Assembly (NCBI GenBank): GCA_964645795.1
Contig: CAZYCL010000005.1
Coordinates: 26,006 to 90,005, forward strand
Reading direction: 5' to 3'
Source: an uncultured Planctomycetales bacterium
GTDB taxonomy: Bacteria; Omnitrophota; Gorgyraeia; Gygaellales; Profunditerraquicolaceae
Length of the DNA stretch: 64,000 bases
The notes below the pieces were generated by a model. It saw nothing but the letters and a program-made list of their open reading frames with translations. It was not told the DNA's origin and did not search any database. Shown here piece by piece: positions 1 through 64,000 of this stretch. A program made the position numbers and the translations under genes. Positions within the stretch are counted from its first letter, which is position 1. Each line of letters starts with the position of its first letter.

Positions 1-2308
1 GCAGCGGCCAAGGCAGGGAATCCAGTTCTTGCAGCAGGGGCCGCAAGGAGTTTACCTTGACCGCGCCATTATCCCTGTAGACTAAACCTTTTACGGTATT
101 AAATTTTCCGGCCCCGGACAGCTCCCTGAATAGCTCAAGCGCCGTTCGCTCATACTCGCCAAACATGGAGAAATCGATGCGCGGATTCTTGACTAGGAAC
201 TCCGGTTGGCGGATATTATAATCCAGCCCGCATACCGCTATCTTTGTCCGGCAACGGTCTATGCGCCCTAGCAGGGCCAAATCGTTATCCAGGGAAGGGG
301 TGGAGACTTCCGCAATAAGAAGCCGGGGCGCCAGCTCGTTTATCAGTTTTACGAATGCCTCCTCTTCCATCTCTTCGGCGATGGCATCGATAACCCTGAC
401 CTTGATCCCGTTTGCCAAAAGCAGGGAAGCGGTATAGGCCAAAAAGAACGGAAAAGGCAGGTAAGCCTCTTCTGTCTCATTCTTCATATGCGGCCAGCGC
501 GAGCCTGCGCGCACCCCGCATAGCCCGTCTTTGCTCCACGGCATGTTCGCCAAGACTACGTCTACCGGCAACAGCGGCTGGGCAAGATATTTCCTGTTGG
601 CCTTTTCTTCTATAAAAGGCAGACGTTGTCGATATAGCTTTTCTCTTACGAAGGCGATATAACCCGGCAGATCCGCTTCCTGCAGTATTTTTACCTTAGC
701 CGAAAATACCGGGCATCCCTTCTTTTTCTTAAGCCTGATTGTCTTTTTGCTTGAAGACACCTGGGCCATAATAAACCGGGCCTGGTTAAAACAATCGCTG
801 TTGCGGATCTTCGGCTTGACAACCGCATCTTCATAACTGGAACCAAACTCAAATAACACGCTGGGAAGACGCTCGCTGCCTGTATCTGAACTGACCCCAA
901 GCGAATCAGAATAAATATTGTGTAACGGGATATCCACCCATTTGTTTTCCTTGGCGTTTATTTTGGGGAAAACCCCTTGTTCCCAGGAATTCATCCAGCG
1001 GCTAAAATGCGCTGCCGGGACCAGGATCCCGGATTCGACTTCCAAAAGACGCATATTACGCCAGGCTTTTAATTCAACCGACCAGCTGACCGTGTGTTCA
1101 TCTTCCAATAATATGCTCCATGTCTGGATTAAGGCTATCCCGGGCCAGCGGAAAGTAATGGTAATTTGGCGTTTGGAAGGCTTTTTCACCTCCCAAAAAG
1201 CATAGCTGGTATAAAAGTGCTGCGGGACAATCATCTGCTCGCTAAAGGAACCGACAAATCCGTTATAGCTGGTAACGGCCGAGTTATCCCAGAAGATCTG
1301 CACAGACCTGTTTTCGGAATCCGCTACCAGGCGCAGCCTCCCCGCCTCGATGGACTCTTTGTTTTTTGTAGACCTGTAAAATATGCCAAGTAAAGAAAAA
1401 TAAAGGTTGGACGGCGAGAACGTATTGATGAAAAAGTAGCATAGCTTGGAAGGCGAGAAGGAGTTAAGGACCGGCGTTAACCCCAGAATATAATATATGT
1501 ATTTTGAGCCTCGCTTAAAGGCGTAAAAAAAGCCCCCCTTGCTATAATGCTCCAGATACCGGCGCCAGAGATACTCAAACCTCCCCTTTTTCCGGTTGGT
1601 TTCAACGTACGCCTTGAACCGGACCATATCTTCGATCAAGCTGACACGGCAGGAAAAAATATTGTCTTGTTTACCGGGGCTCGAACCAGTCGAGTCGTAA
1701 ACCGGCTTTACCAGAGCGAACAGAGCTCTCAGGCTATCATGATAATGGCTATTCAATATTTTGGGGTAAGCCGGATAAGGGACATCGCTGAATTCAAAGA
1801 TCAAGGCAGGATTGCCGGGCCCGGTATGTTGCCCGCTTACACCCAAATAATAAGACTTCAGCTCGTCGGAGCTGATCTTCTTCCAGCTCGTGTCATCTTT
1901 GCCGATCTTAGGGAAAAAACTGTTTTTGGTTACGCTGAACCACCGTTGGTAATCCGTATAAAGTTTAAGGCCTATCTCGTGCCTATTGACAAGCGGTTTT
2001 CCCGGGCAAATAAAGCCGACCTTCCAAGTGAATGTTTCCTGGTCAACGATAGAGATATCCCAGCTCTGGATGAAATCCTGATCTTTCCATTTCAAAAGCA
2101 AGCTTACCCTGTCCGGACCGAAATCGTTTACCTGCCAAGAGGCCCTTTCGGAATAAAAGCTGTCGCCTGCGCTATGGCCGACTATACTGGCAAGCCCCGT
2201 GTCTCTGGTTATTTCGGTGCCTGCCCAAAATATGGACACCCTCCCGTTTTCCGGGAAGACCGCAAGCCTGAGTTTCCCCTTATTCAGCTCAAACTGATTA
2301 TCTGGCAT
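1..2308 (-). CDS. B12-binding (class B) radical SAM protein, N-terminal ~769 aa only; the gene continues past the window start. Two ~135-aa tandem repeat modules, then a cobalamin-binding domain.
   Basis: Not in the supplied ORF track, because no stop codon lies inside the window. Hand translation of the minus strand from ATG at 2308..2306 gives an open frame all the way to position 1 (MPDNQFELNKGKLRLAVFPENGRVSIFWAG...). I checked frame continuity at 1..120, 361..720, 901..1140 and 1501..1620. The distal part (...PLLPVDVVLANMPWSKDGLCGVRAGSRWPHM...IAVCGLDYNIRQPEFL...GLVYRDNGAVKVNSLRPLLQELDSLPWPL) has the pattern of the B12-binding domain that precedes the CxxxCxxC core in class B radical SAM enzymes. 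The stop of the upstream gene (2316) sits 8 nt before this ATG. Confidence 0.55.
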   Translation of the reverse strand, partial: MPDNQFELNKGKLRLAVFPENGRVSIFWAGTEITRDTGLASIVGHSAGDSFYSERASWQVNDFGPDRVSLLLKWKDQDFIQSWDISIVDQETFTWKVGFICPGKPLVNRHEIGLKLYTDYQRWFSVTKNSFFPKIGKDDTSWKKISSDELKSYYLGVSGQHTGPGNPALIFEFSDVPYPAYPKILNSHYHDSLRALFALVKPVYDSTGSSPGKQDNIFSCRVSLIEDMVRFKAYVETNRKKGRFEYLWRRYLEHYSKGGFFYAFKRGSKYIYYILGLTPVLNSFSPSKLCYFFINTFSPSNLYFSLLGIFYRSTKNKESIEAGRLRLVADSENRSVQIFWDNSAVTSYNGFVGSFSEQMIVPQHFYTSYAFWEVKKPSKRQITITFRWPGIALIQTWSILLEDEHTVSWSVELKAWRNMRLLEVESGILVPAAHFSRWMNSWEQGVFPKINAKENKWVDIPLHNIYSDSLGVSSDTGSERLPSVLFEFGSSYEDAVVKPKIRNSDCFNQARFIMAQVSSSKKTIRLKKKKGCPVFSAKVKILQEADLPGYIAFVREKLYRQRLPFIEEKANRKYLAQPLLPVDVVLANMPWSKDGLCGVRAGSRWPHMKNETEEAYLPFPFFLAYTASLLLANGIKVRVIDAIAEEMEEEAFVKLINELAPRLLIAEVSTPSLDNDLALLGRIDRCRTKIAVCGLDYNIRQPEFLVKNPRIDFSMFGEYERTALELFRELSGAGKFNTVKGLVYRDNGAVKVNSLRPLLQELDSLPWPL

Positions 2309-2315
2309 TTATCGG

Positions 2316-3767
2316 TTAGATGAACTCTTCAAGCTGGTTCTCCTGAAGGTATTTGACAATATGATTGTGTTCGTTGACGTTCTCGCAGGAATCGCATTGC
2401 CGGTCATAAAGCTTCTCACCGCGGCAAAATTCGACATCCCTGTTATCCTTCATATGCTTGGCGGCCACGCGGTAACGATTGTATTTTTCGGAGAACCATA
2501 TCTCTTCCAGACTGTAATTGCGCAGGCTGTCTACCATCTTATTGCCGCAGCAAAAAAGCACCTCCCCGTCAAGCTGGATATTGCAAAAACTCCATCCGGT
2601 AAAACAACCCTGCCGCGCGAACATCCCGTGGGTCCTGCTGCCTTCCGATTGTTCGTAGGAATCCAGGTATACGCCGGAGAGCTCGTCCGTGCGTATCCCG
2701 CTGTCTTTAAGCTGCTTGACTGCCCTGGGCATGTTGTTTCTTAAATAATCGACCTGCTCCCTGCTTAGCTTAAGAAACTTATTCTGCTCATCAAGCAGTA
2801 TAATCTTGAACAGTACCGCGTCCACCCCCAACCTCATATCCATCTCTACGAAACCAAAAAGGTCTTTGCAGTTTAAATTATGTATAACGTGGGTCATGTG
2901 GATCTCGGTCTTCTTGCCTTTTTCCTTCTTATAAGAGCTCAAAAACCTGATATTCTCCGATATCCTGTGAAAATCGCTTTCGGGGCTGCGTGGGCATACC
3001 TGTTTATAGCTGGATGGCGTAGCCGCGGGAAGGCTAAAAGTAATAAAGGTGGCCCCTGAATCCAGCATGTATCTTGCCAGCTCCTCATCCAAGAAAAAAC
3101 CGTTGGTTATAGTCTCAAACTCCAGGCCGTTATCCCGGCACACCCCGACTATCTCTTTGATATTCGGGTGCATCAGGGGCTCGCCGTTAGCCAATAGGCA
3201 GATTTTTTGCACAGACATCCTGCCGGCGCTTTCTGCTATGCCTCTAAACATCTCCAGGCTCATTTTCCCCTTGAGGTAGTCGGGGTCTTTATGCGGATTC
3301 TGTGGCGAGTGCAGCCAGCAATGCAGGCAATCGGTATTGCAGTAGTGCAGGAGATCCACTACTATAGAATATGGCCCGGTAAAGGTATCTTCGCATATCA
3401 GGCCCAGGGCCCTTTGTAGCTGTGCGCGCTCATACCTGCTATCGTCTTTGATCCGGCTTAACTTCAATAAAAGGGAGGCCAAAACCCGGTCATCTACGCA
3501 AAGCCCCTTGCCGAAGGCCGATAGCCTTTTGTTAATGCCGCGAACGTAACTTAGCCACCGAGGTATGATATCTTTCACCGGGAAAAGCCCTAACTCCTCT
3601 TTGACGGACAGGCCGAAATCTTTTTCAAGCCTGCCCTTGAGCCTCAAGAAATTACTTTTGGTGACTGCGATCTCCCCGGTCCGGCAGCACTGATTACCAT
3701 CTGGGCCGCTTCCTTCGGCAGGCCGCTCTGCAAGCCGGATATACTCTTCAGTAGAATATTCTTTCAT
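2316..3767 (-). CDS. Radical SAM enzyme with a ~145-aa N-terminal extension and a Cys-rich SPASM/twitch-like C-terminus
   Basis: CxxxCxxC motif in YCNTDCLHC. C-terminal Cys clusters (CFTGWSFC...FCCGN...CDSCEN). Paralog of the 56844..58535 protein: both share LFPVKDI, GP..IV.D..H.CNT.C.HCW.H and a CD.C.N C-terminus. Confidence 0.7.
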   Translation of the reverse strand: MKEYSTEEYIRLAERPAEGSGPDGNQCCRTGEIAVTKSNFLRLKGRLEKDFGLSVKEELGLFPVKDIIPRWLSYVRGINKRLSAFGKGLCVDDRVLASLLLKLSRIKDDSRYERAQLQRALGLICEDTFTGPYSIVVDLLHYCNTDCLHCWLHSPQNPHKDPDYLKGKMSLEMFRGIAESAGRMSVQKICLLANGEPLMHPNIKEIVGVCRDNGLEFETITNGFFLDEELARYMLDSGATFITFSLPAATPSSYKQVCPRSPESDFHRISENIRFLSSYKKEKGKKTEIHMTHVIHNLNCKDLFGFVEMDMRLGVDAVLFKIILLDEQNKFLKLSREQVDYLRNNMPRAVKQLKDSGIRTDELSGVYLDSYEQSEGSRTHGMFARQGCFTGWSFCNIQLDGEVLFCCGNKMVDSLRNYSLEEIWFSEKYNRYRVAAKHMKDNRDVEFCRGEKLYDRQCDSCENVNEHNHIVKYLQENQLEEFI

Positions 3768-6604
3768 AAGGGCTTGTCGATGGATATAAGACCGCTGAAG
3801 TATTTATAAGCGCCGCAGCCCACCTCTTTGCCGGTGCGGGATACCTTTTCAAATCCGATACTCCTGCTTTTATAGACCTGGTTTGAGTTCTCCGCCGTTA
3901 CCTCGTATTGCCCTTTGTCCTCGCAGCTAAATGAGACAGCAGGAAGCCCTGCAGTATCGCGGCAGGATACGCTAAGCCGTTCTCCTGTTTTTCTTAACAT
4001 CTCTTCCCAGCCTAACAGGCCGAAGCCCTCAGGAAACTCCCCCTCACAGGCATCTGCGCATGACCAGCGGTAATAAGAATCAGAAATCATGATATTGGTC
4101 TGCTGTCTCTCCATCGAAGTGCCTGCAAAGACTTCCATGTCCACGTTCAAATGAAAGCCGTTACGCACGGACCTTAACTCCCATGTCTGGGATATGGGCA
4201 GGTACGGCCATATGCCTCGCACCAGCAGCCTGCCTTTTTTGTAAGCGATCTTTTCCCAGAGCGCATCCAGAGAACTGTACCATTGTTTTACATAAAAATC
4301 TTCGGAATAAATCGAGGTGTAGAGCCCGAAGTTCTTGGTCAACTCTTTATCTTTGTAGAAAATCCTGCATCTGCCTTTTTCAAACACAATCCTGTTGACG
4401 CCGGACTCGATTAAAAGCTGTTCCGATATGAGTTTCGATCCGGAGGGCAGCCTCGCCAGACCATTTGCGCAATCTTCTTTTTTCGGCTTAAGGCCGCCGT
4501 CCCCTCCCGCGCATATCCTTATATCGAAGAGAAGGTGCTCTCCTTTAGAGACGACCGCGTTATCTTTGGACTGGACATGAAGAAAGTATACCGTAGTGGT
4601 GGGCTGGCGGATTATCATGCCGTCCGAATCCCGGCTGTTCTGATCAAAGAGCTTCTTCAGGGAATTGAACATCGTGATACCGGAGACCTCGCTAAGAACT
4701 ATCTGCGGCAGCTCAATGCCGCTGGCCTGCGCATAAACCCCCAGGGTATTCGACGGATCGTTTTTCATCAACAGGTCTCTTGTGTCCCGGGCCTCGGTTT
4801 CCCCGGAGATCATCCCTTTTTCCTTGCCGGCAAACCAGGCGTTGTAGGCGGCGTCCAACAGGCAACGGAATTCTATATTGCTTAAAGGCATCTGCTGCCG
4901 GGCCTGCATGCTTACCCGGCATGAAATAACCCCCTGCGCCAGTTCCAGCCTCCAGGTCTCATGAAACGGAAGGCGGCGATGGAACCTGGATATATCAAGC
5001 CCCGACTCAGACCTCTTGTGGATGACCGTTTCGTAATCGGACTCCGGATAGGGGCTACGCTCATTGCAAAAATGCACCTGCAGGCCCTGCGAAGAAGTCA
5101 GCTTTCTGCCCGCTAAATAAATGCCTATATTATTTGCTGATGCGGATAGGGAGAGCTCTCCATGCTTAATGCTTTTGGGTAGCAGCCCTTCGGGCAGGGA
5201 ACGCAGGTAATCATCCCTTTTAAGCAAATCATCGAATATGCGCAGCTTTAGATCAAAAAGACACTGGTTTTGAGGCCTTTCGCTGATAATCGGAGCGGCC
5301 TCTGCGGTGATCTTTGATTTTAATACCTGCGCGTCCAGCTCGCTGGCTGCCGTCTGCACCTCCAGGAGCTTGCCCGGGACATAAACCTCATCGCTCATGA
5401 CCACCGAAGGAAGCTTATCGGCCTTAGGATCGCAACTAAGTCCCACAAAGCTTACCGCGGGGCTGTGGCTGTCAATGCACTCCCAGGGGGCCTTGACATT
5501 TGCGCCTTTGGCCTCGAACTCCTTATTTTTATAAGGCGTCATCCATCGCCTGTAAGCAGGCCTTAACATCAGGCCCGCGCTTATCTCCTCCAGTCCTACA
5601 TCCTGACGGGACTGCATGGCGATCCTTATATCCACGCATTGGCTATCCTCATCAAGCATAACCTCCCAGCGCTGCTTCAAAGGCAGATACCAAAAGCTTC
5701 CGTCCAGGACTATCCTGTCAGAAGAAGATTCTACCAGCTCCCAGTCCGACTCAAAAGACAGATACGGCTTGCCGTAAGCGCTCACCATAGAGTAACCGCC
5801 CCATTCTTTGGTAAGGGGTTCTTCATCCCAGGTCAATATCAGCCTGCCGTTGTTAAAAACGGCCCCGAGCCTCTTGCCCTGAAGTATGCCTATGCCCCTC
5901 CTGCTGCCTACGGTCCTTAAATAAAAAGAGCTGACCTCTTTGAGCGTGCCGTCCTTGACCAGCCTGCCGTCTTTGAAGAACAGGCCCCTTTCACAAAACA
6001 GGCGCGCGGTCTCCAGGTCATGGGTAACAAAGAGTATGGTCTTACCTTCCTTCTTTAGCTCGAACATCTTATCGATGCATTTGCGCTGCGCGTAAAGGTC
6101 GCCGACGGCAAATATATCGTCGACCAGCAGGATGTCCGGGTCCACGTGGATGGCGATAGCGAATGCCAGGCGCATGTACATGCCCTGCGAATAAACCCGG
6201 ACCTGGGCATTTATGAACTTGCCGATGTCGGCGAAGTTTATTATATCGGGCAGCCTCTTATCTATCTCCTCTCTGCTCAGTCCGAACAGGCTGGAGGTAA
6301 GATAGATGTTCTCCCTGCCGGTGAGATCCTCCTGGAATCCCGCGCCGATATCCATAAGGGCTGAAACCCTCCCCTTTACCAGGGCCGCGCCTTTATCGGG
6401 TTTAAGCATGCCCGCGATGATTTTTAGTAAAGTGGTCTTTCCCGCGCCGTTTTCTCCGATGATGGCCACGCACTCGCCCTCAGAGACCTCAAGATTGATC
6501 TCCTTTAGCACCCATATGTCTTCAGAGGCCGTGCGGCCGCACTCCTTGAACTCTATTCTGTACTTTAGCCAGACATCTTTTAGGGATACGGCGGTCTCTG
6601 TCAT
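3764..6604 (-). CDS. wzt: Wzt-type ABC transporter ATP-binding protein for glycan export, with an unusually long (~700 aa) C-terminal multi-repeat extension
   Basis: N-terminal 245 aa has Walker A (GENGAGKTT), a YSQGMYMRL signature-like motif, Walker B (ILLVDD) and an H-loop (VTHD), typical of Wzt/TagH. It is immediately upstream of an ABC-2 permease. The C-terminal 700 aa contains at least 3 copies of a repeat also seen in the 1..2308 protein. Confidence 0.75.
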   Translation of the reverse strand: MTETAVSLKDVWLKYRIEFKECGRTASEDIWVLKEINLEVSEGECVAIIGENGAGKTTLLKIIAGMLKPDKGAALVKGRVSALMDIGAGFQEDLTGRENIYLTSSLFGLSREEIDKRLPDIINFADIGKFINAQVRVYSQGMYMRLAFAIAIHVDPDILLVDDIFAVGDLYAQRKCIDKMFELKKEGKTILFVTHDLETARLFCERGLFFKDGRLVKDGTLKEVSSFYLRTVGSRRGIGILQGKRLGAVFNNGRLILTWDEEPLTKEWGGYSMVSAYGKPYLSFESDWELVESSSDRIVLDGSFWYLPLKQRWEVMLDEDSQCVDIRIAMQSRQDVGLEEISAGLMLRPAYRRWMTPYKNKEFEAKGANVKAPWECIDSHSPAVSFVGLSCDPKADKLPSVVMSDEVYVPGKLLEVQTAASELDAQVLKSKITAEAAPIISERPQNQCLFDLKLRIFDDLLKRDDYLRSLPEGLLPKSIKHGELSLSASANNIGIYLAGRKLTSSQGLQVHFCNERSPYPESDYETVIHKRSESGLDISRFHRRLPFHETWRLELAQGVISCRVSMQARQQMPLSNIEFRCLLDAAYNAWFAGKEKGMISGETEARDTRDLLMKNDPSNTLGVYAQASGIELPQIVLSEVSGITMFNSLKKLFDQNSRDSDGMIIRQPTTTVYFLHVQSKDNAVVSKGEHLLFDIRICAGGDGGLKPKKEDCANGLARLPSGSKLISEQLLIESGVNRIVFEKGRCRIFYKDKELTKNFGLYTSIYSEDFYVKQWYSSLDALWEKIAYKKGRLLVRGIWPYLPISQTWELRSVRNGFHLNVDMEVFAGTSMERQQTNIMISDSYYRWSCADACEGEFPEGFGLLGWEEMLRKTGERLSVSCRDTAGLPAVSFSCEDKGQYEVTAENSNQVYKSRSIGFEKVSRTGKEVGCGAYKYFSGLISIDKPL

Positions 6605-6612
6605 TTTAAAGC

Positions 6613-7398
6613 TTAAAGGCGCTTAAGTATTTCATCTTCCTTGCGGGAAAAAAGAAGGTAACCGAAGAACAGGCTGGCGAGGGAAAAAGAGGTGCATAGC
6701 AGCCACATCTCTACCCGGCCAAAAGCGCCTGCGTATAATATAGACCTGTAGATCTCCATGTAACAAGTTCCGGGGTTTAAGATTATTGCCGGCCGCCAGG
6801 CCTGCGGCACCGCCTCCAGAGGATAGAATACGGGCGTCACCCAGAACAAGAACATCAGCCCTACGTTTAGAAAATGCGCAAAATCCCTGAAATACACGTT
6901 GATCACCCCGAATAAGAATGCTATCCCGAGAGTAAACAAAAAATGCAGCAGAAGGATCAAGGGCAATAAAAAGAGGCTGGCGAGAACCTGGGGGTTAAAG
7001 ATCGCGAATATCGGGAGCATGAAAACCAGACCAAACAAAAAGTTTATGAATTGTGCGCAGGTCACGGAGAAGGGGATCGTCTCCCGGGGCAGAAGGAATT
7101 GATTCATTATTTCCGTATGGCGCTTAAACGATTGAGTGGCATCGCTTGCCACCCCGGAAAAAAAGAACCACGGCAGGAGGGCGCTGAGGATAAAAAGAGG
7201 GTAGCCCTTGATGTCGGTCTTCATTATTTGAGTAAATACAAAGCTCACCGCCAGCATTATAAAAAAAGGGTTGAGCACGCTCCAGAAGAACCCCAGGACT
7301 GACCCGGAGTACTTTTCCTTAAGGGACTTCAGAATCAACCCCCAGACCGCTTGCCGCCTGGAAATAATCAAACGAATCCTTTGTTTTAGCATAACCAA
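6613..7398 (-). CDS. wzm: ABC-2 type polysaccharide export permease (Wzm/TagG-like)
   Basis: 261 aa with six hydrophobic segments and the ABC-2 permease pattern, located 9 nt upstream of wzt. Confidence 0.7.
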   Translation of the reverse strand: MVMLKQRIRLIISRRQAVWGLILKSLKEKYSGSVLGFFWSVLNPFFIMLAVSFVFTQIMKTDIKGYPLFILSALLPWFFFSGVASDATQSFKRHTEIMNQFLLPRETIPFSVTCAQFINFLFGLVFMLPIFAIFNPQVLASLFLLPLILLLHFLFTLGIAFLFGVINVYFRDFAHFLNVGLMFLFWVTPVFYPLEAVPQAWRPAIILNPGTCYMEIYRSILYAGAFGRVEMWLLCTSFSLASLFFGYLLFSRKEDEILKRL

Positions 7399-7448
7399 AA
7401 GTGATTGTTAGCCTTTTTCTTGTGCTTAATGGCCATCGAGGAAGGCAA

Positions 7449-7476
7449 TTTATTATACCTCTATCGTCTCATAATT
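7449..7476 (-). promoter_or_regulatory. Putative sigma70-like promoter for wzm-wzt and the downstream radical SAM genes
   Basis: On the minus strand there is TTGAAT (plus 7471..7476), a 16-nt spacer, and TATAAT (plus 7449..7454). It lies in the 147-nt AT-rich gap between the SGNH gene stop (7546) and the wzm start (7398). Confidence 0.3.
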
Positions 7477-7545
7477 CAAGAGTAAGATGTCTTCTCTGGG
7501 GGCAGGCCGGGCACGCCGCAATATATATATTATTAAAGATAAAAG

Positions 7546-8571
7546 TTATTTTCGGGGAATTTTCGAAGCGAGCTTTTCGTAGACCGTTTCGGCGACAATC
7601 CGGTTACCGTAAGCACTAAGGTGCGGATCCGCCTTAAAGAATACGCCTGTTTTGTCCGAACAAGCCTTCTTCAGAGCAGGAAGAAGGTCAATATAGGCGA
7701 ACTTCGAGTTCTTAACGAGCTCGACCCAAGTTTCCCACGCATGCTGCCGGTCTTTTGTGCCTTGGACGAAATCCCGCGAAGGGATAAGTATAAAAATACA
7801 CTCTGCTTTGTTCTTCCTGCATATGCTCTCTATCGCATCAAACTGCCCCAGCGTAATCCTAAACGGCTCTTTGAACTCCAGGGGATGTAGGGCGGCGCCT
7901 GTTAAAGGAGTCTTGAACAACGGCCGCTTAAGCATCAAGGTAAAGAGCCGGCGTAACAGCGCGTAAGAACGCAGGTGCCTGTTTAAAAACAATCTGAATT
8001 GGATATTGCCTTTTATCTTATTCGATACCAGAAACCCGGCATCCTCCAAATAGGTTAGCCGTTCGCAGCCCAAGTCATCCCACCAGAACTGAACCAACAC
8101 CATATCGGGTCTCAGGCGGCCGCACTCCCGCTCCAAGAACTTCATCTCGTTATAAGTTGAGTAGCCTGGCACTCCCGCCTTAATTACCCTGATATTGCCT
8201 TTTGCAAAACTCAGCATCTTCTCTAAAAGGCTAAGGTATGTCTCTTCCAGCTCCACGCCTACGCCGAAAGCCAGTGAATCACCGATCCCCAGGAGCCTGA
8301 AGCCTGCCGGGTCTGCGCTATGGTCGCCGTCCCTCATGGCCATGGCGTTGGTATCGATGGATATGCTAAACTCCGGCTGTGAATATCTGCCTTTAAAATT
8401 TGCAGCCAGCGCATAACCATAATCATTGTTCCGGACAAAGTAGCCTTGGGGGAAGGCGTAATACGGCTGTTTCAGAATGAACCGTGCGGCAAATTCAAGA
8501 AGAACGAGGCTGACGATAATGACAAAAAAGACAAATACGAGGACCCTAAAGGGTTTTTTAACGCGGGGCAT
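7546..8571 (-). CDS. Membrane-anchored SGNH/GDSL hydrolase (polysaccharide esterase/acyltransferase-like)
   Basis: N-terminal TM helix. GDS motif in LGIGDSLAFG, a downstream block GVPGYST, and DPHLS (DxxH) near the C-terminus. Confidence 0.6.
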   Translation of the reverse strand: MPRVKKPFRVLVFVFFVIIVSLVLLEFAARFILKQPYYAFPQGYFVRNNDYGYALAANFKGRYSQPEFSISIDTNAMAMRDGDHSADPAGFRLLGIGDSLAFGVGVELEETYLSLLEKMLSFAKGNIRVIKAGVPGYSTYNEMKFLERECGRLRPDMVLVQFWWDDLGCERLTYLEDAGFLVSNKIKGNIQFRLFLNRHLRSYALLRRLFTLMLKRPLFKTPLTGAALHPLEFKEPFRITLGQFDAIESICRKNKAECIFILIPSRDFVQGTKDRQHAWETWVELVKNSKFAYIDLLPALKKACSDKTGVFFKADPHLSAYGNRIVAETVYEKLASKIPRK

Positions 8572-8583
8572 GCCGTGCTATTC

Positions 8584-9612
8584 TTATTTGGTCAATACTT
8601 CTATCAAGCAGACGGTGGACGCGCTATTGCCGTTATTGTCGGTAACGGCCAGCTTTACTTCAAACTTCCTTGAGCCGTAAGTAGCGCTCCAGAAGGTATT
8701 AACGGGATTCTTCCTGGTGGAGGTATCGCCGTCGCCAAAATCCCATTCGTAGGCGATGATGCGCGAGCCGCGCGAGTATGACTTCCCGGCTGAAAAACGC
8801 ACGGTAAGAGGAGAATGGCCTTTTTGGGGCCTGGCAGTGATGACCGCAACAGGCGCCGAAACCGGCTTCGGTCTTTGTTGTTTTATGGCTTTGGTTTTCT
8901 TTACAGGGCGCTCCTTTGCGTCCTTCCTGCTTTTTGCCAGGAGCTTGGGTGGGGCTGCTGGTGAAGGAGCAGGCGGTTTCTGCTTAATTGATTCTTCCTG
9001 CGGCCTGACCATCACTGCAGACGCTTGGACTCCGGAGACCGCCGGGGCCGCTTCCTGTCCGGAAACAACCGCTGCTTCCTGAACCGGCTTAACCGCGACA
9101 ACCGCAGAAACAACGGCTTCCTGGGGGCTAAAGCCTTCTTTCTGCAGGTCGCTCTGGATAAATACTGCCAGCTCCTCTTTCAATCTCCTGCGCATCTCCT
9201 TTTCATAAGCGAACTCCTGTTCTTCTTTTTCGTCGATCTTGCGGCGGAACTCCGGATCTCTTTCGTATTTTCTGTCCCGGGAGGCGATGAAAGGAAGACG
9301 CAACAACCCCTCGAAAAACTCAACGAACAAGGCAGGCGGGTTCAAAAACATCTCCTTGAACCTGCTTTCGATGTAGCCCATTTTTTGATAATACTGCTCT
9401 ACTGTCTTTTTTCTTCTCTTAAACCGCTTCTTGGCAAGCGCCAGCTCATCCGGGGCGCTGTTATTTGGTCCTACCGTATATTCAGGGATCAGCCTCTTGT
9501 CGCGCGTGACGATGTAACCCTTATCGTAAGGATAACCCCCTTTTTGGAATTTATAGGTGGCGCAGCCGGCGATTAGGAATAGCGAAAAAAAGAATATAAT
9601 ATACCTCTTCAT
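8584..9612 (-). CDS. Lipoprotein with a charged coiled region, an Ala/Pro/Val-rich linker and a C-terminal PKD domain
   Basis: The ORF track extends this frame to 9966, but that extension overlaps folE. Starting at the internal ATG (9612) gives MKRYIIFFFSLFLIAGC, a lipobox signal peptide, preceded by GGAGCC. The C-terminus IAYEWDFGDGDTS...KLAVTDNNGNSAS is a PKD fold signature. Confidence 0.55.
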   Translation of the reverse strand: MKRYIIFFFSLFLIAGCATYKFQKGGYPYDKGYIVTRDKRLIPEYTVGPNNSAPDELALAKKRFKRRKKTVEQYYQKMGYIESRFKEMFLNPPALFVEFFEGLLRLPFIASRDRKYERDPEFRRKIDEKEEQEFAYEKEMRRRLKEELAVFIQSDLQKEGFSPQEAVVSAVVAVKPVQEAAVVSGQEAAPAVSGVQASAVMVRPQEESIKQKPPAPSPAAPPKLLAKSRKDAKERPVKKTKAIKQQRPKPVSAPVAVITARPQKGHSPLTVRFSAGKSYSRGSRIIAYEWDFGDGDTSTRKNPVNTFWSATYGSRKFEVKLAVTDNNGNSASTVCLIEVLTK

Positions 9613-9629
9613 CTTGGCTCCTTGTGCGA

Positions 9630-10187
9630 TCACATCTTCATCAATGCCAGCGTCTCCGAGCGGGTCTTTTCGTTCTCCTGGAAAACGCCCCTGACCACCG
9701 AAGTCACGGTAAGGGTCCCTGGCTTCTTTACTCCCCGCATGGACATGCACATATGTTCGGCTTCGATGACGACCATGCAACCTTGAGGCTTTAGCTTGCG
9801 CATAATTATCTCGGCTATCTGCGAGGTCAGCCTCTCCTGGACCTGGGGCCGCCTGGCCAGTATCTCGACTACACGCGCCAGCTTGCTTAACCCCGTTACC
9901 CTGCCCTGTTTGGGGATGTAGGCCACGTGGGCCTTGCCCAAGAACGGCAACAGGTGGTGTTCGCATATGCTGTAAAGCGGTATCCCTTTAAGAAGGATTA
10001 TCTCGTCGTGCTTCTGCTCCAGCACCACCTCAAGCTCTTTTTCGGGATCCCTGCCGATTCCGGAGAATATCTCCCCGCACATCTCGGCGACCCTGCGCGG
10101 AGTCTCCTTCAGGTCCTTTCTCTGCGGGTCCTCGCCTATTGCCTTGAGGATCTCTGCTACCGCTTTTGCGATCTTTGTCTTATCCAT
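9630..10187 (-). CDS. folE: GTP cyclohydrolase I
   Basis: 185 aa. Carries the ICEHHLLPF motif and matches FolE along the whole length. Confidence 0.85.
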
Positions 10188-10267
10188 TGGAGTTGTCGAT
10201 AATGCGTAATTTTGCGAATAGTTTATTATCTAACGAATACCCTGATTCTGCAATAAGTTTTTCTCGC

Positions 10268-11653
10268 TTATTTGCCTATGCAAAATCTGCCAAAGATCTT
10301 ATCCAGCAGCCCCTGCGTCAGGCTCTCTCCCGTGACCGTATCCAGGCTCAAAACCGCTTCTTTTATATCCTGGCAGACAAGCTCCGCAAAGAAACCTTGC
10401 TCCAGGCTTACCAACGCCTCCCGGATCAACCTGTCTGCCTTTTTAATCGGCTCAATATCCCTTATGCTGCTTAAGGTCGCCGATTCGCGCAAGAGGGGTC
10501 TTCCCTGACAGACAAGCCCTGTTATCGCCTCCTCCAAAGCCGCGATATTAAGCATCTTCTTTGCGCTAACGCAGACCGCCCTGTTGACAAACCCCTTTAA
10601 ATCTTGCGGCTTGACCCTCTGCTTTAAGTCGATCTTATTAATGACCGGTATCGTCCGTTCTTTTTTTAACCGCATAAGCCGCCGGTCCGCGTCCGTCAGC
10701 CTCCTGCTGCCGTCTAATACAAAAAGCACTATATCCGCCGAGGCAATGTGGTCCCGGGCGCGCTTAACCGATTTTTTCTCAACCGTATTACGCGGAGTTA
10801 TCAATCCGGCGGTATCAATGACCCTCAACGGAATACCCCGGACATCGATCATCTCTTCGATGCTATCCCTGGTGGTTCCGGCAACAGGGGTGACTATCGA
10901 ACGCTCCTGCTTAAGCAGGGCGTTTAAGAGCGAAGATTTCCCTACGTTGGGGCTACCGCATATCACGGCCTTAACACCCTCCCTGAATATCCTTGTTTTA
11001 CGGTGATCTTCGATAATGGCGCAGAGGCGACGGGATATCCGCTTAAGCCCTTCCTCAAGCTGCCCCGACCGCAACGCCTCTATGCCTTCTTCGGGGAAAT
11101 CTATATCTGCCTCTAGCGCTGAAAGGATATCCATTAACGACTCTCTTAGCCCGGATACCTCCCTTGACAGGCTGCCTCTTAATTGCCTCAGGCCTATATC
11201 AAGAGCGGCTTCGCTTTTTGCGCGTATAATATCCAGGACCGCCTCTGCCTGCGCCAGGTCTATCCTGCCGTTCAAGAATGCTCTCTTGGTAAACTCTCCC
11301 GGTTCGGCAAGCCTGGCGCCGCGAGCCAGGACCAGCTCAAGCACGGCTTTTACTGCTGCCAGGCCGCCGTGGCAGTTTATCTCCACCACGTCTTCCCGGG
11401 TATAGGAGCGGGGCTGACGCATCACCGAAAGGATCACTTCATCGATCAGCCTGGAACCGTCTTTGATCCAGCCATAACGCAGGGTGTAACTCTTAAACTG
11501 CGACGGCCGCCCACTTCCCTTGGAATAAAATATCTTATCGGCGATAGAAAGCGCCTCCCTGCCGCTCAAGCGCACGATCCCGATGCCGGATTCGCCCATG
11601 GCGGTAGCTATGGCTGCTATCGTATCTGCGGATATTCCGGGTTTAGAAGTCAT
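10268..11653 (-). CDS. mnmE: tRNA modification GTPase MnmE (TrmE)
   Basis: N-terminus DTIAAIATAMGESGIGIVRLSG, G-domain GSPNVGKSSLLNAL, C-terminal CIGK. I placed the start at the internal ATG 11653, which forms an ATGA overlap with the upstream gene's stop (the track start is 11677). Confidence 0.85.
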   Translation of the reverse strand: MTSKPGISADTIAAIATAMGESGIGIVRLSGREALSIADKIFYSKGSGRPSQFKSYTLRYGWIKDGSRLIDEVILSVMRQPRSYTREDVVEINCHGGLAAVKAVLELVLARGARLAEPGEFTKRAFLNGRIDLAQAEAVLDIIRAKSEAALDIGLRQLRGSLSREVSGLRESLMDILSALEADIDFPEEGIEALRSGQLEEGLKRISRRLCAIIEDHRKTRIFREGVKAVICGSPNVGKSSLLNALLKQERSIVTPVAGTTRDSIEEMIDVRGIPLRVIDTAGLITPRNTVEKKSVKRARDHIASADIVLFVLDGSRRLTDADRRLMRLKKERTIPVINKIDLKQRVKPQDLKGFVNRAVCVSAKKMLNIAALEEAITGLVCQGRPLLRESATLSSIRDIEPIKKADRLIREALVSLEQGFFAELVCQDIKEAVLSLDTVTGESLTQGLLDKIFGRFCIGK

Positions 11654-12501
11654 ATTCCCTGTTTTTCGCACCACCAATGCTCCTCCACATCGCGGCAGAT
11701 GCTGGCTATATGATAGCCTTTGGAGTTAAGAAAATCCCGTACGTCTGCCAGCGTGTGCCCAAAATACTTCTCATAGAAGTAATCATGGATGCTGACAAGC
11801 AGGGCCGGCGAGACCTCTTCCAAAAACCTCCCTGCCCCGCGCAACACTAAAAACTCCGCCCCCTCCACGTCGCACTTTATGAGGCCAGGACGGCCCCTGA
11901 AACCAGCGCAACAGAACAGCCCGTCGATACGGTATATGGGGATACCGGGATCCCTGTTTTTATCCTGAAGGTTAAGTTGTTTCTCGTGATATAAGTCGGC
12001 CTTTGGGCCGAGCTTGAATATTTCTCTTCTTGTCTCTTCCAGAGCAGAATCGAGGCTCGCCGCAGTCGGGTGAGTATCAGAAATAAACCCCCGTAACAGA
12101 TGCAGCCTGTTTCTGTCGGCGAAGCGGCAGGCTTCTTTAGTTATGCTCAGATTTTTGACGTCCGAATCTACGGCGTAGACCTGGACGCTGGGCTGGGCAA
12201 ATAAAGCGGCGATTGAATAAATACCCTTATTGCATCCGATATCGATAAAAAAAGAGCCGGGGTGGCCTCTAAACCAGGCAACTGCCTTACTGATAGGCTC
12301 TTTTTCATACTCCTGCCAACCCCAGCTGGCTATGGCCGGCGGCACCGAAACAAAGACGTTGCCCGGCAACCTGATCTTTATCCTGTCTCCGCAAAGACGC
12401 ACAAGAAAATAGTATATGGCGCGTAAAATTCCCCATAACCAAGACCTCTTTTCCCAGAATTTCGCGTGCCTTATTTTTTTTGCTATCTCATAAAAGAACA
12501 T
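11650..12501 (-). CDS. FkbM-family SAM-dependent methyltransferase
   Basis: FIDIGCNKGIYS and IKCDVEGAEFLVLRG motifs, characteristic of the FkbM family. Confidence 0.7.
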   Translation of the reverse strand: MFFYEIAKKIRHAKFWEKRSWLWGILRAIYYFLVRLCGDRIKIRLPGNVFVSVPPAIASWGWQEYEKEPISKAVAWFRGHPGSFFIDIGCNKGIYSIAALFAQPSVQVYAVDSDVKNLSITKEACRFADRNRLHLLRGFISDTHPTAASLDSALEETRREIFKLGPKADLYHEKQLNLQDKNRDPGIPIYRIDGLFCCAGFRGRPGLIKCDVEGAEFLVLRGAGRFLEEVSPALLVSIHDYFYEKYFGHTLADVRDFLNSKGYHIASICRDVEEHWWCEKQGI

Positions 12502-13865
12502 TGCTTTACTCCTGCAAGATATGAGCGCACCTGACCGACAAGAAACAGTGAACCGGCTACCAAAACAAGGCTTTCTCTGCGGCAGCCCCGGATTGCCCGT
12601 CTTGTCGCCGCACGACAGTTGGGCTCAGCCTCGGCCTTAGTGCCCTTGAAGAACCCGGTCAACGCCTGCGGATGGGCAGCGCGCGGATTGTCTGCCATCG
12701 TAAGGATCACTCTGTCTGCGAATTTACCCAGGCACTCACAGATCCCCCTGATATCCTTATCTTTGGAGATACCCAGCAGTAGAATTATCTTTTTGCCCGG
12801 GAAGTTATCCCTTATGGCTTTTACCAAAGACTGGCTTGAGGCCTGGTTCTGTGCACCGTCGAGTATAATCAGGGGTTTGCGGCAGACGACTTCGCACCTG
12901 CCCGGCCAGACAGTATTATATAGGCCCCTTCTTACACGATCAACTCCGATATCGAATCCGTAAAAACCCAGGGCATCCACGGCGGATACCGCACAGGCGG
13001 CGTTGGTCAACTGATGGTCTCCTAATAATCTTATTCTCATGCGAGGGTAGCTTTTAAATACGCCCTTGATCATAAATCTTCCGGTTTTATCTTTTTTAAT
13101 GGCTGCCTCTTTGCCAACGACAAATAACCTGCCTGCGCAATCCTTGGCCCTCTTGCTGATGACCTTAAGCGCCTGTGTTTTTTGCGGCGCACTTATCACC
13201 AGGGGCCTCGCTGGAAAGCCCGCATCAAAAGCCTTAATGATGCCGGCTTTTTCAAATGCGATCCTGGATAATGTTTTCCCGAGCTTCTGCGTATGCTCCA
13301 GGCTTATCGGGGTTATCACGCTTACCAGCGGCCGGACGACATTGGTGGCATCAAGCCTGCCTCCCATGCCCGTCTCAAGGACTATGAAATCGGGCTTCTT
13401 CTCCTGAAAATACAAAAAAGCCAGCGCCGTATAGGCCTCAAAGAAAGAAATGGCGCCGTATCTTGAGTGCCTGAAAAAGGCTTCTGCTTTCTTGCGCAGC
13501 CCGCAGACCAGGCGCGCAATATCGCATCTGGTTATCATGCCCTGGAAGTCTCGCGGCCCTCGTACCTGGCCCTGTTTAGAAGTCAGTATCCTTATCCTTT
13601 CCCGAAAATCAACCAGATGAGGAGAAGTGTACAGGCCGACAGAATATCCGGCTTCTTTGAGGATGTGAGCGATAAAGGCGCAGGTTGAGCCTTTGCCTTT
13701 TGAGCCGGCAACGTGTATAAAGCGCAATCCTTCCTGAGGATTACCGACGGTCTCCAGGAAGTCGTAAAACCGCTCAAGCTTCAGAGATTCCTTATAGGAA
13801 TATTCCGGGATTTTTTCGTAATTAACGAGGGAGTTAAGGTAATCAGCCGCTTCTTGGTAGGTCAT
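12483..13865 (-). CDS. folC: Folylpolyglutamate synthase / dihydrofolate synthase
   Basis: Mur-ligase P-loop HVAGSKGKGST and FolC-like overall order. Confidence 0.8.
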   Translation of the reverse strand: MTYQEAADYLNSLVNYEKIPEYSYKESLKLERFYDFLETVGNPQEGLRFIHVAGSKGKGSTCAFIAHILKEAGYSVGLYTSPHLVDFRERIRILTSKQGQVRGPRDFQGMITRCDIARLVCGLRKKAEAFFRHSRYGAISFFEAYTALAFLYFQEKKPDFIVLETGMGGRLDATNVVRPLVSVITPISLEHTQKLGKTLSRIAFEKAGIIKAFDAGFPARPLVISAPQKTQALKVISKRAKDCAGRLFVVGKEAAIKKDKTGRFMIKGVFKSYPRMRIRLLGDHQLTNAACAVSAVDALGFYGFDIGVDRVRRGLYNTVWPGRCEVVCRKPLIILDGAQNQASSQSLVKAIRDNFPGKKIILLLGISKDKDIRGICECLGKFADRVILTMADNPRAAHPQALTGFFKGTKAEAEPNCRAATRRAIRGCRRESLVLVAGSLFLVGQVRSYLAGVKQCSFMR

Positions 13866-13965
13866 CGTCCCGTGTGCTAGTAAATTGGGGACGGTTTTCG
13901 TTAAGAGAGCCGTCCCCGATTGCTGGTTTTTCTTTGGGTTAACACGCTTTAGCTGGCGGGCGCAT

Positions 13966-15519
13966 TTAATGCCTGAAGTGGCGCATGCCGGTAAAGACCA
14001 TGCTGATCTTATGTTTATCCGCGGCTTTTATTATCGCTTCATCGGCGATAGAGCCGCCGGGCTGGATTATCGCTTTTATACCGTTCTTTGCGGCTAGTTT
14101 TATCGCATCTTCCTTGGGGAAAAACGCGTCCGATGCCAAAACTGCACCCTTAGCCAGCCCCGCGGATTTTTTGGTGGAAATATACACCGAATCAACGCGC
14201 GACATCTGTCCGGCGCCTATGCCTACCGTTCTTGTTCCCCTTGCAAGGACTATGGCGTTGGATTTTACGTGCTTTGCTATTTTCCAGGCAAAGATAAGAC
14301 TGGCCATCTCCTTCTTAGTGGGCCTTTTCTTTGTCACGACCTTAAGCTTTTCCTTATCCAGCAGCGCCAGGTCCTTGTCCTGGACAAGCAGTCCTGCCGA
14401 TACGCGTTTAAGATCCATCTCATCTGCTGCCGAGAAATCCGGACACTCAAGCAACCGCAGGTTTTTCTTTTCCTTGAATAGGCTTAAGGCCTCCTTCTCA
14501 AAGGCAGGCGCTATGACGCACTCTAAGAACCCGCTTTTAAAAACGGCCCTAGCGGTATCCAGGTCCATCTTCCTGTTTAAAGCCACTATCCCGCCGAAGG
14601 CGGAAAGCTTATCGCACTCCCATGCTTTGACATATGCCTTAGCTAAACTTTTACCTTCGGCCGCTCCGCAAGGATTGTTGTGTTTTACGACGACGGCTGC
14701 GGGAAGCTCAAACTCCTTTACCAACTCCATGGCGGAGTTCAGGTCCAGTATGTTATTAAAAGACAATTCCTTGCCCTGCAGCTGTTTCAGATTTATTATT
14801 CCGCCAGCTGCCCCAGTCTGGCGGTAAAAAGCGGCCTTCTGATGGGGGTTTTCTCCGTAACGCAGCTCCTGCAGCTTTTCAAACGCCAGGCTCAACCTTT
14901 GCGGCAACATACTCCCCTTTTGGCCGTGGAAGCACCTAGCCAGATATTCATTTATAGCCGCGTCATAGCTGGCGGTATGGGCGAATGCCTTGACCGCAAG
15001 AGAGCGCATGAACGACCTTGAGAGAGCGCCGCCGCTTTTTTCCAGCTCATCCAAAACCCGGCAATAATCGGCCGGATCGCAAACTACCGCCACATCCTTA
15101 TGGTTTTTCGCCGCGGACCTGAGCATCGACGGCCCCCCGATATCGATGTTTTCAATGACATCCTCTATCCCGACCCCCGGCTTCTGCGTAGTTTTTTCGA
15201 AAGGATAGAGATTGACCACTACCATATCGATAAGGCCTATGCCGTGCTCCTGCAGGGTCTTTATATGCTGCGGATTATCCCTTAAGGCAAGCAACCCCGC
15301 GTGGATAGCCGGGTGCAGGGTCTTTACCCTGCCATCCAGCATCTCGGGAAAACCGGTGTAGCCGGAGACTTCCTTTACCGGTATCGAGTTATCCTGCAGG
15401 AGCTTTGCCGTGCCGCCGGTGCTGATTATCTCGATACCGTATCCGCAGAGCCGGCGGACAAACTCCGAAACTCCGCTCTTATCCGAAACACTAACGAGCG
15501 CCCGCTTTATCTGGACCAT
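13966..15519 (-). CDS. purH: Bifunctional AICAR transformylase / IMP cyclohydrolase
   Basis: 517 aa. MGS-like N-terminus (ALVSVSDKSGV...IISTGGTAK) and an AICARFT domain. Confidence 0.9.
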   Translation of the reverse strand: MVQIKRALVSVSDKSGVSEFVRRLCGYGIEIISTGGTAKLLQDNSIPVKEVSGYTGFPEMLDGRVKTLHPAIHAGLLALRDNPQHIKTLQEHGIGLIDMVVVNLYPFEKTTQKPGVGIEDVIENIDIGGPSMLRSAAKNHKDVAVVCDPADYCRVLDELEKSGGALSRSFMRSLAVKAFAHTASYDAAINEYLARCFHGQKGSMLPQRLSLAFEKLQELRYGENPHQKAAFYRQTGAAGGIINLKQLQGKELSFNNILDLNSAMELVKEFELPAAVVVKHNNPCGAAEGKSLAKAYVKAWECDKLSAFGGIVALNRKMDLDTARAVFKSGFLECVIAPAFEKEALSLFKEKKNLRLLECPDFSAADEMDLKRVSAGLLVQDKDLALLDKEKLKVVTKKRPTKKEMASLIFAWKIAKHVKSNAIVLARGTRTVGIGAGQMSRVDSVYISTKKSAGLAKGAVLASDAFFPKEDAIKLAAKNGIKAIIQPGGSIADEAIIKAADKHKISMVFTGMRHFRH

Positions 15520-15534
15520 AACACCCTTTCATGC

Positions 15535-16236
15535 TTACTTATTGAACCTGAAGTTTACCAGATCCGCATCCTGCATCACGTAATCCTTTTGCTCAAGACG
15601 CAGCTTTCCTGCTTGTTTTGCCTGGTTCTCTCCTCCGGCTTTGATAAAATCGTCGAAGGCGATGATCTCGGCACGAATAAAACCGCGCTGTATGTCGGAA
15701 TGTATGACGCCCGCCGCCTCCCAGGCAGTGGTTCCCTTCCTGATGAGCCAGGCGCGGTTCTCTTTATCGCCTACCGTCAAGAAGCTTATGTATCCTGCTT
15801 CCTTTACTGCCCTGGCAAGCAGCGCATCCGGGTCCTCGGGCCCTGCGGAGTTTACCGTCACCACCGGTTTATTCGTCCAAAATCCCGCCCCCGAGAGAAG
15901 GCGTAACTGGTCGCCGGAAACGCCTGCACTAAAAACCGTGGCCTCCTTCTCCAAAGCCTGTTTTATCCTGCCCAGGACCGTTTTCTCCTCTTGGTTCTCG
16001 CAGCGTGAAAGCCTGGTCTCGACAAACTCAAGGTCGCGCAAGATAAGGTCCGCAAGGTATTCCTGGGCCACAATTATCGCATCCGCCTCCATCGCCCCGT
16101 CTTCGCCGACGAGCTCCACCTGCGCATAGCTCTTTTTTTTAGCCGAAACCAGCTTGTCCGCCTGGTCCAGACGCGCATCTTTTATGTTCTTTTTCCCCGG
16201 CCCTAGCTCCGGCACCGAAATAACGCTGATTTTCAT
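15535..16236 (-). CDS. YchF-like protein lacking the N-terminal P-loop (coiled-coil + TGS domains retained)
   Basis: Aligns to E. coli YchF from about residue 40 onward (DARLDQADKLV vs DPRLDQLAEIV). The C-terminal TGS domain matches strongly (RAWLIRKGTTAWEAAGVIHSDIQRGFIRAEII...KDYVMQDADLVNFRFN). There is no GxxxxGKS motif, and only 15 nt separate it from the upstream gene, so no room exists for a G1 motif. Confidence 0.6.
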   Translation of the reverse strand: MKISVISVPELGPGKKNIKDARLDQADKLVSAKKKSYAQVELVGEDGAMEADAIIVAQEYLADLILRDLEFVETRLSRCENQEEKTVLGRIKQALEKEATVFSAGVSGDQLRLLSGAGFWTNKPVVTVNSAGPEDPDALLARAVKEAGYISFLTVGDKENRAWLIRKGTTAWEAAGVIHSDIQRGFIRAEIIAFDDFIKAGGENQAKQAGKLRLEQKDYVMQDADLVNFRFNK

Positions 16237-16251
16237 TTATGCTTTCCTTTT

Positions 16252-18204
16252 TTACTCTTCCTGCTTCTTAGTGGCCTGGTACTGGGCCATGATCCCCGAG
16301 GCGATCTTGTGCGGGACCTCCTCGTAATGCGAAAAGCGCATGGTGTAGAAGCCGCGGCCCCCGGTAAGCGAGCGCAGGTCATTGGCGTATTTGAACATCT
16401 CCGCTAAGGGTATCTGGGCTTTGACTATCTGGGTCTTGCCTTTGATATCCATACCCATGATCCTGCCCCGTCGCGAGTTTATGTCTCCCGATATGCCTCC
16501 CAGGCAATCTTCGGGGATAGAAACCTCCGCATCCATTATCGGCTCAAGCAAGACCGGGCCGGCCTCGGTTATCGCCTTCCTCAAGGCCATGGCCCCGGCT
16601 ATCTGAAAGGCCATATCGGAGGAATCTACCTCGTGGTAAGAGCCGTCATATAATACTACCTTAAGGTCCTCTATCGGGTAACCTGCCACCGCGCCCTCGA
16701 GGCAGGCCTGACGTACGCCCTTTTCTACCGAAGGAACATAGTTCTTGGGGATCGCTCCGCCGAATATTTTTTCCACAAACTCAAAACCTTTTCCTCTTTC
16801 AAGCGGCGCAACCTCTATCCAGACATCCCCATACTGACCCCTGCCTCCTGATTGCCGCTTGAACTTGCCCTGGACCTTTACGGATTTGGTGATCGTCTCT
16901 TTGTAGGACACCTTGGGCGTGCCCAGCTCCACGTCCACGTTAAATCTTTTTTTCATCCTGCCCACCATGACATCCAGATGCAAGTCGCCCAGCCCCGATA
17001 TAATTAACTCCTTTGTCTGGGCATCGTGCCTTACGCTGAACGTGTGGTCTTCCGCGGCCAGCTTATGCAGGGCCTGGGAGATCTTTTCTTCGTCCTCCCG
17101 GGATTTAGGCTTTACGGATACCGATATCGCCGCCTCCGGAAATGTTATCGGAGGCAATATTACGGGGTTCTTTTCATCGGCAAGCGTATCGCAGACCGCC
17201 GTCTCTTTAAGCTTTGCTATCGCCACTATATCCCCGCAAGATGCCGAATCCAGCGGCCGTTGCTCTTTACCCTGCAGGATATAGATCTGGCCGATCCTTT
17301 CCTTGGCCTTTTTACTTACGTTATAAAAACCGGTGTTTGATGCAAGGCTGCCTGAAAAAACCCTCAAAAAGGTAAGTTGTCCGACATAGGGATCGGATAT
17401 GTTCTTGAAAACAAAGGCCGAAAAGGGGGCGTCCGGGGAAACCGCGATCTCTTTTTTCTCTTCGGGTTTTGCGGGATTAGCCGCCTCGATCTTTTCTCTT
17501 AAAAGCGGCGAAGGAAGGTAGTTGACAATGCCCTCCAGAAGCTCGGGGATGCCTTTATCGGTGAGCGCCGAACCTGAAAGCACAGGAAAGAGCTTGCGTT
17601 TAAATACCGCCTGGGCCATGCCGCTGGATATCTCATCCAGAGACAGCTTTAGCACCTCGAGGTATTTTTCAAGCAGCTTATCGTCGCTTTCGGCTATCGC
17701 TTCTATCAAAAGCGGGTCTTCCAGCGAGTTTATCACTATGCAGTTCTTGGAAAACCTGCTCTTGAGCTCAGCCAGCACCTTATTGGTATCCGTGCCGTCC
17801 TTATCAAGCTTATTGATGAATATCATGCAAGGGACGCCCGCTTCTTCAAGCAGGTCCCAGGCGCGCTCTGTGCCAACCTCGATGCCCCCTGCCGCATCCA
17901 CTACCAGGACCGCCGCATCCACGGCCCGGATCCCGGCGATCACTTCGCCGAAGAAGTCGGCGTAACCGGGGGTGTCTATCATCTGGATCCTGTGGCCCTT
18001 GTAATCGCAGTAAAGAAGGCTTAGGTTTATCGAGCTCTTTCTTTCTATCTCATCAAAGCTGTAGTCGCTTGTCGTCGTGCCGTCTTCAACGCGGCCCTTT
18101 CGGGTGGTGGATTTACAGGCGCTAAGCAGGCTTTCGGCGAGGGTAGTCTTGCCGGATTGGGCGTGTCCCAGAAGAATGAAATTACGCTTGTTCGTGATAT
18201 CCAT
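16252..18204 (-). CDS. Elongation factor G family GTPase (EF-G2-like paralog)
   Basis: G1 LLGHAQSGKTTLAESLL (the EF-G2 / ribosomal-protection-like variant of AHIDAGKTT), DTPG, NKLD. 650 aa with EF-G domains II-V. AGGAG RBS 10 nt upstream. Confidence 0.75.
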   Translation of the reverse strand: MDITNKRNFILLGHAQSGKTTLAESLLSACKSTTRKGRVEDGTTTSDYSFDEIERKSSINLSLLYCDYKGHRIQMIDTPGYADFFGEVIAGIRAVDAAVLVVDAAGGIEVGTERAWDLLEEAGVPCMIFINKLDKDGTDTNKVLAELKSRFSKNCIVINSLEDPLLIEAIAESDDKLLEKYLEVLKLSLDEISSGMAQAVFKRKLFPVLSGSALTDKGIPELLEGIVNYLPSPLLREKIEAANPAKPEEKKEIAVSPDAPFSAFVFKNISDPYVGQLTFLRVFSGSLASNTGFYNVSKKAKERIGQIYILQGKEQRPLDSASCGDIVAIAKLKETAVCDTLADEKNPVILPPITFPEAAISVSVKPKSREDEEKISQALHKLAAEDHTFSVRHDAQTKELIISGLGDLHLDVMVGRMKKRFNVDVELGTPKVSYKETITKSVKVQGKFKRQSGGRGQYGDVWIEVAPLERGKGFEFVEKIFGGAIPKNYVPSVEKGVRQACLEGAVAGYPIEDLKVVLYDGSYHEVDSSDMAFQIAGAMALRKAITEAGPVLLEPIMDAEVSIPEDCLGGISGDINSRRGRIMGMDIKGKTQIVKAQIPLAEMFKYANDLRSLTGGRGFYTMRFSHYEEVPHKIASGIMAQYQATKKQEE

Positions 18205-18295
18205 AGTCTTGGCTCCTTGTAATAATATTTTATATTATCTTGAGGAAAAGACTCCTGGTGCGTATAAAAAGATATATGGGTGCGAGGATAAAAAG

Positions 18296-18324
18296 ATTAT
18301 ATAACAGCTGGAAAGGCCGGTCAA
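18296..18324 (-). promoter_or_regulatory. Putative strong sigma70-like promoter upstream of the EF-G2-like gene
   Basis: On the minus strand: TTGACC (plus 18319..18324), a 17-nt spacer, TATAAT (plus 18296..18301). It is about 90 nt upstream of ATG 18204. Confidence 0.4.
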
Positions 18325-18355
18325 GGTTTAATAAGGAAAGCGGCGCCTTAAGGCT

Positions 18356-19528
18356 TTACTCCAGATAAGCGTAGATCTTGCCTTTGAAGTTACGCAGGAC
18401 GTACTTGCCTTTTGCCTGGGAAAGGATATAGTTGGGCCCCACCGGTATCTTGCCGCCTCCGCCGGGACCGTCGATGACGTAAGTGGGCACGGCATAACCC
18501 GAGGTGTGACCCCGTAGCTTCTCCATTATATTAATGCCCGTGGCCACCGGCGTGCGGAAGTGTTGCGTGCCGCGCACAGGGTCGCACTGGTATATATAAT
18601 AGGGCCTGACCCTTATCTGCAGCAGCTCCTGCATCAGCCTTTTCATGATATACGGACGGTCGTTTATGCCTTTAAGCAGCACTGTCTGGCTGCCCAGGGG
18701 GAACCCGGAATCAGAGAGCATGTCGCAGGCGATCTTGCATCTTTTGGTTATCTCTTTGGGGTGATTAAAGTGTATGCTGATCCAGATAGGCGAGTATTTT
18801 TTGAGCATGCTCACCAGCTTATCGGTAATGCGTTGCGGCATGGTTACCGGCACGCGCGTGCCTATCCTTAAGAACTCTATATGCGGCACGGAGCGGAGCT
18901 TTTCGATGAGGCCCTCTATCTCTTCGTCCTCTAGAACAAAGGGGTCTCCTCCGGAAATAAGCACGTCTCTTATCTTACGGTTTGATTTTAGGTATTCAAT
19001 GGCTGCGTCAAAACGGCAAGCAGAGTTGGTTTCCTGGTGGTCTCCCACGAGCCTGCGTCTTGTGCAGTGACGGCAGTACAGAGCGCAGTGCTCGGTTGCC
19101 AATAGCAGGACCCTGTCCGGATAACGGTGCACCAGGTGCGGGGCCGGAGAATCCCTGTCTTCGGCGCAAGGGTCAACCATCTCGTGAGGGCCGACTACAG
19201 ACTCGCTTACCACGGGGACCGCCTGGCGTCGAAATGGGCAGCTTGGGTCATCCGGGTCCATAAGCGTGGCCCAATAAGGGGTAATGGCCATGGAAAGCCT
19301 GCCGCTGGCTTTCTTTATCCCCTCTTCTTCGTCTTTGGTAAGATTTATGATCCGGGCGAGATCATCCCTTGTGCGGATCCTGTGTTTAAGCTGCCAATGC
19401 CAATCTTCCCAGTCCAGGGGGTTGACCTCTTTGAACAGCTCGATCTGCTGATAATCCTGAGGTCTGGGCGCCTTTTTTGTGACCTCCTGCACCGGCTTCT
19501 GATTGTCTGCGGCTATAGTATAGCTCAA
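18356..19528 (-). CDS. KamA-family radical SAM aminomutase (lysine 2,3-aminomutase-like)
   Basis: CALYCRHCTRRR (CxxxCxxC), C-terminal YVIDGPGGGGKIPV, 390 aa. Its start overlaps the upstream gene's stop (19525/19528). Confidence 0.75.
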   Translation of the reverse strand: MSYTIAADNQKPVQEVTKKAPRPQDYQQIELFKEVNPLDWEDWHWQLKHRIRTRDDLARIINLTKDEEEGIKKASGRLSMAITPYWATLMDPDDPSCPFRRQAVPVVSESVVGPHEMVDPCAEDRDSPAPHLVHRYPDRVLLLATEHCALYCRHCTRRRLVGDHQETNSACRFDAAIEYLKSNRKIRDVLISGGDPFVLEDEEIEGLIEKLRSVPHIEFLRIGTRVPVTMPQRITDKLVSMLKKYSPIWISIHFNHPKEITKRCKIACDMLSDSGFPLGSQTVLLKGINDRPYIMKRLMQELLQIRVRPYYIYQCDPVRGTQHFRTPVATGINIMEKLRGHTSGYAVPTYVIDGPGGGGKIPVGPNYILSQAKGKYVLRNFKGKIYAYLE

Positions 19529-20529
19529 TTTATCCCCTTTCTACGCTTAGAAGCGCTAAGTAAAATAGCCTCAATAAGGTCTTCGTACTTCATCCCGGCG
19601 GCATAAGCCATGAGCGGGAAGTTGGATTCGCGGGGGTTGAGCCCCGGCAAAGGGTTTATCTCCAAAACGAACGGTGTGCCTTCGTTATTAAGGCGGATAT
19701 CGGTGCGGGAGATATCGAAGCAGCCGACGGCATGGTGGGTCTTAAGAGCGGTCTCTTTAACCCTGGCCTCCGACTGTTTATCGAGCCTGGCCGGACAATA
19801 AAAAGTGGGGTTAAGCCCCATCTCCTGGTTGCCCTGGAACTCTTTCATCCTCCAGGAATAAAAGAACTCTCCGCTATCCTTGCAGCCGGAAAAATCTATC
19901 TCCAGTATCGGCAGGATCACGGTCTTAGCGTTCTCCAGGATCCCCACGGTCAACTCTTTTCCCTCGATGAACTCCTCTACCAGCGCTTCCTGTTTATACT
20001 GCTGGAGTATGCTCCCGACTCTGGTGCGCAGTTCTTCTTCTTCGTAGACAACGTTTACCTTGTTGATCCCTTTGGCTGAACCTTCACGGTTAGGTTTCAC
20101 GATGAGCGGGAACTTCAATTGTTTGTCCAGCTGGTCGGTGATCGAGGTAAAAAGCTGAAAGCGCGGAGTAGGGATGCCCTCGGCAATAAGGATCTTTTTT
20201 GTCAGGGCCTTGTTCAGGGCCAGGGCGAGAGAAAACGTGTCTGAGCCCGTATAAGGTATCCCCATATAATCAAGAAACGCCGGTATCTCTGATTCGCGCA
20301 ACCTGCCGGTATTGCCTTCCGCGATGTTAAACACTATGTCTACGGGATTTTTTCTAAAGTAGGAAAAAATATTCGGGTATTCGACGTCGATCGCCTCGAC
20401 TGAATGGCCCTTGGACTGGAGGGCATTAATTATGGCGTTTACCGTTTCCGGGGAATCGCATTCGGAAAAATAATCGGGGGGCTTGGATTCGTCTTTTTTC
20501 TTAAGGTTGTAAGTCAGGGCTACCTTCAT
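19525..20529 (-). CDS. D-alanine--D-alanine ligase family ATP-grasp ligase
   Basis: 334 aa. Ddl-like three-domain order. C-terminal FVLEINPLPGL...AAGM resembles Ddl EVNTLPGMT...AGM. Confidence 0.65.
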   Translation of the reverse strand: MKVALTYNLKKKDESKPPDYFSECDSPETVNAIINALQSKGHSVEAIDVEYPNIFSYFRKNPVDIVFNIAEGNTGRLRESEIPAFLDYMGIPYTGSDTFSLALALNKALTKKILIAEGIPTPRFQLFTSITDQLDKQLKFPLIVKPNREGSAKGINKVNVVYEEEELRTRVGSILQQYKQEALVEEFIEGKELTVGILENAKTVILPILEIDFSGCKDSGEFFYSWRMKEFQGNQEMGLNPTFYCPARLDKQSEARVKETALKTHHAVGCFDISRTDIRLNNEGTPFVLEINPLPGLNPRESNFPLMAYAAGMKYEDLIEAILLSASKRRKGIN

Positions 20530-21519
20530 CTAATTTAGATTGTGCCTCTTCATTGCCGCCTGGATGATTTTGCCGATCATCTGTTCATAGGAAATGCCTG
20601 TCGCCTGGGAGAGCAGCATGAATACGTCTTCGGTTGAAAGCGAAGGCAGGGGGTTTATCTCCAGCACATAAGGCCTGCCTTCCTTATCCACCCTGAAATC
20701 AACCCTGCCGAAGTCGCGGCATTCAACCGCCCTGTATGTCTTTAAGGCCAGGTCGCTGAGCTCCTCTTTAAGGTCGGCACTGATGTGTGCCGGACATATA
20801 TACTCAAGCCTGTCCGAGGTGATGCGCGCGAAGGTATAAAATTTATCGTTAAGCTTGAGCCTTCCGTCGATCTTGATCTGCACTACCGGCAACACCTCCG
20901 GCTCCTCATTGCCCACCACCGCTACCGTAAACTCCTGCCCCGAAACAAACTCTTCGACTAGCGCCGGCTGCTTGTAGACGCTGACCACGTATTCCACCTG
21001 TTTTTTCAGCTCCTCAAAGTTTTCTACCCGGGAATTCTCGGTCAGCCCCTTGGAGGAACCCTCGCAGCGCGGCTTGACGATCAAAGGATATGAACAGTGA
21101 TCGGTATTGGTCAATTCATGCAGGTTTTTTATCTCGAAGAATTTTGGGGTGGGGATGCCTTCGGCCAGGAATATTTTCTTGGCTATGAGCTTATCCAGCG
21201 TCAGCCCGAGGGTAAGGGCGTCTGAGCCTACGAAGGGGATCCCTGCGACTTCAAGCAGGATCGGTATTTGGGACTCCCTATTCCTGCCGCTCAGGCCCTC
21301 GGAGATATTAAAAACGATATCGACGTTCAGCGACTCCCATTTTTCAAGCACCTTAAAGACATTGCCGATCTTCTTTACTTTAAATCCGTTGGCTTCAATC
21401 GCGTCGGCGATGACCTGTATGGTGCTGGGGTGATCAAACTCGGCGTTGGCATCAACGGGATCGTTTTCCTTGAACTGATAATCTGTCTTTAAATCGTAGG
21501 TGAGCCCGACTGTTTTCAT
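20530..21519 (-). CDS. D-alanine--D-alanine ligase family ATP-grasp ligase (paralog)
   Basis: 329 aa. Similar to the neighbour (YVLEINPLPSL). Its stop abuts the next gene's ATG (20530/20529). Confidence 0.65.
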   Translation of the reverse strand: MKTVGLTYDLKTDYQFKENDPVDANAEFDHPSTIQVIADAIEANGFKVKKIGNVFKVLEKWESLNVDIVFNISEGLSGRNRESQIPILLEVAGIPFVGSDALTLGLTLDKLIAKKIFLAEGIPTPKFFEIKNLHELTNTDHCSYPLIVKPRCEGSSKGLTENSRVENFEELKKQVEYVVSVYKQPALVEEFVSGQEFTVAVVGNEEPEVLPVVQIKIDGRLKLNDKFYTFARITSDRLEYICPAHISADLKEELSDLALKTYRAVECRDFGRVDFRVDKEGRPYVLEINPLPSLSTEDVFMLLSQATGISYEQMIGKIIQAAMKRHNLN

Positions 21520-21570
21520 TTTATTAATTTATATTTATATATGTTTAGCGCGCAGCCTGTGCGCAGGATT

Positions 21571-21600
21571 AAAAAAAAGGGCTCTTTGAATGCAGAGCCC
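21571..21600 (-). terminator. Rho-independent terminator downstream of the GT2 gene at 21686..22735
   Basis: On the minus strand: GGGCTCTGCATTCAAAGAGCCC followed by TTTTTTTT. The plus strand shows A8 at 21571..21578 and the stem GGGCTCT/AGAGCCC at 21579..21600. Confidence 0.55.
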
Positions 21601-21685
21601 ATGAGTATCCCGATATTTTTCAATTTATTTTACTTTCCCCCCAGATATTTATTAACGTAACTTATTGCGGTTACGATACTTTTTA

Positions 21686-22735
21686 TCATAATCTGCTATC
21701 ATTGTCAAGATTTTTTTGATGTTTGGAAAGCGGCGGGGTTCCATTTTTGCCGACGAGAAAAGCGATATTTAGGAAGAATTTACGATTGTGGGCGTTTTTT
21801 CTCATATTTCTTTTTTTAAATGCGCGCGCGAAGGCGTTTCTTTGAGAAAAAATTATCGCGGCTACCCGCGGCCGTCTTAATATTATATATATCCATGCAG
21901 CTGCCTCAAAAATAATATTGGCGGGTAATCGCAGCAGGAACCCGAAGACGGTTTCATTCTTTATAATGGTCAGGTAACGGTTCTTTACCAGGTCTGCGTG
22001 AAGCTCATCGCTTAAGAACCTGCGGGCATAGGGGGAACCGATGCCTTTTTCCTGCCTTACCGTAGCGCCCCTTTGGTGGTAAGCCAGCGCCCCCGGCACA
22101 TAATAGGCGCGCCACCCGCCAAGATTGGCCCTCCAGGCCACATCCAGGTCTTCGTAAAATATATGGAAATCGGGGTCAAAATAATCCCGGCCTTCCTTTA
22201 TCTCCTCAAGCATCTGCCTGCGCAAAAAGAATGCCGCTCCGCATGAGCCGAAAACGAACCCCTCCCTGTCAAACTGCCCCTTATCGGCACAGGAGTAACC
22301 GCGCTCTTTTGCGGTCCTCAAAAACCCGAGGAATAAACCTGTGCTGTCCAGGACTGTCTTGTTTGGGCGCAAGATCTTGCCGCTTACCATCCCTATCTTT
22401 TCGCCGGCCCTGAACCCTGACAGGGCCCTGGCGATAAAATCCTCATCCAGCGTCACGTCGTCATTTAGACAGAGCAGGAACTCAGCGCTGCTCATGGCTA
22501 TCCCTTGGTTAAGGCCCTGACAATAATAAAGATTCGTGGGGCTGGAATATACCTTGGCCTGCGGGCAGCAGGAGAGGACAACCTCAGCGGATTGTTCTTT
22601 CAGGGAATTGTCAATAACGATAATTTCGCGGGGAGGATGGCTCTGCCCTTTGATCGAATTCAGGCATTCTCGGATATAGCCGTATTTTGCGACTGTAACG
22701 ATTATAACGCTTACTTGTCCGGTCTGCTCCTGCAT
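21686..22735 (-). CDS. Glycosyltransferase family 2
   Basis: N-terminus VSVIIVTVAKYGY..., DNS and a DxD-like motif (LNDDV); GT-A fold pattern. Confidence 0.7.
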   Translation of the reverse strand: MQEQTGQVSVIIVTVAKYGYIRECLNSIKGQSHPPREIIVIDNSLKEQSAEVVLSCCPQAKVYSSPTNLYYCQGLNQGIAMSSAEFLLCLNDDVTLDEDFIARALSGFRAGEKIGMVSGKILRPNKTVLDSTGLFLGFLRTAKERGYSCADKGQFDREGFVFGSCGAAFFLRRQMLEEIKEGRDYFDPDFHIFYEDLDVAWRANLGGWRAYYVPGALAYHQRGATVRQEKGIGSPYARRFLSDELHADLVKNRYLTIIKNETVFGFLLRLPANIIFEAAAWIYIILRRPRVAAIIFSQRNAFARAFKKRNMRKNAHNRKFFLNIAFLVGKNGTPPLSKHQKNLDNDSRL

Positions 22736-22753
22736 TATAGCGGTATACCCCTT

Positions 22754-24499
22754 TTATTGTTTTTCCTGCCAGGCCAGGTACTCCTGGTATCCGGGATTAT
22801 CGCGCATCAATTGCTGGTGGGTCCCTGTCACCAGTTTGTCGGCAGCCGAGATAAAACAGACCTTTTCGGCCGCAAGGATAGAACAGAGGCGGTGAGAGAT
22901 CAGGATGACCGTCGTCTCTTTAAGGCCTGCCCTGATGCCCTTGATTATCTTTTCCTCCGCATGGGCATCGACCGAAGAAAGCCCTTCGTCCAGGACCAGG
23001 ATACGGGGTTTTTTTATCAGGGCCCGTGCAACCGCCAGACGCTGCTTCTGGCCTTCGGAAAGCCTGTAGGCGTGTTCGCCGATGAACGTATCGTAGCCAT
23101 GCTTGAGGCTGCCTATAAATTCGTCTGCGCCGGCCAGGCGCGCTGCCCAACGGACCTCTTCTTTGGAAGCGCCTTTCTTGCCGTAGCTTATATTGTTAAA
23201 AACCGTATCGCTCCAGAGCATCGGCTCCTGAAGCACTGCTGCGATCTGGTCTAAATATGCGCTTACATCCATGCCGTCTATCGTTTTGCCATCGACCAGG
23301 ATTTTGCCCGAGGCCGGCTCATAGAGCCTCAGCAGTAGATTTACTATCGTGGTCTTACCGCAGCCGGATGGTCCGGCCAGGGCAACAAACGAGCCTGATT
23401 CTATGTAAAAGGATACGCTTTTTAAAACATCTTTGTCCGGCTCATAACCAAAGCTTACGTTTTCAAACCCTACTGCCCCTGAACTAAGCCTGATCTTTGG
23501 CATTATTCTTGCGCTTGCCTGGTCTCCGGGCTTATCCAACACATCCTGAAGGCGCTCACAGGAAACCAGCCCCAGGGAAAGGCTATGGAAAGACCCTGCG
23601 AAAATTGCATGGAACTGTGCGAGCTGCCCCAGGTACAGGGCAATAGCGCTGAATGTGCCCAGGCTCATGCTTCCTTTTATCACCTGAAATCCTCCGTAAA
23701 AGACCAACAGCCCCACTAGCGCCCGCTGGACAATGCTGCTGGCCAATGATACGGCCATGTTCCTTTGGGAGGCCGAAAGGCTCAGCCTGATATTCTTGAT
23801 GATCCTGGAAACAAAACCCCTCATTTCCCTCCTCTGGGTAGCAAAGACCTTTATCAACTGGTTGTAATAGAGCATCTCCTGAGCCCGCTCAAAATTATAT
23901 TGCGAGCTTTCCACCCAGTCTTTGGTCTTCTGTTTTAACAGAGAGGCTTGTCGCACCAAAAACAGATATGAGAGTGGCAACAATACCAGGAATGCCAGGG
24001 CGATGGTCTTTTGCAGATAAAAGATCACCGCCAGGATCAATATAAACCTGGGAACGCAGAATATGACCTGCGGGATGCTGTTTGAAAGAAGGTGCGTGAC
24101 GCAACCGATGTCATAAGAGATGTTGTAAAGGTGCTTTGCGGAGGAGTCGCTGTGGAAGAGCGGATAAGAAAGGGAGTTTAATTTCGAGAAAATCTTTTTG
24201 CTTAATGCGAAGTTTATCTTAAGCTCCACGTAGCGGCTTATATAGCTTATCAGCGCGTTTAAAGCATTGGCCAGGATAAATATCCCTCCCATCGCCAGCA
24301 TCAGGAGGAAAAAGAGCCTCAGGTCCTTTCCGGCATATGCCTTATCCACGGCGAGCTTCGCCAGAAAAGGTCCGGCAAGGTATAAGGCAGAGACGGCGAT
24401 GTTCAAGAATGCCACCAGAAGCCCCTGCTTCCAGTAGGCAGCCATATAAGAAGAAAAACCCATATATTTGACCGGAATAAGAAATATTTTTCTCATCAA
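22754..24499 (-). CDS. Fused ABC exporter (transmembrane domain + ATPase; MsbA/NdvA-like)
   Basis: Six TM helices at the N-terminus, then Walker A GPSGCGKTT, signature LSEGQKQRLAVARAL and Walker B ILVLDE. Confidence 0.75.
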   Translation of the reverse strand: MMRKIFLIPVKYMGFSSYMAAYWKQGLLVAFLNIAVSALYLAGPFLAKLAVDKAYAGKDLRLFFLLMLAMGGIFILANALNALISYISRYVELKINFALSKKIFSKLNSLSYPLFHSDSSAKHLYNISYDIGCVTHLLSNSIPQVIFCVPRFILILAVIFYLQKTIALAFLVLLPLSYLFLVRQASLLKQKTKDWVESSQYNFERAQEMLYYNQLIKVFATQRREMRGFVSRIIKNIRLSLSASQRNMAVSLASSIVQRALVGLLVFYGGFQVIKGSMSLGTFSAIALYLGQLAQFHAIFAGSFHSLSLGLVSCERLQDVLDKPGDQASARIMPKIRLSSGAVGFENVSFGYEPDKDVLKSVSFYIESGSFVALAGPSGCGKTTIVNLLLRLYEPASGKILVDGKTIDGMDVSAYLDQIAAVLQEPMLWSDTVFNNISYGKKGASKEEVRWAARLAGADEFIGSLKHGYDTFIGEHAYRLSEGQKQRLAVARALIKKPRILVLDEGLSSVDAHAEEKIIKGIRAGLKETTVILISHRLCSILAAEKVCFISAADKLVTGTHQQLMRDNPGYQEYLAWQEKQ

Positions 24500-25407
24500 C
24501 CTGATCGCCTTAGGAACTGCGGTTGTTTTAAGACGTATCTATTCGCGCACAGGATCATCGCCAGTCTCGGGATGTCATATAAAAAAAGCGGCAGTACGCT
24601 CAGCGCATATCTGGATAACCCCTGGTTTTTGCGTATCATATAATACCTGTTACGAAAACACAGGTACTGCCTTAGCTTTGCGTCGAACCTGCAGCTGTTA
24701 CCCTGATGGAAACATAGCGCCTGAGGCACGAAGATCGCGCCCCATCTTTTTTTCTGCGCGCGCCACGAAAGGTCAACATCCTCCGCCAGAAAAAAGAACC
24801 TTTCATCAAAGTATCCGTTGGCATCTTTTACCTCTTCCAGCAACTCTTTTTTGTACAAAGAGGCGGCGGCGCAGCTGCCAAACAGTTTTTTTTGCGCATT
24901 AAACTTTTCTCCGTCGGGTTCTCCCCGGCCGATATCATAAAACCTTCTGAAAAAACTCAGGGCAACGCCGCTTGAGTATATAGTCCTTTTGTCAGGCATC
25001 AGGATCTTGGGCTGGAGGATGCCGACATTGCCGGATAAGCCGGTAGAGGCGGCGAGCAGGCCGCGCAAGAATCCTTCATCCAGGATGACATCGCAATCGA
25101 GAGTCAGGACCCATTCGCAATCCTCCTTAACCAGCTCTATGCCCTGGTTCCTGGCTTTGGCAGCTCCGAGATTCCTGTTGTTTCTTATCAGCAGCACCTG
25201 CGGATACTTGCTTGCGATCAGCCCTGCGGTGCCGTCGCAAGAGTTGTTGTCTACGACGGCTACTTTGCCCAGCAATCCGGCTCCGGCGCGAAACAGGGAA
25301 TCGAGGCAGGCGCCGATGCAGTCCATGCTGTTAAAAGAAACGACGACGGCGCAAACTCGCCCCCGCTTATCGGTCATCGCTTTTTCCTTGCCCCAGGGCG
25401 AGCGCAT
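24496..25407 (-). CDS. Glycosyltransferase family 2
   Basis: VCAVVVSFNS...VDNNS...DCD pattern. The start may be the internal Met at 25377. Confidence 0.7.
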   Translation of the reverse strand: MRSPWGKEKAMTDKRGRVCAVVVSFNSMDCIGACLDSLFRAGAGLLGKVAVVDNNSCDGTAGLIASKYPQVLLIRNNRNLGAAKARNQGIELVKEDCEWVLTLDCDVILDEGFLRGLLAASTGLSGNVGILQPKILMPDKRTIYSSGVALSFFRRFYDIGRGEPDGEKFNAQKKLFGSCAAASLYKKELLEEVKDANGYFDERFFFLAEDVDLSWRAQKKRWGAIFVPQALCFHQGNSCRFDAKLRQYLCFRNRYYMIRKNQGLSRYALSVLPLFLYDIPRLAMILCANRYVLKQPQFLRRSG

Positions 25408-26524
25408 AAAGCGCTTCTGTCTGGCTAACCATCTCCTGCTGCTGGTAGCTAGATGAAATAGATGCGCGCGCCTTCTCCGACATGCGCCTTAAAAGTTCCG
25501 GTTCGCTTAAAAGCCTGATTATCCTTTCGCTTGTGCCAATAACATCTTTTCGACCTACCAAAAAACCGTTTTCTCCCTCCGTCACAACCTCTTCAACCCC
25601 CCCGGTATCGGTGGCTACGACCGGCTTGCCAGCGGCAAGCGCCTCCAGCACCGCCACCGGCAAGCCTTCCCATAGCGAAGTAAGAACAAATATATCGAAG
25701 GCCTGGACGATCGTGGCGGCATCCCTGCGCCATCCCAAAAGCATCACGGTATCCTCCAGCTTCAGTTTGCGGATAAGCGCCTGGAGCTGCCGGCGAAGGT
25801 CTCCGTCACCTACAAGCACGAATCTTGCGTTGGTAATCTTTTTCTTCACCAGGGCCGCGACTCTAATGAAATCGGCGGGAGATTTTTGCGGCTTAAGGCA
25901 GGATACCGTGCCTATGACCGCTTCGTTATCCTTTATTCCCAGCGATCCCCTGATGGCCGGAGCCTCTTTAAAAGATTCATCGTGTTCTATGCCGTAGCGG
26001 ACGATGGCAAATTTCTGCTCCGGCGCAATGCCGCTGGCTATGCCTGCCTGCCTGTCGCGATCGCAGACCACGATTATCTTGCTAGAGCAACAAGCTGCCG
26101 CCCTTTCAAGCAGCATAAAGATCCTTCTTGCCGGGGCAGGCTGGCAATCATGAAAACTCCAGCCGTGCACCGTATGAAAAACGCTCTTTGTGCCGGCCAG
26201 AAATGCGGCAAACCTGCCCAGGATCCCGGCCTTTGAGCTGTGGGTATGGACGATCTGCGCCTTATGCTTCCTGATCGCGCACCATATCTCAAACAATGCC
26301 AGGATGTCCCGTAAGGGGTTTATGTTTCTTTCAAGGAATGGCGATCTTAGCAGGGTCAGGCCCGGTAAACCGAGGGCTTCATCAACAAGCAGGCCTTCTT
26401 TGGCGCTGATAAGGATGGGGTTGTATCTTTCTTTATCGATGCCGGCAAGGAGCCTTAAAAGCTGGGTCTGCGCACCGCCCAACTCCAGCTTCGTAATCAC
26501 AAAAAGGATGTTAGTTCTTCGCAT
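25367..26524 (-). CDS. Glycosyltransferase family 4 (GT-B)
   Basis: N-terminus ILFVITKLELGGAQ and a C-terminal EGLPVAVLEALAAGKPVVATDTGG donor-binding motif. Confidence 0.7.
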   Translation of the reverse strand: MRRTNILFVITKLELGGAQTQLLRLLAGIDKERYNPILISAKEGLLVDEALGLPGLTLLRSPFLERNINPLRDILALFEIWCAIRKHKAQIVHTHSSKAGILGRFAAFLAGTKSVFHTVHGWSFHDCQPAPARRIFMLLERAAACCSSKIIVVCDRDRQAGIASGIAPEQKFAIVRYGIEHDESFKEAPAIRGSLGIKDNEAVIGTVSCLKPQKSPADFIRVAALVKKKITNARFVLVGDGDLRRQLQALIRKLKLEDTVMLLGWRRDAATIVQAFDIFVLTSLWEGLPVAVLEALAAGKPVVATDTGGVEEVVTEGENGFLVGRKDVIGTSERIIRLLSEPELLRRMSEKARASISSSYQQQEMVSQTEALYALALGQGKSDDR

Positions 26525-26561
26525 CGGGAGAATGGGCCTAACGTGTTCTTTTGCGGAAAGG

Positions 26562-27299
26562 TCAGCGGGAAAACTCTACTTTTCCCCAGCTTATAAGGTT
26601 GTTCTTGACGATTATGATAACCCCCGCGACTCCGGGCACGGATTTTGCGTAATCAAGGGCGGGCTTAAGGTCTTCTTTGGATTTTATTTTGTTGCAGGTG
26701 GCGGTGGCGACCGCATCAGCAAGGACGGTACTCCGGGATAAAACTACCACGCTGTCAGCACAACCAAAACTTAAAGAATGCCCAATAGTTGCCGAAGATG
26801 TGCATATGCCCAAAGGCGTATCCTTGGGCTTGATGTTAAGTCTGAGCTTATTCCACAGCTTTGACCTGCCGGCATACAGTCCGACGCTGCGCCTCTTGGA
26901 GGTCTTTAAAAAGATGTCTCCGCCGTTCTCTACGATGACGTCCTTATACCCCTGTTTGAGCAGCCCCTTGCCCAGGAACTCCGCGATAGCCCCGGCCACA
27001 CTTGCCATCGGCCCGACATCGGCCTTCTTGGCAACACAAGCCATCTCCTGGATGATGCGCGGAGCGTTGATCTCCACGCTTATCGGCCTCAAGGTCGTAA
27101 GGAACCTGGGGTCCTTGTTGATGTAGTTCTCTATGTCCCAACGGTAAAGCCTTATCTGCTCACAGATTTGCTCTTTATCCACTGCCCTGTTGGTAAAGAT
27201 CTCCAGGTCCGTCTCTTTGGCTATTATATGGGTGAACTTAAGGTCTTTGGACCCGGCCCAGTCCCTGTAAAACCTTCTTTGGTAGCGTAAGCTTTTCAT
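26562..27299 (-). CDS. UPF0280 / ApbE-like family protein
   Basis: 245 aa. The GPMASVAGAIAE motif and overall size fit the UPF0280 family; function unknown. Confidence 0.4.
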   Translation of the reverse strand: MKSLRYQRRFYRDWAGSKDLKFTHIIAKETDLEIFTNRAVDKEQICEQIRLYRWDIENYINKDPRFLTTLRPISVEINAPRIIQEMACVAKKADVGPMASVAGAIAEFLGKGLLKQGYKDVIVENGGDIFLKTSKRRSVGLYAGRSKLWNKLRLNIKPKDTPLGICTSSATIGHSLSFGCADSVVVLSRSTVLADAVATATCNKIKSKEDLKPALDYAKSVPGVAGVIIIVKNNLISWGKVEFSR

Positions 27300-27301
27300 G
27301 C

Positions 27302-28309
27302 TTAACAGATGCGGGGGAACTGCTCCCCGGCAAGCTCCTCGATAATCCTTCGGGTTTTGAAAACGGTGCGCAGGATAACCTTCTTTTTTGGTTCGGGCAA
27401 AACCTCTCCGATAACGGCCGATTTTCTGCCTAAGGGATGCCTCTTCAGCCAGGCCAATATCATTTGCGCCTGCCTGGCCTCGACTACCAGCACGGCTTTA
27501 CCTTCGTTGGCGACAAATATCGGGTCTATCCCCAATATCTCCGAAGCCGCCCTTACCCTGGCAGAAACCGGGATGGATTTTTCGTCTATCATTATACCAA
27601 AATCCGAGGATTGCGCAATCTCATTAAGCGTGGTTGCCAGGCCTCCCCGTGTCGGATCGCGCATGAATTTTACCGCTTTTGTCCTTCTAATAACCGGCAA
27701 CAGCAGGCCGTTGAGCGCAGCGCAGTCGCTTTTAATACCGAACCCGAAATCAAGCTCTTTTCTCCTTGCCAGTACCGCCAGTCCGTGCTCACCGATGCAT
27801 CCGGTAACGATGATCTTATCCCCGGGCTTTATGCGCCTTATGGAAAGGTCCCTGTCGGCCATCACCCTCCCTATCCCGGATGTATTGATGAAAATCTTGT
27901 CGCAGGCCCCCTTCTCTACCACCTTAAGGTCTCCGGCAGCGATCTTCACTCCTGCATCCTTGGCGCTGCGGCTGATCGAATCAATCACCCTTTCAAAAAT
28001 ACCTTTCTCCAGACCTTCCTCGATTATAAGGCCTAAGGATAGAAATTGCGGCACTGCCGCAGACATCACCAGGTCATTGACCGTGCCGCAGACCGCAAGC
28101 TTTCCGATATCGCCTCCCGGGAAAAAGACGGGGCTGACCACAAAAGAATCGGTAGTAAAAGCCAGCTTTTGGCGGTATGGTATCAAAGAGCTGTCCCTGA
28201 GCTCTCCAAGCACGGGGTTAGAAAGCTTCTTAAGAATGACTCCTTCTATCAGCTGGCGGCTCAACTTCCCTCCGCTGCCGTGGCCTAAGAGTATCTTTTG
28301 CCAAACCAT
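27302..28309 (-). CDS. hypE: Hydrogenase maturation carbamoyl dehydratase HypE
   Basis: GHGSGG N-terminal motif; AFTTDSFVVSPVFFPGGDIGKLAVCGTVNDLVMSAA aligns with E. coli HypE; terminal PRIC cysteine. Confidence 0.8.
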   Translation of the reverse strand: MVWQKILLGHGSGGKLSRQLIEGVILKKLSNPVLGELRDSSLIPYRQKLAFTTDSFVVSPVFFPGGDIGKLAVCGTVNDLVMSAAVPQFLSLGLIIEEGLEKGIFERVIDSISRSAKDAGVKIAAGDLKVVEKGACDKIFINTSGIGRVMADRDLSIRRIKPGDKIIVTGCIGEHGLAVLARRKELDFGFGIKSDCAALNGLLLPVIRRTKAVKFMRDPTRGGLATTLNEIAQSSDFGIMIDEKSIPVSARVRAASEILGIDPIFVANEGKAVLVVEARQAQMILAWLKRHPLGRKSAVIGEVLPEPKKKVILRTVFKTRRIIEELAGEQFPRIC

Positions 28310-28311
28310 GA

Positions 28312-28941
28312 TTATCTCCCCAGCTCTATCCCGTTCTCTTTAAGGTCTTCTTCCAGCTGCTTGACGCCGGTAAATATGCGTGCCCTTATTTCCAGCGCCC
28401 TGGCGCTTTCCACGAGCTCCGGGCGGTCATCCGTATAAAATACCTGGCGCGCGGTTACTCCGAGCGATTCAAGCACCTTCCTGTAGATTTGCGGGTCTGG
28501 CTTGACCAGACCCATCTCGCACGAAGCAAAGACCCTGTCAAATATGTCAAATACCGGAAAATTATCCCTGATATACTCGTAGTGGAGCAGGTTTACATTG
28601 GAAAGCACCGCTATCTGATACCTTTTTTTAAGACGGGCGGCCAGCTCGCGCACCCGCTTGTTAGTCTCGGTCAAGAAAAAAATCCCGTTCCATATCCGGC
28701 AGAACTCCTCATACCCCAGCTCCATCCCCAGCATATCCTTTACCCTGGAATAGAAGTCCCGGCTGGACACCTTTCCTTCTTCGAAGGACCTGGTTATCTG
28801 AGAATCGAAAAAAAGCTCGTAAATCTCTTCGGCGGACTTTTTGGTGTATACGGATATGCGGCGGCTGGCGATGTTATGGTCGAAATCAAGGAGCACCCTG
28901 CCCAGGTCAAAGACTATCACCCTTATCGCATCTTGAGGCAT
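28312..28941 (-). CDS. HAD-superfamily hydrolase
   Basis: Motif I VIVFDLGRVLLD (DxG), 209 aa. Confidence 0.6.
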   Translation of the reverse strand: MPQDAIRVIVFDLGRVLLDFDHNIASRRISVYTKKSAEEIYELFFDSQITRSFEEGKVSSRDFYSRVKDMLGMELGYEEFCRIWNGIFFLTETNKRVRELAARLKKRYQIAVLSNVNLLHYEYIRDNFPVFDIFDRVFASCEMGLVKPDPQIYRKVLESLGVTARQVFYTDDRPELVESARALEIRARIFTGVKQLEEDLKENGIELGR

Positions 28942-29909
28942 CAGTTCCCCTTTCCCTTGCTCTTCCTGAAAAGGTCAAGGAACCGGTCTTCGTACTCCTT
29001 ATACACATTCCACTTATCAAGCTCAAGCTTAAGCTCATATGCGCGGGTGAGGTCCTTTTTGGATTCCTCGAAGAGTTTTTCGATCTTGTCTTTGACGGAG
29101 ATCGGAAGATGCGTGAGCTGATTAAGCGTGTTCTTGATCTTTTCGATCTCATCTTCTCCGATCGGGCTTGGGCCGCCGGATCCGGTCTTTATGTACTCCA
29201 GGAATTTATCGATCTCCCCTTCCATGGCGTCGGCCTGCTCAAGCAGCTCGTCGAGGTCCAATTGCAGGGAGAACATCTCTTTGAGCTTCGAGAGCACCGC
29301 GCAGGAAGCCTTGGGGTTCTCGATCTGTATCGTGTAAAACGGTATCTCTCCCAAAAGACAGATCCCCTCCAGTCCCTCTTTTTTGGCGTAGCCCAAAAAA
29401 AGCCCGTTCATACCGCTTATCTGGCTCTCCGATATTATGCTGAGGCTGTGTTTTTTCAGTATCTCGGTCAACTGGGCGGACGTAGCGCAGCCCCATACCG
29501 CCGGCTCCTGCGCATGCTCTATGGGTTGGGGCATCGAGGCGATGCCGGCGACCATCTTGATGTTCATGGCTTTTGCCAGCTGGATTATCCTTCTGGAATA
29601 AGCCTCTGCCCGCGAGAGGTCCGGCTGGGCATTGCTGATAAACACTACTATATCGCTCCTGCCGTTCTTGTTCTTGTAAAAATAGAACTTGTTCGACGGC
29701 AACTGCGGCAGCGTCAATAACCCCTCCTTAACCGTACAGCCGGTCAGGTAAAAGAACTCCTCCGAAGGTATCTCGGCGAACTCCTGGGCACCTAACTTTT
29801 CTACTAAAAATACCGCGGCTTTCAACGCCACCTCTCCCATGCCCGGCCAGGCCACGATCAAAACGGCATTCTTTAATCTGGGCTTCTTATAAATTTTTAT
29901 TCCTTCCAT
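28941..29909 (-). CDS. PAC2-family (proteasome-assembly-chaperone-like) protein with a C-terminal coiled coil
   Basis: N-terminus AVLIVAWPGMGEVALKAAVFLVEKLGA fits the PAC2/COG1938 pattern. The C-terminal 100 aa is charged and heptad-like. Confidence 0.4.
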   Translation of the reverse strand: MEGIKIYKKPRLKNAVLIVAWPGMGEVALKAAVFLVEKLGAQEFAEIPSEEFFYLTGCTVKEGLLTLPQLPSNKFYFYKNKNGRSDIVVFISNAQPDLSRAEAYSRRIIQLAKAMNIKMVAGIASMPQPIEHAQEPAVWGCATSAQLTEILKKHSLSIISESQISGMNGLFLGYAKKEGLEGICLLGEIPFYTIQIENPKASCAVLSKLKEMFSLQLDLDELLEQADAMEGEIDKFLEYIKTGSGGPSPIGEDEIEKIKNTLNQLTHLPISVKDKIEKLFEESKKDLTRAYELKLELDKWNVYKEYEDRFLDLFRKSKGKGN

Positions 29910-29927
29910 TTCTCTCCTTGAATGCTT

Positions 29928-31055
29928 TTAGATCTTGTAGTTTTTTAGGAATATCTCCAGAGCCAAAGCACCCTTATGAAGGTTGGAGATATTTGCGTAT
30001 TCGTCGGCCATGTGCGCACAGGCATCACAACCAAACCCCGTAGCTATGGCCGGGATATTTTTTTGCTGGAAGAAGGTGATCACCGTAGCCCCTTCCGAAC
30101 CTCTTATCACCGGATGCGCCCCGGCCTGTTTCATCGCCTCAAAAAGCGAACGCACCAAAATATGCTTATCCGTAATTGCGTAAGGCTGCTGGATGCCTTC
30201 GATCTCTACCTGGAAGCTCCTGCTGCAGGCGCAGGCGATGAGTTTTAGCCTTTTGATGATCTCCTGCGCCCTCATCCCGGGCAGGAACCTGAAATCGAGT
30301 TCGAACTCGCACCATCCGGCTACCACATTTACCTTATCTCCACCTCTTATCGTTCCGATGTTCATGGTCGGCGGCCTTAGATACCTGTGTTTGCCTGCGC
30401 GGGGCAGTCCGTGCTCTTTGAGTTTTGCCAGCACGCACACCGCCTGATCGATAGCGTTAGTACCCAGGTGCGGGTATGCCCCGTGCGCTTTTTTTCCCCT
30501 GATCTTGACCTTTAAATGGAGCAGGCCCTTCTGGGATACTATAATACCGAAGTCATCCGCATCTAAAACCAGCGCCTGGCTGGCGCAGATCAAACTTTTT
30601 TCCAAAAGCGGTATGAGCCCCAGAGACGAACCGCTTTCTTCATCTGCGGTAGCGGCAAAGATAAGGTCGTAAGGAAGGCGTACGCCCTTCTCGACTATCC
30701 TGTTTATCGCCTCCATCCCACAGGCAAGATTCCCTTTACAGTCGCTGGCCCCCAGCCCGTAAAGCCTTGCACCGTTCATGCTGGCCTTAAAGGGGTTCTT
30801 CGACCAGTCTCTGCCCGCAGGCACCGTGTCCAAATGGGGAGTCAGCAACAAGGATTCCCGGCTGTTCTTTCCTTTTAATAGCGCGATGATGTTGGTGCGG
30901 TTCTTTTTAAACTCTATTGCGCGCACTTTCAGCCCCAGGCTTTTCAGGTGCCTGGCGACATAATAAGCTATCCGCGCCTCGTTGCCGGGCGGATTCTGGG
31001 AATCTATGGCGATGAGATCGCTGATAAGCCGCTCAAGCCTGTTTCTGTTTTTCAT
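29928..31055 (-). CDS. M20-family metallopeptidase / deacylase (ArgE/DapE-like)
   Basis: IAIDSQNPPGNE, HLDTV, metal ligand pattern, 375 aa. Confidence 0.65.
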   Translation of the reverse strand: MKNRNRLERLISDLIAIDSQNPPGNEARIAYYVARHLKSLGLKVRAIEFKKNRTNIIALLKGKNSRESLLLTPHLDTVPAGRDWSKNPFKASMNGARLYGLGASDCKGNLACGMEAINRIVEKGVRLPYDLIFAATADEESGSSLGLIPLLEKSLICASQALVLDADDFGIIVSQKGLLHLKVKIRGKKAHGAYPHLGTNAIDQAVCVLAKLKEHGLPRAGKHRYLRPPTMNIGTIRGGDKVNVVAGWCEFELDFRFLPGMRAQEIIKRLKLIACACSRSFQVEIEGIQQPYAITDKHILVRSLFEAMKQAGAHPVIRGSEGATVITFFQQKNIPAIATGFGCDACAHMADEYANISNLHKGALALEIFLKNYKI

Positions 31056-31704
31056 GTTCGGGAAAACCTCTCAGCGGGCAATCTTTGCATTTTGGTCTTT
31101 TTTTAAGGCAGTACTCTTTGCCCAATCTAACTAAAAGGGCATGAAACTCGTTGAATAATTTTGCGTCTTTCTTAAGCGAAGTGGTAAATAAATCCTGGAC
31201 CTGGGAATAATCGCTGTCGGCAGCGATCATCCCATGCCTGCCCAATATCCTCTTGGTATAGGCGTCAACTACAAAGACCGGCTTTCCCAGAGCGTAAAGC
31301 AGGATGGAATCCGCAGTCTCCTGGCCTACGCCATTAATCCCCAGCAGCTCTTGCCGCAGCCTTCTTTCTCCGGTCGCTTTCATCCTCCTGATGCTTGCGC
31401 CGTAGCGGTTGAAGAAAAAATCAAGGAAGCTCTTAAGCCTGCGGGCTTTTATATTATAGTAGCCTGCTGACCTGATGAGCGACGCCAGCCTTTTGTGCGA
31501 AAGACCGCGGAGTTTTCTCGCATCCAGGAGGCGCTTCTTTTTCAGGTTATCGAGCGCCTTCTCGACATTAGCCCAGCTTGTGCTCTGAGTAAGTATCGCC
31601 CCGACCATCACCTCGAAATCGGTCTCGGCCGGCCACCAGTGCTGCGGGCCGAAGGCGTTGAATAATCTCCTGTGAAAAGCGCTTAGCACAACGCAGGCAC
31701 TCAT
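31033..31704 (-). CDS. Endonuclease III-like HhH-GPD DNA glycosylase with a [4Fe-4S] loop
   Basis: HhH motif LLGINGVGQETAD...D and C-terminal CKDCPLRG Cys ligands. Confidence 0.6.
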   Translation of the reverse strand: MSACVVLSAFHRRLFNAFGPQHWWPAETDFEVMVGAILTQSTSWANVEKALDNLKKKRLLDARKLRGLSHKRLASLIRSAGYYNIKARRLKSFLDFFFNRYGASIRRMKATGERRLRQELLGINGVGQETADSILLYALGKPVFVVDAYTKRILGRHGMIAADSDYSQVQDLFTTSLKKDAKLFNEFHALLVRLGKEYCLKKRPKCKDCPLRGFPEHEKQKQA

Positions 31705-33638
31705 TCCTTTAGTTCGAGAGGATTATATTTGTAGTAGGCGAATATCGTATAGGCGGTACCCGCGACGGAACCGGTGCTGTGCCCCTTGGGGGTCCTCCAG
31801 CCATGCCCGGTATCTACATTATCAAGCGAGGCATAAGGCAGGCAGCTTTCCCCTTGGCCCGACGGCGAAGGGCTGGAGATAATCATCTTGCCCAGCTCTG
31901 CCAGATACATGTCGGCCTTTAGCTCATAGGTCCTGGCTTTGGCTATCGCTCCCTTCTTGAAATAATACTCGGCCATTATCCTGTATGAGAGGATCATCTG
32001 GGCGGTCCATTCCGGAGAAACTACCCCTCCGCGGCTGGTGTGGCGCTGGGCAGCGAAATCGAAACCTTTGACTGAGACGGTTTGGCCTTGCGGCCGCGCG
32101 TACTTTACTTCTACTGCGCAGTTCTTCTGTGCGAACTCCATGATCCTGTCTGGATTCATGCCTACTTCAAAAAGCTTTTCTGGACCGATGGCAGCTATCG
32201 ACCAGGCATAAGTGTCGGTGGCAATGGTCGAGTCGCCTTTGCCGCGCCTGATAGGCACCTCGCCCTTGGCGTAGGCGTAATTCAGCAGCCAGCTCAACGT
32301 CTTCTCAGCCGCCCCTTTATACATCTCCTTGCCGGTAAGCTTGTAGAGCATCCTAAAGAAGGCGTAGGCATCCAGGTTGTGTTCTGTAGAGTACCAATCT
32401 ATGCCCGGGCCTCCCCGCAGGCCTCCGTCATCATCCTCGCCCTGCAAATACATGACCCCTTGGGCGATCTGCTCGGCCAGCCCGAGATAATTGTTATCCT
32501 GGGTCTTAGAGGTGTACTGCACAATGGCTATCCCCAGCCAGACATTGGGCCCGACGTTAACGACGAACTCCGCAGGAGAGCCGTCATTGGCATAATAGGC
32601 GTTAAAGAATCTGCCGTCCGATCGTTTGGCGCGCCCGGAAAAGAAATCCAGGATCTTTTTGGCACGCTCATAATCTGCAGAATTGGTGTAAGCCTGCAGC
32701 ACCAGTGCCTGGTCATATAAGAACGCCCAATTCTCTACCTCGCTGTCACCCTCAAAGCTTATGACCAGGCCGGTCCTGGGGTTCTGATGGACTCTCAGCC
32801 ACCGGTACATCTTGTCGATATTGGCTTTTTCAAGGCTGGCCTTTTGGCGGTCCAGGCGCAGCAGGTCTTCGGCAATGGCATTTTCCTTGTTCTGGATAAA
32901 CACCAGCTGCTCCTGAAGGGCGCCCTTTTCCTTTGAGATCCTCTCTATCAGAGAGTTCAGTTTGTCGATCTGTACCAGGTTCCCTTTCTTCTCCTGATCT
33001 CGCCTTATCCTTTCCTCTTCGAGTGTGCGTATGCGCATCTCAGCTTCATGGATCTTTAGCTGCAGGTCCTCTCTTTCTTTGGCAGTCTCTTTTATCTTTT
33101 GCTTGGCAACGGTGGAATCCTGCAGGATCTTTACCAGCTGATCAACCAGGGCCTTATTGCCCTTTATCAACTGCATGTTGACGAAGCCGTTCAGGGCCAC
33201 CCCGATCAACAAAAAGGATATGACCGTCATCGTGACCGGGAAGAACAGCTTCCTGGCCCAGGCATAACGCATGATCTGGTTGTTCTGCCCGGCGTCTATC
33301 TCCTCATATTTGAGCCCGACCAAATACTTATTGTTGGCCGCTGGAACTTCTTCCACCCAGGTAACCGCGGTCATCGCCGTGACCGGGACCTTTAGGACCG
33401 GCATCTCCATCTCCAGTCCCAGTTTTACCTGTTTGCTCTTTATGGCCTGAGCTAATTCCTGGTTGAGATTATTTATCGCCAAACATATTCCGCCCCGGCT
33501 GACATTGTTGGTAAAACCCTGCAGCCATCCGGAGATAAATTTCTCGCTGTCGAGGCTCAACACCCTGAATTGGACGGGAAAGACAGAATCCAGGCGCAGG
33601 TAGCGGCGGCGGTTGCGCATGGGATCATTTTTATTCAT
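31701..33638 (-). CDS. PilZ-domain (c-di-GMP receptor) membrane protein fused to a coiled coil and a C-terminal (alpha/alpha)6 glycoside-hydrolase-like domain
   Basis: PilZ motifs RNRRRYLR (RxxxR) and NVSRGGI (D/NxSxxG). One TM helix (TMTVISFLLIGVALNGFV). A heptad-rich segment. The C-terminal ~380 aa is rich in aromatic residues in a six-hairpin-glycosidase-like pattern (WLGIAIVQY, DGGLRGG, TEHNLDAYAFF). Confidence 0.6.
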   Translation of the reverse strand: MNKNDPMRNRRRYLRLDSVFPVQFRVLSLDSEKFISGWLQGFTNNVSRGGICLAINNLNQELAQAIKSKQVKLGLEMEMPVLKVPVTAMTAVTWVEEVPAANNKYLVGLKYEEIDAGQNNQIMRYAWARKLFFPVTMTVISFLLIGVALNGFVNMQLIKGNKALVDQLVKILQDSTVAKQKIKETAKEREDLQLKIHEAEMRIRTLEEERIRRDQEKKGNLVQIDKLNSLIERISKEKGALQEQLVFIQNKENAIAEDLLRLDRQKASLEKANIDKMYRWLRVHQNPRTGLVISFEGDSEVENWAFLYDQALVLQAYTNSADYERAKKILDFFSGRAKRSDGRFFNAYYANDGSPAEFVVNVGPNVWLGIAIVQYTSKTQDNNYLGLAEQIAQGVMYLQGEDDDGGLRGGPGIDWYSTEHNLDAYAFFRMLYKLTGKEMYKGAAEKTLSWLLNYAYAKGEVPIRRGKGDSTIATDTYAWSIAAIGPEKLFEVGMNPDRIMEFAQKNCAVEVKYARPQGQTVSVKGFDFAAQRHTSRGGVVSPEWTAQMILSYRIMAEYYFKKGAIAKARTYELKADMYLAELGKMIISSPSPSGQGESCLPYASLDNVDTGHGWRTPKGHSTGSVAGTAYTIFAYYKYNPLELKE

Positions 33639-36019
33639 CAGCGGCTTTCCTTTTCTATGACCACCCTCTGCTTGATGCCCTTGGCGATCTCGCCGAACGA
33701 TGATTTGAAGCTCTGGTAATCTTCCTGGGGGATGCTTTCTTTAACGACCTGCGTCCTTTCCCTGAACTGGATCACTCGGCTGCCCCGGAGGCGGTAGCCG
33801 GATGAGAAACTAAACCACGGTGTCTTTTTGTCCACGTCTGCCGGGATATATTTTATAACAAAACCGTCCGGTAATGCAATCTCAAATATGGATTCCCTGA
33901 TCTGCGTTGCTCCGAAATCAATGGGGTAGCGGCGCTTATCCTTGGCTATCAGGGATGTATCAAGCCTGCCCAGCTGCGGCATTATCCTTAAATTTCCGGC
34001 AGCCGTAAAGTACTCCGGTCCGCTGAAAGCGTAAGACAAAATTATCGGCAGGTTTAAATCCTTCAGATTGTCTATCCTGTAACCGGCCAACCTTGAACCA
34101 ATGGAAATCTCCTGTATGCGCTCTTTGAGCTTTTCCTGGATAAGCTCCGGCTGGGTATATAGAAGCCAGTAGCGTTGTGCCTGATCGTAAATGCCCCTGG
34201 TGAAGATTTCTCTCTTGGCCTTAATAGTCTCATCGCCTTCCACGGTTATCCTAAGGGTCTGAAGAAGGCTGTTATGGCTGGCGTCTAAACGCGGGGTCTG
34301 GTCTATGCTGTAGCCTGAATCCCTAAAGACCATTACCTGACGGCCCTGGTCATCGCGCGGCAGGTCCTTGAAAGGGCATGTTTCTGCAGTAGGATCCATA
34401 AAAATGACCTGCGGGCCGAGGTCTAGCGCCGCGATGCAGTGGTTGAATATGCTCGAGGCAAACCCCTTGTCCGCATCATAATAATCCCGGGTGGATATCA
34501 GTACCGGATAAGCCTTCAACCCGGCCTCTCTTAACATGGATACCAACAGTATCGCCTGGTCTTTGCAGTCGCCGTACCTGTTCTTGTAGATATCGCTGGC
34601 GCTGTGCGGCTCATGCCCTGCCTGGCCGTACTCTACCGCTACATAACGGATCTTTTGCGCGCAAAAATTATATATGGCGCGCGCTTTTTCCTCCTGGCCT
34701 TTACGGCCACGCACCAGCCTTTTCACCTCGGCTTTAAGGCCCGCATCGCAGGCGATCTTCTCGCGCGCCAATCCCCACCACCAGTCATAAACCTCTTGCC
34801 ACGAAGAAAAGCTGGACACTAGTACCGATGGGTTGACGTGCGAGAACGGGGGCATATTGGCTTCGGGTATGATCTGGGGTATATCCTTGAACTTCCAGCG
34901 ATATACATCTTTATCCCCGCCCCTCGTCATCACCGGGCTCATCTGGGCGTTGAAGTCGTTGTACTCCTGGTTTACGGCTCTGACATGAAGCTTTCTGCCC
35001 TGGGGCAGACTGATGCTCAAATGCGCCTCAACAAGCGGCTCCTGTGACTGCAAAGGGTAGACCAGCGCAAAATCCTTATTGTTGACCAGCCGGCTGCGGT
35101 AGATCTTCAGTTTGTATTCGATGAAGACGCCTTCCGCGACTTCGGGAAAAGATATGATGAAGGCGCGCACATTGCTGTAAAGCGGGAAGTTCAGATATTT
35201 TGAGACGTCGCGGATGTGCCTGGTGCCTACTTCTACGACGCTGCCGTCGCTTTTTATGGTGCGGGCGTACTCCAGCTGGATGCGTTCGTAAGTAGAATCG
35301 TAATCAACCGCGGTCTCGGCAAACTCTTCTTTGCCCCGCTCGTTGATTATCTTGACGATATAGTGAAGGCTGGTGATCTGGGTATTCTGAGGAGTGATTT
35401 CGGTTGCCTCATCGGCGTAGAGCATGATGGCGCCCGCCTGAGGATATTTGTCCTGGGAAGGGCAGGCGCAGATCTTATCGTAAATCTTGCGGTCGATATC
35501 CTTTATATTAACGCAGCCGCTCTTTCTTTCGATCGCCTCGATACGCAAGGCAGCCATTGCGGCCAGGTCCTTATCCTTTATCTTGCGATGAATCTTTACT
35601 GCCTCATCGAAAAGATTGAGCTTCTCACAAGTAAGCGCGTGATAAAAAAGGGCCTGGTCGTCGCCAGCGTCAAACTTACTGAAGAACTCCAGCGCCCGGG
35701 TAAAATCCCCGGACCGGTAATTTGCGATAGCCAGATATCTGTCGCAGCGCGGGTCTTTCGATCTTTCAAACGCCGCTATCGCATCTTCGAAATCGCCGTG
35801 CGAATAGTAAAGCTTGCCCAGCTCAAAGAACAGGGCCTCGTCCTGCGGGGCCGAGGCAATGGATCTTTTATATTCCGCCGCCGCCTCTTTATAATACTGT
35901 TCGGACAATAACGCAAGCCTCTCGGCCTGGCCTGTTTGGCTTGATTGCGAACAACCCGCAAGAAAAATAAAAAAGCAGAGCAGATACAAAGAAATGCTGG
36001 GTTTGATCCTGTTCTTCAT
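33638..36019 (-). CDS. TPR + DUF3857 + transglutaminase-like cysteine protease domain lipoprotein
   Basis: Signal peptide with lipobox (FLAGCSQ), N-terminal TPR-like repeats, and a transglutaminase core YGDCKDQAILLVSMLR with downstream His/Asp. Confidence 0.55.
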   Translation of the reverse strand: MKNRIKPSISLYLLCFFIFLAGCSQSSQTGQAERLALLSEQYYKEAAAEYKRSIASAPQDEALFFELGKLYYSHGDFEDAIAAFERSKDPRCDRYLAIANYRSGDFTRALEFFSKFDAGDDQALFYHALTCEKLNLFDEAVKIHRKIKDKDLAAMAALRIEAIERKSGCVNIKDIDRKIYDKICACPSQDKYPQAGAIMLYADEATEITPQNTQITSLHYIVKIINERGKEEFAETAVDYDSTYERIQLEYARTIKSDGSVVEVGTRHIRDVSKYLNFPLYSNVRAFIISFPEVAEGVFIEYKLKIYRSRLVNNKDFALVYPLQSQEPLVEAHLSISLPQGRKLHVRAVNQEYNDFNAQMSPVMTRGGDKDVYRWKFKDIPQIIPEANMPPFSHVNPSVLVSSFSSWQEVYDWWWGLAREKIACDAGLKAEVKRLVRGRKGQEEKARAIYNFCAQKIRYVAVEYGQAGHEPHSASDIYKNRYGDCKDQAILLVSMLREAGLKAYPVLISTRDYYDADKGFASSIFNHCIAALDLGPQVIFMDPTAETCPFKDLPRDDQGRQVMVFRDSGYSIDQTPRLDASHNSLLQTLRITVEGDETIKAKREIFTRGIYDQAQRYWLLYTQPELIQEKLKERIQEISIGSRLAGYRIDNLKDLNLPIILSYAFSGPEYFTAAGNLRIMPQLGRLDTSLIAKDKRRYPIDFGATQIRESIFEIALPDGFVIKYIPADVDKKTPWFSFSSGYRLRGSRVIQFRERTQVVKESIPQEDYQSFKSSFGEIAKGIKQRVVIEKESR

Positions 36020-36022
36020 CTT

Positions 36023-37129
36023 TTACCGGCCTGTCGTGGAGTTCCGAGCGTAATTATAGTAAGAGTTGCAAGATCCCTCGGATGAGACCATGCATGGGCC
36101 AACCGGGTCTTGCGGCGTACAAGCCTTGCCAAAAAGCGGGCAGGCTTTCGGCAATATCAACCCTTTCAGGACATCGCCGCACCTGCACTTGCGCGGCATG
36201 CCAGCGGTATGGGTCTTAACCGAAGGCAGGAGTCCGGCGGCATCAAAATCGGACAGGCTTCTTTTGATAACAAGTCCGCTGTCGGCAATGACCCCCAGCC
36301 CCCGCCAAAGCGCGGCAGCGGGCTTGAACACCCGATAGATTATCTTTCTTGCGCGGGGGTTGCCGTTTGTTTTGACCAAACGGCTGTACTGGTTTTCCAA
36401 TACGGGCCTTGGTCTGTTTATGCCGCGGATAAGAAGGTAAAGGCCCTGCACGATGTCCAGGGGCTCAAATCCCGCGATACAACAGCTTATGCCGTGCTTT
36501 TTGGGAATAAATGCGTAGGGCCTGGTGCCGATTATCGCCGATACGTGCCCCGGGCAGAGAAACCCATCAAGGGCCAGCCTCTTGTCTTTAAGCAGATGCC
36601 TCAATGCCTGCGGCATGGTCTTTAGCGCACAGAGAAAAAATAGATTTTTTAACTTCTGTTTTCGGGCGGCCAGAATGCTGGCAGCAATGGTTGGGGCGGT
36701 GGTTTCAAATCCTACCGCAAGAAATATGACCCTTTTATCGGGGTTAAGCCTGGCGATCTTAAGGGCATCTATGGGAGAGTAAGCCAGGCGGACATTTCCG
36801 AAATGCGCCCTTTCTTTTTCCAGAGAAGAGCCGCTGCCCGGCACGCCTAACATATCGCCGAAGCTTACGATAAGGTTTTTTTCGTCTCCGGAAAGGGCGA
36901 TGGCTTGGTCAATATAAGACTGGTCGCTTACGCATACGGGGCAACCCGGGCCAGAGATAAGCCGCAGGCTCGCGGGTAAAAGCTTGTCCAGGCCGAACCT
37001 TAAGAAATTGTGAGTATGTGTGCCGCAGACCTCCATTATGCTGACTTGCCGCTTAGGCATCAACGCCTTTATCTTTGAAGCGACCTTCAATACCAGCTCT
37101 TTACTGCGGTACTCATCAACGTATCTCAT
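36023..37129 (-). CDS. hypD: Hydrogenase maturation factor HypD
   Basis: MEVCGTHTH, GPGCPVCV and C-terminal CPLFG...C motifs. Confidence 0.8.
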   Translation of the reverse strand: MRYVDEYRSKELVLKVASKIKALMPKRQVSIMEVCGTHTHNFLRFGLDKLLPASLRLISGPGCPVCVSDQSYIDQAIALSGDEKNLIVSFGDMLGVPGSGSSLEKERAHFGNVRLAYSPIDALKIARLNPDKRVIFLAVGFETTAPTIAASILAARKQKLKNLFFLCALKTMPQALRHLLKDKRLALDGFLCPGHVSAIIGTRPYAFIPKKHGISCCIAGFEPLDIVQGLYLLIRGINRPRPVLENQYSRLVKTNGNPRARKIIYRVFKPAAALWRGLGVIADSGLVIKRSLSDFDAAGLLPSVKTHTAGMPRKCRCGDVLKGLILPKACPLFGKACTPQDPVGPCMVSSEGSCNSYYNYARNSTTGR

Positions 37130-37325
37130 CTATGATCTTAAGGGTATCCTTGGCCCTGCGGGCATCTATCTTTTCAATGGCAAAGCCGGCGTGCACCAGC
37201 ACATAATCTCCCTTCTTCAGCCCGCAGAGAAGCTGAATGTTCACTTTTCTTCTAAGCCCCGAGCTTTCGACGCTGGCAAACTCTTCGCCTATTTCTTTGA
37301 CCTTCATGGGAATACCCAGACACAT
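37116..37325 (-). CDS. hypC: Hydrogenase maturation chaperone HypC
   Basis: 69 aa starting MCLGIP with an essential Cys2; OB-fold size. Confidence 0.75.
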   Translation of the reverse strand: MCLGIPMKVKEIGEEFASVESSGLRRKVNIQLLCGLKKGDYVLVHAGFAIEKIDARRAKDTLKIIDEIR

Positions 37326-37326
37326 A

Positions 37327-38451
37327 TCAACCTCCTGAAAAAGCCGCTATCACCGCCTGGCCAAGCGATATCCCTGAATCAGAGCAGGAAAGCTTTTTAT
37401 GGATGAAAACTTTAAATCCCGATTTATATAATAAGCCCAAAGCCAGCTTTAGTAAAATATTATTTTGGAATACCCCGCCGGACAAAACCACCTTTTCTAT
37501 GCCGCTGGCTTGCCTTATGCGCCTTGACAATAACAGGGACATCTGCGCTATGCTCAGATGGAATTTATAGGCCATCTCGGCCCTGGGCAGGCCTTTTTTG
37601 ATATCCGAGACTATCCCGCCAAAGATCCCCTGCGGGCGGATAATATAAGCGTTGGCGCGCCTGTCTAACGCAAAACCGTAGGCTTTGGCCCTGCCCCTGA
37701 AAAAAGACGCTTGCCTTTCCAGCTTGATCGCAAGCTCCGCCTCTAACCCAGCGGAAACCTCGCCCAATATGATAGCGGCGGCGGCATCAAAGAGCCTGCC
37801 CATGCTGCTGGAAAGCGGACAGTTTACCCCCTTTACCTGCATGCTTCGAATCAGGCGCCATTTGCGAAGAGAAATGAGACTGACAAACGGGATATCTGAT
37901 TTCAGGAAGTCGTTACCGTAAAGACCGTGAAGCCAGAAGCAGGCAAGCCGCCATGGCTCTGCGATCGCCCGTTCCCCTCCGATCAAAGGAACCTCTTCAA
38001 GATGGGCCAGCCTCCGGCAGCTCTTGTAATCACAGACCAAAAACTCCGCCCCCCAAAGACCGGAATCGGTCCCCATCCCCGTTCCATCAAAAGCCACCCC
38101 TATCACCTTTTCGTTCTTCAGGCCGTTCTCAGCCATGCATGAGGCAATATGCGCGTGATGGTGCCCTATGCCTATTGCCTTAATCCCGCCTAACCCGCCT
38201 TCTGAGACAAAAACGGTCGAACGGTAGCCGGGATGCAGGTCGTAGGCTGCGATGCGCGGACGCAGCTTCATAAACCTGTCGACATCCTTGACGAACGCCT
38301 GATAATCATCGTAAACACCCAGGTCATTATGGACCGGGCTCAGATATGCCGAGTTTTTCCTTACCAGGCATACCGTGTTCTTTGTGTGGCTGCCCGTGGC
38401 AAGCACGGTTGCAGGGGACCTAAAGGCTAGTTTTACGTCTGCGGCGCTCAA
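37327..38451 (-). CDS. hypF: HypF-like carbamoyltransferase, C-terminal Kae1/YgjD-like domain only; no acylphosphatase, Zn-finger or YrdC domains
   Basis: VLATGSHTKNTVCL at the start corresponds to the beginning of the HypF Kae1-like domain. HHHAHIASC metal site and VVLSGGVFQN motif. The upstream gene is an unrelated exonuclease, so the N-terminal half is not encoded here. Confidence 0.6.
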   Translation of the reverse strand: MSAADVKLAFRSPATVLATGSHTKNTVCLVRKNSAYLSPVHNDLGVYDDYQAFVKDVDRFMKLRPRIAAYDLHPGYRSTVFVSEGGLGGIKAIGIGHHHAHIASCMAENGLKNEKVIGVAFDGTGMGTDSGLWGAEFLVCDYKSCRRLAHLEEVPLIGGERAIAEPWRLACFWLHGLYGNDFLKSDIPFVSLISLRKWRLIRSMQVKGVNCPLSSSMGRLFDAAAAIILGEVSAGLEAELAIKLERQASFFRGRAKAYGFALDRRANAYIIRPQGIFGGIVSDIKKGLPRAEMAYKFHLSIAQMSLLLSRRIRQASGIEKVVLSGGVFQNNILLKLALGLLYKSGFKVFIHKKLSCSDSGISLGQAVIAAFSGG

Positions 38452-39278
38452 GGGACCATCTCCATATCGATAATATTGTCCACCCTGAATGTCCTTTCGT
38501 CCTTTTTCAAAGAACAGTACCCTATCAGGTAGAACTTATTATTGGTTTCTCTTACCTGGCGCGGAACGACTATGCGCTCGGATAACTGGGCATCGGTGCT
38601 GCCCAAATATTTTATCTTTATGCTTATCTTCTTATCGATGGCCTTCTGGATTTCGCCGACCTTGCGGTTATTGATGTCGTCAAGCAGGGTGGCATTGATG
38701 CCGAAGAGGCTGACGAATTTATCAAAATCATCTATGCCTTTCTGTTGAAGCATTTCCACAAACCTTAGAAAGACATCGTAGGTCAGCAGAACATCCGCCA
38801 GGGCACGGTGATCCTGCTTGGTCTTCACCCCCAGCTTCTCAACCACTGAAGATAATGCATACCTGTCCTGCCCCGGAAGGAGCCGGCGCGCCATTTTCAA
38901 GGCATCAACTACGATCAGGTCTTTCGGCAGGCAGGCGCCGATAAGAGAAAGCTCCTCTTTGATGAACTCCATATCGAAGCTGGCATTATAGGAGCACAGG
39001 CAGCTGCCTTCGATAAAATCCAGAAACCTTGGCAGCACATCCTTGGCTAGAGGCGCATCTTTTATCATATCCCGGCTTATGCGGTTTACCGCGTAAGCCG
39101 CCGGGGAAACCTCTCTTTGGGGATTTATAAGCGAGCTGAACTGGGCAATCGCCCTTTTGCCCTCAAACCTTAGAGCGGCTATCTCTATGATCCTGTCTCC
39201 GGCGCCAGCACAAAGTCCGGTGGTTTCAGTATCAAAGATAGTGAACTCGATCTCTCCAAGCTTCTTATGCATGCTCAT
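38448..39278 (-). CDS. DEDDh 3'-5' exonuclease (DnaQ/epsilon-like) fused to a C-terminal WYL-like domain
   Basis: Exo I FDTETTG, Exo II YNASFDMEF, Exo III HRALADV. The C-terminal 90 aa (IKIKYLGSTDAQLSERIVVPRQV...KFYLIGYCSLKKDERTFRVDNIIDMEMV) matches the WYL consensus (WYL.A.c...R.FR.DRI). Confidence 0.6.
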   Translation of the reverse strand: MSMHKKLGEIEFTIFDTETTGLCAGAGDRIIEIAALRFEGKRAIAQFSSLINPQREVSPAAYAVNRISRDMIKDAPLAKDVLPRFLDFIEGSCLCSYNASFDMEFIKEELSLIGACLPKDLIVVDALKMARRLLPGQDRYALSSVVEKLGVKTKQDHRALADVLLTYDVFLRFVEMLQQKGIDDFDKFVSLFGINATLLDDINNRKVGEIQKAIDKKISIKIKYLGSTDAQLSERIVVPRQVRETNNKFYLIGYCSLKKDERTFRVDNIIDMEMVP

Positions 39279-40170
39279 GCCTTGAGGCTATGTAGGCGGG
39301 GATCATCTTTACCGGATGATACCCCAGCTTTGTGCGCCTGAGGTTCTCCAATCCCGAATCGTCCATTATGTTAACGAACTCAAAATCCTTCAGGTCGCTG
39401 CAAAAAGACGAAAAGATGAACTGGCTCAGGCCTTTGATCTTCAGGTCCGCCACCTCATAAGCTATGCAAAAGGTCTGCCTATCGATTACAAAACCCAGAC
39501 TGAATGCCTTAACGGCTTTACCTATCAACACTACCCTGCCGCTCAGCTCCAAGGACCTCCATGAGTTGAATATGAAATCCAGACACCTGAATCCGTCTTC
39601 CATAAGTCCGCAGTAAACCGCGTCCCGGTTGGATTCCTTTCTTGAGCTCGCCCATTCCTTATAAAGCCGCAGGCAGCCGCCTTTTCGCGAAGCAGAAAGC
39701 GGCAGATAACAAAACTCATTATTCCTTACGAAATGGTTGAAGCAGGCGCGCTGAGATTTGTATTTATTGCCCGGCAGCCCTGCGATATCGCTTCTTTTGC
39801 ACAGGTATTCCGGATATTTTTCGCTTATCTTATAACCCCAGCGGCTGAATCTGTCGATATCGGACTCCTGTAAATTCTCAATGCGGGAAATCTGCGGGTT
39901 CCTGCGGTTTATCCCGTCCATGAATTCAAATGATTCCATCAACGCGGCAGGCGAGATGTTTTTACCCAGCGGGGGAAGGTACATGAACGCCCCCGAGCCG
40001 TCAACAAAGAAAACGCACAAGTTGCCTGAAACCACAGACCACCTGATATCAAAGATGGCTTTCCATATATAAATATTTTCGAAGGTGTATACCGATAAGT
40101 CGTTTGCACAAAAACCCAGAAAATCCTTGAATAGCTGCCTGTCTTTGGCTGCCAGACTCTTTGTTTTCAT
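39265..40170 (-). CDS. DUF2156-family protein (homolog of the MprF C-terminal domain; putative aminoacyl-tRNA-dependent aminoacyltransferase)
   Basis: 301 aa with a tandem GNAT-like pattern similar to the LPG-synthase C-terminal domain; no TM domain. Confidence 0.5.
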   Translation of the reverse strand: MKTKSLAAKDRQLFKDFLGFCANDLSVYTFENIYIWKAIFDIRWSVVSGNLCVFFVDGSGAFMYLPPLGKNISPAALMESFEFMDGINRRNPQISRIENLQESDIDRFSRWGYKISEKYPEYLCKRSDIAGLPGNKYKSQRACFNHFVRNNEFCYLPLSASRKGGCLRLYKEWASSRKESNRDAVYCGLMEDGFRCLDFIFNSWRSLELSGRVVLIGKAVKAFSLGFVIDRQTFCIAYEVADLKIKGLSQFIFSSFCSDLKDFEFVNIMDDSGLENLRRTKLGYHPVKMIPAYIASRHEHA

Positions 40171-40664
40171 CAGCCTATGTCCAGCTCAAACAAGTTGGTT
40201 ACGTTATCGTAGGATTGGATCAGATGCGGGTTGTTCTCTAAAATCCGCCGGTTCCGGGGCCGAATGAAATACTCCTTAAGGTAATTAAGATATTCGTCTT
40301 TCAGGGCGCCGTGAAAATGCTCTTTTATAAAGGGGCAGGCCGGATGCAGGGCAAGATAAACCTTTTCGTCCTGCCGGTTGATGACAAAAGGATATAGCCG
40401 GCATTCAAACGGCCTCTTATCATAAATGCCGCATCTGTTGGTCGCCTGGTTAAGAAACGGGCAGATAAAGCCCTGCCCTTCGGGACCGGGCTTCAGCTTT
40501 AACCTTTTATCAGCCAGAATAAGTCCGGCATTCTCTTTACCGGCTGCCAACCCCGCGCCCTCTTCATCAAGCAGCCGCACGCTCCATACCGAGCGTTCTT
40601 GGCTGAACCTGCAGCAGCCTTGACAAGCAAGGCAATAGTCGCTCTTTAGCAGCTGCCGTATCAT
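40170..40664 (-). CDS. YkgJ-family Cys-cluster (CxxCxxCC) putative Fe/Zn-binding protein
   Basis: CLACQGCC near the N-terminus, with further Cys pairs (CPF...C...C, CPF). Confidence 0.5.
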   Translation of the reverse strand: MIRQLLKSDYCLACQGCCRFSQERSVWSVRLLDEEGAGLAAGKENAGLILADKRLKLKPGPEGQGFICPFLNQATNRCGIYDKRPFECRLYPFVINRQDEKVYLALHPACPFIKEHFHGALKDEYLNYLKEYFIRPRNRRILENNPHLIQSYDNVTNLFELDIG

Positions 40665-40981
40665 TTTACGATACTACCGTTGGCTACCCGGCGCAATGTA
40701 GTGATTATCGATATCCCGTTTTCATCGGAAGCCGCAAGCAGCATGCCCTGGCTCTCAATGCCCCTAAGCAGCGCGGGCTCCAGGTTGTCGACAACGATCA
40801 CCTGCTTACCTAATAAATCCTCTTTCTGATAAGACCCTCTTATGCCGGCCACCAGCTGCTTAGTCTTATCTCCCAGGTCAACAGTGACAACATACAGCTT
40901 ATCCGCATTGGGATGCTCGCTAACTTCTTTTATTTCAGCAACTTTCAACTCTAATTTTTTGAAATCCTCTATACTGATCAT
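40661..40981 (-). CDS. tRNA-binding protein (Trbp111/CsaA-like OB-fold)
   Basis: 106 aa, LKVAEIKEVSEHPNADKLYVVTVDLG...VAGI pattern of the Myf/EMAP domain. GGGAGGAAG RBS 4 nt upstream. Confidence 0.65.
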   Translation of the reverse strand: MISIEDFKKLELKVAEIKEVSEHPNADKLYVVTVDLGDKTKQLVAGIRGSYQKEDLLGKQVIVVDNLEPALLRGIESQGMLLAASDENGISIITTLRRVANGSIVK

Positions 40982-41093
40982 TCTTCCTCCCTGGATTAAG
41001 CTATCTTGCTCAAACCCGGCTCGTTAGGGCCGAGTCATTAATGATATCACGCTCCGCTTAAAATAACAAGCTCAAAGGCTTCCAGGATAGCTA

Positions 41094-41122
41094 TTGCAAT
41101 TGAGGCAAGTAACTAATATAAT
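41094..41122 (+). promoter_or_regulatory. Sigma70-like promoter for the plus-strand GT-C/GT2 pair
   Basis: TTGCAA (41094..41099), a 17-nt spacer, TATAAT (41117..41122). It lies 31 nt upstream of ATG 41153, in the divergent intergenic region. Confidence 0.45.
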
Positions 41123-41152
41123 TATCTAATCCAGGCAAATCAGGTCAAAACT

Positions 41153-43489
41153 ATGATCTCCGGAAAAAAAGCTCTTCCTCTTATTGCCCTCTGTGCTATC
41201 CTAATCTTTCATCTTGGTGCTAACTTCATCTGGCTAAGGCTTGATAAAACCGACCTCCTCTATGACGCCCACCACCATTATCTCTTCAGCCTTACAGTCT
41301 TTGACCAGATGCGCTCCCATATACTGCCTTCGTTGTCCGAGGTCCTGGAGCGCATCGGGCCGCATCACCGTTGGCACGGTATATTCCCCGGATACGCAAC
41401 TGCCCCTTTCTACTTTTTCTTCGGCGTCAGCCAAGATGCCGGGGTGATGGCAAGCTCTCTTATATTTCTTACCGTACTGATCCTGGCTACTTACGGAATA
41501 GGCAAGACGTCGCTGGACCAAAAATCCGGCGTATTGTCTGCGTTCATCGTGGGCATGTATCCGGCAGTTTTCAACCACTCAAGGCTCTATATGCTCGATC
41601 TTCCGCTGACCTCCATGGTAGCCCTTAGCATATATTTGCTTTTAAAATCAGATGACCTGAGGCTAAAAAGGTACTTTCTGCTATTTTCCGTTGCTGCGGG
41701 CCTCGGCCTTCTTTGTAAATTCAACTTCCTGATCTTTGTCTTCGGCCCCTTTATTTATATTTTGATACGCGCGCTGTTGGTCCGGGCGGCAGGCAGCAAG
41801 AAGCGCATAGCCGTTAATCTGCTGCTTGCCCTGGGGATCGCCGCGCTCATAATCATGCCGTTTTTGGCGCTCAAGCACAACGAGCTAAAAATGAGGATCT
41901 ATGAATTCTCCAGGCTAAACCCTGCTTACTCTGGTGGGTTTAGCTCATGGGCAGAGGCCTTAAAGGGGTGGGCGGCGTCATTTACCGACTATCTGTTATG
42001 GGCGGTCCCGGAGACCGTAAACACATTGACATCTTTCATGTTTTTTTTACTGTTGGCGCTGGCGCTCCCGTTTTTTCTGATAAAAAAGTGCCGCTTCAAG
42101 GCAGCCATCGTTCTCTGGGCCTTCGCGCCGTTTGTGATACTGGCCTCTTGCTTCCTTTGTCAGAATATCAACAGGTACCTGATGCCCAGCCTGCCGGCCT
42201 TGGCAGTCGTCTGCGGCGTAGCGATCTCTTCCATAACCAATAGCGCCATTCGTAAGGCAACTACCGTGCTTATTGTCTTCTTTGGGATATGGCAATATCT
42301 GGTCATATCTTTCAATCTTGGCTTCTGCGTGCCGGACGAGAAGCTTACTATCCCCATTCGCATCAACAGGCAATGGTCGGCCTTTACAGAGCCTTCTCTT
42401 GACATTAAGCTGCTTAATCCAAGGATAAACCCCGGCTATAGAAACGGCGCTGCCGCGGCCAGTTATCCGGACCGTCATAACCTGCCCTATCGGCCGATCC
42501 TGGAGCGGATACTTGCCTCTTCGTCGGGGATGGCCGTGCGCCCCATCAATCTCTTCTTTACCGACGATATCCCGGAAATCTATGAACCGATGGAGTATCT
42601 GGCCTTTGCTGGCCGCCTTCCGTTGCTTTTTTCGATCAATCCGCGCGTCTTCGAGCCCTCCAGGTGGAGCTGCCAAAACGTTGCGCTTTCAATCTCCGGC
42701 GCAGATTATATCATCGCCGCGCAAAACACGGTTTCCGCAGACCTGCCTGACCGGATCAAAAAAAACATTGCCGCCTCCAGGAACTATCTGGACAGGTATC
42801 TGGATTCGTTCGCGCTTCTTGGCTCCTGGCCTTTGGGGCAGGATAACCGGCTCCTGCTTTACCGGCGCAAAGAAGGGTACTCGGAAATATCCAGCGGCCG
42901 GCTGCGGCTGTACTTTCGCAACGGCATTATAAAGCTTTTCTCTGCCTGCGGACCGGTCCTGATCAATGAAGGCCTGGAGGCATGGGTTTACGCCGGGAAT
43001 AACCGGTACAGCTCTTGCCTGGGCAATTGGAGCATGCATAATATATCCGGTGATGAGATCAGGGCCGAGGTGTCCTGGCCTGATATAAATACCAGGCAGC
43101 GCTGGGTCCTGCGCCTGCAGAAAGAAAAACTGCTTGTCAACATTAAGACCTCTACGGCCAGGGCGCCCCATCCGCAAGGAGCAGGGTACTCTCTATACCT
43201 GAACCCAAAATATGTGCGCTTCTCTACGGCTGGCCTTAAGCCGCGGCTGCTTCAGAAAGGGGTGATTGCTGACAACGTCGTGGCTCTTGAGCAAGAGGAG
43301 CTGCCTCTTTGGTTTCATGCGGGCCGGATGGACGGATTTAAGTTTTTTTCTCAGGCGCCCGTGCAGAAGATGACGTTAGCTGCGCAAAAAGAGTTTGTAA
43401 GGATAAATGTTTATGCTTGGCCGGTCAACTCCGAGATGACAAAAGAGCTGGCGTTCTATCTATGGTTTGGTGCGGATAATACAAAGTAA
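41153..43489 (+). CDS. GT-C fold glycosyltransferase (ArnT/PMT-like, families GT39/GT83) with a large C-terminal soluble domain
   Basis: About 11 TM helices at the N-terminus with a first-loop DxxxD-type motif; 778 aa. Confidence 0.6.
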   Translation: MISGKKALPLIALCAILIFHLGANFIWLRLDKTDLLYDAHHHYLFSLTVFDQMRSHILPSLSEVLERIGPHHRWHGIFPGYATAPFYFFFGVSQDAGVMASSLIFLTVLILATYGIGKTSLDQKSGVLSAFIVGMYPAVFNHSRLYMLDLPLTSMVALSIYLLLKSDDLRLKRYFLLFSVAAGLGLLCKFNFLIFVFGPFIYILIRALLVRAAGSKKRIAVNLLLALGIAALIIMPFLALKHNELKMRIYEFSRLNPAYSGGFSSWAEALKGWAASFTDYLLWAVPETVNTLTSFMFFLLLALALPFFLIKKCRFKAAIVLWAFAPFVILASCFLCQNINRYLMPSLPALAVVCGVAISSITNSAIRKATTVLIVFFGIWQYLVISFNLGFCVPDEKLTIPIRINRQWSAFTEPSLDIKLLNPRINPGYRNGAAAASYPDRHNLPYRPILERILASSSGMAVRPINLFFTDDIPEIYEPMEYLAFAGRLPLLFSINPRVFEPSRWSCQNVALSISGADYIIAAQNTVSADLPDRIKKNIAASRNYLDRYLDSFALLGSWPLGQDNRLLLYRRKEGYSEISSGRLRLYFRNGIIKLFSACGPVLINEGLEAWVYAGNNRYSSCLGNWSMHNISGDEIRAEVSWPDINTRQRWVLRLQKEKLLVNIKTSTARAPHPQGAGYSLYLNPKYVRFSTAGLKPRLLQKGVIADNVVALEQEELPLWFHAGRMDGFKFFSQAPVQKMTLAAQKEFVRINVYAWPVNSEMTKELAFYLWFGADNTK

Positions 43490-43493
43490 ACGC

Positions 43494-44327
43494 ATGGTCA
43501 GCGTAATAATTATCACTTATAACCGCGCCCGGCTCCTTAAAAGGTGCCTCGATAGCCTGTTGGCGCAGGCTGCCGCCGGGGCCGCGGAAATTATCGTCGT
43601 CAATAACGGCTCCACCGATAATACCGCGGAACTGTTAGGCAATGAGTACTGCGGCCGGATAAAGCTCATTGACACTGCCCCGAAAAGCTTGTCCGCCTGT
43701 AAACAGATGGCTTTCGATGAAAGCCGGGCAGATACCGTTGTTTTTCTCGATGACGACTGCGTGCCCAAGGAGGGATGGCTGGAGCTCATTAAAAAGTCCT
43801 GCCGCACTTATGACATACTGGGAGGGGCGGTGCTGGCTGAAGAGGGGACTGAATTTCCTCGATGGTGGAGATCCTCCTTGAACTGGCTTATCGGGATAAA
43901 CCCCGATCCCGGCTTCTCCTATCTTCCGCTGGGCAGCAATATTGTCTTCAACAGGAAGGTGCTGGAAAAGATCAACCCCATGCTTAAATCCTCGGTCTCT
44001 GTGACAATCGGGCCCCTGCCTTACGCCGAAGACTATCTGCGAGTAAGGTTAGCGCTTGCCTGCGGATTCTCAATAGGCTTCATCAAAGAGGTGGCGGTCT
44101 TTCACTATGTTCCTGCCCAGAGACTAAAAATTGGCTATCTGATAAAAAGAAGCTGTTATGAGGGAACTGCGCGCGCGCGGGTAGAAAGATCTATCCCCTT
44201 ACTTTTGCGCTCTTTTCTGGGCATCTTCTATAACCCCGTCCTATTGCTCTTGTCTGCCGATATCAATAGGCTCTTCCGCTTCCTGGCTTCAGCAAGCTAT
44301 ATCTTAAGCTACCATCGCAAGCGTTAA
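43494..44327 (+). CDS. Glycosyltransferase family 2
   Basis: MVSVIIITYNRARLLKRCLDSL, VVNNGSTD and LDDD motifs. Start placed at ATG 43494, just after the upstream stop. Confidence 0.65.
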   Translation: MVSVIIITYNRARLLKRCLDSLLAQAAAGAAEIIVVNNGSTDNTAELLGNEYCGRIKLIDTAPKSLSACKQMAFDESRADTVVFLDDDCVPKEGWLELIKKSCRTYDILGGAVLAEEGTEFPRWWRSSLNWLIGINPDPGFSYLPLGSNIVFNRKVLEKINPMLKSSVSVTIGPLPYAEDYLRVRLALACGFSIGFIKEVAVFHYVPAQRLKIGYLIKRSCYEGTARARVERSIPLLLRSFLGIFYNPVLLLLSADINRLFRFLASASYILSYHRKR

Positions 44328-45340
44328 TCCGCATTTACAATCTTGTGTAATGCCAGTCCTTCGCAGATAGCACAATCAAAGTTGCAGTCGCATTTACCGT
44401 CCCGGATGATCTCTCGAGAGCGTCTGGCCTCATCCGAGGTCCAGATATCCATAAATGACTCCTCCAGCATGTTGCCTATGGTCGCGCTAGACCAGCAGAA
44501 CTTCACGGAGCCGTCGCTTAACAATTTAACTGAAGTGACTGCCTGGTAGCATTCCAGGCGCCCGCAGCTGCGCGTAAAAGGACTATCCTTGCGCCTGACT
44601 GCCCTGGCAAGGCTACCTCTTAACCAGACAAGCCAGCGGGAGTAATCGCCCCTCTCTTTTTCGCTGAGCGCAAACCTTCGGTTGACGGACTCATCCGGTG
44701 TATCGCTAAACGTTTGTATAAAATGCCCTATCCCGTGTCTTAAGGCAAATAATTTCACGCCCAACAGGTCCAAAGGTTTTATCTCTTTGGACATAACCGA
44801 AACCAGGGAAAATGAAATAGCGGGAAACTTCTTCCTGACCTTAATGCAATTGGAAAAGGCCTCTTTAAAAAGCCGCATTTCGAAGCTCCTCAGCCTTTTG
44901 AATTTTCTCGGGTCAAGAGTATCTATGGAAATGTTTATCCTGTTCACTCCTGCCCTGATTGTCTCTTCAAGGAAACCGTAATCTCTGAAGCGCAGCCCGT
45001 TGGTACATAATTCGATGGTCTTTATTTTGCATTTTGCCGCATGCCTGATGAGACTCTGGAATCCCGGCCAGATCGTAGCCTCTCCGCCGCTTAAGCAAAG
45101 CCGTTGCGGTATACCCCACGCGCATATCTCGCCGATGAACTCTGACAGGCGTTCGAAAGTAAGCAGGCTGCCGGTTTTCTCCTGGTGATAGCAGTAAGCG
45201 CAACGGCTGTTGCAGGATGTAGTAATAGAAATCATTAGGTCCATAGGGGCAAGGCTGGGGGCGCAGTCAAGATACGACTTCTTGATTAGTGACTGCTTTT
45301 CTTCTGATATGGCCTTACGCATGGAAATCGCGCTTATCAA
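44324..45340 (-). CDS. Radical SAM / SPASM-domain enzyme
   Basis: CNSRCAYC core, and a C-terminal SPASM pattern CGRLEC...FCW...CDCNFDCAIC. Confidence 0.75.
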   Translation of the reverse strand: MISAISMRKAISEEKQSLIKKSYLDCAPSLAPMDLMISITTSCNSRCAYCYHQEKTGSLLTFERLSEFIGEICAWGIPQRLCLSGGEATIWPGFQSLIRHAAKCKIKTIELCTNGLRFRDYGFLEETIRAGVNRINISIDTLDPRKFKRLRSFEMRLFKEAFSNCIKVRKKFPAISFSLVSVMSKEIKPLDLLGVKLFALRHGIGHFIQTFSDTPDESVNRRFALSEKERGDYSRWLVWLRGSLARAVRRKDSPFTRSCGRLECYQAVTSVKLLSDGSVKFCWSSATIGNMLEESFMDIWTSDEARRSREIIRDGKCDCNFDCAICEGLALHKIVNAD

Positions 45341-46709
45341 CCGCCTTAAAAAAATATAAAGCTGCCAGATAAAGAATGGGGGCGATGATCAATGAAGGGA
45401 AAAACTCTGTCTTAAAGTAACGAATGAGCGCAAACATAATCAAACCGGATAAAACCGGCTTAATCGAAAAGTATGCCAAGGCCTTGGAGTATTCCTTTGT
45501 TGCTTTCCTGAAGTACGCTAAAACCTGCCCTGTAGCATAAGCGACCAGCGATACAAACGCAGCTCCCAGGAAACCATAACGCGGGATCAACAACAAGTTA
45601 AGCGCGACACTAATGGCCGCGGAGATGCCCGTGAAGAATGGGTCCAGCCTTTGCTCGTGTGCGGCGATGAGAATAACATTGACCGCAACCCCCGCGAATA
45701 CGAAGATTTCGCCCCACATCAGGACCGCAAAAGCAGGCGAGGCGGAAATGAACCTTTCTCCGTATAGCAGGGAAATAATCTGCTTTGAAAACATGGTCGA
45801 GTAAAAAGCCAGGGGGATTATTATTATCAAAAAGTATTTTATCAGCATGCGGTAACGTTTTTTAAACTCCTCCTTTGAAGAATCGAAGGATTTTGATAAC
45901 AGTGGCAGCATCGAAATAGCGAATGCCGCCGGAATGACGTTTAAGCTCTCGGAAATCCTGGTCCCCGCAGAATATAAACCCAGAGAAACATCGCCGTTGA
46001 ACTTGTAGAGCATTATGTGGTCAAAGCGATGGTAGATAAAGATAAAGATTGTGCTCAAGCCCAATGGCCAGGATTCCCCGAAGATCCTGCGCCACAAAGC
46101 TGGTTCTAATTTAAATACGGGCTTTATGAGCCTATCGGCAAAGAACATCAGCGCAACAAGCGCCGCCAGATATATGAATACCGAGTAAAAATAATAGTCT
46201 ATTAGGCCTTTGCCCCTGGAGGCTAGCCCAAGCACAAGCAGTATCATCAGCGCTTTTTTAGATAAATTCAAGAAGACAACATATCCCATTTTCAGCTTAA
46301 ACTGGAATACCGCTTCATAGACACAGCTTATGGAAAAAACCAGCATAGTAAGCGTTGCGAATGCCGATAAAACCAGCATTCCTGCGTCCGGACGGATAAA
46401 CCAAACGGTGACCCAGAACGCCAGCATTGCGCACAACGATATTGCGGCCTGTATCATAATGCAATTTCCGAAAAGCAGGGGTGCGAATCTTTCCTGCCTT
46501 GACATCTCGCGTATCAAGATCGGTCTGAACAGCTGGCTGTTAAGGGAAGAGAGGAGGAAAAGGAAAACCGAGAGAAAAGAAAGCTTGCCGAAGCCGCTTT
46601 CTCCGAAGCAACGGGCTATAGAAGCCGCCAGCACCAAACCGATTAGGTTCTCCGCGAAATTGCCTGCGATAATAACGAAGCTATTTTTTATTATTTTTTC
46701 CATTACCAT
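45315..46709 (-). CDS. wzx: Wzx-type oligosaccharide flippase (MOP superfamily)
   Basis: 464 aa, about 12-14 TM helices, polysaccharide-biosynthesis-protein pattern. Confidence 0.6.
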   Translation of the reverse strand: MVMEKIIKNSFVIIAGNFAENLIGLVLAASIARCFGESGFGKLSFLSVFLFLLSSLNSQLFRPILIREMSRQERFAPLLFGNCIMIQAAISLCAMLAFWVTVWFIRPDAGMLVLSAFATLTMLVFSISCVYEAVFQFKLKMGYVVFLNLSKKALMILLVLGLASRGKGLIDYYFYSVFIYLAALVALMFFADRLIKPVFKLEPALWRRIFGESWPLGLSTIFIFIYHRFDHIMLYKFNGDVSLGLYSAGTRISESLNVIPAAFAISMLPLLSKSFDSSKEEFKKRYRMLIKYFLIIIIPLAFYSTMFSKQIISLLYGERFISASPAFAVLMWGEIFVFAGVAVNVILIAAHEQRLDPFFTGISAAISVALNLLLIPRYGFLGAAFVSLVAYATGQVLAYFRKATKEYSKALAYFSIKPVLSGLIMFALIRYFKTEFFPSLIIAPILYLAALYFFKAVDKRDFHA

Positions 46710-47658
46710 TTTTATAATAATCCATTAAGCATTGCGCAAGAAAACCCTGGTTATAGGCCAGGTAACGCCCGTAATCAAGCAACCCGTAAAGTAATGCGCG
46801 CCGGATACCGAGCCCCTGGCCGTAATAATGCGCGCCTTTAAATAATACCGCAATAATGTTGGCGGCCGCCTTTATTTGTTTCAGCATCCAGATCAATGTC
46901 GCCCCGGTTATTTGGGCAAAATTGTATCGGCGCCTCTGAGGCGATCCGGATGTATTTAGGCATAGATAGCCGCCCTTGCCGTAATTATGGCTGGTTTTAA
47001 ACAGCTCTGCGGCTGTTGCCTTGTGCCGGGTATAAACCACGGCGCGCATATTATACTGGAAAAAATATCCGAGCTTTTTAAGCCTGATGCACAAGTCCAG
47101 GTCTTCTCCTCCTGGCATAATAAAACTTTCATTAAAGCCTCCCGCAGCACAAATGGCGGATCTTCTAAAAGCTGCGTTTGCGCTGATAAGACAGTATATG
47201 CCTTTATTATCCATAAGGGGTGTTTCGTTCAGGCGTATCCATGCGCAGTATTGGCTTACCGGCGAAGCTGCAGGCCGGGACTCTACCCTACCTCCCACGC
47301 CAGCCAGAAGCTGGTCCTCCTCAAAGGCGCCCGCCATTTCAGCGATCCAGCTCTCGCAGGCAACGCAGTCAGAGTCGATGAACGCAATTATCTGGCCACG
47401 GGATCTGCCAAGACCAAGGTTGCGCGCAGAAGCTGGCCCGCTGTTCTGCTGGAAAAAATAATAGAGCCGGCGGTCAGAGTTGCTTATAAGGGGCTGGACG
47501 GCTTCGGCGGTTGTGTCTTTAGAGCCGTCGTCAACGACTATAATCTCATATTGGTCCTTAGGGTAGGTCTGGCGAAAAAGCGATTTCACCGTCTCTGTTA
47601 TCGAATCGGCTCCGTTAAAAACCGGCACTATCACGCTTACAAATGGGGTATTGACCAT
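46681..47658 (-). CDS. Glycosyltransferase family 2
   Basis: VSVIVPVFNGADSI, VDDGSKD and DSD motifs. Confidence 0.7.
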   Translation of the reverse strand: MVNTPFVSVIVPVFNGADSITETVKSLFRQTYPKDQYEIIVVDDGSKDTTAEAVQPLISNSDRRLYYFFQQNSGPASARNLGLGRSRGQIIAFIDSDCVACESWIAEMAGAFEEDQLLAGVGGRVESRPAASPVSQYCAWIRLNETPLMDNKGIYCLISANAAFRRSAICAAGGFNESFIMPGGEDLDLCIRLKKLGYFFQYNMRAVVYTRHKATAAELFKTSHNYGKGGYLCLNTSGSPQRRRYNFAQITGATLIWMLKQIKAAANIIAVLFKGAHYYGQGLGIRRALLYGLLDYGRYLAYNQGFLAQCLMDYYKNGNGKNNKK

Positions 47659-47665
47659 GGTCTGA

Positions 47666-48529
47666 TTACCGCAGTATTTCTCTCATGACCGCCTTTGAAT
47701 TTTTCCACATGAACAAAATCATGCAGAGGCTGTCCAGGGGCAGTAATTCGCTTCTGCCGCTCAACGAATCTTCTTCAAATAAGCGCTTTAAAAGAAGCGC
47801 CTGTTCGTAGAACCTGCTCAAACCCGCTGCTACTCTTCTAAGCTTATTCTGACTGCGGCCCGGCAATATGCTTACGGGCTCCTGCCACCCCCAGTAATTT
47901 CTTAACACTGACGTGACGGTATCGTTGCGTAAATGACTGACCTGTGCCTGGGGCTCATAGATCAGCTTGAAGCCCTCCCGATAAATTCGCCGGGACAGCT
48001 CTACATCCTCATAATTATTGACCAATCCGGCGTCGTAGAAACCGATCTTCTTAACTATATCCTTTTTAAATACGGTGTTGGAGCCATACAAAAACGGCGG
48101 ACAATCCAGAATATGTTCACCCCAGGCCTGAACCATGTGTGCGGCCCTCCACCTGTCGGCGACCCTGTCCTGGTTGGTCTCCGTCAGCCTGCCGCCCGCT
48201 CCGGCTACGCCTTCCTTTACGGCATGCCCCATAAGCCTCTCCAGCCAATAACTATCGGCTTGGCAATCAGAGTCGATAGTAGCGACAAACTCATGCCTGG
48301 ATTCACGGAAAGCGATATTGCGCGAACAGGACAACCCTTTGTTTACGCTATTTCGTATGACCCTTGCCCCGTAACCCTCGGCCTTTTTTGCCGTGTCATC
48401 GCTTGATCCGTCATCGATAACGATTATCTCTGCGGCCTCATACGTCTGACCGATCGCACTCTCCAGGCAGCGTTCGATCGTCTTTGAAGAGTTATAGCAG
48501 GGTATATAAAAAGAAACCTTCTCCTTCAT
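47666..48529 (-). CDS. Glycosyltransferase family 2
   Basis: VSFYIPCYNSSKTIERCLESAIGQTY, IDDGSSD and DSD motifs. Confidence 0.7.
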   Translation of the reverse strand: MKEKVSFYIPCYNSSKTIERCLESAIGQTYEAAEIIVIDDGSSDDTAKKAEGYGARVIRNSVNKGLSCSRNIAFRESRHEFVATIDSDCQADSYWLERLMGHAVKEGVAGAGGRLTETNQDRVADRWRAAHMVQAWGEHILDCPPFLYGSNTVFKKDIVKKIGFYDAGLVNNYEDVELSRRIYREGFKLIYEPQAQVSHLRNDTVTSVLRNYWGWQEPVSILPGRSQNKLRRVAAGLSRFYEQALLLKRLFEEDSLSGRSELLPLDSLCMILFMWKNSKAVMREILR

Positions 48530-49611
48530 CTTTTATCCAAGTAGACTTCCTCGATCCTAATGACAATATCGTCCCAGTTGTAGTTATTGCGCACTCGCTC
48601 CAATGCCTTTATTCCGGCATCAACCACTATCTCAGGGTTATCTATCAAATACTCAAGTTTTGTCTTTAGATCGGCAGGGTCGCCGCTCTTAAAAGAAAAC
48701 CCGCAATTATCTATGACCTCCAGCGACTCCTGGATATCGCTGACTAACACCCCTTTGCCGCAGGCCATTGCTTCCAACAACGATAGCGACAGCCCTTCAA
48801 TTTCTGAGGGCAGGACAAAAATATACGCATTGCGGTAAAGGTCCCTGAGTTGCTCTCCGCTTACAAATCCAAAGAACTCTACCTTGGGACCAGCCAATGA
48901 ATGAAGAAATTTTGCATATTTAACCTCGGACCCGGCATCTCCGGCTATTATCAGTTTCATGTCGCGTTCCAAATCATTAAAGGCCCTGATCAGATAATGA
49001 ACGCCCTTTTCCGGGACAAGCCTTCCTACATAAAGAATATACGCGCCCTGCATGCCCCGGCTAACGCCATGAACATTCGCATCCTCTATAGATACGCCGT
49101 TGGGGATAAAAATAAGCTCTCTGTCTGTTTTTTTCTCAAGATGCTCTTTAACGGCCATCGATACGGCTATTGTCTTATGAGGAAATATGATTGCCGGATA
49201 TTCACAAACTTTCAGAAATAGCCTGGCCGGATATTTCCACTTTCTTCTTTTCCAATCAAGGCCATGTATGGTAACTATGCTTTTCTTCCCCGACAAGCGC
49301 GCCAAAACCGAGAATATCGAAGGGCCGAGGGCATGGAAGTGCACGACTTCGCAATCCGTAAAGATTGCGTGCAGGGTCGAAAGAAAGACGTGGATAAAGG
49401 TGCCCAGATGTTTACTGTTAAGCGTAGGTATATATATGGGCTTAATGTTGGGGCACAGCCCCTGTGATTGTTTTCTTCGATAGGAGCTGCGGCCGTAAAC
49501 ACAAACGGTGTGCCCTCTTTCGGCAAGGCGCCTGGCAGTTTCGTCTATTGAAGTCTCTACGCCGCCGTATAAAGACAAAAACCCTCTGCCGCCGATCATC
49601 GCAATTTTCAT
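48526..49611 (-). CDS. Glycosyltransferase family 4
   Basis: GT-B N-terminus MKIAMIGGRG..GGVE and a C-terminal EGLSLSLLEAMACGKGVLVSD motif. Confidence 0.7.
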   Translation of the reverse strand: MKIAMIGGRGFLSLYGGVETSIDETARRLAERGHTVCVYGRSSYRRKQSQGLCPNIKPIYIPTLNSKHLGTFIHVFLSTLHAIFTDCEVVHFHALGPSIFSVLARLSGKKSIVTIHGLDWKRRKWKYPARLFLKVCEYPAIIFPHKTIAVSMAVKEHLEKKTDRELIFIPNGVSIEDANVHGVSRGMQGAYILYVGRLVPEKGVHYLIRAFNDLERDMKLIIAGDAGSEVKYAKFLHSLAGPKVEFFGFVSGEQLRDLYRNAYIFVLPSEIEGLSLSLLEAMACGKGVLVSDIQESLEVIDNCGFSFKSGDPADLKTKLEYLIDNPEIVVDAGIKALERVRNNYNWDDIVIRIEEVYLDKR

Positions 49612-49614
49612 AAT

Positions 49615-51096
49615 CTAACGCCTGTATCCGTTCAAATAACTTAAGAACCTGAATAGCGAACTGAACCTCGACCTCAAATTTCTTCCTGACAATGACTGCG
49701 CTGCCTGGGAAAGGATAAAGCCCGGCCGGAAATACCTCCTGGCATAACAGGCTTTTATGATTTTTTCCAGCCGCCTTGAGCCGATATGCGGCAGCTCAAG
49801 CAACCCCTCCCTGACGTTATCTACGGGCACAAAATCTTTAGTCCTTATCCATTTATTTGCCATTGCCGCCTTGTAAAGGCCGGTCTGCGGCAGAGGCAGG
49901 GCAATGCTGTAATGCACGAACCGGCCTGCGCACTGCTTGGCAGCCTGGATGCTTTTTCTTATCGTTGTCTCCGTCTCAAGGCGGCTTGCCCCCAACAATA
50001 CCGAGACCTCCGGTTCAATCCCCGCATCCTTTAATAATCTGGTCGCCTTATAGACATCTTCGACAGTCAAGCCTTTATTGATATCATTGAGTATCTGCTG
50101 GTCGAAGGATTCACTGCCCAAATATACCAGGCGGCATCCGGACCCCTGCATCGCCTTTAACAGCTCCTGATCAAGAAGATAATCCGCACGGCTACAGCAT
50201 ATCCACTCCAACCCCAGATCCTTGATGCCGCGGCAGATTTCCATGGTTCTTGCTTTATCCCAAACAAACTGATTATCGCAGACCTCTACCGCCCTGTAAC
50301 CCAGGGAGGCTATTTGGTGAAACTCTTCTATGACTTTTGCTGCCGCCCTTAGCCGTAGCTGCGGCTTTGGCGCATTAATTCTGGCGCACTCCAATTCCGT
50401 CGCCTGGTCAGCCGCCTGGGAAGCGCAAAAAGTGCAGCTATACCTGCAGCCCCGCGAAAAACACCCTATGGTGGCCGGATGAGCGCGAAGGCGGTTTATA
50501 GAATAATCCCCCTTAAGGAGCTTTCGGTCAGGCGCGGGCAGTTGGTTTATATCCAACAGCGGCCTGGCGGGATTATGAATGGCTTTACCCTGTCTTATAA
50601 ACGAGAGGTTCTTGATCGCGGGGTAATCCGTTGACAAAAAGCGCCCCTTAAGAATATCTGCCAAGGCCTCCTCCGGCTCGCCACGGATTACAAAATAATC
50701 TTCATCTTTTAAGAACATCTGCGGCCTCCATGTCGGGTAGGGGCCGGTAAATATGCACTTGGTGTCCTGCGAATTCTCGGATATTAGTGCTGCTGCTGCA
50801 AGATCCTCAGGAGATGACAGCCATACGGTAAAAAAAACAGCCAGATCAGGCTTATTGTCTTGTATATACGAGATCATCTTTGCTGTATTATAGCCTTCTG
50901 CGGGGCAATCCAAAAACCTTACGTGGCTGGCGTAATCCTTGGCAACTGTGGCCATCGTCAACAGGTGTATAGGCGGTTTGTAATCGAATCCGTAATTGCA
51001 ACCGTAAACCCGGTCTACGGCCAGCTTTTTCTTATTTAATCCCCTGGGAGGTACAACAAACAACGCTGACAGTTTCTGGTCGCCGGCCATAATCAT
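49615..51096 (-). CDS. B12-binding (class B) radical SAM enzyme
   Basis: N-terminal cobalamin-binding-like domain, then FSRGCRYSCTFCAS (CxxxCxxC); 493 aa. Confidence 0.75.
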   Translation of the reverse strand: MIMAGDQKLSALFVVPPRGLNKKKLAVDRVYGCNYGFDYKPPIHLLTMATVAKDYASHVRFLDCPAEGYNTAKMISYIQDNKPDLAVFFTVWLSSPEDLAAAALISENSQDTKCIFTGPYPTWRPQMFLKDEDYFVIRGEPEEALADILKGRFLSTDYPAIKNLSFIRQGKAIHNPARPLLDINQLPAPDRKLLKGDYSINRLRAHPATIGCFSRGCRYSCTFCASQAADQATELECARINAPKPQLRLRAAAKVIEEFHQIASLGYRAVEVCDNQFVWDKARTMEICRGIKDLGLEWICCSRADYLLDQELLKAMQGSGCRLVYLGSESFDQQILNDINKGLTVEDVYKATRLLKDAGIEPEVSVLLGASRLETETTIRKSIQAAKQCAGRFVHYSIALPLPQTGLYKAAMANKWIRTKDFVPVDNVREGLLELPHIGSRRLEKIIKACYARRYFRPGFILSQAAQSLSGRNLRSRFSSLFRFLSYLNGYRR

Positions 51097-52319
51097 CCTT
51101 GTGCTTCAGAGTATATCTTCAGCAACGAACCGATGTGCTTCTTTTGATCGTTTATCGACTTTAACCCTTCTAAACCCGCTCTCCCCAGCTTCTCGGCTTT
51201 AGCCGGATCGTCTAATAATATTCGCATTTTGGCGGCTAGGTCTGCTGCATCCTGCCTATGAAACAAGAGTCCGTTTATGTTGTCCTGCACTACCTCCGGT
51301 ATCCCGCCTGCGTCCGATGCCACAACGGCCTTGCCGCAGGCAAAGGCTTCATAGATAACAAGCCCCGCTACCTCCGGCCAGGAAGAGGGGACGACAACAA
51401 AGAGGCTCTGGCGGATGCAATCGATGAGCCTGTCCCGTTCCAGATAACCGAGAAACTCCACATCGGCCAACGCGTTTTTTCGGCACAGCTCCTGCAGGCC
51501 GCGGCGCTCCTCTCCCTCTCCTGCGATCTTGAGCGCCAACCCTCCTAAATCGGCAGCCGCCCTTAACAAAACATCTACGCCTTTCTTCTGACCGAGGCTG
51601 CCGATATAAAGGACGTAGCCGCCGTCTTTAGGGGCTGGCCCGAATCCATTAAGGTCAACGGCGCAAGGAAGATGCCTGATCTTCTTTTCATCAAACCCGA
51701 ATTCTACCATCTTTCGTTTTGCGAAATCGGAGGGGGTGATGAATAGATCTATATTATTCCTGTACAGGCCGCCAGCCTGCGTAAAATATGCCTCAACCGA
51801 AGCCAGGAGGCTGGCGGGATAAGAATCCTTGAGACATTTGTTGATGAATGCCCTGTAGAACCTGGCGCCCTTGCACTTTTGGCAAGGCGAGCCTTTGGAA
51901 AACAGCGAATAGGCCGGGCAGATCAGCTTATAATCATGCACGGTCATTACCGTAGGTATACCGGCCTTGCGCAATACCGGCAGTATCGAAGCCGAAAGGT
52001 GGTGGTAAATATTATGGATGTGGGCCACGTCCGGCTTATGTTTTTTTATAAGCTCCGAGATGTTGTCCCTGGCCCTGAAAGAATAAATGAAATCGCAGGA
52101 GCTTCTGAGAAGCTTTAGAGGTTCTCTCAGGGAAAGCGCCGAGAAATTTGTCCCTGGGACGAAGTGCTGCGAATAAAAAGAGGGCTGATTGCGGATATCC
52201 TGCGTGAAAAAATCTATGACCGTATGACCGCCTTGCGATAAGGACCGGCGCAGGTCGAGCACGTATCTTTCTGCCCCTCCCAGATAATAAAGGAATTTAT
52301 GGCAGAGGAGTATCTTCAT
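51093..52319 (-). CDS. Glycosyltransferase family 4
   Basis: The track ORF extends to 52442 and overlaps the upstream gene. The internal ATG at 52319 (MKILLCHKFLYYLGGAERY) lies 1 nt after the upstream stop. C-terminal EVAGLVIYEAFACGKAVVASDAGG motif. Confidence 0.7.
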   Translation of the reverse strand: MKILLCHKFLYYLGGAERYVLDLRRSLSQGGHTVIDFFTQDIRNQPSFYSQHFVPGTNFSALSLREPLKLLRSSCDFIYSFRARDNISELIKKHKPDVAHIHNIYHHLSASILPVLRKAGIPTVMTVHDYKLICPAYSLFSKGSPCQKCKGARFYRAFINKCLKDSYPASLLASVEAYFTQAGGLYRNNIDLFITPSDFAKRKMVEFGFDEKKIRHLPCAVDLNGFGPAPKDGGYVLYIGSLGQKKGVDVLLRAAADLGGLALKIAGEGEERRGLQELCRKNALADVEFLGYLERDRLIDCIRQSLFVVVPSSWPEVAGLVIYEAFACGKAVVASDAGGIPEVVQDNINGLLFHRQDAADLAAKMRILLDDPAKAEKLGRAGLEGLKSINDQKKHIGSLLKIYSEAQG

Positions 52320-52320
52320 C

Positions 52321-53430
52321 TTATCCGGCAACGATCTCCTTCTGCAAAATCTCTTGCAGTTGTCTGCCCAGGACGCGTAGGCAGTATTGGGATTCGACGC
52401 AGGCCCTTGCCTTTTCCCCTGTTCTCTTGCGCAAACCCTCATCTTCGACTAAAGCCGCTACTTTGTCGATGAACTCGTTTTTGTCTTTGGCCAGAAAGCC
52501 GGTGTCGGCTTCCCGGATTATCCTGGCTGCTTCCCCTACCCTGCTTGAAACCGTAGGCTTGGCCATAGCCATGTACTCAAATAGCTTAGTCGGGCTCTTT
52601 GCCATATTGAACCTCGTCTCCTGCATGAGCGGCAAGGTCCCTATATCGATCCCCTCCAGGTACGCGGGGATATCATCCGGACTTACCCAGCCATCGAGGA
52701 GTACCTGCCGGCGGCAGGGCAGCTCATTGACCGCGGCTTCTATATCCTTAAAATAGGCGCCTGTCCCGGCAAGGCGTAAAAAAAGCTGCGGGTACTTGGC
52801 GGCCAGGACCGAAAAACACTCCAGGAGGAACATTATGTTATTGCGCATCTCAGGATGATATATTGTGCCTATCCAGGACAACCATAACTTGGAATCGCCC
52901 CGCACGTTGTTTTTCGGCTTAAATATATCGGTATCGACCCCCGTAGGAATATAGTGCATGCTCTTGCTGAATTTCCCGAAGTACTCATAAAGATAGTGGC
53001 TTGCCGAAATGCAGGCATCGGCGTAACCGCAGATAAGGCGGGTAAAAAACTCCATTTTTGAGCTGGGCCAGCAATTGAAATAGCACTTCGGGTCCTCCCG
53101 TATATTCCAGTCGTCACAATCAAAGACGATCCTGTTTTTCCTAAACAGAGAAACCAGCCATGGCGCCAGCGTATGGTAATTAAGCCTCTGGATAAAAAAA
53201 ACCGCGCCTTTTTGCGCCGAAAGGTATTTGATCGCCGGAAAATTCAGGCTGAGCTTGCGTGCGAATGGCATCTGGAACTCTTCTTCACCGTACTTTGCCC
53301 CCAGGCGCTCTGCAAACGAGAAGACCTCTGTCTCCATACCTAGCTCTTTGAGCTGCCTGGCAAAGTTGAAGCATCTGACCCTTGCCCCTGAAAGATTATA
53401 TCCTTCACGGGTGATGAATATTATTTTCAT
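52321..53430 (-). CDS. Glycosyltransferase, GT-B fold (GT4-like)
   Basis: 369 aa. C-terminal half has a donor-binding pattern (KLFEYMAMAKPTVSS). Confidence 0.55.
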   Translation of the reverse strand: MKIIFITREGYNLSGARVRCFNFARQLKELGMETEVFSFAERLGAKYGEEEFQMPFARKLSLNFPAIKYLSAQKGAVFFIQRLNYHTLAPWLVSLFRKNRIVFDCDDWNIREDPKCYFNCWPSSKMEFFTRLICGYADACISASHYLYEYFGKFSKSMHYIPTGVDTDIFKPKNNVRGDSKLWLSWIGTIYHPEMRNNIMFLLECFSVLAAKYPQLFLRLAGTGAYFKDIEAAVNELPCRRQVLLDGWVSPDDIPAYLEGIDIGTLPLMQETRFNMAKSPTKLFEYMAMAKPTVSSRVGEAARIIREADTGFLAKDKNEFIDKVAALVEDEGLRKRTGEKARACVESQYCLRVLGRQLQEILQKEIVAG

Positions 53431-55556
53431 TTTGCTTTACCGGCCTGCGCCGTTGATACCAGTATAGAATACTCGTCTGAGGCGGCCTTCGCCGAACCGT
53501 CATCGCGCATACACAGCCCCAGCTCATCATCCCATCTTTCCGCCGGGCTTGCGCTATCCCAAAGCCGCGCCTGCCTGGTCCATTGCCAGGGCAGGAATCC
53601 TGCCGCGCCTGATTCTAAAAATCCGGCGAAATCCTTTCTTAATTCTTGCGCCTGGCGCATCTCTTCGGCCAGACCATAGCCTGCCGGATTCCATACCTCC
53701 TGAAAAACAACAGGCTTAGGATATTTATCCAAGTCCTTGAACTTGCCCGGCTCGTATGTATGCAGGCATCCGTAATCCAGGATATCCAGCATTTGGATGC
53801 TTGAGTCGTCTCCTATGGTAACCGGATGCCGGTCATTATTCCTGCGCAACTCCCTGATCATGGCCTTGGCCCAACCCTTAAGCAAGCACAGGTCTTTTTC
53901 GTCCAGGCGAGGTTCATTCCAGAGGTCCCAGACGATGCCCGGGCTATCTTTATACCTCTTGGCCAGGAGCCGGATGAATTTTTTTTGAAAGAAGACCTTT
54001 CTTTTGTCGGTGATGCGCTCCTTCATTGACAGCCAGCCGAGGGGATCCCCCATCTCCCCGGGAACAAGAGAAAAAATATCCATACAGAATATCAGCCCTT
54101 GCTCATGGGCAAGCCATATAACCGCGTCGAGTATCCTGAGCGAATCCTCCTGAGGCAGGGGCATCTGTGCTACAGAGTCAAAATATGGATCCGGCTCTTT
54201 ATTAAGCACCTGCCGGAAGTAGTCGCCGAACCACTTGGGATGGTGATAATGGATGCGCACAATGTTGAGCCCCATTCGGCGCATCTTACGGAAATCCTCC
54301 CTTACGCGCAAAAGATTGGGCTTTACCCACATAAGCTCGCCGCTGCGGCTTTCATAATAGTTGATCCCCAGAAGCAGGCTGGGCGTGCCATCGACAAAGA
54401 ACTTCCCGGCCTTGACCTCAACGGTCGGCCCTGATTTTAAGGCGCCCTTATCCAAGAGCAAAAACCCGTTTTCTTCTATATCCAGGATTTCTCCCCCCTT
54501 GACAAGCCAGGTCTTTATTCTGTAAAAACCGCTTTCTCCTTCCGGCGGAGTCCATTCAATAGTGAGCTGGCGTCTTTCCAGAGGCCCCAGTAGCAGCTCA
54601 TTTTTTTGCAGGTGAACGGACCTGTTTTCTCCATCGAATATCTCAAACGTCAACCCCAGCGCCTCCGGTCTTCTTGCGCAGTTGGCGGCTTTCACCGATA
54701 TTAGGACCTTTTCGCTCTCCAGATACGCCGCCTTGTCGGGTTGCAGTTCGAATATGACGCCGGCAAACGATAAAAAACGCATGATGCTCTTCAGCTCTTG
54801 TGCGGCGCGCGCAGCTTCTTTGAACGGGTGCTGGCCGGCTGCTCCTGCCAGAAAACACCACTTCCTTGGGATACTCTTATCGTTTCCGCGGTATGGATTG
54901 CGCCAGCTCTTCACAAAGACTGCGTGTCCTCCCATGCCCGGCACGCCTATAAGCTCGGACTGTGCATAGAAATCTCTGCATGGCAGACGGTAAGGGAATA
55001 CGTTGCCGCGCGTGGGGATCACGGGGCTTGAGCGCAAACTCGTGGCGACCACAAGACGGCTGCTGCCATCTGATCCCTCGTAATGCTTTATGCCCAGCTG
55101 CGAAAGGAATTTATCGCGGGCATCTTCCTGCTTGGCGACTTGCCATCTGCCGCTCTGTTTTATCATCGGAGACCAAAACGGCTTTGCGTACACGCTAAAC
55201 AGCCCTCCCCCGGAACACAAATACTCGCTGATGTTCTCAAATGCAGCTAAGGGAAAGTTCTCCCCGTATGGCAGGATAAGGAGGTCAAAGTTGTCGGTGT
55301 TTAGGAGTTGCTTGTCTGAGAGTTGACCGGAATCAAGTAGGGCGACTTCAAAATCCGCGCTTAAGCTCTTCTGCAGCCAGCGCGAGCTGCATGCTTTCGG
55401 ACGGCCGCCAGAAGCGGGAAATCCTTTTTCGCTGAATATGGCTATCCGCAACCTCTCATCCTTGGCTTTGCAGTGCGCATGGTCCGGCCAAAAGTAAAGA
55501 AATGGCAACGCAAGCACACAGACGGCCAATCCCCGGAATATCGTCTTTGGCATCAT
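53427..55556 (-). CDS. Secreted glycoside hydrolase family 5 protein with an N-terminal class-I-glutamine-amidotransferase-like domain
   Basis: Signal peptide. GH5 catalytic acid motif WDLWNEP. The N-terminal ~250 aa has a GATase1/beta-galactosidase-trimerisation-like pattern (RIAIFS...LLILPYG). Confidence 0.6.
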   Translation of the reverse strand: MMPKTIFRGLAVCVLALPFLYFWPDHAHCKAKDERLRIAIFSEKGFPASGGRPKACSSRWLQKSLSADFEVALLDSGQLSDKQLLNTDNFDLLILPYGENFPLAAFENISEYLCSGGGLFSVYAKPFWSPMIKQSGRWQVAKQEDARDKFLSQLGIKHYEGSDGSSRLVVATSLRSSPVIPTRGNVFPYRLPCRDFYAQSELIGVPGMGGHAVFVKSWRNPYRGNDKSIPRKWCFLAGAAGQHPFKEAARAAQELKSIMRFLSFAGVIFELQPDKAAYLESEKVLISVKAANCARRPEALGLTFEIFDGENRSVHLQKNELLLGPLERRQLTIEWTPPEGESGFYRIKTWLVKGGEILDIEENGFLLLDKGALKSGPTVEVKAGKFFVDGTPSLLLGINYYESRSGELMWVKPNLLRVREDFRKMRRMGLNIVRIHYHHPKWFGDYFRQVLNKEPDPYFDSVAQMPLPQEDSLRILDAVIWLAHEQGLIFCMDIFSLVPGEMGDPLGWLSMKERITDKRKVFFQKKFIRLLAKRYKDSPGIVWDLWNEPRLDEKDLCLLKGWAKAMIRELRRNNDRHPVTIGDDSSIQMLDILDYGCLHTYEPGKFKDLDKYPKPVVFQEVWNPAGYGLAEEMRQAQELRKDFAGFLESGAAGFLPWQWTRQARLWDSASPAERWDDELGLCMRDDGSAKAASDEYSILVSTAQAGKAK

Positions 55557-56719
55557 CTAAAAGAAGTATTGTAGGCCTTCAGGAGGCTGTCGGCGGTTAC
55601 CCTCCAATTATACTCCTGTTCTGCCCTTATCCGCGCCTTCTTCTCTAAGGCCTCCCTGAGATTCTTATCGGCCAATACCCTGGTTATGCCTTTGGCCAGT
55701 GCGTCGCTGTTGCCGGCCTCAACCAATACTCCGGCATCTCCAAGCATGGCCGCAACCTCCCCTACGTTGCTGGCAACTATCGCCTTGCCGCTAGCCAGAT
55801 ACTCCACGATCTTCAGCGGGCTTTTGCAGGCGGTTACGTCGTTAGACTCGAAGCAGGCTACGCATACATCGCTGGCAGCAATATACCTGGGGATATCTTC
55901 GTGCGGCACCGCTCCCGTAAAGATCAGCCTGCCATCCAGCCCCATCTGAGCGGCCTTCTTCTTAAGCTCACCTGCCATATAGCCGTCACCGACGATCATG
56001 AAAAGAACGTCCTGTCGATATTCATCCAAGAGCTTTCTGGCGGTAAGCATGAAAAGCTCCACGTACTGGCCGCCGTGCAGCTGCCCCAGATAAAGCACCA
56101 GGGGCTTGTCAATGCGGTATTTTTCCCTTACGCTGCTGCCCGAGACCCGGGGGTTAAATCTGTCCAGATCAGCGCCTACATGGGCATCGAATATGAGCTT
56201 AGGCTGCTTTATGATCCTGAGGCATTCTTTCTTCAGCCGGCTGCTGGCTACCGATACGGTGTCGGCCGCAAGAGGTATCAAGCCTTCAAGCCGGCCGATA
56301 AACCAGCGGATAAGATCCCTGCCGAAGCCGGGAAATGTAGAGACCTCGTATATCTTTAACTCCCAATCATCCCAATCGTAATGCAGGTGTTTATTCCTTA
56401 ACAGGGCCGCTGTCATTGCCGGGATGCTGGCGTGGTAAAAACATTTTTGGAAATGCACGATGTCGCACCATCCGGCTAACCTCAAAACCCTTATGATATT
56501 AGCCAGGAGTATATGCGGGCCGTGGAGGCGGCAAAGAGGAATGGCGGTTATCCCTTCTGAAATCCGGAGCTCTGCCTGCCCCTTCCATTCCAGAGGAAAG
56601 TAAACCAGCTTTACCTTATGGCCCGACCTTTCAAGCTCCCTGGCGATATAGACGACACGCACGGTCCAGGGCTCGAACTTGGAATTGATGTCATGGGGGT
56701 GAAGCATGAGGATATTCAA
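55553..56719 (-). CDS. Glycosyltransferase family 4
   Basis: GT-B pattern with a C-terminal KIVEYLASGKAIVASNVG motif. The start may be TTG 56719 or ATG 56707. Confidence 0.7.
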   Translation of the reverse strand: MNILMLHPHDINSKFEPWTVRVVYIARELERSGHKVKLVYFPLEWKGQAELRISEGITAIPLCRLHGPHILLANIIRVLRLAGWCDIVHFQKCFYHASIPAMTAALLRNKHLHYDWDDWELKIYEVSTFPGFGRDLIRWFIGRLEGLIPLAADTVSVASSRLKKECLRIIKQPKLIFDAHVGADLDRFNPRVSGSSVREKYRIDKPLVLYLGQLHGGQYVELFMLTARKLLDEYRQDVLFMIVGDGYMAGELKKKAAQMGLDGRLIFTGAVPHEDIPRYIAASDVCVACFESNDVTACKSPLKIVEYLASGKAIVASNVGEVAAMLGDAGVLVEAGNSDALAKGITRVLADKNLREALEKKARIRAEQEYNWRVTADSLLKAYNTSFR

Positions 56720-56843
56720 ATCAGCCCCCGGGGAAAATAGTGGTCCTTTTGACGGCCTTCAACAGCCAAAGCGCGGCATCGAACAAAAATGAGAGGAGAA
56801 AAAGGGAGATTGTGACAAGCGCCTTTAATACGGGCTTCATAAT

Positions 56844-58535
56844 CTAATAGTATTGGTAGAGGTCGTACTTCTTAAGCTCGTTGAGCGTCCTGATGATGGT
56901 CTGATGATTGTCGCAGTGGTCGCAGTGCTCATCGTAGAGGACCTGGCCGTTGGCGAACTTCGCCTGGGTATTGTCTTTGAGGTACTTTGCCTGCCTTCTC
57001 CAGCGCCAGTAATCCCTTGAGTTCCAGACGTCCCGGAAGCGCTGCCGGTCAAGGTAGCCGACGGTGCGCAGATGGCAGCAGAAGCTCATATCATACTTGG
57101 CCGGAATCAGGTTGAAGTACCATCCGATGGTGCAGCCGTGCTTAAGAAAGAAATCCTTGGACCAGGCGCCGGTCTTCTCGTCGTAATGGCCGAGCTGGAA
57201 GGCAAAGTTATCCACCAGTTCAATTTTTTTGCCCCTCAGTATCTCTTCCGCCCGCGGGACCTGTTTGCGGATCGCCTCCATCTCTGCGGGGCTCAATTGC
57301 AGGAACCTGTTCATATGGTCGAGTCTTATAAGATAAAAGCGCACCGCATCCGGGGCTATATCGGCATCCATTTGCGCCATCTCTACCAACTCATGGTGGT
57401 TTAGCGTATGGATAACGTGGCTGACTATGAGCCTGGGCTTGTCCTTGCCCGCTTCTCTCTTAAGCCTCATAAACTCTTTCAGGTTGTTCCAAACGCGAAA
57501 AAATGTCTCGCCGGGCTGAACGGTAGAGATCTTGCCGTAGGTCTGGGCGCTTCCGGCTGGGAAGCTGCAGTATATCTCATCAACGCCCAGATCGATGACC
57601 TCCCTGGCTATCTGACGGTCAAGCAATATCCCGTTCGTAAAAAACATCACGCCCAGCCCTTTCTGCCTGGCATACCTTAACATGGGCATGAATTTGTCGT
57701 ACATCAATGGCTCACCGTCGCCCTGGAGTATAATGCCGTCGGTCTTCATCTCGGAGGCGTCGTCGATTATCCCCTTGAATATATCGAAATCGAACTTTCG
57801 GTCCAAAAACTCCTGCGGATGATGCACTCCGGGCGTATGTACCCAGCAGTGCTGGCATTTGGTATTGCAGCGATGGTAGGGATCGAAGACTATTGTCTGC
57901 GGACCAAGGAATGCCTGCTCTGAAATCACCCCCAGAAGCCTTAAAAGCTCCTTTTCCCTGCCCGGGTTGACTTCCGAATGAAGGCCGATCTTGTTGAGTA
58001 TCTCCATAAGCTTGTCGTCTTGATAAAGAAACTCGATATTAAGCCCACCGACGCGCTGTTTCAGCTTTTCTAAATAATCCAGGAAATGGGCTGCAATATC
58101 TTTTACGGGAAAAAGCTGCAGTTCCAGGCCGCTAAAATCCCTATTATCTCCCAGGGAACCTGCGATCATCTGCGCTATCAAGTGCAGGCGGCCGAAGTTG
58201 TATCTGGAGATGCCTATGCTGATGGCGGCAGCGGGGGCGCGCGCTTTAGATCTCTCTATCAAGGCGACCTTCTCGTTGAAGCCGTCATTGCATCCGGCTA
58301 TCCGGTCATGCAGCTCCTCAAAATCACCCAATATCAGAATATTGCCAACCGCCATTTCCTTAGCCTCCGCCTTTTTCGAGATCGCCGTATCTTGCGCCAT
58401 AGGATGCCTGCAAAACGCCTTGATATAGCGTGATATTAACGCCGGCTCCCGGAATAATCTCCCGGCCTTCTTAAAAGATGCGCTTTTTATCTCCGAAAGT
58501 AATATACCGGCTTTCTTAAAATATCCGCTGTACAC
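56844..58535 (-). CDS. Radical SAM enzyme with a ~230-aa N-terminal extension and a Cys-rich C-terminus (paralog of 2316..3767)
   Basis: CNTKCQHC core; shares LFPVKDI and a CDHCDN C-terminus with the 2316..3767 protein. Confidence 0.7.
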   Translation of the reverse strand: MYSGYFKKAGILLSEIKSASFKKAGRLFREPALISRYIKAFCRHPMAQDTAISKKAEAKEMAVGNILILGDFEELHDRIAGCNDGFNEKVALIERSKARAPAAAISIGISRYNFGRLHLIAQMIAGSLGDNRDFSGLELQLFPVKDIAAHFLDYLEKLKQRVGGLNIEFLYQDDKLMEILNKIGLHSEVNPGREKELLRLLGVISEQAFLGPQTIVFDPYHRCNTKCQHCWVHTPGVHHPQEFLDRKFDFDIFKGIIDDASEMKTDGIILQGDGEPLMYDKFMPMLRYARQKGLGVMFFTNGILLDRQIAREVIDLGVDEIYCSFPAGSAQTYGKISTVQPGETFFRVWNNLKEFMRLKREAGKDKPRLIVSHVIHTLNHHELVEMAQMDADIAPDAVRFYLIRLDHMNRFLQLSPAEMEAIRKQVPRAEEILRGKKIELVDNFAFQLGHYDEKTGAWSKDFFLKHGCTIGWYFNLIPAKYDMSFCCHLRTVGYLDRQRFRDVWNSRDYWRWRRQAKYLKDNTQAKFANGQVLYDEHCDHCDNHQTIIRTLNELKKYDLYQYY

Positions 58536-58553
58536 TCTCCCCCCGCTGCCGCC

Positions 58554-59633
58554 TTAGACCAGGACAAAAGGATAGTCTTGTTTGAAATAACAGTTTAAAA
58601 GAAAATGGCAGTTATTCCTGCAGCCATGGATCTGCGCCCTGGCCTCTTTTGCCTTATCCGAGAACCAAAGCCGGCTGACATCATCGCTGGATATATTTCC
58701 CAGCGGCAAACAGTTATAGCACAAAAAGACATCCCCCCGGGAGCTGACATGAAGCGCTGAATCCATATTGCATTTTGTTTTCTTTACGAACCTCTCCGGG
58801 GCCTGATAATAGAGATCGAAGGCCTCCAGCTGCGCCAGGCTATTGGTGATCTTGGAGCTGCCGCTTTTTAGTCTTATCAGCTCTGCGATCACCGCGTGCA
58901 CTTTTTTCTTATCGCGCGGCCAGAGCATGCTGAATTCTTCATTCTCATACCAGCGCTTGTCCGGAATGGTGTTGTTGGGCTGCATCGCCGCCATAAAATA
59001 TACCGAGTTCAATCTCGGATCCTCTTGCGCCCACCGGGCCAGATTCAATATGTCATCCAGATTCTTATCGTATATGACGGCGCAGATCCCCTTGTAAAGG
59101 CCGTCGCATCTTTCATCAAGCAGCCCGATCGCGCCTATCGCCTTATCGTAGGCCCCCTCCACCCCCCTCAAGTAATCATGGACAGACCTGTTGGTGCTGT
59201 CCAGGGATATAATTATGCTTTCCAGGCCGGAATCGTTGATCTTCTCGGCCATCACTTCGTCTATAAGATAGCCGTTGGTGGCTATGTTGGTGGCAAATCC
59301 TTTCTGTGCGCAAAAACTTACAAGCTCCAGCGTTTCTTTTTTTAAAAGCGGCTCTCCGCCTCCGAAGTTTATCTGCAGCCTGCCCCGGCATATCCGGCGC
59401 AGCGATATAACGCAGCGCTTCCAGTCCTCTAAGCTGGCTTCCTTTGCCTTATCTGTAAAAATGTCGTCCTGCCACTTCCTGCACATCTTGCAGCGCAGCA
59501 TACAGTCGTCAGTGATGCCGAAGCAGACGAACTCCGGACGCAGACGCTCATCTTTAGTAAAAGAGGCCAGGACCGAGCTTGTCTCGTGCCTGACCAAAGT
59601 AATCAGGTCTTTAATGCTGCGCTGGGCTCTCAA
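58554..59633 (-). CDS. Radical SAM / SPASM-like enzyme
   Basis: CMLRCKMC core; C-terminal CYNC...GCRNNCHFLLNC. Apparent TTG start, with an in-frame stop 8 codons upstream. Confidence 0.7.
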   Translation of the reverse strand: MRAQRSIKDLITLVRHETSSVLASFTKDERLRPEFVCFGITDDCMLRCKMCRKWQDDIFTDKAKEASLEDWKRCVISLRRICRGRLQINFGGGEPLLKKETLELVSFCAQKGFATNIATNGYLIDEVMAEKINDSGLESIIISLDSTNRSVHDYLRGVEGAYDKAIGAIGLLDERCDGLYKGICAVIYDKNLDDILNLARWAQEDPRLNSVYFMAAMQPNNTIPDKRWYENEEFSMLWPRDKKKVHAVIAELIRLKSGSSKITNSLAQLEAFDLYYQAPERFVKKTKCNMDSALHVSSRGDVFLCYNCLPLGNISSDDVSRLWFSDKAKEARAQIHGCRNNCHFLLNCYFKQDYPFVLV

Positions 59634-59709
59634 TGTTTTATAAGTTTCTCTTGCCTAGCGGCTGAACTGGCGCCAATCTATGCCTTTTATCAAACAGTTC
59701 AAGCGCCAG

Positions 59710-59742
59710 AAAAAATACTTTATGCCCCTGTAAAGGGCATAA
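59710..59742 (-). terminator. Rho-independent terminator after the UGM-like gene
   Basis: 8-bp perfect stem TTATGCCC/GGGCATAA (59720..59742) with a 7-nt loop. On the minus strand it is followed, after 4 nt, by TTTTTT (plus A6 at 59710..59715). Confidence 0.55.
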
Positions 59743-59769
59743 GGCAGACCGCCCTTATTGCAGTGCTTT

Positions 59770-61122
59770 TTAAACTTCTGCCATCCGGTTTCCTTCATAT
59801 CCACCCCTCGTATTCTTGGCATCCCAGACCGCTGCCTCTGCGGCCACATGCCTTGCGTCCAAGATCACCTCTTCCATCGACAGGTATCTCCATGAGCCGT
59901 ATCTGCCCGCAAGCAGTATATCCCTGCTTTTAAGGTAGCCGGCGATCTCCCTCCTTACCTGTTCGTAGACATGGTCGTATATAGGATAGCCGTATTTTAT
60001 GTCGTTTATGTCCTCGGCTATTATCTTTTGCCCGGTACTTATGATCCCTACCTTGCGCAAATCGGAAAGGATGCGGCCGATGATCCTGTTTTTGTCAGGC
60101 CTGGCATCTTTGGAGTAGGAGACTTCGGTATAAAGCGCGCTTGTGCCTTTGGGGGCCAGGGACGGTGAAAAATTATGAAAGAACCCCGCCCGGAAGAAGC
60201 TTATTTGCGGGTCGGGAAAATAAACCCAGTGCCGGCCAAGATACTCCCTGCCGCACAAACCGATATTAAAATTGAAGATCGAGTTCCACCTCAGCTTCTT
60301 GAATAAAGCAGCCTGCGCCGCCGGCAGCCCCTTGGCCAGCCCCGGCAGTTCCGGCAGCGGGATTGTAGAGATCAGGACGTCGTATTTTACCGACTGCCCC
60401 GAAGAAACCCGAATTTGCTTATTAACCAGGTCTATTTCGATCACTTCCGAACCGCGATGGATATTCTTGAGGCTTCCTGTAAGTGCGGCGGGCAGCTCGT
60501 TTATCCCTCCATGCTTGGGATACCAGAAATGCGCGTTATATCCCAGGGGCTTCTTGTTCTCTTTGATCGTTCCTTCGACTATCTGATTTAGCGAAGGCAC
60601 GGGTATGACCCCTTCAAGCCAGCTGCAAACCATATCCTGCGGCTCAACCGTCCAGAACTTGCGGTTGTAGGGCACCATGAAGTATTTGGCGATGCCGCTG
60701 CCGAACTTACCGTTTATCCACTCAAGAAAATTACCGGGCTGGCAACAATGGCCGTTTTTAGAACTCTCAATGAACCCCATAAGGCACTCTTTGACTACGG
60801 GTGCCGGCAGCCCATAGAGGTTTGCCTGGAAAGGGTAACGGGTGTACCTGTCGTAAGAATAAACCCAGGAGCTTTTATGGTGGCCGCCGAGGTTCTTTTT
60901 AAGCAGCTTTTTAACCAGTCCGAATGCGTAGTTGCTTTTAAAATGAAGGAGATGCCCGTCGTAGTCAAAAGTAAAACCCTTGATCTTTTTGGAGCGGCAC
61001 AGGCCCCCGGTCTGCGCCTCCTTCTCGAAGAGTTGGCAGTCTATGCCTTTTTTTTGCAGATGCCAGGCTGTGCTTAAGCCACTTAAGCCCGCCCCCAGTA
61101 TCAAGACTTTGGAATTAGCCAT
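59770..61122 (-). CDS. FAD-dependent oxidoreductase, UDP-galactopyranose-mutase-like (amine-oxidase superfamily)
   Basis: Rossmann VLILGAGLSGLS...EKE...GG. YNRKFW and C-terminal GRYGSWRYLSMEEVI resemble the UGM motifs Y.EKQWG and GRLAEYKYYDMHQVI. Confidence 0.5.
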   Translation of the reverse strand: MANSKVLILGAGLSGLSTAWHLQKKGIDCQLFEKEAQTGGLCRSKKIKGFTFDYDGHLLHFKSNYAFGLVKKLLKKNLGGHHKSSWVYSYDRYTRYPFQANLYGLPAPVVKECLMGFIESSKNGHCCQPGNFLEWINGKFGSGIAKYFMVPYNRKFWTVEPQDMVCSWLEGVIPVPSLNQIVEGTIKENKKPLGYNAHFWYPKHGGINELPAALTGSLKNIHRGSEVIEIDLVNKQIRVSSGQSVKYDVLISTIPLPELPGLAKGLPAAQAALFKKLRWNSIFNFNIGLCGREYLGRHWVYFPDPQISFFRAGFFHNFSPSLAPKGTSALYTEVSYSKDARPDKNRIIGRILSDLRKVGIISTGQKIIAEDINDIKYGYPIYDHVYEQVRREIAGYLKSRDILLAGRYGSWRYLSMEEVILDARHVAAEAAVWDAKNTRGGYEGNRMAEV

Positions 61123-62107
61123 CTATCACCACCCTGCTCATAATCAGGCCAAGAACAAGGCTGACCGACAACACTATAAGGATAAACGCCAGGGACAACG
61201 CCGGCGCGGCCAGCATTACAAATATCCCGGAAACCGAGTAGAGCAGCGCAAGCATCGACATCGCCACCAGCGCCCTCCTTGGGGAATGACCGTTCTTCAG
61301 GAAGCGCAGCGCCAAATGATCGTTGCTTTTTTTAAAGATCGAGCGGGACTTAAACAGGCGCATCAGCATAAGAAAAGAAGTATCGAAAATCGGCAGCCCG
61401 AGTATCAGGAATGGGCTCATGAGGGCGAATTTATTCTCTTGCGAGGCGTACTTCAATACCAGGGCCGCGGAAGCCAGGAAAAAACCCATAAAATGGCTGC
61501 CGTTATTTCCCATGTATACTTTTGCCGGCGGCAGGTTAAACACCAAAAAGCCGGCTAGCGCCCCGATAAAAGAACAGATAAGCAGGGCCATGACTGCATC
61601 GCCGCGCAGGAGCGCAACCGCCATAAACCCCAGCCCGCAGACCAGCCCCGTTGAGCCGGCCAGGCCGTCTATTATATCAAGATGGTTGACCGCATTAGTG
61701 ATGAAGATCACCCAAAGAAAGGTAATGGCGATGTTTGCGCCCAACCCTATATGCATGATCTGCGTAGTCACCCCGAAGAAAACAAGCATACAGACCGCCA
61801 GTATCTGGGAACTGAATTTGGCCTTGACCGACAACTCCCGAATATCGTCGATAACTCCGATCACCAGCATAAAGAATGACGTCATGATGATGACCGCTGC
61901 CTCGGAGCAAAAACTTCGCCTGAAAAGCATCGCCAGGCAAAAGGCGCAAATAAAGGCCAGGCCGAACGCCACCCCGCCGGTAAGCGGCATGCCTTTCAAA
62001 ATAAGCAGGTTGCGCCTTAAGGATATCTTGCGCAGTATAAAAGTAAAACCGCAGCTTAATGCAAACGCCGCGGCAGCAACGGATAATAAACCGTACGTTT
62101 GGCTCAT
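61115..62107 (-). CDS. Polyprenyl-phosphate N-acetylhexosamine-1-phosphate transferase (WecA/WbpL/MraY family)
   Basis: About 10 TM helices with conserved DD-containing loops (VIDDIRE, NAVNHLDIIDGLAGS). Confidence 0.7.
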   Translation of the reverse strand: MSQTYGLLSVAAAAFALSCGFTFILRKISLRRNLLILKGMPLTGGVAFGLAFICAFCLAMLFRRSFCSEAAVIIMTSFFMLVIGVIDDIRELSVKAKFSSQILAVCMLVFFGVTTQIMHIGLGANIAITFLWVIFITNAVNHLDIIDGLAGSTGLVCGLGFMAVALLRGDAVMALLICSFIGALAGFLVFNLPPAKVYMGNNGSHFMGFFLASAALVLKYASQENKFALMSPFLILGLPIFDTSFLMLMRLFKSRSIFKKSNDHLALRFLKNGHSPRRALVAMSMLALLYSVSGIFVMLAAPALSLAFILIVLSVSLVLGLIMSRVVIDG

Positions 62108-62135
62108 TGGCTGTTCGTTTTCCCCAAATACATAT

Positions 62136-62163
62136 ATTATAATATATTTAAATGTGCGTTCAA
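62136..62163 (-). promoter_or_regulatory. Putative sigma70-like promoter for the WecA-like gene
   Basis: On the minus strand: TTGAAC (plus 62158..62163), a 16-nt spacer, TATAAT (plus 62136..62141). It is about 30 nt upstream of ATG 62107, in an AT-rich 74-nt gap. Confidence 0.35.
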
Positions 62164-62181
62164 GTTTGAAGTGTGGTTAAA

Positions 62182-63567
62182 TCAAGAAAGCTCTTTTGAC
62201 CAGACGTCAAAATCACTCTGCCCGCAATACTTGCGGCCGGAGTAGATGCCGCTAAGTAACGCCCTGTCGGAGTTATCGTAACGAAAGAGCCCTCCCCTGC
62301 CCATGGTTTGAAGATTTTCAAAGCCTGCAAGATATTGCTTCAATATACCCAACTTTTCCAGATACCCGCATGAATAGACGGGATAAGCGTTCTTGTAGCG
62401 CACCACAAAACCACTGATAAGATGCCTCTGCGCTCTTATGCCGATCTTTTCCAGCTCTCCCACCGCGTAATCGATAAGGTCAATATCATTCATGCCCCAT
62501 AAAGGCTCTTTTGGGGAACAGAAATACTCCAGCCCCAGGGCAGTCTTATGAAAATCCGCCACCATTGCCGGACTCCAGTTTTTATAGTTCTGTATCCTGC
62601 AGAGCCGGACATCCGGAGAGTGGACATATATCCACTGATCGGGGAAAAGGTCTTTTTTATCAAGGATTATGTTGACCGCCAGAAAACTCCTGAAGCTCAA
62701 TGCCTCTGCCGCATCCAGTACATGGGCCGGCGCGTGAGGATCCATGAGCTTGATCAGGTCGGTAATAGCCGCGCTTGAAAAAACGTGGTCCGCCCGGATC
62801 ACCCGCAGCGCCCCCGTTTCGCGGTCCAGTGATTCAACGGACAGCACCCTGCGGTTATCGTGACGCAGCCCTACCACATCGTTATTGAAAAGGGTCTGTG
62901 TTCCGTTATCAGCGATTATCTGGCCGAAGCGCCTGTAAAATTCTCCCGGCCCCGTGCGCGGGTACCGGAACTCCTCTGCCAGGGTCTTGGGGCTGTTATA
63001 CTTGAGGTTCAGGGCATCCTGTATTGCTATGCGAAGCGACAACCCTCTGATCCGTTCGGCGGCCCAGTCAGCGGAAAGTTCGCGGCAAGAGATATCCCAG
63101 ACTTTTTTGTTGTAGGATTTGAAAAATATATCGTAGAGGCGGCTCCCGAAGCGGTTGATGATCCATCCCTCGTAAGTGCTGTCGTCTTCGGGCTTTAGCG
63201 CTTTACACCAGAGGTAGCTGCCTACGCATAAAGCGCTTTCAAATATTCCGAGGTTCCAGAAGGTATTAAAGAAGGAAAGGGGGTAATTGAAGTATTTTCT
63301 TCTGTAGTATATGCGGGACTGTCTTTTGACCCTGAGCATATCGCTGCCCATGACCCTGTCCCAAAGTCCTTTTATCTCTTCGTGATCCGAGAGGAAGCGG
63401 TGGCCGCCGATATCAAAGAGGTAGCCGTTAAAGCTTATGGTGCGGCACAGGCCGCCGCAGGAATCCTCCCTCTCTATCACCAGGGTGTTTTTCTTTGCCT
63501 GGCCCAGGGCATAGGCGCACCCCATGCCTGCCGGTCCGGAGCCGATAATAACGATCTCTTCTTTCAT
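62182..63567 (-). CDS. FAD-dependent oxidoreductase, long-form UDP-galactopyranose-mutase-like
   Basis: IVIIGSGPAGMGCAYAL...ERE...GG Rossmann; YNKKVWDISCRELSADWAAERI resembles eukaryote-type UGM YNFKVWA...AWLGERV. Start set at the internal ATG 63567 (MKEEIVIIGSG); the track start is 63684. Confidence 0.5.
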   Translation of the reverse strand: MKEEIVIIGSGPAGMGCAYALGQAKKNTLVIEREDSCGGLCRTISFNGYLFDIGGHRFLSDHEEIKGLWDRVMGSDMLRVKRQSRIYYRRKYFNYPLSFFNTFWNLGIFESALCVGSYLWCKALKPEDDSTYEGWIINRFGSRLYDIFFKSYNKKVWDISCRELSADWAAERIRGLSLRIAIQDALNLKYNSPKTLAEEFRYPRTGPGEFYRRFGQIIADNGTQTLFNNDVVGLRHDNRRVLSVESLDRETGALRVIRADHVFSSAAITDLIKLMDPHAPAHVLDAAEALSFRSFLAVNIILDKKDLFPDQWIYVHSPDVRLCRIQNYKNWSPAMVADFHKTALGLEYFCSPKEPLWGMNDIDLIDYAVGELEKIGIRAQRHLISGFVVRYKNAYPVYSCGYLEKLGILKQYLAGFENLQTMGRGGLFRYDNSDRALLSGIYSGRKYCGQSDFDVWSKELS

Positions 63568-64000
63568 GATGGCCTTGCCCCTCTTGCGCACGGCAAAAGC
63601 GTCTTCCTTCCAGATGCTACCCGGATAACCCCGCAGATCGCCCCTAATCCCATCGTTATGTTGTCCAAAAAGGTGAACAGACAAGACCGTAGCGCGAAAA
63701 ACAGCCCCCTCTCCCTGTAAAGGAATTTAAAAAAATCGTAATTCATCGTCACCCATATAAAAACCGCGGCCGCGGCCAAAACAAGCAGCCCGGGAAAATA
63801 AGCGGCTGCCGCCAAAAGCGGCAAAGTTAAACAAATAACAATGATGCTTGATATTTGCCGGGGCCTGGCATGGGCAAAACCCCTATCAAGCCTGCCGATC
63901 TGCGAAAAACCTTTATAGGAGATGAATAATCGCGCCCATTCAAAAGGGACCATGAAATCATTCTTCAACAGAGAAAGAAACCCGTACTTCTTCAGGTGCG
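63564..64000 (-). CDS. Hypothetical membrane protein, C-terminal fragment (frame open to the window end)
   Basis: The frame has no stop between 63968 and 64000. Hydrophobic segments (IIVICLTLPLLAAAAYFPGLLVLAAAAVFIWV). Confidence 0.35.
   Translation of the reverse strand, partial: HLKKYGFLSLLKNDFMVPFEWARLFISYKGFSQIGRLDRGFAHARPRQISSIIVICLTLPLLAAAAYFPGLLVLAAAAVFIWVTMNYDFFKFLYRERGLFFALRSCLFTFLDNITMGLGAICGVIRVASGRKTLLPCARGARPS

What the first reader, a model, noticed from the sequence alone, without database searches (positions are those of the whole stretch)
38448..39278. DEDDh exonuclease fused to a WYL-like ligand-sensing domain
The complete Exo I/II/III motif set (FDTETTG, YNASFDMEF, HRALADV) is followed by a ~90-aa beta-rich tail ending in FYLIGYCSLKKDERTFRVDNI. 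That tail fits the WYL core consensus. WYL domains are ligand- or nucleic-acid-sensing regulators, often in defence systems and known as fusions to nucleases. An epsilon-like exonuclease gated by WYL could process nanoRNA, cyclic oligonucleotides or damaged DNA ends in response to a signal. It sits at the head of an operon with DUF2156, YkgJ and a tRNA-binding protein.
Basis: partly seen in the sequence, partly recalled or inferred. Interest (0 to 1): 0.55.

Follow-up and report, generated by a model that had tools for sequence, protein, structure and literature searches.

The report
DnaQ-type exonuclease with WYL tail
This is a real, conserved housekeeping gene of Omnitrophota bacteria: a DNA-proofreading-type 3'-5' exonuclease joined to a small WYL domain that most likely grips single-stranded DNA, an architecture listed in 2014 but never studied; it is not a defence-system sensor.

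Summary
Window 38448-39278, on the minus strand, encodes a 276-aa protein (probably 274 aa, starting at 39272). It has a complete DEDDh exonuclease domain (Pfam RNase_T, E 1.9e-34) and a C-terminal WYL domain (PF13280, E 7.7e-12, above the curated cutoff). A model of the tail matches only WYL proteins among its top 30 PDB hits.

- The gene is fourth, not first, in a co-directional array: tRNA_bind, YkgJ, DUF2156, exonuclease.
- Nothing links it to defence or cyclic nucleotides. There are no defence neighbours, no compositional island, and no copy of the fusion on phages or plasmids.
- The exonuclease is closest to the PolC, DinG and epsilon DNA proofreaders.
- Five of the six residues shown by mutagenesis to bind ssDNA in PafB are kept in this WYL domain. 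They include the Arg triad of the Pif1 helicase WYL.

Orthologues at the same position in other Omnitrophota lack WYL. They end instead in Q-x-S-L-F, the consensus beta-clamp-binding motif.

Best reading: a DNA 3'-5' exonuclease recruited through ssDNA binding by WYL. The WYL plus 3'-5' exonuclease architecture was already listed by Makarova et al. (2014). The conserved link to an aminoacyl-tRNA-transferase cluster is unexplained.

The parts
38448..39278 (-). Exonuclease-WYL gene. 276 aa from the first ATG; the likely true start is the second ATG at 39272, giving 274 aa.
   Evidence: ORF list. An identical 274-aa protein, P0001, is in public data. Gene calls on 12 contigs start at the second ATG. 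The sequence around the start was read.
38769..39239 (-). DEDDh (DnaQ-family) 3'-5' exonuclease domain, residues 14-170. Catalytic residues D16, E18, D102, H157, D162.
   Evidence: Pfam RNase_T E 1.9e-34. TIGR00573 dnaq family 111 bits against a cutoff of 71.5. Best PDB match 2p1j, the T. maritima PolC-type exonuclease, E 2.7e-31. Foldseek top hits are PolC, DinG, DnaQ and epsilon. Catalytic residues are invariant.
38658..38768 (-). Helical linker, residues 171-207 (helices about 185-192 and 196-215), with conserved D184, F185, F188, L191, F192 and L199.
   Evidence: AF2 model with pLDDT 84-94 in this stretch. Conservation in A1. The first helix is also present in the WYL-less orthologues.
38457..38657 (-). 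WYL domain, residues 208-274: a five-stranded Sm/SH3-like barrel with no WCX extension. Predicted nucleic-acid-binding residues are R235, Y250, K258, R262 and R265.
   Evidence: PF13280 E 7.7e-12. PDB profile hits to PafBC, Pif1, PafC, BrxR and CapW. AF2 plus Foldseek. Residue mapping to PafB and DdPif1. Conservation.
39265..40170 (-). Upstream neighbour: soluble DUF2156/LPG_synthase_C protein (aminoacyl-tRNA transferase fold). Its stop overlaps the exonuclease start by 14 nt.
   Evidence: PF09924 E 5.4e-22. It directly precedes the exonuclease gene in 14 of the 18 Omnitrophota genome loci, and the exonuclease follows it in 56/56 metagenome loci with room. DUF2156 is described as an aa-tRNA transferase domain in PMC7334510.
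40170..40664 (-). YkgJ-type CxxCxxCC metal-binding protein.
   Evidence: PF03692 E 1.2e-09. It lies upstream of DUF2156 in 62/62 metagenome loci. It is fused to DUF2156 in L015 and L018.
40661..40981 (-). tRNA-binding-domain protein (MetRS C-terminal / Trbp111-like). First gene of the array.
   Evidence: PF01588 E 5.4e-28. TIGR00399 116.9 bits against a cutoff of 116.65. Present upstream in 45/46 metagenome loci.
41121..41148 (-). Best sigma-70-like promoter match (TTGACC-16-GATAAT), in the only intergenic gap, upstream of the tRNA_bind gene.
   Evidence: This is a consensus match only: the count of sites in the region is not above the shuffles.
37327..38451 (-). Downstream neighbour, not part of the conserved core: HypF reduced to its Kae1-like C-terminal half, followed by HypC and HypD.
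   Evidence: PF17788 and PF22521. Present directly after the exonuclease in only 14/43 metagenome loci, and absent in L003, L005, L006 and L007.

Best explanation
The gene encodes a DnaQ-family (PolC/DinG/epsilon-like) DEDDh 3'-5' exonuclease. It removes nucleotides from free 3' ends by two-metal-ion hydrolysis using D16, E18, D102, H157 and D162.

Its C-terminal WYL domain has no WCX extension and resembles the WYL of Pif1 helicases. It most likely binds single-stranded DNA through R235, Y250, K258, R262 and R265. That would hold or position the enzyme on ssDNA-bearing 3' ends such as gaps, flaps and resected ends. It may also raise activity when ssDNA is bound.

It is a chromosomal housekeeping enzyme for DNA repair or replication fidelity in Omnitrophota. 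Orthologues at the same genomic position in other Omnitrophota carry a C-terminal beta-clamp-binding peptide instead of WYL. The two tails therefore look like alternative ways of bringing the same exonuclease to DNA.

Shown: the architecture, the intact catalytic and binding residues, the fold, the family and the synteny. Inferred: ssDNA binding, DNA as substrate, and clamp binding by the orthologues.
For: Domains and catalytic residues.

The exonuclease is closest to DNA proofreaders:
- Sequence search: 2p1j 2.7e-31, then PolC, epsilon, DnaQ, ExoX and DinG.
- Profile search: 2p1j 5.4e-54, PolC 4.8e-43, DinG 2.7e-36, epsilon 6.8e-33, against RNase T 7.6e-14.
- Foldseek gives the same order.
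- TIGR00573 dnaq-family cutoff is passed.

WYL fold: the top 30 PDB matches are PafBC, BrxR, CapW and DriD, several of them solved with ssDNA bound.

ssDNA-binding residues:
- An ungapped alignment to M. smegmatis PafB maps PafB R181/Y196/R204/R208/R211 onto R235/Y250/K258/R262/R265. Mutating R181 alone, Y196 alone, R181/R204/R208 together, or R211/R214 together abolishes ssDNA binding in PafB (PMC11804915).
- DdPif1 R464/R495/R498, equivalent to TePif1 R470/R501/R504 of an 'accessory ssDNA-binding module', map onto R235/R262/R265 (PMC9964779).
- These residues are invariant or K/R across the family and in distant exonuclease-WYL proteins.

Clamp-binding motif in orthologues:
- WYL-less exonucleases follow the same tRNA_bind-YkgJ-DUF2156 genes.
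- They end in Qxx[LF]F: 6 of the 8 proteins of 206-209 aa in L010-L018, and at least 116 of 120 close relatives of the L010 protein end in Q-x-x-[LF]-F, mostly QASLF or QESLF.
- This matches the clamp-binding consensus QL[S/D]LF / QxxLF (PMC12309361).
- Control: only 1 of 62 non-Omnitrophota exonuclease ORFs ends this way, and that one is a PolC, whose C-terminal clamp motif is known.

Housekeeping character: more than 1,600 homologues, and the top 120 all share the architecture at 52-59% identity. There are no defence neighbours, GC is flat, and the fusion is absent from phages and plasmids. Exonuclease-WYL genes of other lineages (one annotated Candidatus Fischerbacteria) sit in unrelated housekeeping contexts. 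An HhH-GPD DNA glycosylase gene is syntenic downstream and directly adjacent in L007.
Against: - No biochemistry exists for any member.
- The gene order tRNA_bind-YkgJ-DUF2156-exonuclease is conserved at phylum depth (56/56 and 14/18 loci). That hints at an RNA/tRNA-related role which this explanation does not account for.
- Makarova et al. (2014) labelled the partner domain '3'->5' exoRNase'.
- From my own knowledge, some WYL proteins (WYL1 of Cas13d systems) bind ssRNA, and S. aureus DinG exonuclease also cuts RNA.
- Clamp binding by the orthologues is inferred from a motif only.
- I could not inspect the model coordinates, so it is unknown whether the WYL basic face points toward the active site.
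- WYL has been lost in close relatives (L126, L155, L012), so it is dispensable in some lineages.
- I could not check whether these genomes hold another dnaQ.
Confidence: 0.55

Rival explanations
1. The exonuclease acts on RNA or tRNA 3' ends as the fourth component of a tRNA-centred module. The tRNA-binding protein and the DUF2156 aminoacyl-tRNA transferase (with YkgJ) use charged tRNA. The exonuclease then trims or degrades the tRNA 3' end, with WYL gripping the single-stranded ACCA tail.
For: - The four-gene order is conserved over deep divergence (exonuclease 37-45% identity, DUF2156 27-34%), while flanking genes vary.
- Start and stop codons overlap.
- YkgJ and DUF2156 are fused in L015 and L018, which shows that at least those two act together.
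- DEDDh enzymes include RNase T. Makarova 2014 calls the partner an exoRNase.
Against: - By sequence and fold the exonuclease is much closer to DNA proofreaders than to RNase T, Orn or ERI1.
- The syntenic orthologues carry a canonical beta-clamp motif.
- The exonuclease occurs away from the trio in L017, and exonuclease-WYL genes of other lineages have no such neighbours.
- Almost every gene in this window is co-directional with overlapping ends, so adjacency alone means little here.
- No known aa-tRNA transferase pathway needs an exonuclease.
Confidence: 0.15
2. The WYL domain is an allosteric switch rather than a tether. As in DriD, PafBC and CapW, ssDNA produced by damage would bind WYL as a signal and turn the exonuclease on, or change its oligomeric state.
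For: - All structurally characterised WYL regulators use ssDNA as an allosteric signal.
- The same binding residues are conserved here.
- The high pTM of 0.85 suggests a fixed packing of WYL and linker against the catalytic domain.
Against: - There is no WCX domain. [quoted passage not shown]
- By sequence search against solved structures, the closest WYL is that of Pif1, where it is described as an accessory binding module.
- Orthologues swap WYL for a tethering peptide, which points to a recruitment role.
Confidence: 0.2
3. One reading: a defence-related nuclease gated by a small signal, such as a cyclic oligonucleotide or nanoRNA, sensed by WYL.
For: - WYL and DEDDh domains each occur in CRISPR- and CBASS-associated proteins. 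PADLOC gives domain-level hits to CRISPR-associated DEDDh, WYL and PDC-S48.
- Makarova 2014 proposed ligand sensing for WYL.
Against: - No defence gene lies in the neighbourhood.
- The gene sits in conserved housekeeping synteny across a phylum.
- There is no compositional island.
- It is absent from phage and plasmid records.
- The experimentally established WYL ligand is ssDNA.
Confidence: 0.05

Closest known systems
Stand-alone PolC-type exonuclease of Thermotoga maritima (PDB 2P1J), and the exonuclease domains of PolC, S. aureus DinG and E. coli Pol III epsilon (DnaQ)
   Same: The same DEDDh fold and motifs. These are the best sequence and structure matches (2p1j 38-39% identity; E 2.7e-31 by sequence and 5.4e-54 by profile).
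   Different: None of them has a WYL domain. The epsilon equivalog cutoffs are not reached (111.7 vs 222.7 bits; 112.9 vs 196). I recognised no epsilon-type C-terminal alpha-binding segment and no internal clamp motif.
C-terminal WYL domain of bacterial Pif1 helicases (TePif1, DdPif1 8BNV, SsPif1 8BNS)
   Same: - A WYL domain at the extreme C terminus of a nucleic-acid enzyme, with no HTH and no WCX.
- The best single-sequence PDB hits for the tail (E 3.7e-7 and 3e-6).
- A shared Arg triad and the G-[YF]-C motif.
- Described in the literature as an accessory ssDNA-binding module.
   Different: The partner enzyme is an SF1B helicase, not an exonuclease. About 35-40% identity over 70 residues.
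HTH-WYL-WCX transcription factors (PafBC, DriD, CapW, BrxR)
   Same: The same WYL fold (rmsd 1.2-2.4 A). Five of the six PafB ssDNA-binding residues are retained.
   Different: There is no DNA-binding HTH and no WCX domain, and it is not a regulator. In those proteins ssDNA is an allosteric signal.
The 'WYL + 3'->5' exoRNase' domain architecture listed by Makarova, Anantharaman, Grishin, Koonin and Aravind (2014)
   Same: The same two-domain combination, so the fusion as such has been recorded.
   Different: It was only listed, in a defence and ligand-sensing context, with no family description, function or genomic context. Here the family is mostly Omnitrophota, chromosomal and not linked to defence.
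CRISPR Cas2-DEDDh and the CBASS Cap18 exonuclease
   Same: DEDDh domains that turn up in PDB and PADLOC searches.
   Different: Weaker matches, with no cas or CBASS genes nearby. The resemblance is at domain level only.

Membership tests
DEDDh / DnaQ-like 3'-5' exonuclease (Pfam RNase_T PF00929; NCBIfam TIGR00573 dnaq family) | Exo I (DxE), Exo II (D) and Exo III (Hx4D) motifs all present | tested here: met
   D16, E18, D102, H157 and D162 are invariant in 32 family members and in all 44 sequences examined.
DEDDh / DnaQ-like 3'-5' exonuclease (Pfam RNase_T PF00929; NCBIfam TIGR00573 dnaq family) | Score above the curated family thresholds | tested here: met
   PF00929: 120 bits against a cutoff of 24. 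TIGR00573: 111 bits against a cutoff of 71.5.
DEDDh / DnaQ-like 3'-5' exonuclease (Pfam RNase_T PF00929; NCBIfam TIGR00573 dnaq family) | 3'-5' exonuclease activity | not testable with these tools
   This needs an enzyme assay.
DNA polymerase III epsilon subunit proper (TIGR01406 / PRK05711 equivalogs) | Equivalog score cutoff, and an epsilon-type C-terminal segment that binds the alpha subunit | tested here: not met
   111.7 bits against 222.7, and 112.9 against 196. The C terminus is a WYL domain instead.
WYL domain (PF13280) | Score above the Pfam gathering threshold, with full-length domain coverage | tested here: met
   45.5 bits against a cutoff of 21.8, E 7.7e-12, profile positions 4-70 of 70. 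The family profile hits PafBC at 4.9e-19 and Pif1 at 9.5e-15.
WYL domain (PF13280) | Sm/SH3-like five-stranded barrel that superposes on solved WYL domains better than on other SH3-like folds | tested here: met
   AF2 model with pLDDT 87.5. The Foldseek top 30 are all WYL proteins (E 3e-6 to 3e-3, rmsd 1.2-2.4 A). Ribosomal and Tudor-like folds appear only at E >= 0.009.
WYL domain (PF13280) | The W-Y-L strand motif and the conserved basic residues of the ligand groove | tested here: met
   The motif here is F249-Y250-L251. Y and L are invariant in the family; the W position varies. R235, R262 and R265 are invariant in the 32-member family alignment (a few K substitutions in more distant members), and residue 258 is K or R. 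These correspond to PafB R181/R208/R211/R204.
WYL domain (PF13280) | Binding of single-stranded nucleic acid | not testable with these tools
   Inferred from residue conservation only.
HTH-WYL-WCX transcription regulators (PafBC/DriD/CapW/BrxR type) | An N-terminal (w)HTH DNA-binding domain and a C-terminal WCX domain | tested here: not met
   Pfam finds neither HTH_PafC nor WCX. The protein ends 2 residues after the WYL domain.
Anti-phage defence system component (CRISPR-associated WYL/DEDDh, CBASS Cap18/CapW, PDC-S48) | Encoded next to the other genes of a defence system or in a defence island | tested here: not met
   PADLOC gives no hit for any neighbour. The neighbours are tRNA_bind, YkgJ, DUF2156, hyp genes, a glycosylase and a peptidase. 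GC is flat. No phage or plasmid record covers 80% or more of the protein.
Beta-clamp-binding proteins (this applies to the WYL-less orthologues, not to the window protein) | An exposed QL[S/D]LF / QxxLF pentapeptide, often at the C terminus | tested here: met
   For the orthologues: at least 116 of 120 close relatives end in Q-x-x-[LF]-F, mostly QASLF or QESLF, and 6 of the 8 proteins of 206-209 aa in L010-L018 end in Qxx[LF]F. Consensus from PMC12309361. The window protein has no such motif at its C terminus. Actual binding to DnaN was not tested.

The most novel reading that the evidence does not exclude
The exonuclease-WYL protein is the nuclease arm of a previously undescribed four-gene tRNA-centred module: a tRNA-binding protein, a YkgJ metal protein, a soluble DUF2156 aminoacyl-tRNA transferase, and the DEDDh-WYL exonuclease. 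The module is conserved throughout Omnitrophota. In this reading WYL grips the single-stranded tRNA 3' end and the exonuclease processes or clears tRNA used for a non-ribosomal aminoacyl transfer.
Probability: 0.12. Interest if true: 0.7.

Novelty: new member of a known kind. Interest (0 to 1): 0.35.

Why it matters
WYL domains are studied mainly as ssDNA-sensing switches in transcription factors of DNA-damage and anti-phage responses. The only enzyme-appended WYL with biochemical data known to me is that of Pif1 helicase. A large exonuclease-WYL family conserved across a phylum would be a second, simpler case for asking whether WYL acts as a substrate tether or as a switch.

The apparent swap between a WYL domain and a beta-clamp-binding peptide on orthologous exonucleases gives a concrete, testable hypothesis about how 3'-5' exonucleases are brought to DNA in a little-studied phylum made up mostly of uncultured bacteria.

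It does not open a major question. The architecture was already catalogued, and both domains are well understood.

Tried and rejected
The exhaustive representative search did work.
- Full-length Foldseek was dominated by the exonuclease domain, so the tail was modelled and searched separately.
- The genome-collection scan used exonuclease-motif patterns. Beyond the 18 Omnitrophota loci it returned mostly ordinary dnaQ genes or exonuclease domains of larger proteins, none with the gene cluster.
- The metagenome scan with the DUF2156 alignment returned only close relatives at 46-52% identity. It quantified the cluster's conservation but could not show whether the cluster exists outside the phylum.
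- I considered the conserved 'DFxxFxxLF' linker as an internal clamp-binding motif and rejected it. It is a confidently predicted helix, and it is also present in the orthologues that carry a separate C-terminal motif.
- A neighbour-joining tree of exonuclease domains, without bootstrap, places the clamp-motif clade among WYL-bearing sequences. It cannot settle which tail is ancestral.
- The promoter and terminator scans were not above shuffled expectation.
- Literature searches for WYL with exonuclease or DnaQ found no study of this family.
Full report
**1. The observation**

Window 38448..39278 holds one ORF on the minus strand, 276 aa with an ATG start.

The quoted motifs are all present:
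- FDTETTG, residues 15-21
- YNASFDMEF, residues 97-105
- HRALADV, residues 157-163
- FYLIGYCSLKKDERTFRVDNI, residues 249-269

Pfam gives RNase_T for residues 14-170 (E 1.9e-34). It gives WYL (PF13280) for residues 208-274, covering profile positions 4-70 of 70 (E 7.7e-12; 45.5 bits against a gathering score of 21.8). NCBIfam TIGR00573, the dnaq/epsilon-family exonuclease domain, is passed at 111 bits against 71.5. The epsilon equivalog models are not reached.

Homologues and independent gene calls begin at the second ATG (39272), giving 274 aa. The tail is not all beta: two helices (about 185-192 and 196-215) come before a five-stranded barrel at 219-275.

**2. The C-terminal domain is a true WYL domain**

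- A profile of the family hits PafBC (4.9e-19), the Pif1 helicase of Deferribacter (8BNV, 9.5e-15), PafC, BrxR and CapW in the PDB.
- I modelled the last 102 residues separately (pLDDT 87.5). The 30 best Foldseek matches are all WYL proteins (PafBC, BrxR, CapW, DriD), at rmsd 1.2-2.4 A over about 70 residues.
- Ribosomal SH3/KOW-like and Tudor-like folds appear only at E >= 0.009.

**3. The family**

The word-index search found 1,657 homologues with E <= 1e-5. The best 120 are all 265-301 aa, all carry PF00929 and PF13280, and (apart from the identical copy, P0001) are 52-59% identical to the query. Where a name exists it is Candidatus Omnitrophota/Omnitrophica, with labels such as 'exonuclease domain-containing protein' or 'WYL domain-containing protein'.

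In a 32-sequence alignment these residues are invariant:
- Catalytic: D16, E18, D102, H157, D162.
- WYL: Y224, R235, P239, Y250, L251, G253, C255, L257, E261, R262, F264, R265, D267.

An exhaustive search with the tail alone found 237 representative clusters at E <= 1e-3. Of the best 150, 37 also carry the exonuclease domain. One of these is annotated Candidatus Fischerbacteria and one 'Patescibacteria group bacterium'. Of the ten non-exonuclease hits I scanned, six are PafBC/PafC-like HTH_PafC-WYL regulators (five of them with a WCX domain) and four have a lone C-terminal WYL, one of those after a helicase C-terminal domain.

Makarova et al. (2014) already list WYL combined with a '3'->5' exoRNase' among WYL fusions (PMC4012209). 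I found no study of the family.

**4. Genomic context**

On the minus strand the gene order is:
1. tRNA_bind (40981-40661)
2. YkgJ/CxxCxxCC (40664-40170)
3. DUF2156/LPG_synthase_C (40170-39265)
4. exonuclease-WYL (39278-38448)
5. HypF C-terminal half (38451-37327)
6. HypC
7. HypD
8. a TPR/DUF3857/transglutaminase protein

Stop and start codons overlap or nearly touch throughout. The only intergenic gap and the best promoter-like site lie upstream of tRNA_bind. The exonuclease is therefore the fourth gene, not the head of the array.

How well the order is conserved:
- In 18 Omnitrophota genome loci, the trio tRNA_bind-YkgJ-DUF2156 precedes the exonuclease in 14. L003 is cut within DUF2156, two loci lack upstream sequence, and one (L017) has other neighbours.
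- In 80 metagenome loci found through DUF2156, the exonuclease follows in 56/56 loci with room. YkgJ precedes in 62/62 and tRNA_bind in 45/46. The hyp genes follow directly in only 14/43.
- YkgJ and DUF2156 are fused in L015 and L018.
- Outside Omnitrophota, the cluster is absent around dnaQ-like genes and around the exonuclease-WYL genes of other lineages.

Nothing points to defence or mobility:
- PADLOC gives only domain-level hits for the protein itself and none for its neighbours.
- The rest of the window is housekeeping and polysaccharide biosynthesis: EF-G, PurH, MnmE, glycosyltransferases and radical-SAM enzymes.
- GC content is flat.
- No phage or plasmid record holds the full fusion.

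**5. What the exonuclease resembles**

| Search | Closest matches | More distant |
|---|---|---|
| Sequence vs PDB | T. maritima PolC-type exonuclease 2P1J (2.7e-31), then PolC, epsilon, DnaQ, ExoX, DinG | |
| Family profile vs PDB | 2P1J 5.4e-54, PolC 4.8e-43, DinG 2.7e-36, epsilon 6.8e-33 | RNase T 7.6e-14 |
| Foldseek | same order | |

This places it among DNA-proofreading-type enzymes rather than RNase T, Orn or ERI1.

**6. What the WYL domain most likely does**

An ungapped HMMER alignment with M. smegmatis PafB (7P5X chain AY) gives a constant offset of +54:

| PafB residue | Window protein | Conservation in the family |
|---|---|---|
| R181 | R235 | invariant |
| Y196 | Y250 | invariant |
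| R204 | K258 | K or R |
| R208 | R262 | invariant |
| R211 | R265 | invariant |
| R214 | N268 | not conserved; R in many distant exonuclease-WYL proteins |

In PafB, the R181A, Y196A, R181A/R204A/R208A and R211A/R214A variants each abolish ssDNA binding (PMC11804915). Five of the six residues are therefore kept in this family, and conservation extends to distant exonuclease-WYL proteins.

The best single-sequence PDB hits for the tail are the WYL domains of two Pif1 helicases (E 3.7e-7 and 3e-6). DdPif1 R464/R495/R498 align with R235/R262/R265. These correspond to TePif1 R470/R501/R504, and that domain was characterised as an accessory ssDNA-binding module (PMC9964779). Like Pif1 and unlike the regulators, this protein has no WCX domain. 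In CapW, the WCX domain receives the 3' end of the bound ssDNA (PMC11662680).

**7. A clue from orthologues**

In the Omnitrophota loci L010-L018, the exonuclease sits in the same position after DUF2156 but is only 185-209 aa and has no WYL.

- Six of the eight proteins of 206-209 aa end in Qxx[LF]F.
- Among 120 close relatives of the L010 protein, at least 116 end in Q-x-x-[LF]-F. Most are QASLF or QESLF, some QSLLF.
- This is the consensus beta-clamp-binding pentapeptide (QL[S/D]LF, more generally QxxLF), which PolC also carries at its extreme C terminus (PMC12309361).
- As a control, only 1 of 62 non-Omnitrophota exonuclease ORFs from the same scan ends this way, and that one is a 1,472-aa PolC.

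Orthologous exonucleases therefore carry either a clamp-binding peptide or a WYL domain at the C terminus.

A rough tree cannot say which tail came first. WYL has also been lost without replacement in L012, L126 and L155.

**8. Best explanation (confidence 0.55)**

This is a DnaQ-family 3'-5' exonuclease acting on DNA. Its WYL domain binds single-stranded DNA next to the 3' end and so recruits or positions the enzyme, and possibly also stimulates it. The clamp-binding tail would play the same recruiting role in sister lineages.

- Shown: the domains, intact catalytic and binding residues, the fold, the family size, the synteny and the lack of a defence context.
- Inferred: ssDNA binding, DNA substrate preference and clamp binding by the orthologues.
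- Weak extra support: an HhH-GPD DNA glycosylase gene lies downstream in conserved synteny and directly adjacent in L007.

**9. Rivals**

- (a) An RNA/tRNA 3'-end exonuclease working with the upstream tRNA-binding protein and aminoacyl-tRNA transferase (0.15). This is the only reading that explains the deep conservation of the four-gene order. The DNA-type exonuclease, the clamp motif and the occurrence of the gene away from the trio all argue against it.
- (b) WYL as an allosteric ssDNA switch rather than a tether (0.2).
- (c) A defence nuclease gated by a small signal, as first proposed (0.05).

**10. Novelty and interest**

The fusion as an architecture is already in the literature, and both domains are well known. 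What this analysis adds:
- The family is a large, mostly Omnitrophota, chromosomal housekeeping family.
- Its WYL keeps the ssDNA-binding residues.
- Orthologues replace WYL with a clamp-binding motif.
- The gene is tightly syntenic with an uncharacterised tRNA_bind-YkgJ-DUF2156 cluster.

I rate it as a new member of a known kind, with moderate-to-low interest (0.35).

Noticed in passing
window 37327-38451 (-), with 37116-37325 and 36023-37129: The 'HypF' here is only 374 aa. It is the Kae1-like C-terminal half (PF17788 + PF22521, matching positions 384-740 of the 741-position TIGR00143 model), with no acylphosphatase, zinc-finger or YrdC part. HypC and HypD follow, but no HypE or hydrogenase gene lies beside them. 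The same truncated form is seen in L001, L002, L008 and L084-L086. The hyp block is present directly after the exonuclease in only 14/43 related metagenome loci.
   Followed up: partly
L015:5654-7030 and L018:6543-7952; window 39265-40664: The YkgJ-type CxxCxxCC protein and the soluble DUF2156 (aminoacyl-tRNA transferase fold) protein are separate genes in the window. In two distant Omnitrophota they are fused into one ORF of 458 or 469 aa. With the tRNA_bind gene they form an uncharacterised trio that is almost always adjacent (62/62 and 45/46 loci).
   Followed up: partly
L010:5268-5888, L011, L013-L018; proteins P0274-P0393: The WYL-less orthologues of the exonuclease (about 206 aa) end in a near-canonical beta-clamp-binding pentapeptide (QASLF, QESLF or QSLLF) at the extreme C terminus. 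This suggests a clamp-tethered DnaQ-like exonuclease in those Omnitrophota.
   Followed up: yes
window 39272-39278: Two in-frame ATGs lie 6 nt apart. Public gene calls and the homologue alignment use the second (39272), giving a 274-aa product.
   Followed up: yes
window 31033-31704 (-); L007:4099-4746: An HhH-GPD DNA glycosylase homologue (3-methyladenine glycosylase / Nth-like, below the equivalog cutoffs) lies downstream in conserved synteny with the exonuclease-WYL gene. It is the very next gene in L007.
   Followed up: partly
window 31701-33638 (-): A 645-aa protein has only an N-terminal PilZ domain recognisable (E 3.8e-6). The remaining roughly 500 residues are unannotated. It is syntenic with the cluster in several relatives.
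   Followed up: no
window ~1500-41000 and 44300-64000: Nearly all long ORFs are on the minus strand, with overlapping or abutting stop and start codons. In this genome, adjacency and co-direction alone are weak evidence for a functional operon.
   Followed up: partly
window 2316-3767, 44324-45340, 49615-51096, 56844-58535 (-): Four radical-SAM proteins, two with SPASM domains, are interspersed with glycosyltransferases, a polysaccharide-synthesis (Polysacc_synt) family membrane protein and a GH5 cellulase-like protein. This looks like a large polysaccharide or peptide-modification region.
   Followed up: no
L126:1465-2052 and L155:4890-5459: Two close relatives within the WYL-bearing group have lost the WYL domain without gaining a clamp motif (195 and 189 aa). 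The domain is therefore dispensable in some lineages.
   Followed up: partly

Follow-up and report, generated by a model that had tools for sequence, protein, structure and literature searches.

The window considered here, meaning the whole stretch of 64,000 nucleotides of contig CAZYCL010000005.1 (GCA_964645795.1) that was analysed, comes from an uncultured bacterium of the Omnitrophota lineage and carries on its minus strand a compact series of genes preceded by a short intergenic region. These features, with the evidence for each of them, are as follows:

40982..41152, minus strand: intergenic region upstream of the cassette, abutting a divergent PMT-family gene; likely the promoter region of the minus-strand operon (sequence read)
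40661..40981, minus strand: gene 1, 106 aa, free-standing OB-fold tRNA-binding protein of the Trbp111 / MetRS C-terminal domain type (PF01588, TIGR00399, PDB matches)
40170..40664, minus strand: gene 2, 164 aa, YkgJ-family Cys-cluster protein with CxxCxxCC and four further Cys (PF03692)
39265..40170, minus strand: gene 3, 301 aa, soluble tandem-GNAT DUF2156 protein of the BT_3689 (2HQY) subfamily (PF09924, AF2, Foldseek)
38448..39278, minus strand: gene 4, 274-276 aa, DEDDh 3'-5' exonuclease with C-terminal WYL domain (PF00929, PF13280)

The sequence-only reading that preceded this analysis had proposed the first three frames and their domains, and both proposals hold, the coordinates being exact and the Pfam scores lying far above the cut-offs; gene 4, which is part of the conserved block, was missing from it. 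Genes 1 and 2 meet in an ATGA overlap, genes 2 and 3 have a single base in common, and the start of gene 4 overlaps the stop of the DUF2156 gene by 8-14 nt. Since orthologues with 43-55% identity are present in at least 80 Omnitrophota species genomes, genes 1-3 are real. None of the three proteins has a stretch hydrophobic enough to span a membrane, the 19-residue Kyte-Doolittle value peaking at 1.49, and the GC content of the block is that of its surroundings. A GGAGG Shine-Dalgarno sequence lies 5 nt ahead of the ATG at 40981. Sigma-70-like hexamer pairs can be found at 41148-41121 (TTGACC-16-GATAAT) and at 41069-41041, these being mere consensus matches, as the number of such pairs in 40982..41152 is not significantly greater than in shuffled sequences. 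Neither a T-box nor any other Rfam family was found in the intergenic region or the cassette.

The same four genes, tightly packed and in the same order, form a complete block in 69 of the 80 Omnitrophota species loci, with orthologue identities of 43-93%. The block is single-copy and occupies a broadly syntenic position in at least 167 species representatives. In 71 of the loci that could be assessed (about 78), the Cys-cluster gene is directly preceded by the tRNA_bind gene, at a median gap of -4 nt, which is also the most frequent spacing (53 loci), and an adjacent tRNA_bind gene is missing in about 5 of 78; the exonuclease gene follows directly 3' of the DUF2156 gene in 73-78 of 80 loci, and the junctions within the block are overlapping in the majority. 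The co-operonic arrangement with an OB-fold tRNA-binding gene, originally noticed in a single contig, thus extends across the phylum. The flanks, by comparison, are variable: at position -3 even the commonest family reaches just 36 of 69 loci, and at position +2 the loci divide 29/26/12 between families. On a larger scale, downstream synteny is partly kept among these genomes, involving a DUF3857-transglutaminase, a PilZ-like protein, an HhH-GPD protein and an M20 peptidase. No membrane-protein gene lies inside the conserved block, and neither the glycan genes of the window nor its KamA-like operon (about 20 kb off) is a conserved neighbour of it, which removes the local glycan and a KamA product as the acceptors suggested earlier. 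The locus is therefore the conserved core of an Omnitrophota operon consisting of a Trbp111-like gene, an eight-Cys YkgJ-type gene, a BT_3689-type DUF2156 tandem-GNAT gene and a DEDDh exonuclease gene with or without WYL, an operon architecture not previously described.

The product of gene 1 matches PF01588 (tRNA_bind) with 97.4 bits (cut-off 27) and NCBIfam TIGR00399 (metG_C_term, MetRS subunit beta) with 116.9 bits, a borderline value against the cut-off of 116.65. Its top PDB matches are the C-domain of P. abyssi MetRS (1MKH, 1e-29), Trbp111 (1PYB, 4e-22) and A. aeolicus MetRS beta (8VTZ); E. coli YgjH is matched at 2e-21 and CsaA at 1e-7 only. The LRGxESQGM motif is at least 90% conserved among 74 orthologues. 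In being a stand-alone OB-fold protein of about 106-111 aa with PF01588 and a canonical LRGxESQGM, gene 1 resembles A. aeolicus Trbp111, the MetRS beta subunit or C-terminal domain, and YgjH, but it differs from them in sharing an operon with a DUF2156 enzyme instead of lying beside metG or being solitary. A KMSKS scan revealed no MetRS gene in the window or in the loci examined, and the PheT protein of one Omnitrophota genome (GCA_041651035.1) is without a PF01588 OB domain. Because the TIGR00399 cut-off is just reached and PheT lacks this domain in that one genome, a housekeeping role in trans is possible for gene 1, and its earlier description as "dedicated" goes beyond the evidence. No Trbp111-type partner of known DUF2156 aminoacyl-tRNA transferases was found in the literature searched.

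Gene 2 matches PF03692 (CxxCxxCC) with 39.1 bits (cut-off 23), and 28 of 28 aligned members match this family too. Among 79 orthologues, conservation is 90% or higher for each of eight cysteines (C11, C14, C17, C18, C68, C78, C88 and C110), a pattern with which the protein probably binds Fe-S or Zn. An orthologue search gave 259 matches and, among the 120 listed, all those named are Omnitrophota/Omnitrophica MAGs, with one titled just "bacterium"; judging from these sequences, the orthologue group looks confined to Omnitrophota. Neither sequence nor fold searches brought up a relative with a solved structure. The YkgJ/CxxCxxCC superfamily includes FliB, a [4Fe-4S], SAM-dependent flagellin lysine N-methylase with eight conserved Cys, and the phage protein DpdM, a preQ1 N-methyltransferase (DUF3109). 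Gene 2 shares with them the N-terminal CxxCxxCC and additional conserved Cys, eight in total as in FliB, but differs in its length of 164 aa, in not matching the NCBIfam FliB model and in a DUF3109 similarity that is marginal (E 0.085, in 1 of 28 members). No SAM-binding feature was identified in these 164 residues, and methyltransferase activity, suggested by analogy, may be treated as a lead. Gene 4 matches PF00929 with 120 bits and the WYL family PF13280 with 45.5 bits; in the PDB it comes closest to the T. maritima PolC-type exonuclease 2P1J (3e-31) and to Pol III epsilon, and the WYL domain is missing from 19 of 78 orthologues.

The 301-aa protein encoded by gene 3 matches PF09924 (LPG_synthase_C) with 78.7 bits, where the cut-off lies at 27.5. 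Residues 27-295 cover positions 10-297 of the 298 in the profile, so that the family assignment made in the sequence-only reading, and with it the description of a soluble, stand-alone DUF2156 protein made up of this domain only, are upheld. When scanned separately, each half matches PF09924 only, with no match to canonical Acetyltransf families even at E<=10. The AF2 model (pLDDT 89.6, pTM 0.86) has a tandem-GNAT fold, for which Foldseek returns 2HQY (BT_3689) as the best match (TM 0.81-0.85), followed by MprF domains (E 1e-12 to 1e-10), Sba18/Sbb17 and FemX, with CoA-dependent tandem GNATs lower at about 1e-7. The MprF C-domains 5VRV, 4V36, 4V34/35 and 6LV0 are recovered with a probability of 1.00 and a TM of about 0.62, at 10-16% identity. 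In sequence searches of the PDB, 2HQY is the sole match, both for the single protein (phmmer, E 2e-26) and for an HMM profile of the Omnitrophota orthologues (A1, E 2e-42), and no MprF chain in the PDB matches the A1 profile even at E<=10. Gene 3 therefore belongs to the BT_3689 (2HQY) subfamily and not to the MprF/VlmA type, to which it had been likened before. With BT_3689 and its H. pylori relative HPB8_1270 it shares a stand-alone length of about 300 aa, a full-length PF09924 match and common invariant residues, although the identity is only about 25%; a subfamily-wide alignment (A3) contains 19 invariant columns, including E239, G247, N267, D271, G273, K281, Y284 and P286.

Two other identities for gene 3 were considered and rejected. 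MprF proper, a synthase with a flippase, does not fit a protein that consists of the DUF2156 domain alone with no N-terminal membrane domain, and a FemABX protein of the peptidoglycan type, the alternative named earlier, is excluded as there is no PF02388 match and there are no murein-synthesis genes among the conserved neighbours. FemX, itself aminoacyl-tRNA-dependent, has the tandem-GNAT fold in common with gene 3 (Foldseek TM 0.57), but the identity is only 8-9%.

The characterised DUF2156 members in the literature examined (MprF/aaPGS, ErdS, the free-standing ErgS, and VlmA) all use aminoacyl-tRNA. What defines these transferases is a helix of positive charge, lying between GNAT I and GNAT II, that docks the tRNA acceptor stem; a catalytic Arg contacts the alpha-carbonyl of the aminoacyl group. 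An isolated DUF2156 domain is poor at capturing aminoacyl-tRNA, as seen in ErdS, whose DUF2156 domain is weakly active without the fused AspRS. ErgS is an example of a free-standing DUF2156 protein that is active as an aminoacyl-tRNA transferase. Gene 3 shares PF09924, the tandem-GNAT fold and a basic alpha(+) helix with the MprF C-domain, ErdS, ErgS and VlmA, but differs from them in having neither a flippase or membrane domain nor an aaRS fusion. In the gene 3 model this helix occupies residues 135-150 (NKYKSQRACFNHFVRN); K138, R141, N145 and F147 are at least 90% conserved among 81 orthologues, and the helix (GKK...R...N.F) aligns with GKKRAGLRAIYNRF of B. licheniformis LysPGS (4V36). By analogy with MprF-type enzymes, it may bind the acceptor stem of tRNA. 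The profile alignment of gene 3 with 4V36 spans only the GNAT I and helix region and a GL(R/K)xxKxxYxP motif. In GNAT II, the loop leading from strand 4 to helix 3, IKGLS (consensus IKGLA), resembles GNAT motif A, but because MprF carries a Gly at the same position this loop does not discriminate for CoA binding.

The stand-alone DUF2156 proteins of the BT_3689 type are numerous, comprising 6,856 representative clusters at 50% identity, of which 1,681 are found at E<=1e-30; the best 150 representatives all match the Omnitrophota HMM (150 of 150, with up to 152 bits). Thirty-nine of these best 150 exceed about 390 aa, and a GNAT fusion was present in 7 of 10 long representatives tested. In Bacteroidales the subfamily gene adjoins a classical GNAT acetyltransferase gene in 58 of 73 loci, and it sits near pta-ackA and adjoins lrgAB; a tRNA_bind or CxxC neighbour occurs in 0 of 80 Bacteroidales-type loci. 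The Omnitrophota genes are instead coupled to tRNA-binding, Cys-cluster and exonuclease genes, and neither the window nor the Omnitrophota loci contain a classical GNAT partner. CoA is a listed ligand of the Bacteroides thetaiotaomicron structure 2HQY, after which CoA or acetyl-CoA may also be a ligand of gene 3. In H. pylori, deletion of HPB8_1270 leads to less acetylation at four lysines of RNase J, and the protein has been described by the authors of that work as a probable acetyltransferase; the effect, observed in vivo, is partial, and RimI and acetyl-phosphate act redundantly. The earlier argument that the gene pairing supports tRNA-dependent chemistry therefore stands in part: the link is phylum-wide in Omnitrophota, but it is absent from the Bacteroidales branch, and an acyl-CoA donor had not been considered.

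We tentatively favour aminoacyl-tRNA-dependent transfer by gene 3, with the tRNA-binding protein as a helper in trans, a reading that we hold to be possible and somewhat short of probable. Gene 3 would then be an aminoacyl-tRNA transferase whose helix 135-150 docks the acceptor stem of the charged tRNA, and the aminoacyl group would be passed on to a soluble or peripheral acceptor, at a hydroxyl or an amine. The OB-fold protein would form a complex with it as a tRNA-capturing subunit supplied in trans, where ErdS and LysX use a fused aminoacyl-tRNA synthetase, and the translationally coupled Cys-cluster protein might be a third subunit that is redox-active, structural or a modifier of the newly installed amine. 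In favour of this donor are the full-length match to a family whose characterised members all use aminoacyl-tRNA, the ranking of MprF, Sba18/Sbb17 and FemX above CoA-dependent tandem GNATs in comparisons with the predicted structure, the conserved basic helix modelled between the GNAT halves, the predicted solubility and pI of 8.9, and the strong genetic link to the tRNA-binding gene; the weak activity of the ErdS domain without AspRS offers a suggestive precedent for a helper. Against it count the closest relative by both sequence and fold, crystallised with CoA, the HPB8_1270 data, the Bacteroidales surroundings, the loci without an adjacent tRNA_bind gene together with a perhaps general housekeeping nature of gene 1, and the finding that neither an aaRS or tRNA gene nor a T-box or candidate partner hydrolase is present in the cassette.

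An acyl-CoA donor is a serious rival because 2HQY carries CoA and HPB8_1270 has been reported as a probable lysine acetyltransferase. Gene 3 would in that case be an N-acyltransferase that uses acetyl- or acyl-CoA to modify protein lysines or the amine of a small molecule, and gene 1 a housekeeping factor, the equivalent of MetRS-beta/Trbp111, that acts in trans and merely shares the operon; on balance we consider this rather unlikely. The active-site constellation common to the whole subfamily (the invariant residues of A3), the position of 2HQY as the only PDB sequence match of the family profile, the GNAT and pta-ackA genes found in Bacteroidales with no tRNA gene, and the properties of gene 1 and PheT described above all agree with it. 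There is, however, a low chance that a single DUF2156 gene and a single free tRNA_bind gene would stay coupled while their flanks change, the orthologues strictly preserve the basic helix with which MprF-type enzymes bind tRNA, neither half of gene 3 resembles canonical Acetyltransf families, and the H. pylori evidence is partial; moreover, the 3'-phospho-ADP moiety of CoA could mimic the 3' end of tRNA. The CoA of 2HQY, the conserved helix and the operon link would be reconciled if an acyl-CoA donor were combined with a tRNA-linked substrate, gene 3 acylating the amino group of aminoacyl-tRNA or a tRNA nucleoside, or moving the aminoacyl group to the thiol of CoA, with the Trbp111-like protein presenting the tRNA. 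GNAT enzymes that acetylate aminoacyl-tRNA or tRNA do exist (the TacT/AtaT toxins, TmcA and Elp3), and DpdM, of the superfamily of gene 2, acts on preQ1 as a modifying enzyme, this deazaguanine base occurring in tRNA as well. This idea, wholly inferential, nevertheless has no precedent in DUF2156, the Bacteroidales and H. pylori members are without a tRNA-binding partner, and the exonuclease is nearer to DNA proofreading enzymes (PolC-type, epsilon) than to RNase T; we regard it as improbable.

It is also conceivable, and in our view very improbable, that the genes have no joint function, their order being frozen synteny, or that they form a defence or toxin-antitoxin-like mobile immune module (GNAT, WYL and DEDDh). 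The WYL and DEDDh domains match PADLOC models tied to CRISPR and DRT systems, and synteny is partly conserved further downstream as well, but PADLOC has no match for genes 1-3. The block is single-copy, syntenic, matched in GC to its surroundings and joined mostly by overlapping junctions, with a constant core between variable flanks, and therefore behaves as part of the core genome and not as a defence island.

In conclusion, the BT_3689-type family, including proteins of gut Bacteroides and of H. pylori, is without a biochemically established reaction for any member, and what is at stake is whether its donor is aminoacyl-tRNA, as in the characterised DUF2156 enzymes, or acyl-CoA, towards which the CoA of 2HQY and the H. 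pylori data point. The Omnitrophota operon offers the first instance that we could find of this subfamily being tied by gene context to a tRNA-binding protein and, as the link is phylum-wide and the frames are translationally coupled, the donor question becomes directly testable with three small soluble proteins. Should the tRNA link prove false, the locus would hold an ordinary acetyltransferase beside a housekeeping tRNA-binding factor. Should it prove true, it would represent a new route for diverting charged tRNA from translation, in which a tRNA-capturing subunit acting in trans replaces the aaRS fusion, found in a phylum of mostly uncultured nanobacteria. With low probability, the block may even be a new kind of tRNA-linked acyl-transfer machine, in which a Trbp111-like dimer would feed (aminoacyl-)tRNA to a CoA-binding BT_3689-type tandem GNAT with an Fe-S partner of the FliB/DpdM superfamily; its chemistry, new for DUF2156, could be N-acylation of aminoacyl-tRNA, or a transfer of the aminoacyl group from tRNA to CoA or to a new type of acceptor, after which the amine would be capped. 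If this were so, the actual function of the large BT_3689 subfamily (1,681 representatives at E<=1e-30) would come to light as well.

The three open reading frames of the proposed aminoacyl-tRNA-dependent transferase cassette were found exactly where the sequence-only reading had placed them, and all three domain calls, including PF09924, score far over the curated Pfam cut-offs. An exonuclease gene forms the fourth member of what is a conserved block, which is read as follows:

40661-40981, minus strand: gene 1, tRNA_bind protein of 106 aa (PF01588, 97.4 bits)
40170-40664, minus strand: gene 2, CxxCxxCC Cys-cluster protein of 164 aa (PF03692, 39.1 bits)
39265-40170, minus strand: gene 3, DUF2156 protein of 301 aa (PF09924 LPG_synthase_C, 78.7 bits, profile positions 10-297 of 298)
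38448-39278, minus strand: gene 4, DEDDh exonuclease with a C-terminal WYL domain (PF00929, 120 bits; WYL, 45.5 bits)

Genes 1 and 2 overlap by the sequence ATGA, genes 2 and 3 share one common base and the exonuclease gene (38448-39278) overlaps the DUF2156 stop, while a GGAGG Shine-Dalgarno sequence precedes gene 1, which is separated from a divergent PMT-family gene by an intergenic region of 171 nt. The GC content of the cassette is that of its surroundings, none of the three cassette proteins contains hydrophobic segments of transmembrane strength, and the pI of the DUF2156 protein is 8.9. A search for riboswitches and T-boxes gave no Rfam match at E ≤ 1 within 36000-42000, and the window contains no tRNA genes. 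The nearest solved relatives of the exonuclease are DNA proofreading enzymes (the T. maritima PolC-type 2P1J, 3e-31, and Pol III epsilon), which makes it unlikely that gene 4 acts like RNase T in trimming the 3' ends of tRNA.

Conservation of the block was assessed by scanning one genome per GTDB species, which yielded 167 relatives, of which the best 80 loci were analysed by calling ORFs and searching them with the four window proteins. The DUF2156 homologues are about 295-317 aa long and 46-55% identical to the window protein, those with a named source come from Candidatus Omnitrophota MAGs, and the pairwise identity of the orthologues ranges from 43% to 93% (median 54%). DUF2156 is immediately preceded by the Cys-cluster gene in 77-78 of the 80 loci (median gap -14 nt) and immediately followed by the exonuclease in 73-78 (median gap -8 nt; 19/78 lack the WYL domain). 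The Cys-cluster gene in turn has tRNA_bind immediately before it in 71-73 loci (median gap -4 nt, and exactly -4 nt in 53 loci), a linkage that holds across the phylum. An adjacent tRNA_bind gene is truly missing in about five loci, and contig ends cut two more. The complete tight four-gene block is present in 69/80 loci, and outside it gene content is variable: the commonest family at position -3 occurs in only 36/69 loci, position +2 is divided among three families (29, 26 and 12), and the genes upstream may be V-type ATPase genes, a gene for a porin-like protein that matches nothing in Pfam, EF-G or, in the window, glycan genes. As the core is kept while the flanking genes vary, the four genes constitute a conserved operon core and not merely residual synteny.

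The cassette was also found, at 46-51% identity, in GTDB representative MAGs labelled 'uncultured Planctomycetales' or 'Margulisiibacteriota' (loci L008-L010, L023, L024, L043, L054 and others); these labels probably reflect loose taxonomy and not spread beyond the phylum.

The confident AlphaFold2 model of the DUF2156 protein (pLDDT 89.6, pTM 0.86) has a tandem-GNAT fold, for which Foldseek ranks first the B. thetaiotaomicron protein BT_3689 (2HQY, TM 0.81-0.85, E about 1e-24), followed by the C-terminal domains of MprF (5VRV, 4V36, 6LV0 and 4V34/35, TM about 0.62, E 1e-12 to 1e-10), the aa-tRNA-dependent peptide synthases Sba18 and Sbb17, FemX (TM 0.57) and, below it, CoA-dependent tandem GNATs at about 1e-7. 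The separation from MprF is sharper in sequence searches of the PDB, in which 2HQY is the only match for the single protein (2e-26) and for a profile of the Omnitrophota orthologues (2e-42), the latter giving no match to MprF chains even at E ≤ 10. A broader subfamily profile weakly reaches the B. licheniformis LysPGS 4V36 (E 0.018), the partial alignment spanning the helix GKKRAGLRAIYNRF and the C-terminal motif GLRSFKEKYKPV. Fold and sequence searches thus both show the window protein to be a bona fide DUF2156 member belonging to the BT_3689 subfamily, which comprises 6,856 representative clusters at 50% identity (1,681 at E ≤ 1e-30) and whose 150 best representatives all match the Omnitrophota HMM. 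The case that the sequence-only reading had set against itself, a FemAB-type protein in a murein context, was not encountered: PF02388 gives no match and murein genes are missing from the surroundings, and we reject a FemABX or murein role.

The 106-aa tRNA-binding protein is, by its PDB matches (1MKH 1e-29, Trbp111 4e-22, YgjH 2e-21, with CsaA at only 1e-7) and its conserved LRGxESQGM motif, a canonical Trbp111 / MetRS-C module. Its description as a dedicated partner of the DUF2156 enzyme needs a caveat: the protein also scores as a MetRS beta subunit in NCBIfam, barely reaching the cut-off (116.9 bits against 116.65), and the 680-aa PheRS beta of another Omnitrophota genome (GCA_041651035.1, locus L004, 832-2874) is without PF01588, its B3_4 domain beginning at residue 106. 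Together these two observations suggest that the free OB-fold protein may be a general synthetase cofactor in Omnitrophota, and it might compensate in trans for the OB-less PheRS beta. A KMSKS scan of the window and the loci revealed no MetRS gene.

The DUF2156 protein retains, at residues 135-150 (NKYKSQRACFNHFVRN), the alpha(+) helix, i.e., the positively charged helix between the two GNAT halves that binds the acceptor stem in DUF2156 aa-tRNA transferases. K138, R141, N145 and F147 are each at least 90% conserved among 81 orthologues, profile alignment shows the helix to be homologous to that of LysPGS, and BT_3689 keeps it as well (KGKKFQAKRNHINRF). All biochemically characterised DUF2156 members that we found in the literature use aa-tRNA, including the free-standing fungal ErgS, and a subunit capturing tRNA in trans would make mechanistic sense in view of ErdS, whose DUF2156 domain is poorly active without the fused AspRS. 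Across the phylum one translationally coupled operon joins DUF2156 and the free tRNA_bind, both of them single-copy, and coincidence is improbable here, although it was for this very pairing that the locus was chosen. We therefore lean, tentatively, towards a system in which the DUF2156 protein would transfer an aminoacyl group from aa-tRNA, the Trbp111-like protein would serve as the tRNA-capture subunit in trans and the Cys-cluster protein would be a third subunit.

A different donor, acyl-CoA, had been left out of account by the sequence-only reading. The 2HQY crystal contains CoA, which a survey of PSI structures gives as its ligand (COA; PMC2954221), and in H. pylori deletion of the DUF2156 protein HPB8_1270 partly lowered the acetylation of four RNase J lysines, this protein being most likely an acetyltransferase according to Tejada-Arranz et al., who cite 2HQY (PMC10700544). 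The Bacteroidales branch of the subfamily points the same way: Bacteroides carries lrgA, lrgB, DUF2156 and a 338-aa Acetyltransf_9 GNAT in this order, with pta-ackA divergent (locus L088, 4809-7948, loci L090-L169 and proteins P0243-P0317), and among 80 metagenomic loci the gene next to DUF2156 encodes the GNAT partner in 58/73 cases. Of the 150 best subfamily representatives, 39 exceed a length of about 390 aa, and ten such proteins tested include seven DUF2156-GNAT fusions and one fusion with an M18 aminopeptidase (P0297). An acyl-CoA donor is thus a real possibility for the whole BT_3689 subfamily. None of the 80 Bacteroidales-branch loci has a tRNA_bind, CxxC or DEDDh neighbour, so that only Omnitrophota show the tRNA-binding link; in 11 of the Bacteroidales-branch loci DUF2156 is followed by a class I/II aminotransferase gene. 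Fusions of DUF2156 to tRNA_bind, CxxC or the exonuclease were sought among the 150 representatives and the 120 best CxxC homologues, and none was found. That the Omnitrophota protein is an acyl-CoA-dependent N-acyltransferase acting on a substrate unrelated to tRNA, encoded next to a housekeeping tRNA-binding gene, is in our view the second most likely reading, though less likely than not; the conserved helix speaks for tRNA, and either GNAT half, searched for canonical acetyltransferase signatures, matches PF09924 only, even at E ≤ 10. An acyl-CoA donor combined with a tRNA-linked substrate would reconcile CoA with the conserved helix, and we regard this combination as unlikely.

It is more improbable still that the four genes have no joint function or form a defence module. 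A defence or toxin-antitoxin module was rejected, as PADLOC is negative for the tRNA_bind, CxxC and DUF2156 genes and the block behaves as core genome.

As for the Cys-cluster protein, the putative third subunit of an aa-tRNA-dependent transferase, eight cysteines (C11, C14, C17, C18, C68, C78, C88 and C110) are each at least 90% conserved. Its orthologue group (259 matches) looks confined to Omnitrophota: among the 120 matches listed, the named ones bear the annotation 'YkgJ family cysteine cluster protein' and derive from Omnitrophota/Omnitrophica MAGs, save one titled just 'bacterium'. No solved relative was found by sequence or fold search, the AF2 model being poor (pLDDT 66.5, below 50 in the cluster region) and Foldseek empty at E ≤ 0.001. 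The sole characterised relatives found in the wider superfamily both methylate primary amines: FliB (PMC8598068), a SAM-dependent [4Fe-4S] enzyme that N-methylates lysine and carries a CX4CX3CC motif and eight conserved Cys, and the phage protein DpdM (bioRxiv 10.1101/2023.04.13.536721), a YkgJ homologue from DUF3109 that N-methylates preQ1. The window protein has no specific similarity to either (DUF3109 matches at just E 0.085 in 1/28 members, and the FliB NCBIfam model is negative), and amine methylation is only a lead. It is suggestive that the subfamily's partner may be amine-modifying in Bacteroidales, where it is a GNAT, as well as in Omnitrophota, where it is of the YkgJ type; this would fit a partner that caps the freshly introduced alpha-amino group.

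Two of the acceptors that had been proposed, the local glycan and a beta-amino-acid product of the KamA operon, were judged from the genes around the cassette:

16252-21519, minus strand: four-gene row of an EF-G paralogue (650 aa), the KamA-like gene and two D-Ala-D-Ala-ligase-like (Ddl-like) ATP-grasp genes
18356-19528, minus strand: KamA-like lysine-2,3-aminomutase homologue, radical-SAM, 390 aa
36023-38451, minus strand: hypF-C/hypC/hypD stretch
41153-52442: large glycan-type cluster flanking the cassette

The KamA-like operon exists, but it has no conserved neighbourhood with the cassette: the gene lies about 20 kb off, none occurs in the +/-8 kb flanks elsewhere and no linkage was seen in other genomes. 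The glycan fares no better, as the upstream genes of the window (PMT, GT2 and radical-SAM) give way in other Omnitrophota to V-type ATPase subunits, a porin-like protein or EF-G. We reject both acceptors, the KamA product as unsupported and the glycan because its gene context is not conserved. The glycan-type cluster, which encodes a 778-aa PMT-family glycosyltransferase, several GT2/GT4 enzymes, a Polysacc_synt flippase and radical-SAM/SPASM proteins, varies in arrangement between Omnitrophota genomes. Directly upstream of the cassette in 36/69 loci is a protein of 500-550 aa with no Pfam match and a C-terminal Phe, possibly an outer-membrane porin, which occurs in other genomes (L004 7667-9175, L076 5533-7176 and homologues) and not in the window.

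Downstream of the exonuclease follow the C-terminal half of HypF, hypC and hypD. The hypF gene, whose TTG start overlaps the exonuclease stop, codes for just the Kae1-like half (374 aa, PF17788 and PF22521, TIGR00143 positions 384-740); the acylphosphatase, Zn-finger and YrdC parts were not found upstream of it, and 32/80 Omnitrophota loci have a homologous gene, likewise HypF_C-only, downstream of the cassette. Another block recurs downstream in the three genomes that were compared (window 31701-36019; L004/L006 13908-18916), consisting of a DUF3857/transglutaminase-core protein (about 790 aa), a protein of about 645 aa with a weak PilZ match (none recorded in L006) and an HhH-GPD glycosylase; it is followed by an M20 peptidase in two genomes and by a hexokinase-like gene in L006, and is separated from the cassette by hypFCD in the window and by pabB/pabC-like genes elsewhere.

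The block is built from known domains, its genes have already been annotated automatically, and the system is not a demonstrated new one; we found no description of the operon, or of any DUF2156-Trbp111-type link, in the literature. What the block provides is a genetic clue, phylum-wide and clean, as to which donor is used by the large BT_3689-type DUF2156 subfamily.

Follow-up and report, generated by a model that had tools for sequence, protein, structure and literature searches.

A composite surface-glycan locus with radical SAM enzymes as candidate tailoring catalysts in an uncultured Omnitrophota bacterium

Gene content and order of the locus

Pfam and NCBIfam scans of positions 41153-64000 of the window (the whole 64,000-nucleotide stretch analysed) revealed one GT-C, three complete and one cut GT2 and four GT4 glycosyltransferases, a Wzx flippase, a WecA-like initiator, an exported GH5-like hydrolase, two UGM-like flavoproteins and four radical SAM (rSAM) enzymes. 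This gene content bears out the glycan locus proposed by a sequence-only reading, and family matches confirm its flippase, initiator, hydrolase and two flavoenzymes; its one GT-C and four GT2 genes (one of them cut by the window end) also stand, while the GT4 genes number four and not five. The four rSAM genes it named each have a PF04055 match and encode a CX3CX2C motif (44324-45322, 49615-51090, 56844-58535 and 58554-59633). The region does hold a gene cluster for a sugar polymer, whose glycosyltransferase operon has the four rSAM enzymes wired into it.

The genes of the minus strand run in the order Wzm, Wzt, GT2, FADb, WecA, FADa, ORF47, rSAM4, rSAM3, ORF39, GT4d, GH5, GT4c, GT4b, rSAM2, GT4a, GT2c, GT2b, Wzx and rSAM1, and converge on GT2a and GT-C of the plus strand. 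Gene spacing suggests that this string, which consists of two modules, each conserved in other genomes, is a single operon; a strong hairpin with a T-run inside it (59742-59720) counts against this. The locus extends beyond the right end of the window. The same gene string in locus L004 continues past that edge with Wzt (ABC_tran, 1105-1848) and Wzm (ABC2_membrane, 281-1108), so export would not proceed solely via Wzx, and the earlier description of the locus as Wzx-dependent is correct as to the presence of Wzx and incomplete as to the route. Wzy and Wzz are absent from the genes of the locus, as had been noted, and so are genes for nucleotide-sugar synthesis; both absences count against the tailoring mechanism proposed below.

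Module 1 (GT-C/GT2/rSAM1/Wzx/GT2/GT2/GT4/rSAM2/GT4) encodes proteins with 35-53% identity to those of Omnitrophota and Planctomycetia MAGs (L007-L013, L056). All coordinates below are of the minus strand unless stated. The GT-C (41153-43489, plus strand; 778 aa) is a PMT_2/ArnT-like membrane glycosyltransferase (PF13231, 46.8 bits; PF02366, 34.1 bits) with multiple hydrophobic segments in its N-terminal half, as judged by hydropathy, and a C-terminal domain of ~380 aa devoid of a family match; its orthologs in L007, L009-L012, L056 and L070 are 33-38% identical. GT2a (43494-44327, plus strand; PF00535, 87 bits) has orthologs of 31-46% identity that adjoin GT-C in Omnitrophota loci. At the end of the cassette lies rSAM1 (44324-45322; PF04055, 70.7 bits; PF13186, 33.1 bits), a radical SAM/SPASM protein with a CNSRCAYC motif and the SPASM cysteines, whose orthologs (48-49%) are located 3' of Wzx in L009, L010 and L056, and whose top PDB matches, MoaA and SkfB, align to its core only. 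The Wzx-type flippase (45315-46709; PF01943, 89 bits; PF13440, 64 bits) has multiple hydrophobic segments and is followed in ascending coordinates by GT2b (46681-47658; PF00535, 115 bits), GT2c (47666-48529; PF00535, 117 bits) and GT4a (48526-49611; PF00534, 114 bits). GT4a is of DUF1972 type (PF09314, 26.9 bits; cut-off 25) and resembles the second-step transferases WchF/Cps2T, Cps2T being its top NCBIfam match at 80.7 bits, below the cut-off of 500. Its orthologs (44-52%) flank rSAM2 homologs, and those of GT4b (51093-52331; PF00534, 128 bits), the conserved partner, lie directly upstream of the rSAM2 homolog, at 43-50% identity in Omnitrophota loci and 26-38% in those of Myxococcota.

Module 2 has the order rSAM4, rSAM3, GT4d, GH5 and GT4c. 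GT4d (55553-56719; PF00534, 90 bits), the conserved partner downstream of rSAM3, has orthologs of 57-68% identity, which start 111-184 nt past rSAM3 in 21 of 29 loci. The GH5-like protein (53427-55556; PF00150, 40.7 bits, cut-off 23.5) carries a hydrophobic segment at residues 5-25, a WNEP motif and an N-terminal domain of ~370 aa without a family match; in 11 loci its orthologs (41-51%) lie between GT4d and GT4c. GT4c (52321-53430; PF13692, 71 bits), also a member of the conserved block, has orthologs of 48-61% identity in kept order in L070, L073, L074, L078, L084, L085, L094 and L124.

Towards the right end, FADa (59770-61122), a flavin protein of the amine-oxidase/UGM-like type (PF01593, 77 bits; PF13450, 58.5 bits), scores 150-160 bits against PRK07208-type models, under their cut-offs. 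The initiator (61115-62107; PF00953, 110 bits), a WecA/MraY-family polyprenyl-phosphate phosphoglycosyl transferase with multiple hydrophobic segments, reaches 77 bits against TIGR02380, below the cut-off of 326. FADb (62182-63591) is a UGM-like flavoprotein of the PRK07208 family (NF005548, 531 bits; cut-off 389), and its top PDB matches are UDP-galactopyranose mutases (4dsg, E 6.5e-20, residues 4-441 aligned). The open frame of the last GT2 (63564-64000), of which the C-terminal part with its hydrophobic helices is present, runs off the window; the full gene in L004 (1868-2884) encodes 338 aa.

The radical SAM enzymes and their relatives

The protein encoded at 49615-51090, rSAM2 (PF04055, 56 bits), matches the HpnJ model over its full length with 183.7 bits, below the cut-off of 577.6, the next NCBIfam model scoring 89. 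Its AlphaFold model (pLDDT 91.8) has an N-terminal Rossmann fold like that of B12 domains, and Foldseek places AprD4 first (6fd2, TM 0.71/0.76), then OxsB, TsrM, MgmA, CysS and TokK. The B12 dependence earlier ascribed to this enzyme is unproven, since the nearest solved fold, AprD4, binds no cobalamin (PMC12931638). In Pfam, rSAM2 itself has no B12-binding match even at E<5; most of its homologs do have such a match. The gene family is linked to glycan synthesis: of 55 genome loci across Omnitrophota, Planctomycetota, Sumerlaeota and Myxococcota, 45 have a glycosyltransferase no more than 3 kb away, and records of the Myxococcota type (some deposited under other names) show the order GT4, rSAM2, WecG.

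As the model nearest to rSAM2 belongs to hopanoid biosynthesis, the enzymes could instead cross-link, cyclise or methylate a lipid, either the polyprenol carrier or a glycolipid anchor, in the manner of Tes, HpnR and the ladderane enzymes, the locus then making a glycolipid. Tes (7tol) is among the PDB matches of rSAM4 (1.1e-8) and rSAM1 (1.9e-7), membrane-tether modules occur on the enzymes, and many lipid-modifying rSAM enzymes are reviewed (PMC13459092). However, HpnJ is proposed to contract a sugar ring, that of glucosamine in a lipid-linked sugar, and not to act on the hopanoid (PMC9204698); scores with the Tes model reach only 30-45 bits, the cut-off being 450, the locus holds no lipid or isoprenoid synthesis genes, and the conserved neighbours are glycosyltransferases, a glycoside hydrolase and glycan exporters. 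Modification of a lipid is therefore considered improbable.

The best-conserved protein of the system, rSAM3 (56844-58535; 563 aa), matches PF04055 with 55.5 bits and SPASM with 19 bits, the latter below cut-off; an alpha/beta domain of ~210 aa forms its N-terminal part and a Cys-rich domain (partial SPASM/twitch) its C-terminal part. The homologs listed are 47-78% identical (up to 76% in the module 2 comparison); the closest full-length ones (72-74%) are mostly ~567 aa and, among the matches listed, the named ones are nearly all from Omnitrophota. Adjoining it, rSAM4 (58554-59633; PF04055, 67 bits; PF13186, 28 bits), a radical SAM/SPASM protein of a tandem-array family, has orthologs of 60-61% in L064 and L065 and many paralogs at 34-47%. 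An rSAM4-type gene precedes rSAM3 on its 5' side in 39 of 47 loci and a GT4d ortholog follows in 24 of 42, which, along with the linkage of rSAM2 to glycosyltransferases, upholds the earlier view that the rSAM genes belong to the locus and are no accident.

Foldseek with the rSAM3 structure model (pLDDT 86.9) places DesII first (E 1e-12), then SkfB, SuiB, BlsE and anSME, while BlsE is the top sequence match among solved proteins for both rSAM3 (E 2e-5) and rSAM4 (E 7.5e-11). DesII and BlsE have soluble nucleotide sugars as substrates. These matches would suit enzymes that make unusual donors for the neighbouring glycosyltransferases rather than editing the assembled glycan, and the two UGM-like flavoproteins of the string belong to a type whose known members use UDP-sugars. 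Against this stand the missed family cut-offs (DesII, 39 against 450 bits; BlsE, 53 against 400) and the Pfam scans, which found no nucleotidyltransferase, 4,6-dehydratase or aminotransferase gene in the locus. Furthermore, the membrane-anchor module of ORF39 occurs fused to rSAMs, and arrays of at least 10 rSAM genes far exceed the glycosyltransferases able to use such donors. Action on soluble nucleotide sugars is thus possible but unlikely. The comparison with characterised sugar-acting enzymes, which had been suggested, points only weakly to sugars (AprD4 for rSAM2, DesII and BlsE for rSAM3, BlsE for rSAM4), with every family cut-off missed, and the near-equal matches of rSAM3 to the RiPP maturases SkfB (2.5e-12) and SuiB (1.9e-10) weigh against a sugar reading.

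The window locus is a compact form of a widespread, uncharacterised block and not a one-off; no description was found in the literature searched. Its uncultured relatives, most of the named ones Omnitrophota, have up to 13 or more tandem rSAM genes; in 57 metagenome loci, rSAM3 is preceded on its 5' side by rSAM4-type genes in series that reach 13. The same gene order on dozens of independent contigs indicates that the arrangement is more than chance. The CX3CX2C motif is kept in 149 of 152 rSAM4-family ORFs, and pairwise identity of the paralogs is only 25-47%; by their sequences they look active and old. A second array at the left end of the window includes an rSAM3 paralog, rS483, only 7 nt from the next gene and with no ORF39 after it. 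The best matches of the ABC ATPase of this sister array are Wzt of O-antigen export (8dku, E 3e-63) and TarH/TagH, by which the ABC partner of the array is judged to be a glycan exporter.

That the rSAM enzymes are anSME-like or activase-like maturases of locus proteins (the hydrolase, or the sulfatase-family proteins of relatives) appears highly improbable. The fold neighbours of rSAM3 do include anSME (4k36, E 1.7e-9), and two sulfatase-family genes adjoin the rSAM3 ortholog in L070, but Pfam scans found no sulfatase gene in the window locus, anSME is outside the top NCBIfam matches, and 10-20 maturases for one or two targets are implausible.

The small genes ORF39 and ORF47

The pair of rSAM3 and rSAM4 has a conserved micro-gene on either side. 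ORF39 (56721-56840), uncalled and missed by the sequence-only reading, lies between rSAM3 and GT4d and encodes a single-pass membrane micro-protein of 39 aa ending in IFPGG (MKPVLKALVTISLFLLSFLFDAALWLLKAVKRTTIFPGG). HMM matches in ~35 loci are either stand-alone 3' of rSAM3 or form the C-terminal TM tail of a B12-type rSAM of 544-573 aa (fused in L098, L104, L106 and L117). ORF47 (59655-59798), directly upstream of rSAM4, had been dismissed and proves to be a real conserved gene for a basic and aromatic protein of 47 aa: it has a ribosome-binding site, its substitutions are biased to the third codon position, and the homologs that occupy its place in L064 and L065 are 60-62% identical. Stand-alone homologs have 45-49 aa; the motif also occurs fused within larger rSAM enzymes (rS1072 and a 787-aa rSAM of L109) and in an L118 protein.

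The earlier statement that no RiPP precursor adjoins the rSAM genes thus fails as to the small genes and holds as to their nature, as neither behaves like a precursor. Were rSAM3, rSAM4 and the arrays RiPP maturases, ORF39 and/or ORF47 would be the precursors, possibly glycosylated later by the glycosyltransferases. Both directly adjoin rSAM genes, the variable hydrophobic part and invariant C-terminal FPGG of ORF39 are readable as core and follower, the neighbours by structure and sequence include SkfB, SuiB, PqqE and CteB, and B12-type with SPASM-type rSAMs is reminiscent of proteusins. However, both small proteins are found fused to enzymes in other loci, which suggests accessory or membrane-anchor modules rather than precursors, and they are read as such here. 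Moreover, the cysteines of ORF47 are not conserved, none of the four rSAM enzymes has a PqqD/RRE domain match, the locus has no protease gene, the associated ABC ATPase is of Wzt/TagH type and no peptide exporter, and rS483 lacks ORF39. RiPP maturation is accordingly given very little probability.

Proposed tailoring of a lipid-linked glycan

The region is best explained as a composite surface-glycan assembly locus with rSAM enzymes as built-in tailoring catalysts. That membrane-tethered rSAM enzymes tailor the lipid-linked glycan is the mechanism proposed, and we give it about an even chance. It is supported by the gene content, the Wzm/Wzt extension, the conservation of both modules and the rSAM2-glycosyltransferase linkage; by the sugar-acting nature of the nearest characterised relatives (HpnJ, AprD4, DesII and BlsE); and by the ORF39/ORF47 fusions, the glycan exporter of the sister array and a preprint reporting that GT1 and radical SAM domains co-occur in giant proteins of Omnitrophota (doi 10.64898/2026.06.07.730766). 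Likeness to the characterised sugar rSAMs is far below family cut-offs and mostly in the common rSAM core, which counts against it, as does the presence of two conserved small ORFs beside rSAM3 and rSAM4.

The glycan would be begun by WecA on polyprenyl phosphate at the cytoplasmic face and extended by the GT4 and GT2 enzymes, with furanose or otherwise isomerised sugars from the UGM-like flavoproteins. Cytoplasmic rSAM enzymes would take hydrogen off sugar carbons while the intermediate is lipid-linked (or nucleotide-activated). ORF39, through its TM helix and FPGG tail, may tether both rSAM3 and GT4d to the membrane, and ORF47 may be a docking module of rSAM4. As its gene lies between two GT4 genes, rSAM2, HpnJ-like and with an AprD4-like fold, probably works at an early stage and has a lipid-linked amino sugar or hexose as its substrate, with ring contraction, deoxygenation and C-methylation as candidate reactions. 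Each rSAM4-type enzyme may make one site-specific change, and the conserved rSAM3 step may be coupled to GT4d. The product would cross the membrane via Wzx and/or Wzm/Wzt, and outside the cytoplasm GT-C would decorate or transfer the glycan and the exported GH5 trim it. The locus points to radical reactions of an undescribed kind on a glycan of the cell surface.

Gene content and boundaries of the locus

The inventory of the glycan locus at 41153-64000 was borne out by ORF listing together with Pfam and NCBIfam scans. These scans recorded one GT-C transferase (PMT_2; 41153-43489, plus strand), three complete GT2 transferases (GT2a, 43494-44327, plus; GT2b, 46681-47658, and GT2c, 47666-48529, both minus) with a fourth cut at the window end, and four GT4 transferases (GT4a, 48526-49611; GT4b, 51093-52331; GT4c, 52321-53430; GT4d, 55553-56719), where the sequence-only reading had counted five. 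The four radical SAM (rSAM) genes of that reading, all on the minus strand, were recovered as proteins with a CX3CX2C motif and a PF04055 match (rSAM1, 44324-45322; rSAM2, 49615-51090; rSAM3, 56844-58535; rSAM4, 58554-59633), two of them with a SPASM domain above threshold. Its Wzx flippase (45315-46709, minus; PF01943, 89 bits) and WecA-like initiator (61115-62107, minus; PF00953, 110 bits) are likewise present, the initiating phosphoglycosyl transferase being of the WecA/MraY family.

The two flavoenzymes, FADa (59770-61122) and FADb (62182-63591), had been called UGM-like, a fair description in that the closest solved relatives of FADb in the PDB are eukaryote-type UDP-galactopyranose mutases (4dsg, E 6.5e-20); the equivalog model for UDP-galactopyranose mutase (TIGR00031, cut-off 303.75 bits) is reached by neither FADa (33.7 bits) nor FADb (26.4 bits), and FADb passes NF005548/PRK07208 (531 vs 389 bits). 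The GH5 protein (53427-55556) has 709 aa and a hydrophobic segment at its N-terminus; its PF00150 match (40.7 bits against a gathering score of 23.5) covers profile positions 13-169 of 272, and the sequence contains a WNEP motif, with the nucleophile Glu picked by eye.

The left edge of the locus is sharp and gives way to genes for a tRNA-binding-domain protein, a CxxCxxCC-domain protein, an LPG-synthase-like protein and an RNase T-family exonuclease, and to hyp (hydrogenase-maturation) genes. On the public-assembly contig of the window (L004), the cut GT2 is complete at 338 aa, and upstream of it, past the window, lies a Wzm/Wzt pair consisting of an ABC-2 membrane protein (L004 281-1108; PF01061) and a 247-aa ABC ATPase (L004 1105-1848; PF00005), after which the contig ends. 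Logan assemblies ERR14964780 and ERR4524290 also contain the region. From Wzm to rSAM1 every gene is on the same strand, with short gaps or overlaps between them, and by strand and spacing this stretch is predicted to be one operon-like gene string. The description of the locus as Wzx-dependent holds in that Wzx is present, but the Wzm/Wzt pair adjoins in the same string, so that two exporter types occur together. No Wzy, Wzz/PCP or WaaL-type gene was matched in the locus by Pfam, in agreement with the wzy/wzz absence noted earlier, and the extension past the window gave Wzm/Wzt; the sole strongly hydrophobic multi-spanning proteins of the locus are GT-C, Wzx and WecA.

NDP-sugar pathway genes and cobalamin genes were not seen in the locus, and Rfam returned zero riboswitch or other RNA families across the window, cobalamin riboswitch included. 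Pfam, even at E<1, gave nothing for the C-terminal domain of GT-C or the N-terminal domains of GH5 and rSAM3. Between 44100 and 64000, 38 terminator-like hairpins were counted against 22.9 +/- 4.3 in shuffles, mostly intragenic.

The HpnJ- and AprD4-like enzyme rSAM2

The best NCBIfam model for rSAM2 is HpnJ (TIGR03471), matched near full length at 183.7 bits with BchE as runner-up at 89, a score that is about one third of the HpnJ equivalog cut-off of 577.6 bits. HpnJ and rSAM2 are alike in having an N-terminal Rossmann domain joined to the rSAM core; however, the neighbours of rSAM2 are GT4, WecG, Wzx and GT-C genes, and hopanoid genes (hpnI, hpnK, shc, hpnH) are absent among the 18 locus and 30 flanking genes scanned.

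The structure model of rSAM2 (pLDDT 91.8) has AprD4 (6fd2) as its top Foldseek match (TM 0.71/0.76), followed by the cobalamin enzymes OxsB, TsrM, MgmA, CysS and TokK, with both domains covered. AprD4 is also the top solved structure by sequence (E 2.5e-15, identity 19-21%), and the AprD4 family model NF033070 scores 70.8 bits, under its cut-off of 500. The cluster motif of rSAM2 is CRYSCTFC, of the CX3CX2C form, and this motif together with the Rossmann-type N-terminal domain of the model and its Foldseek matches places rSAM2 in the class B architecture. AprD4 is a radical SAM 1,2-diol dehydratase of apramycin biosynthesis that carries out C3' deoxygenation of paromamine on the sugar ring; it resembles rSAM2 in its Rossmann-like N-terminal domain and differs in acting on a soluble aminoglycoside within a secondary-metabolite cluster. 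The cobalamin sugar C-methyltransferases GenK, Fom3 and MoeK5 share the class B architecture, but the locus is without a model match to these families, and cobalamin binding by rSAM2 is putative.

The B12-binding assignment of the gene at 49615 is thereby putative. The modelled N-terminal fold is of Rossmann type and most rSAM2 homologs carry PF02310, but rSAM2 itself has zero match to PF02310 or any other Pfam B12 domain, even at E<5, and AprD4 is cobalamin-free (PMC12931638). HpnJ, a non-methylase, has been proposed to contract or rearrange the glucosamine ring of a lipid-attached sugar, and sequence networks place MoeK5 and Fom3 with HpnJ (PMC9204698). In the light of this literature, rSAM2 is only putatively dependent on B12; sugar C-methylation is a plausible candidate for its reaction.

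The genomic surroundings of the rSAM2 family were surveyed using an 11-sequence alignment, a 20-sequence version being too diverse, and a glycosyltransferase lies within 3 kb of the rSAM2-family gene in 45 of 55 genome loci. The cassette GT-C, GT2a, (rSAM1), Wzx, GT2b/c, GT4a, rSAM2, GT4b is kept in Omnitrophota and in one Planctomycetia MAG at 35-53% identity, and Myxococcota-type records, some under other names, display a GT4 gene, the rSAM2 homolog, one further gene and a WecG/TagA-type transferase. GT4a belongs to the DUF1972 type of GT4, as do the WchF/Cps2T transferases. Since WecG and WchF both use the first lipid-linked sugar, the types of these neighbouring transferases suggest that rSAM2 may act early, on a lipid-linked intermediate.

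The GT4, rSAM2-homolog, gene, WecG arrangement was seen in related loci on other contigs (L018-L061), mostly under Myxococcota, Deltaproteobacteria and Proteobacteria names with a few others; many of them have an ABC gene some 4.4 kb upstream, and this context is unlike the Omnitrophota cassette.

rSAM3, rSAM4 and two putative accessory micro-proteins

The best-conserved protein of the locus is rSAM3, with 47-78% identity among the homologs listed and 72-74% for the closest full-length ones; named ones are nearly all Omnitrophota, and it is from best hits such as these that an Omnitrophota affiliation is suggested. As the closest homologs are mostly of about 567 aa, the 563-aa GTG start is favoured for rSAM3. 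Its SPASM score of 19.0 bits is under the PF13186 cut-off of 21.5, and residues C468, C486, C487, C538 and C541 are invariant. The same cut-off is passed by rSAM4 (28.1 bits) and by rSAM1 (33.1 bits), both with C-terminal Cys motifs, which agrees with the SPASM domain read at 44324. Orthologs of rSAM4 occur at 60-61% identity, along with many paralogs. A domain at the N-terminus common to rSAM3 and rSAM2 was considered and dropped, as profile comparison shows none.

The top sequence match of both rSAM3 and rSAM4 is BlsE, for rSAM4 at E 7.5e-11 and accompanied by Tes, CteB and PqqE. The fold matches of rSAM3 begin with DesII (E 1e-12, TM about 0.45), followed by SkfB, SuiB, BlsE and anSME. DesII and BlsE, which act on nucleotide-linked sugars, are similar to rSAM3 and rSAM4 in joining an rSAM core to a Cys-containing C-terminal extension; they differ in that TM-scores are just 0.39-0.46 and NDP-sugar pathway genes are missing here, and rSAM3 also carries an additional domain of about 210 aa at its N-terminus and has a membrane micro-protein as partner. 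Against DesII (TIGR04426, cut-off 450) rSAM3 scores 39.2 bits, against BlsE (TIGR04466, cut-off 400) it scores 25.1 and rSAM4 52.6, and all four rSAM enzymes of the locus fall below every curated NCBIfam family cut-off. Judged by sequence and predicted structure, the resemblance of rSAM3 and rSAM4 to characterised enzymes is weak. Comparison with characterised sugar-acting rSAM enzymes, as the sequence-only reading had proposed, names AprD4 (for rSAM2) and DesII/BlsE (for rSAM3 and rSAM4) as the nearest relatives, but at scores under the family cut-offs.

Two small genes adjoin these enzymes. The ORF at 59655..59849, dismissed earlier, is a real conserved gene in a 47-aa form, ORF47 (59655-59798, minus). 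Homologs with 60-62% identity and strong ribosome-binding sites occupy the same position in L064 and L065, between which 13 synonymous and 6 non-synonymous codons differ, the changes favouring the third codon position, and stand-alone homologs of 45-49 aa are present in a library of 1.84 billion proteins. The core motif is WQKF..H.K.GG.FYA..RG.KY, and the cysteines vary among homologs. A 10-bp hairpin with a T-run lies at 59742-59720 within ORF47 and is unconserved in relatives; a spurious ORF over a terminator is ruled out, as the protein is conserved whereas the hairpin varies. In the window ORF47 is in frame with rSAM4, with one TAG and seven codons between them. That TAG readthrough would join ORF47 to the N-terminus of rSAM4 was rejected, as homolog N-termini match the TTG start of rSAM4, and in L064 and L065 ORF47 and rSAM4 do not share a reading frame.

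The second small gene, ORF39 (56721-56840, minus), is uncalled and takes up what looks like intergenic space from rSAM3 to GT4d. It encodes 39 aa with a basic N-terminus, one hydrophobic helix, an acidic residue (usually Asp) near the helix end in most homologs, and the tail LLKKxKKxxIFPGG-COOH, of which the FPGG end is invariant; it is present in about 35 loci. ORF39 as an anchor for GT4d only was rejected, since it trails rSAM3 though GT4d is 1.7-3.2 kb off in L078 and L086, and follows rSAM3 in L108, where a GT4d homolog was not found.

Both small proteins also occur fused to rSAM enzymes. In L098, L104, L106 and L117, a B12-type rSAM of 544-573 aa, encoded directly ahead of GT4d, has ORF39 as its C-terminal tail. 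The ORF47 motif lies inside rS1072 (a 1072-aa B12-type rSAM of the second array), occurs at each terminus of a B12-type rSAM of 787 aa in L109, and opens a protein in L118 at its N-terminus. The earlier search for an adjacent precursor peptide dismissed one conserved small ORF and missed another; that both also occur fused to rSAM enzymes argues for a role as accessory modules. That the rSAM enzymes are peptide maturases of a RiPP pathway, with the small ORFs as precursors, would agree with the position of these two ORFs beside rSAM3 and rSAM4; it is nevertheless highly improbable in view of the fusions, of the absence of any RRE/PqqD domain, protease or peptide exporter from the locus by Pfam, and of the Wzt/TagH-like nature of the ABC ATPase in the sister array. 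Since both occur within rSAM enzymes, ORF39 and ORF47 are better read, from their sequences, as accessory modules rather than substrates, a putative membrane anchor and a putative docking segment, respectively. One of these micro-genes being uncalled and the other dismissed, gene callers overlook parts of the system.

When metagenome contigs were searched with the rSAM3 alignment, 57 loci emerged, and their ORFs were classed by the proteins of the window. A recurring order was found, namely rSAM4-type x N, rSAM3, GT4d, GH5, GT4c, then GT2 or GT-C, of which the block in the window is the N = 1 version. Taking as neighbour the nearest gene recognisable through the window's proteins, an rSAM4-type gene lies upstream of rSAM3 in 39 of 47 loci and GT4d lies downstream in 24 of 42; GT4d starts 111-184 nt past rSAM3 in 21 of 29. 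As many as 13 rSAM genes adjoin one another in 21 kb, and 10-13 consecutive rSAM genes per 21-kb stretch occur in L064, L065 + L070, L071, L076, L078 and L102. In the long runs, which precede rSAM3 and GT4d, both rSAM4-type and B12-type enzymes are represented. On a 44.6-kb JGI contig (L065 + L070), about 19-20 consecutive rSAM genes are followed by a sulfatase-family gene, an rSAM3 ortholog, GT4d and GT-C. The rSAM4-type paralogs are taken to be old and predicted active, as CX3CX2C is retained in 149 of 152 such ORFs and identity within arrays is just 25-47%; as judged from their sequences, they probably differ in specificity.

Six rSAM4-family proteins have 660-706 aa (P0123, P0148, P0151, P0155, P0156, P0170; several are named Omnitrophota), and in each of the three checked there are two CX3CX2C motifs, pointing to fused tandem rSAM/SPASM proteins. 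L070 carries two sulfatase-family genes (8594-9973 and 15533-16930) and a 51-aa small gene (15381-15536) near its rSAM3 ortholog and GT-C, and the window locus is without these three genes.

The same organism has a second rSAM array at 1-9966 of the window (minus strand), continuing in L066. It comprises genes for a PKD-domain protein (8584-9966), an SGNH/AlgX-like protein (7546-8571), Wzm (6613-7371), a 946-aa Wzt (Wzt946; 3764-6604), rS483, an rSAM3 paralog at 34% (2316-3767), and rS1072 (L066 5529-8747), which runs off the window. Past the left end of the window, the same contig has at least five further rSAM genes, four of them rSAM/SPASM and one B12-type, together with a TPR gene that is truncated where the contig stops. 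The ATPase domain of Wzt946 matches best O-antigen Wzt structures (8dku, E 3e-63) and TarH/TagH, and its 700-aa extension has no Pfam family match even at E<1, as is also the case for the N-terminus of rS1072. A Pfam-less domain is common to the C-terminal extension of Wzt946 (aa 242-460) and two N-terminal repeats of rS1072 (aa 10-171 and 326-544), and may be a polymer-binding module. In an Omnitrophota MAG (L063), an ABC pair with a long Wzt adjoins the GT-C cassette. Another envelope-type cluster at 18356-26524 (minus) holds a lysine-2,3-aminomutase-like rSAM gene, two D-Ala-D-Ala-ligase-like ATP-grasp genes, and genes for a GT2, an MsbA-like ABC exporter, a GT2 and a GT4.

A proposed pathway and its relation to known systems

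Observation covers the genes of the locus, the conservation of its two modules and the fusions of micro-proteins with rSAM enzymes, the rSAM genes being tightly syntenic with glycosyltransferases, GH5 and glycan exporters. In the proposed pathway, WecA would initiate on polyprenyl phosphate, and the GT4 and GT2 transferases would extend the glycan in the cytoplasm. Membrane-tethered rSAM enzymes would take hydrogen from lipid-linked (less likely nucleotide-linked) sugars, rSAM2 in an early HpnJ/AprD4-like step, rSAM3 in a conserved step coupled to GT4d, and the rSAM4-type enzymes in site-specific edits. Exit may proceed via Wzx and/or Wzm/Wzt, after which GT-C would decorate or transfer outside the cytoplasm and GH5 would trim.

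It is tentatively proposed that the locus encodes a new route to a surface polysaccharide or glycolipid head-group, in which, ahead of export, a membrane-tethered rSAM battery remodels a lipid-linked glycan at its carbon skeleton. Such a battery might possibly consist of a single rSAM4-type enzyme in the window, against 10-13 or more in relatives, of HpnJ-like B12-domain enzymes, and of the invariant rSAM3/ORF39/GT4d core. Reaction types are not deducible from sequence; C-methylation, deoxygenation, ring contraction to carbocycles and C-C cross-links are candidates.

Known ABC-dependent (Wzm/Wzt, WecA-initiated) and Wzx-dependent glycan pathways are similar to the locus in their WecA-family initiator, many glycosyltransferases, Wzx and Wzm/Wzt, but here both exporter types stand in one string, with embedded rSAM genes and a GT-C of PMT/ArnT type. 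The likeness to proteusin (polytheonamide) biosynthesis is in logic only, multiple B12-type and other rSAM enzymes editing one polymer; that polymer is a peptide made on the ribosome and bearing an NHLP leader, whereas glycosyltransferases and glycan exporters are found here, with the small ORFs behaving as enzyme modules. If true, the proposed pathway would be a carbohydrate counterpart of proteusin-type peptide tailoring.

To our knowledge, radical SAM enzymes are at most occasional in pathways for bacterial cell-surface glycans, characterised sugar-acting rSAM enzymes are almost all of antibiotic pathways, and Omnitrophota have almost no cultured members. Full-text literature searches brought up no account of glycan loci rich in rSAM genes or of rSAM arrays in Omnitrophota. 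The nearest literature concerns capsule clusters of Campylobacter jejuni that hold single, uncharacterised rSAM genes (PMC8743553), and a preprint reports co-occurrence of GT1 and radical SAM domains in Omnitrophota giant proteins (doi 10.64898/2026.06.07.730766). The locus is a glycan locus of variant type, with a real chance of new chemistry.

The conserved core of rSAM3, ORF39, GT4d, GH5 and GT4c, along with the HpnJ-like enzyme between two GT4 genes, is found in dozens of uncultured genomes. This recurrence, together with expansions to 13 or more rSAM genes, makes the system a clonable target for new radical carbohydrate chemistry, and the locus may help to explain the envelope of Omnitrophota.
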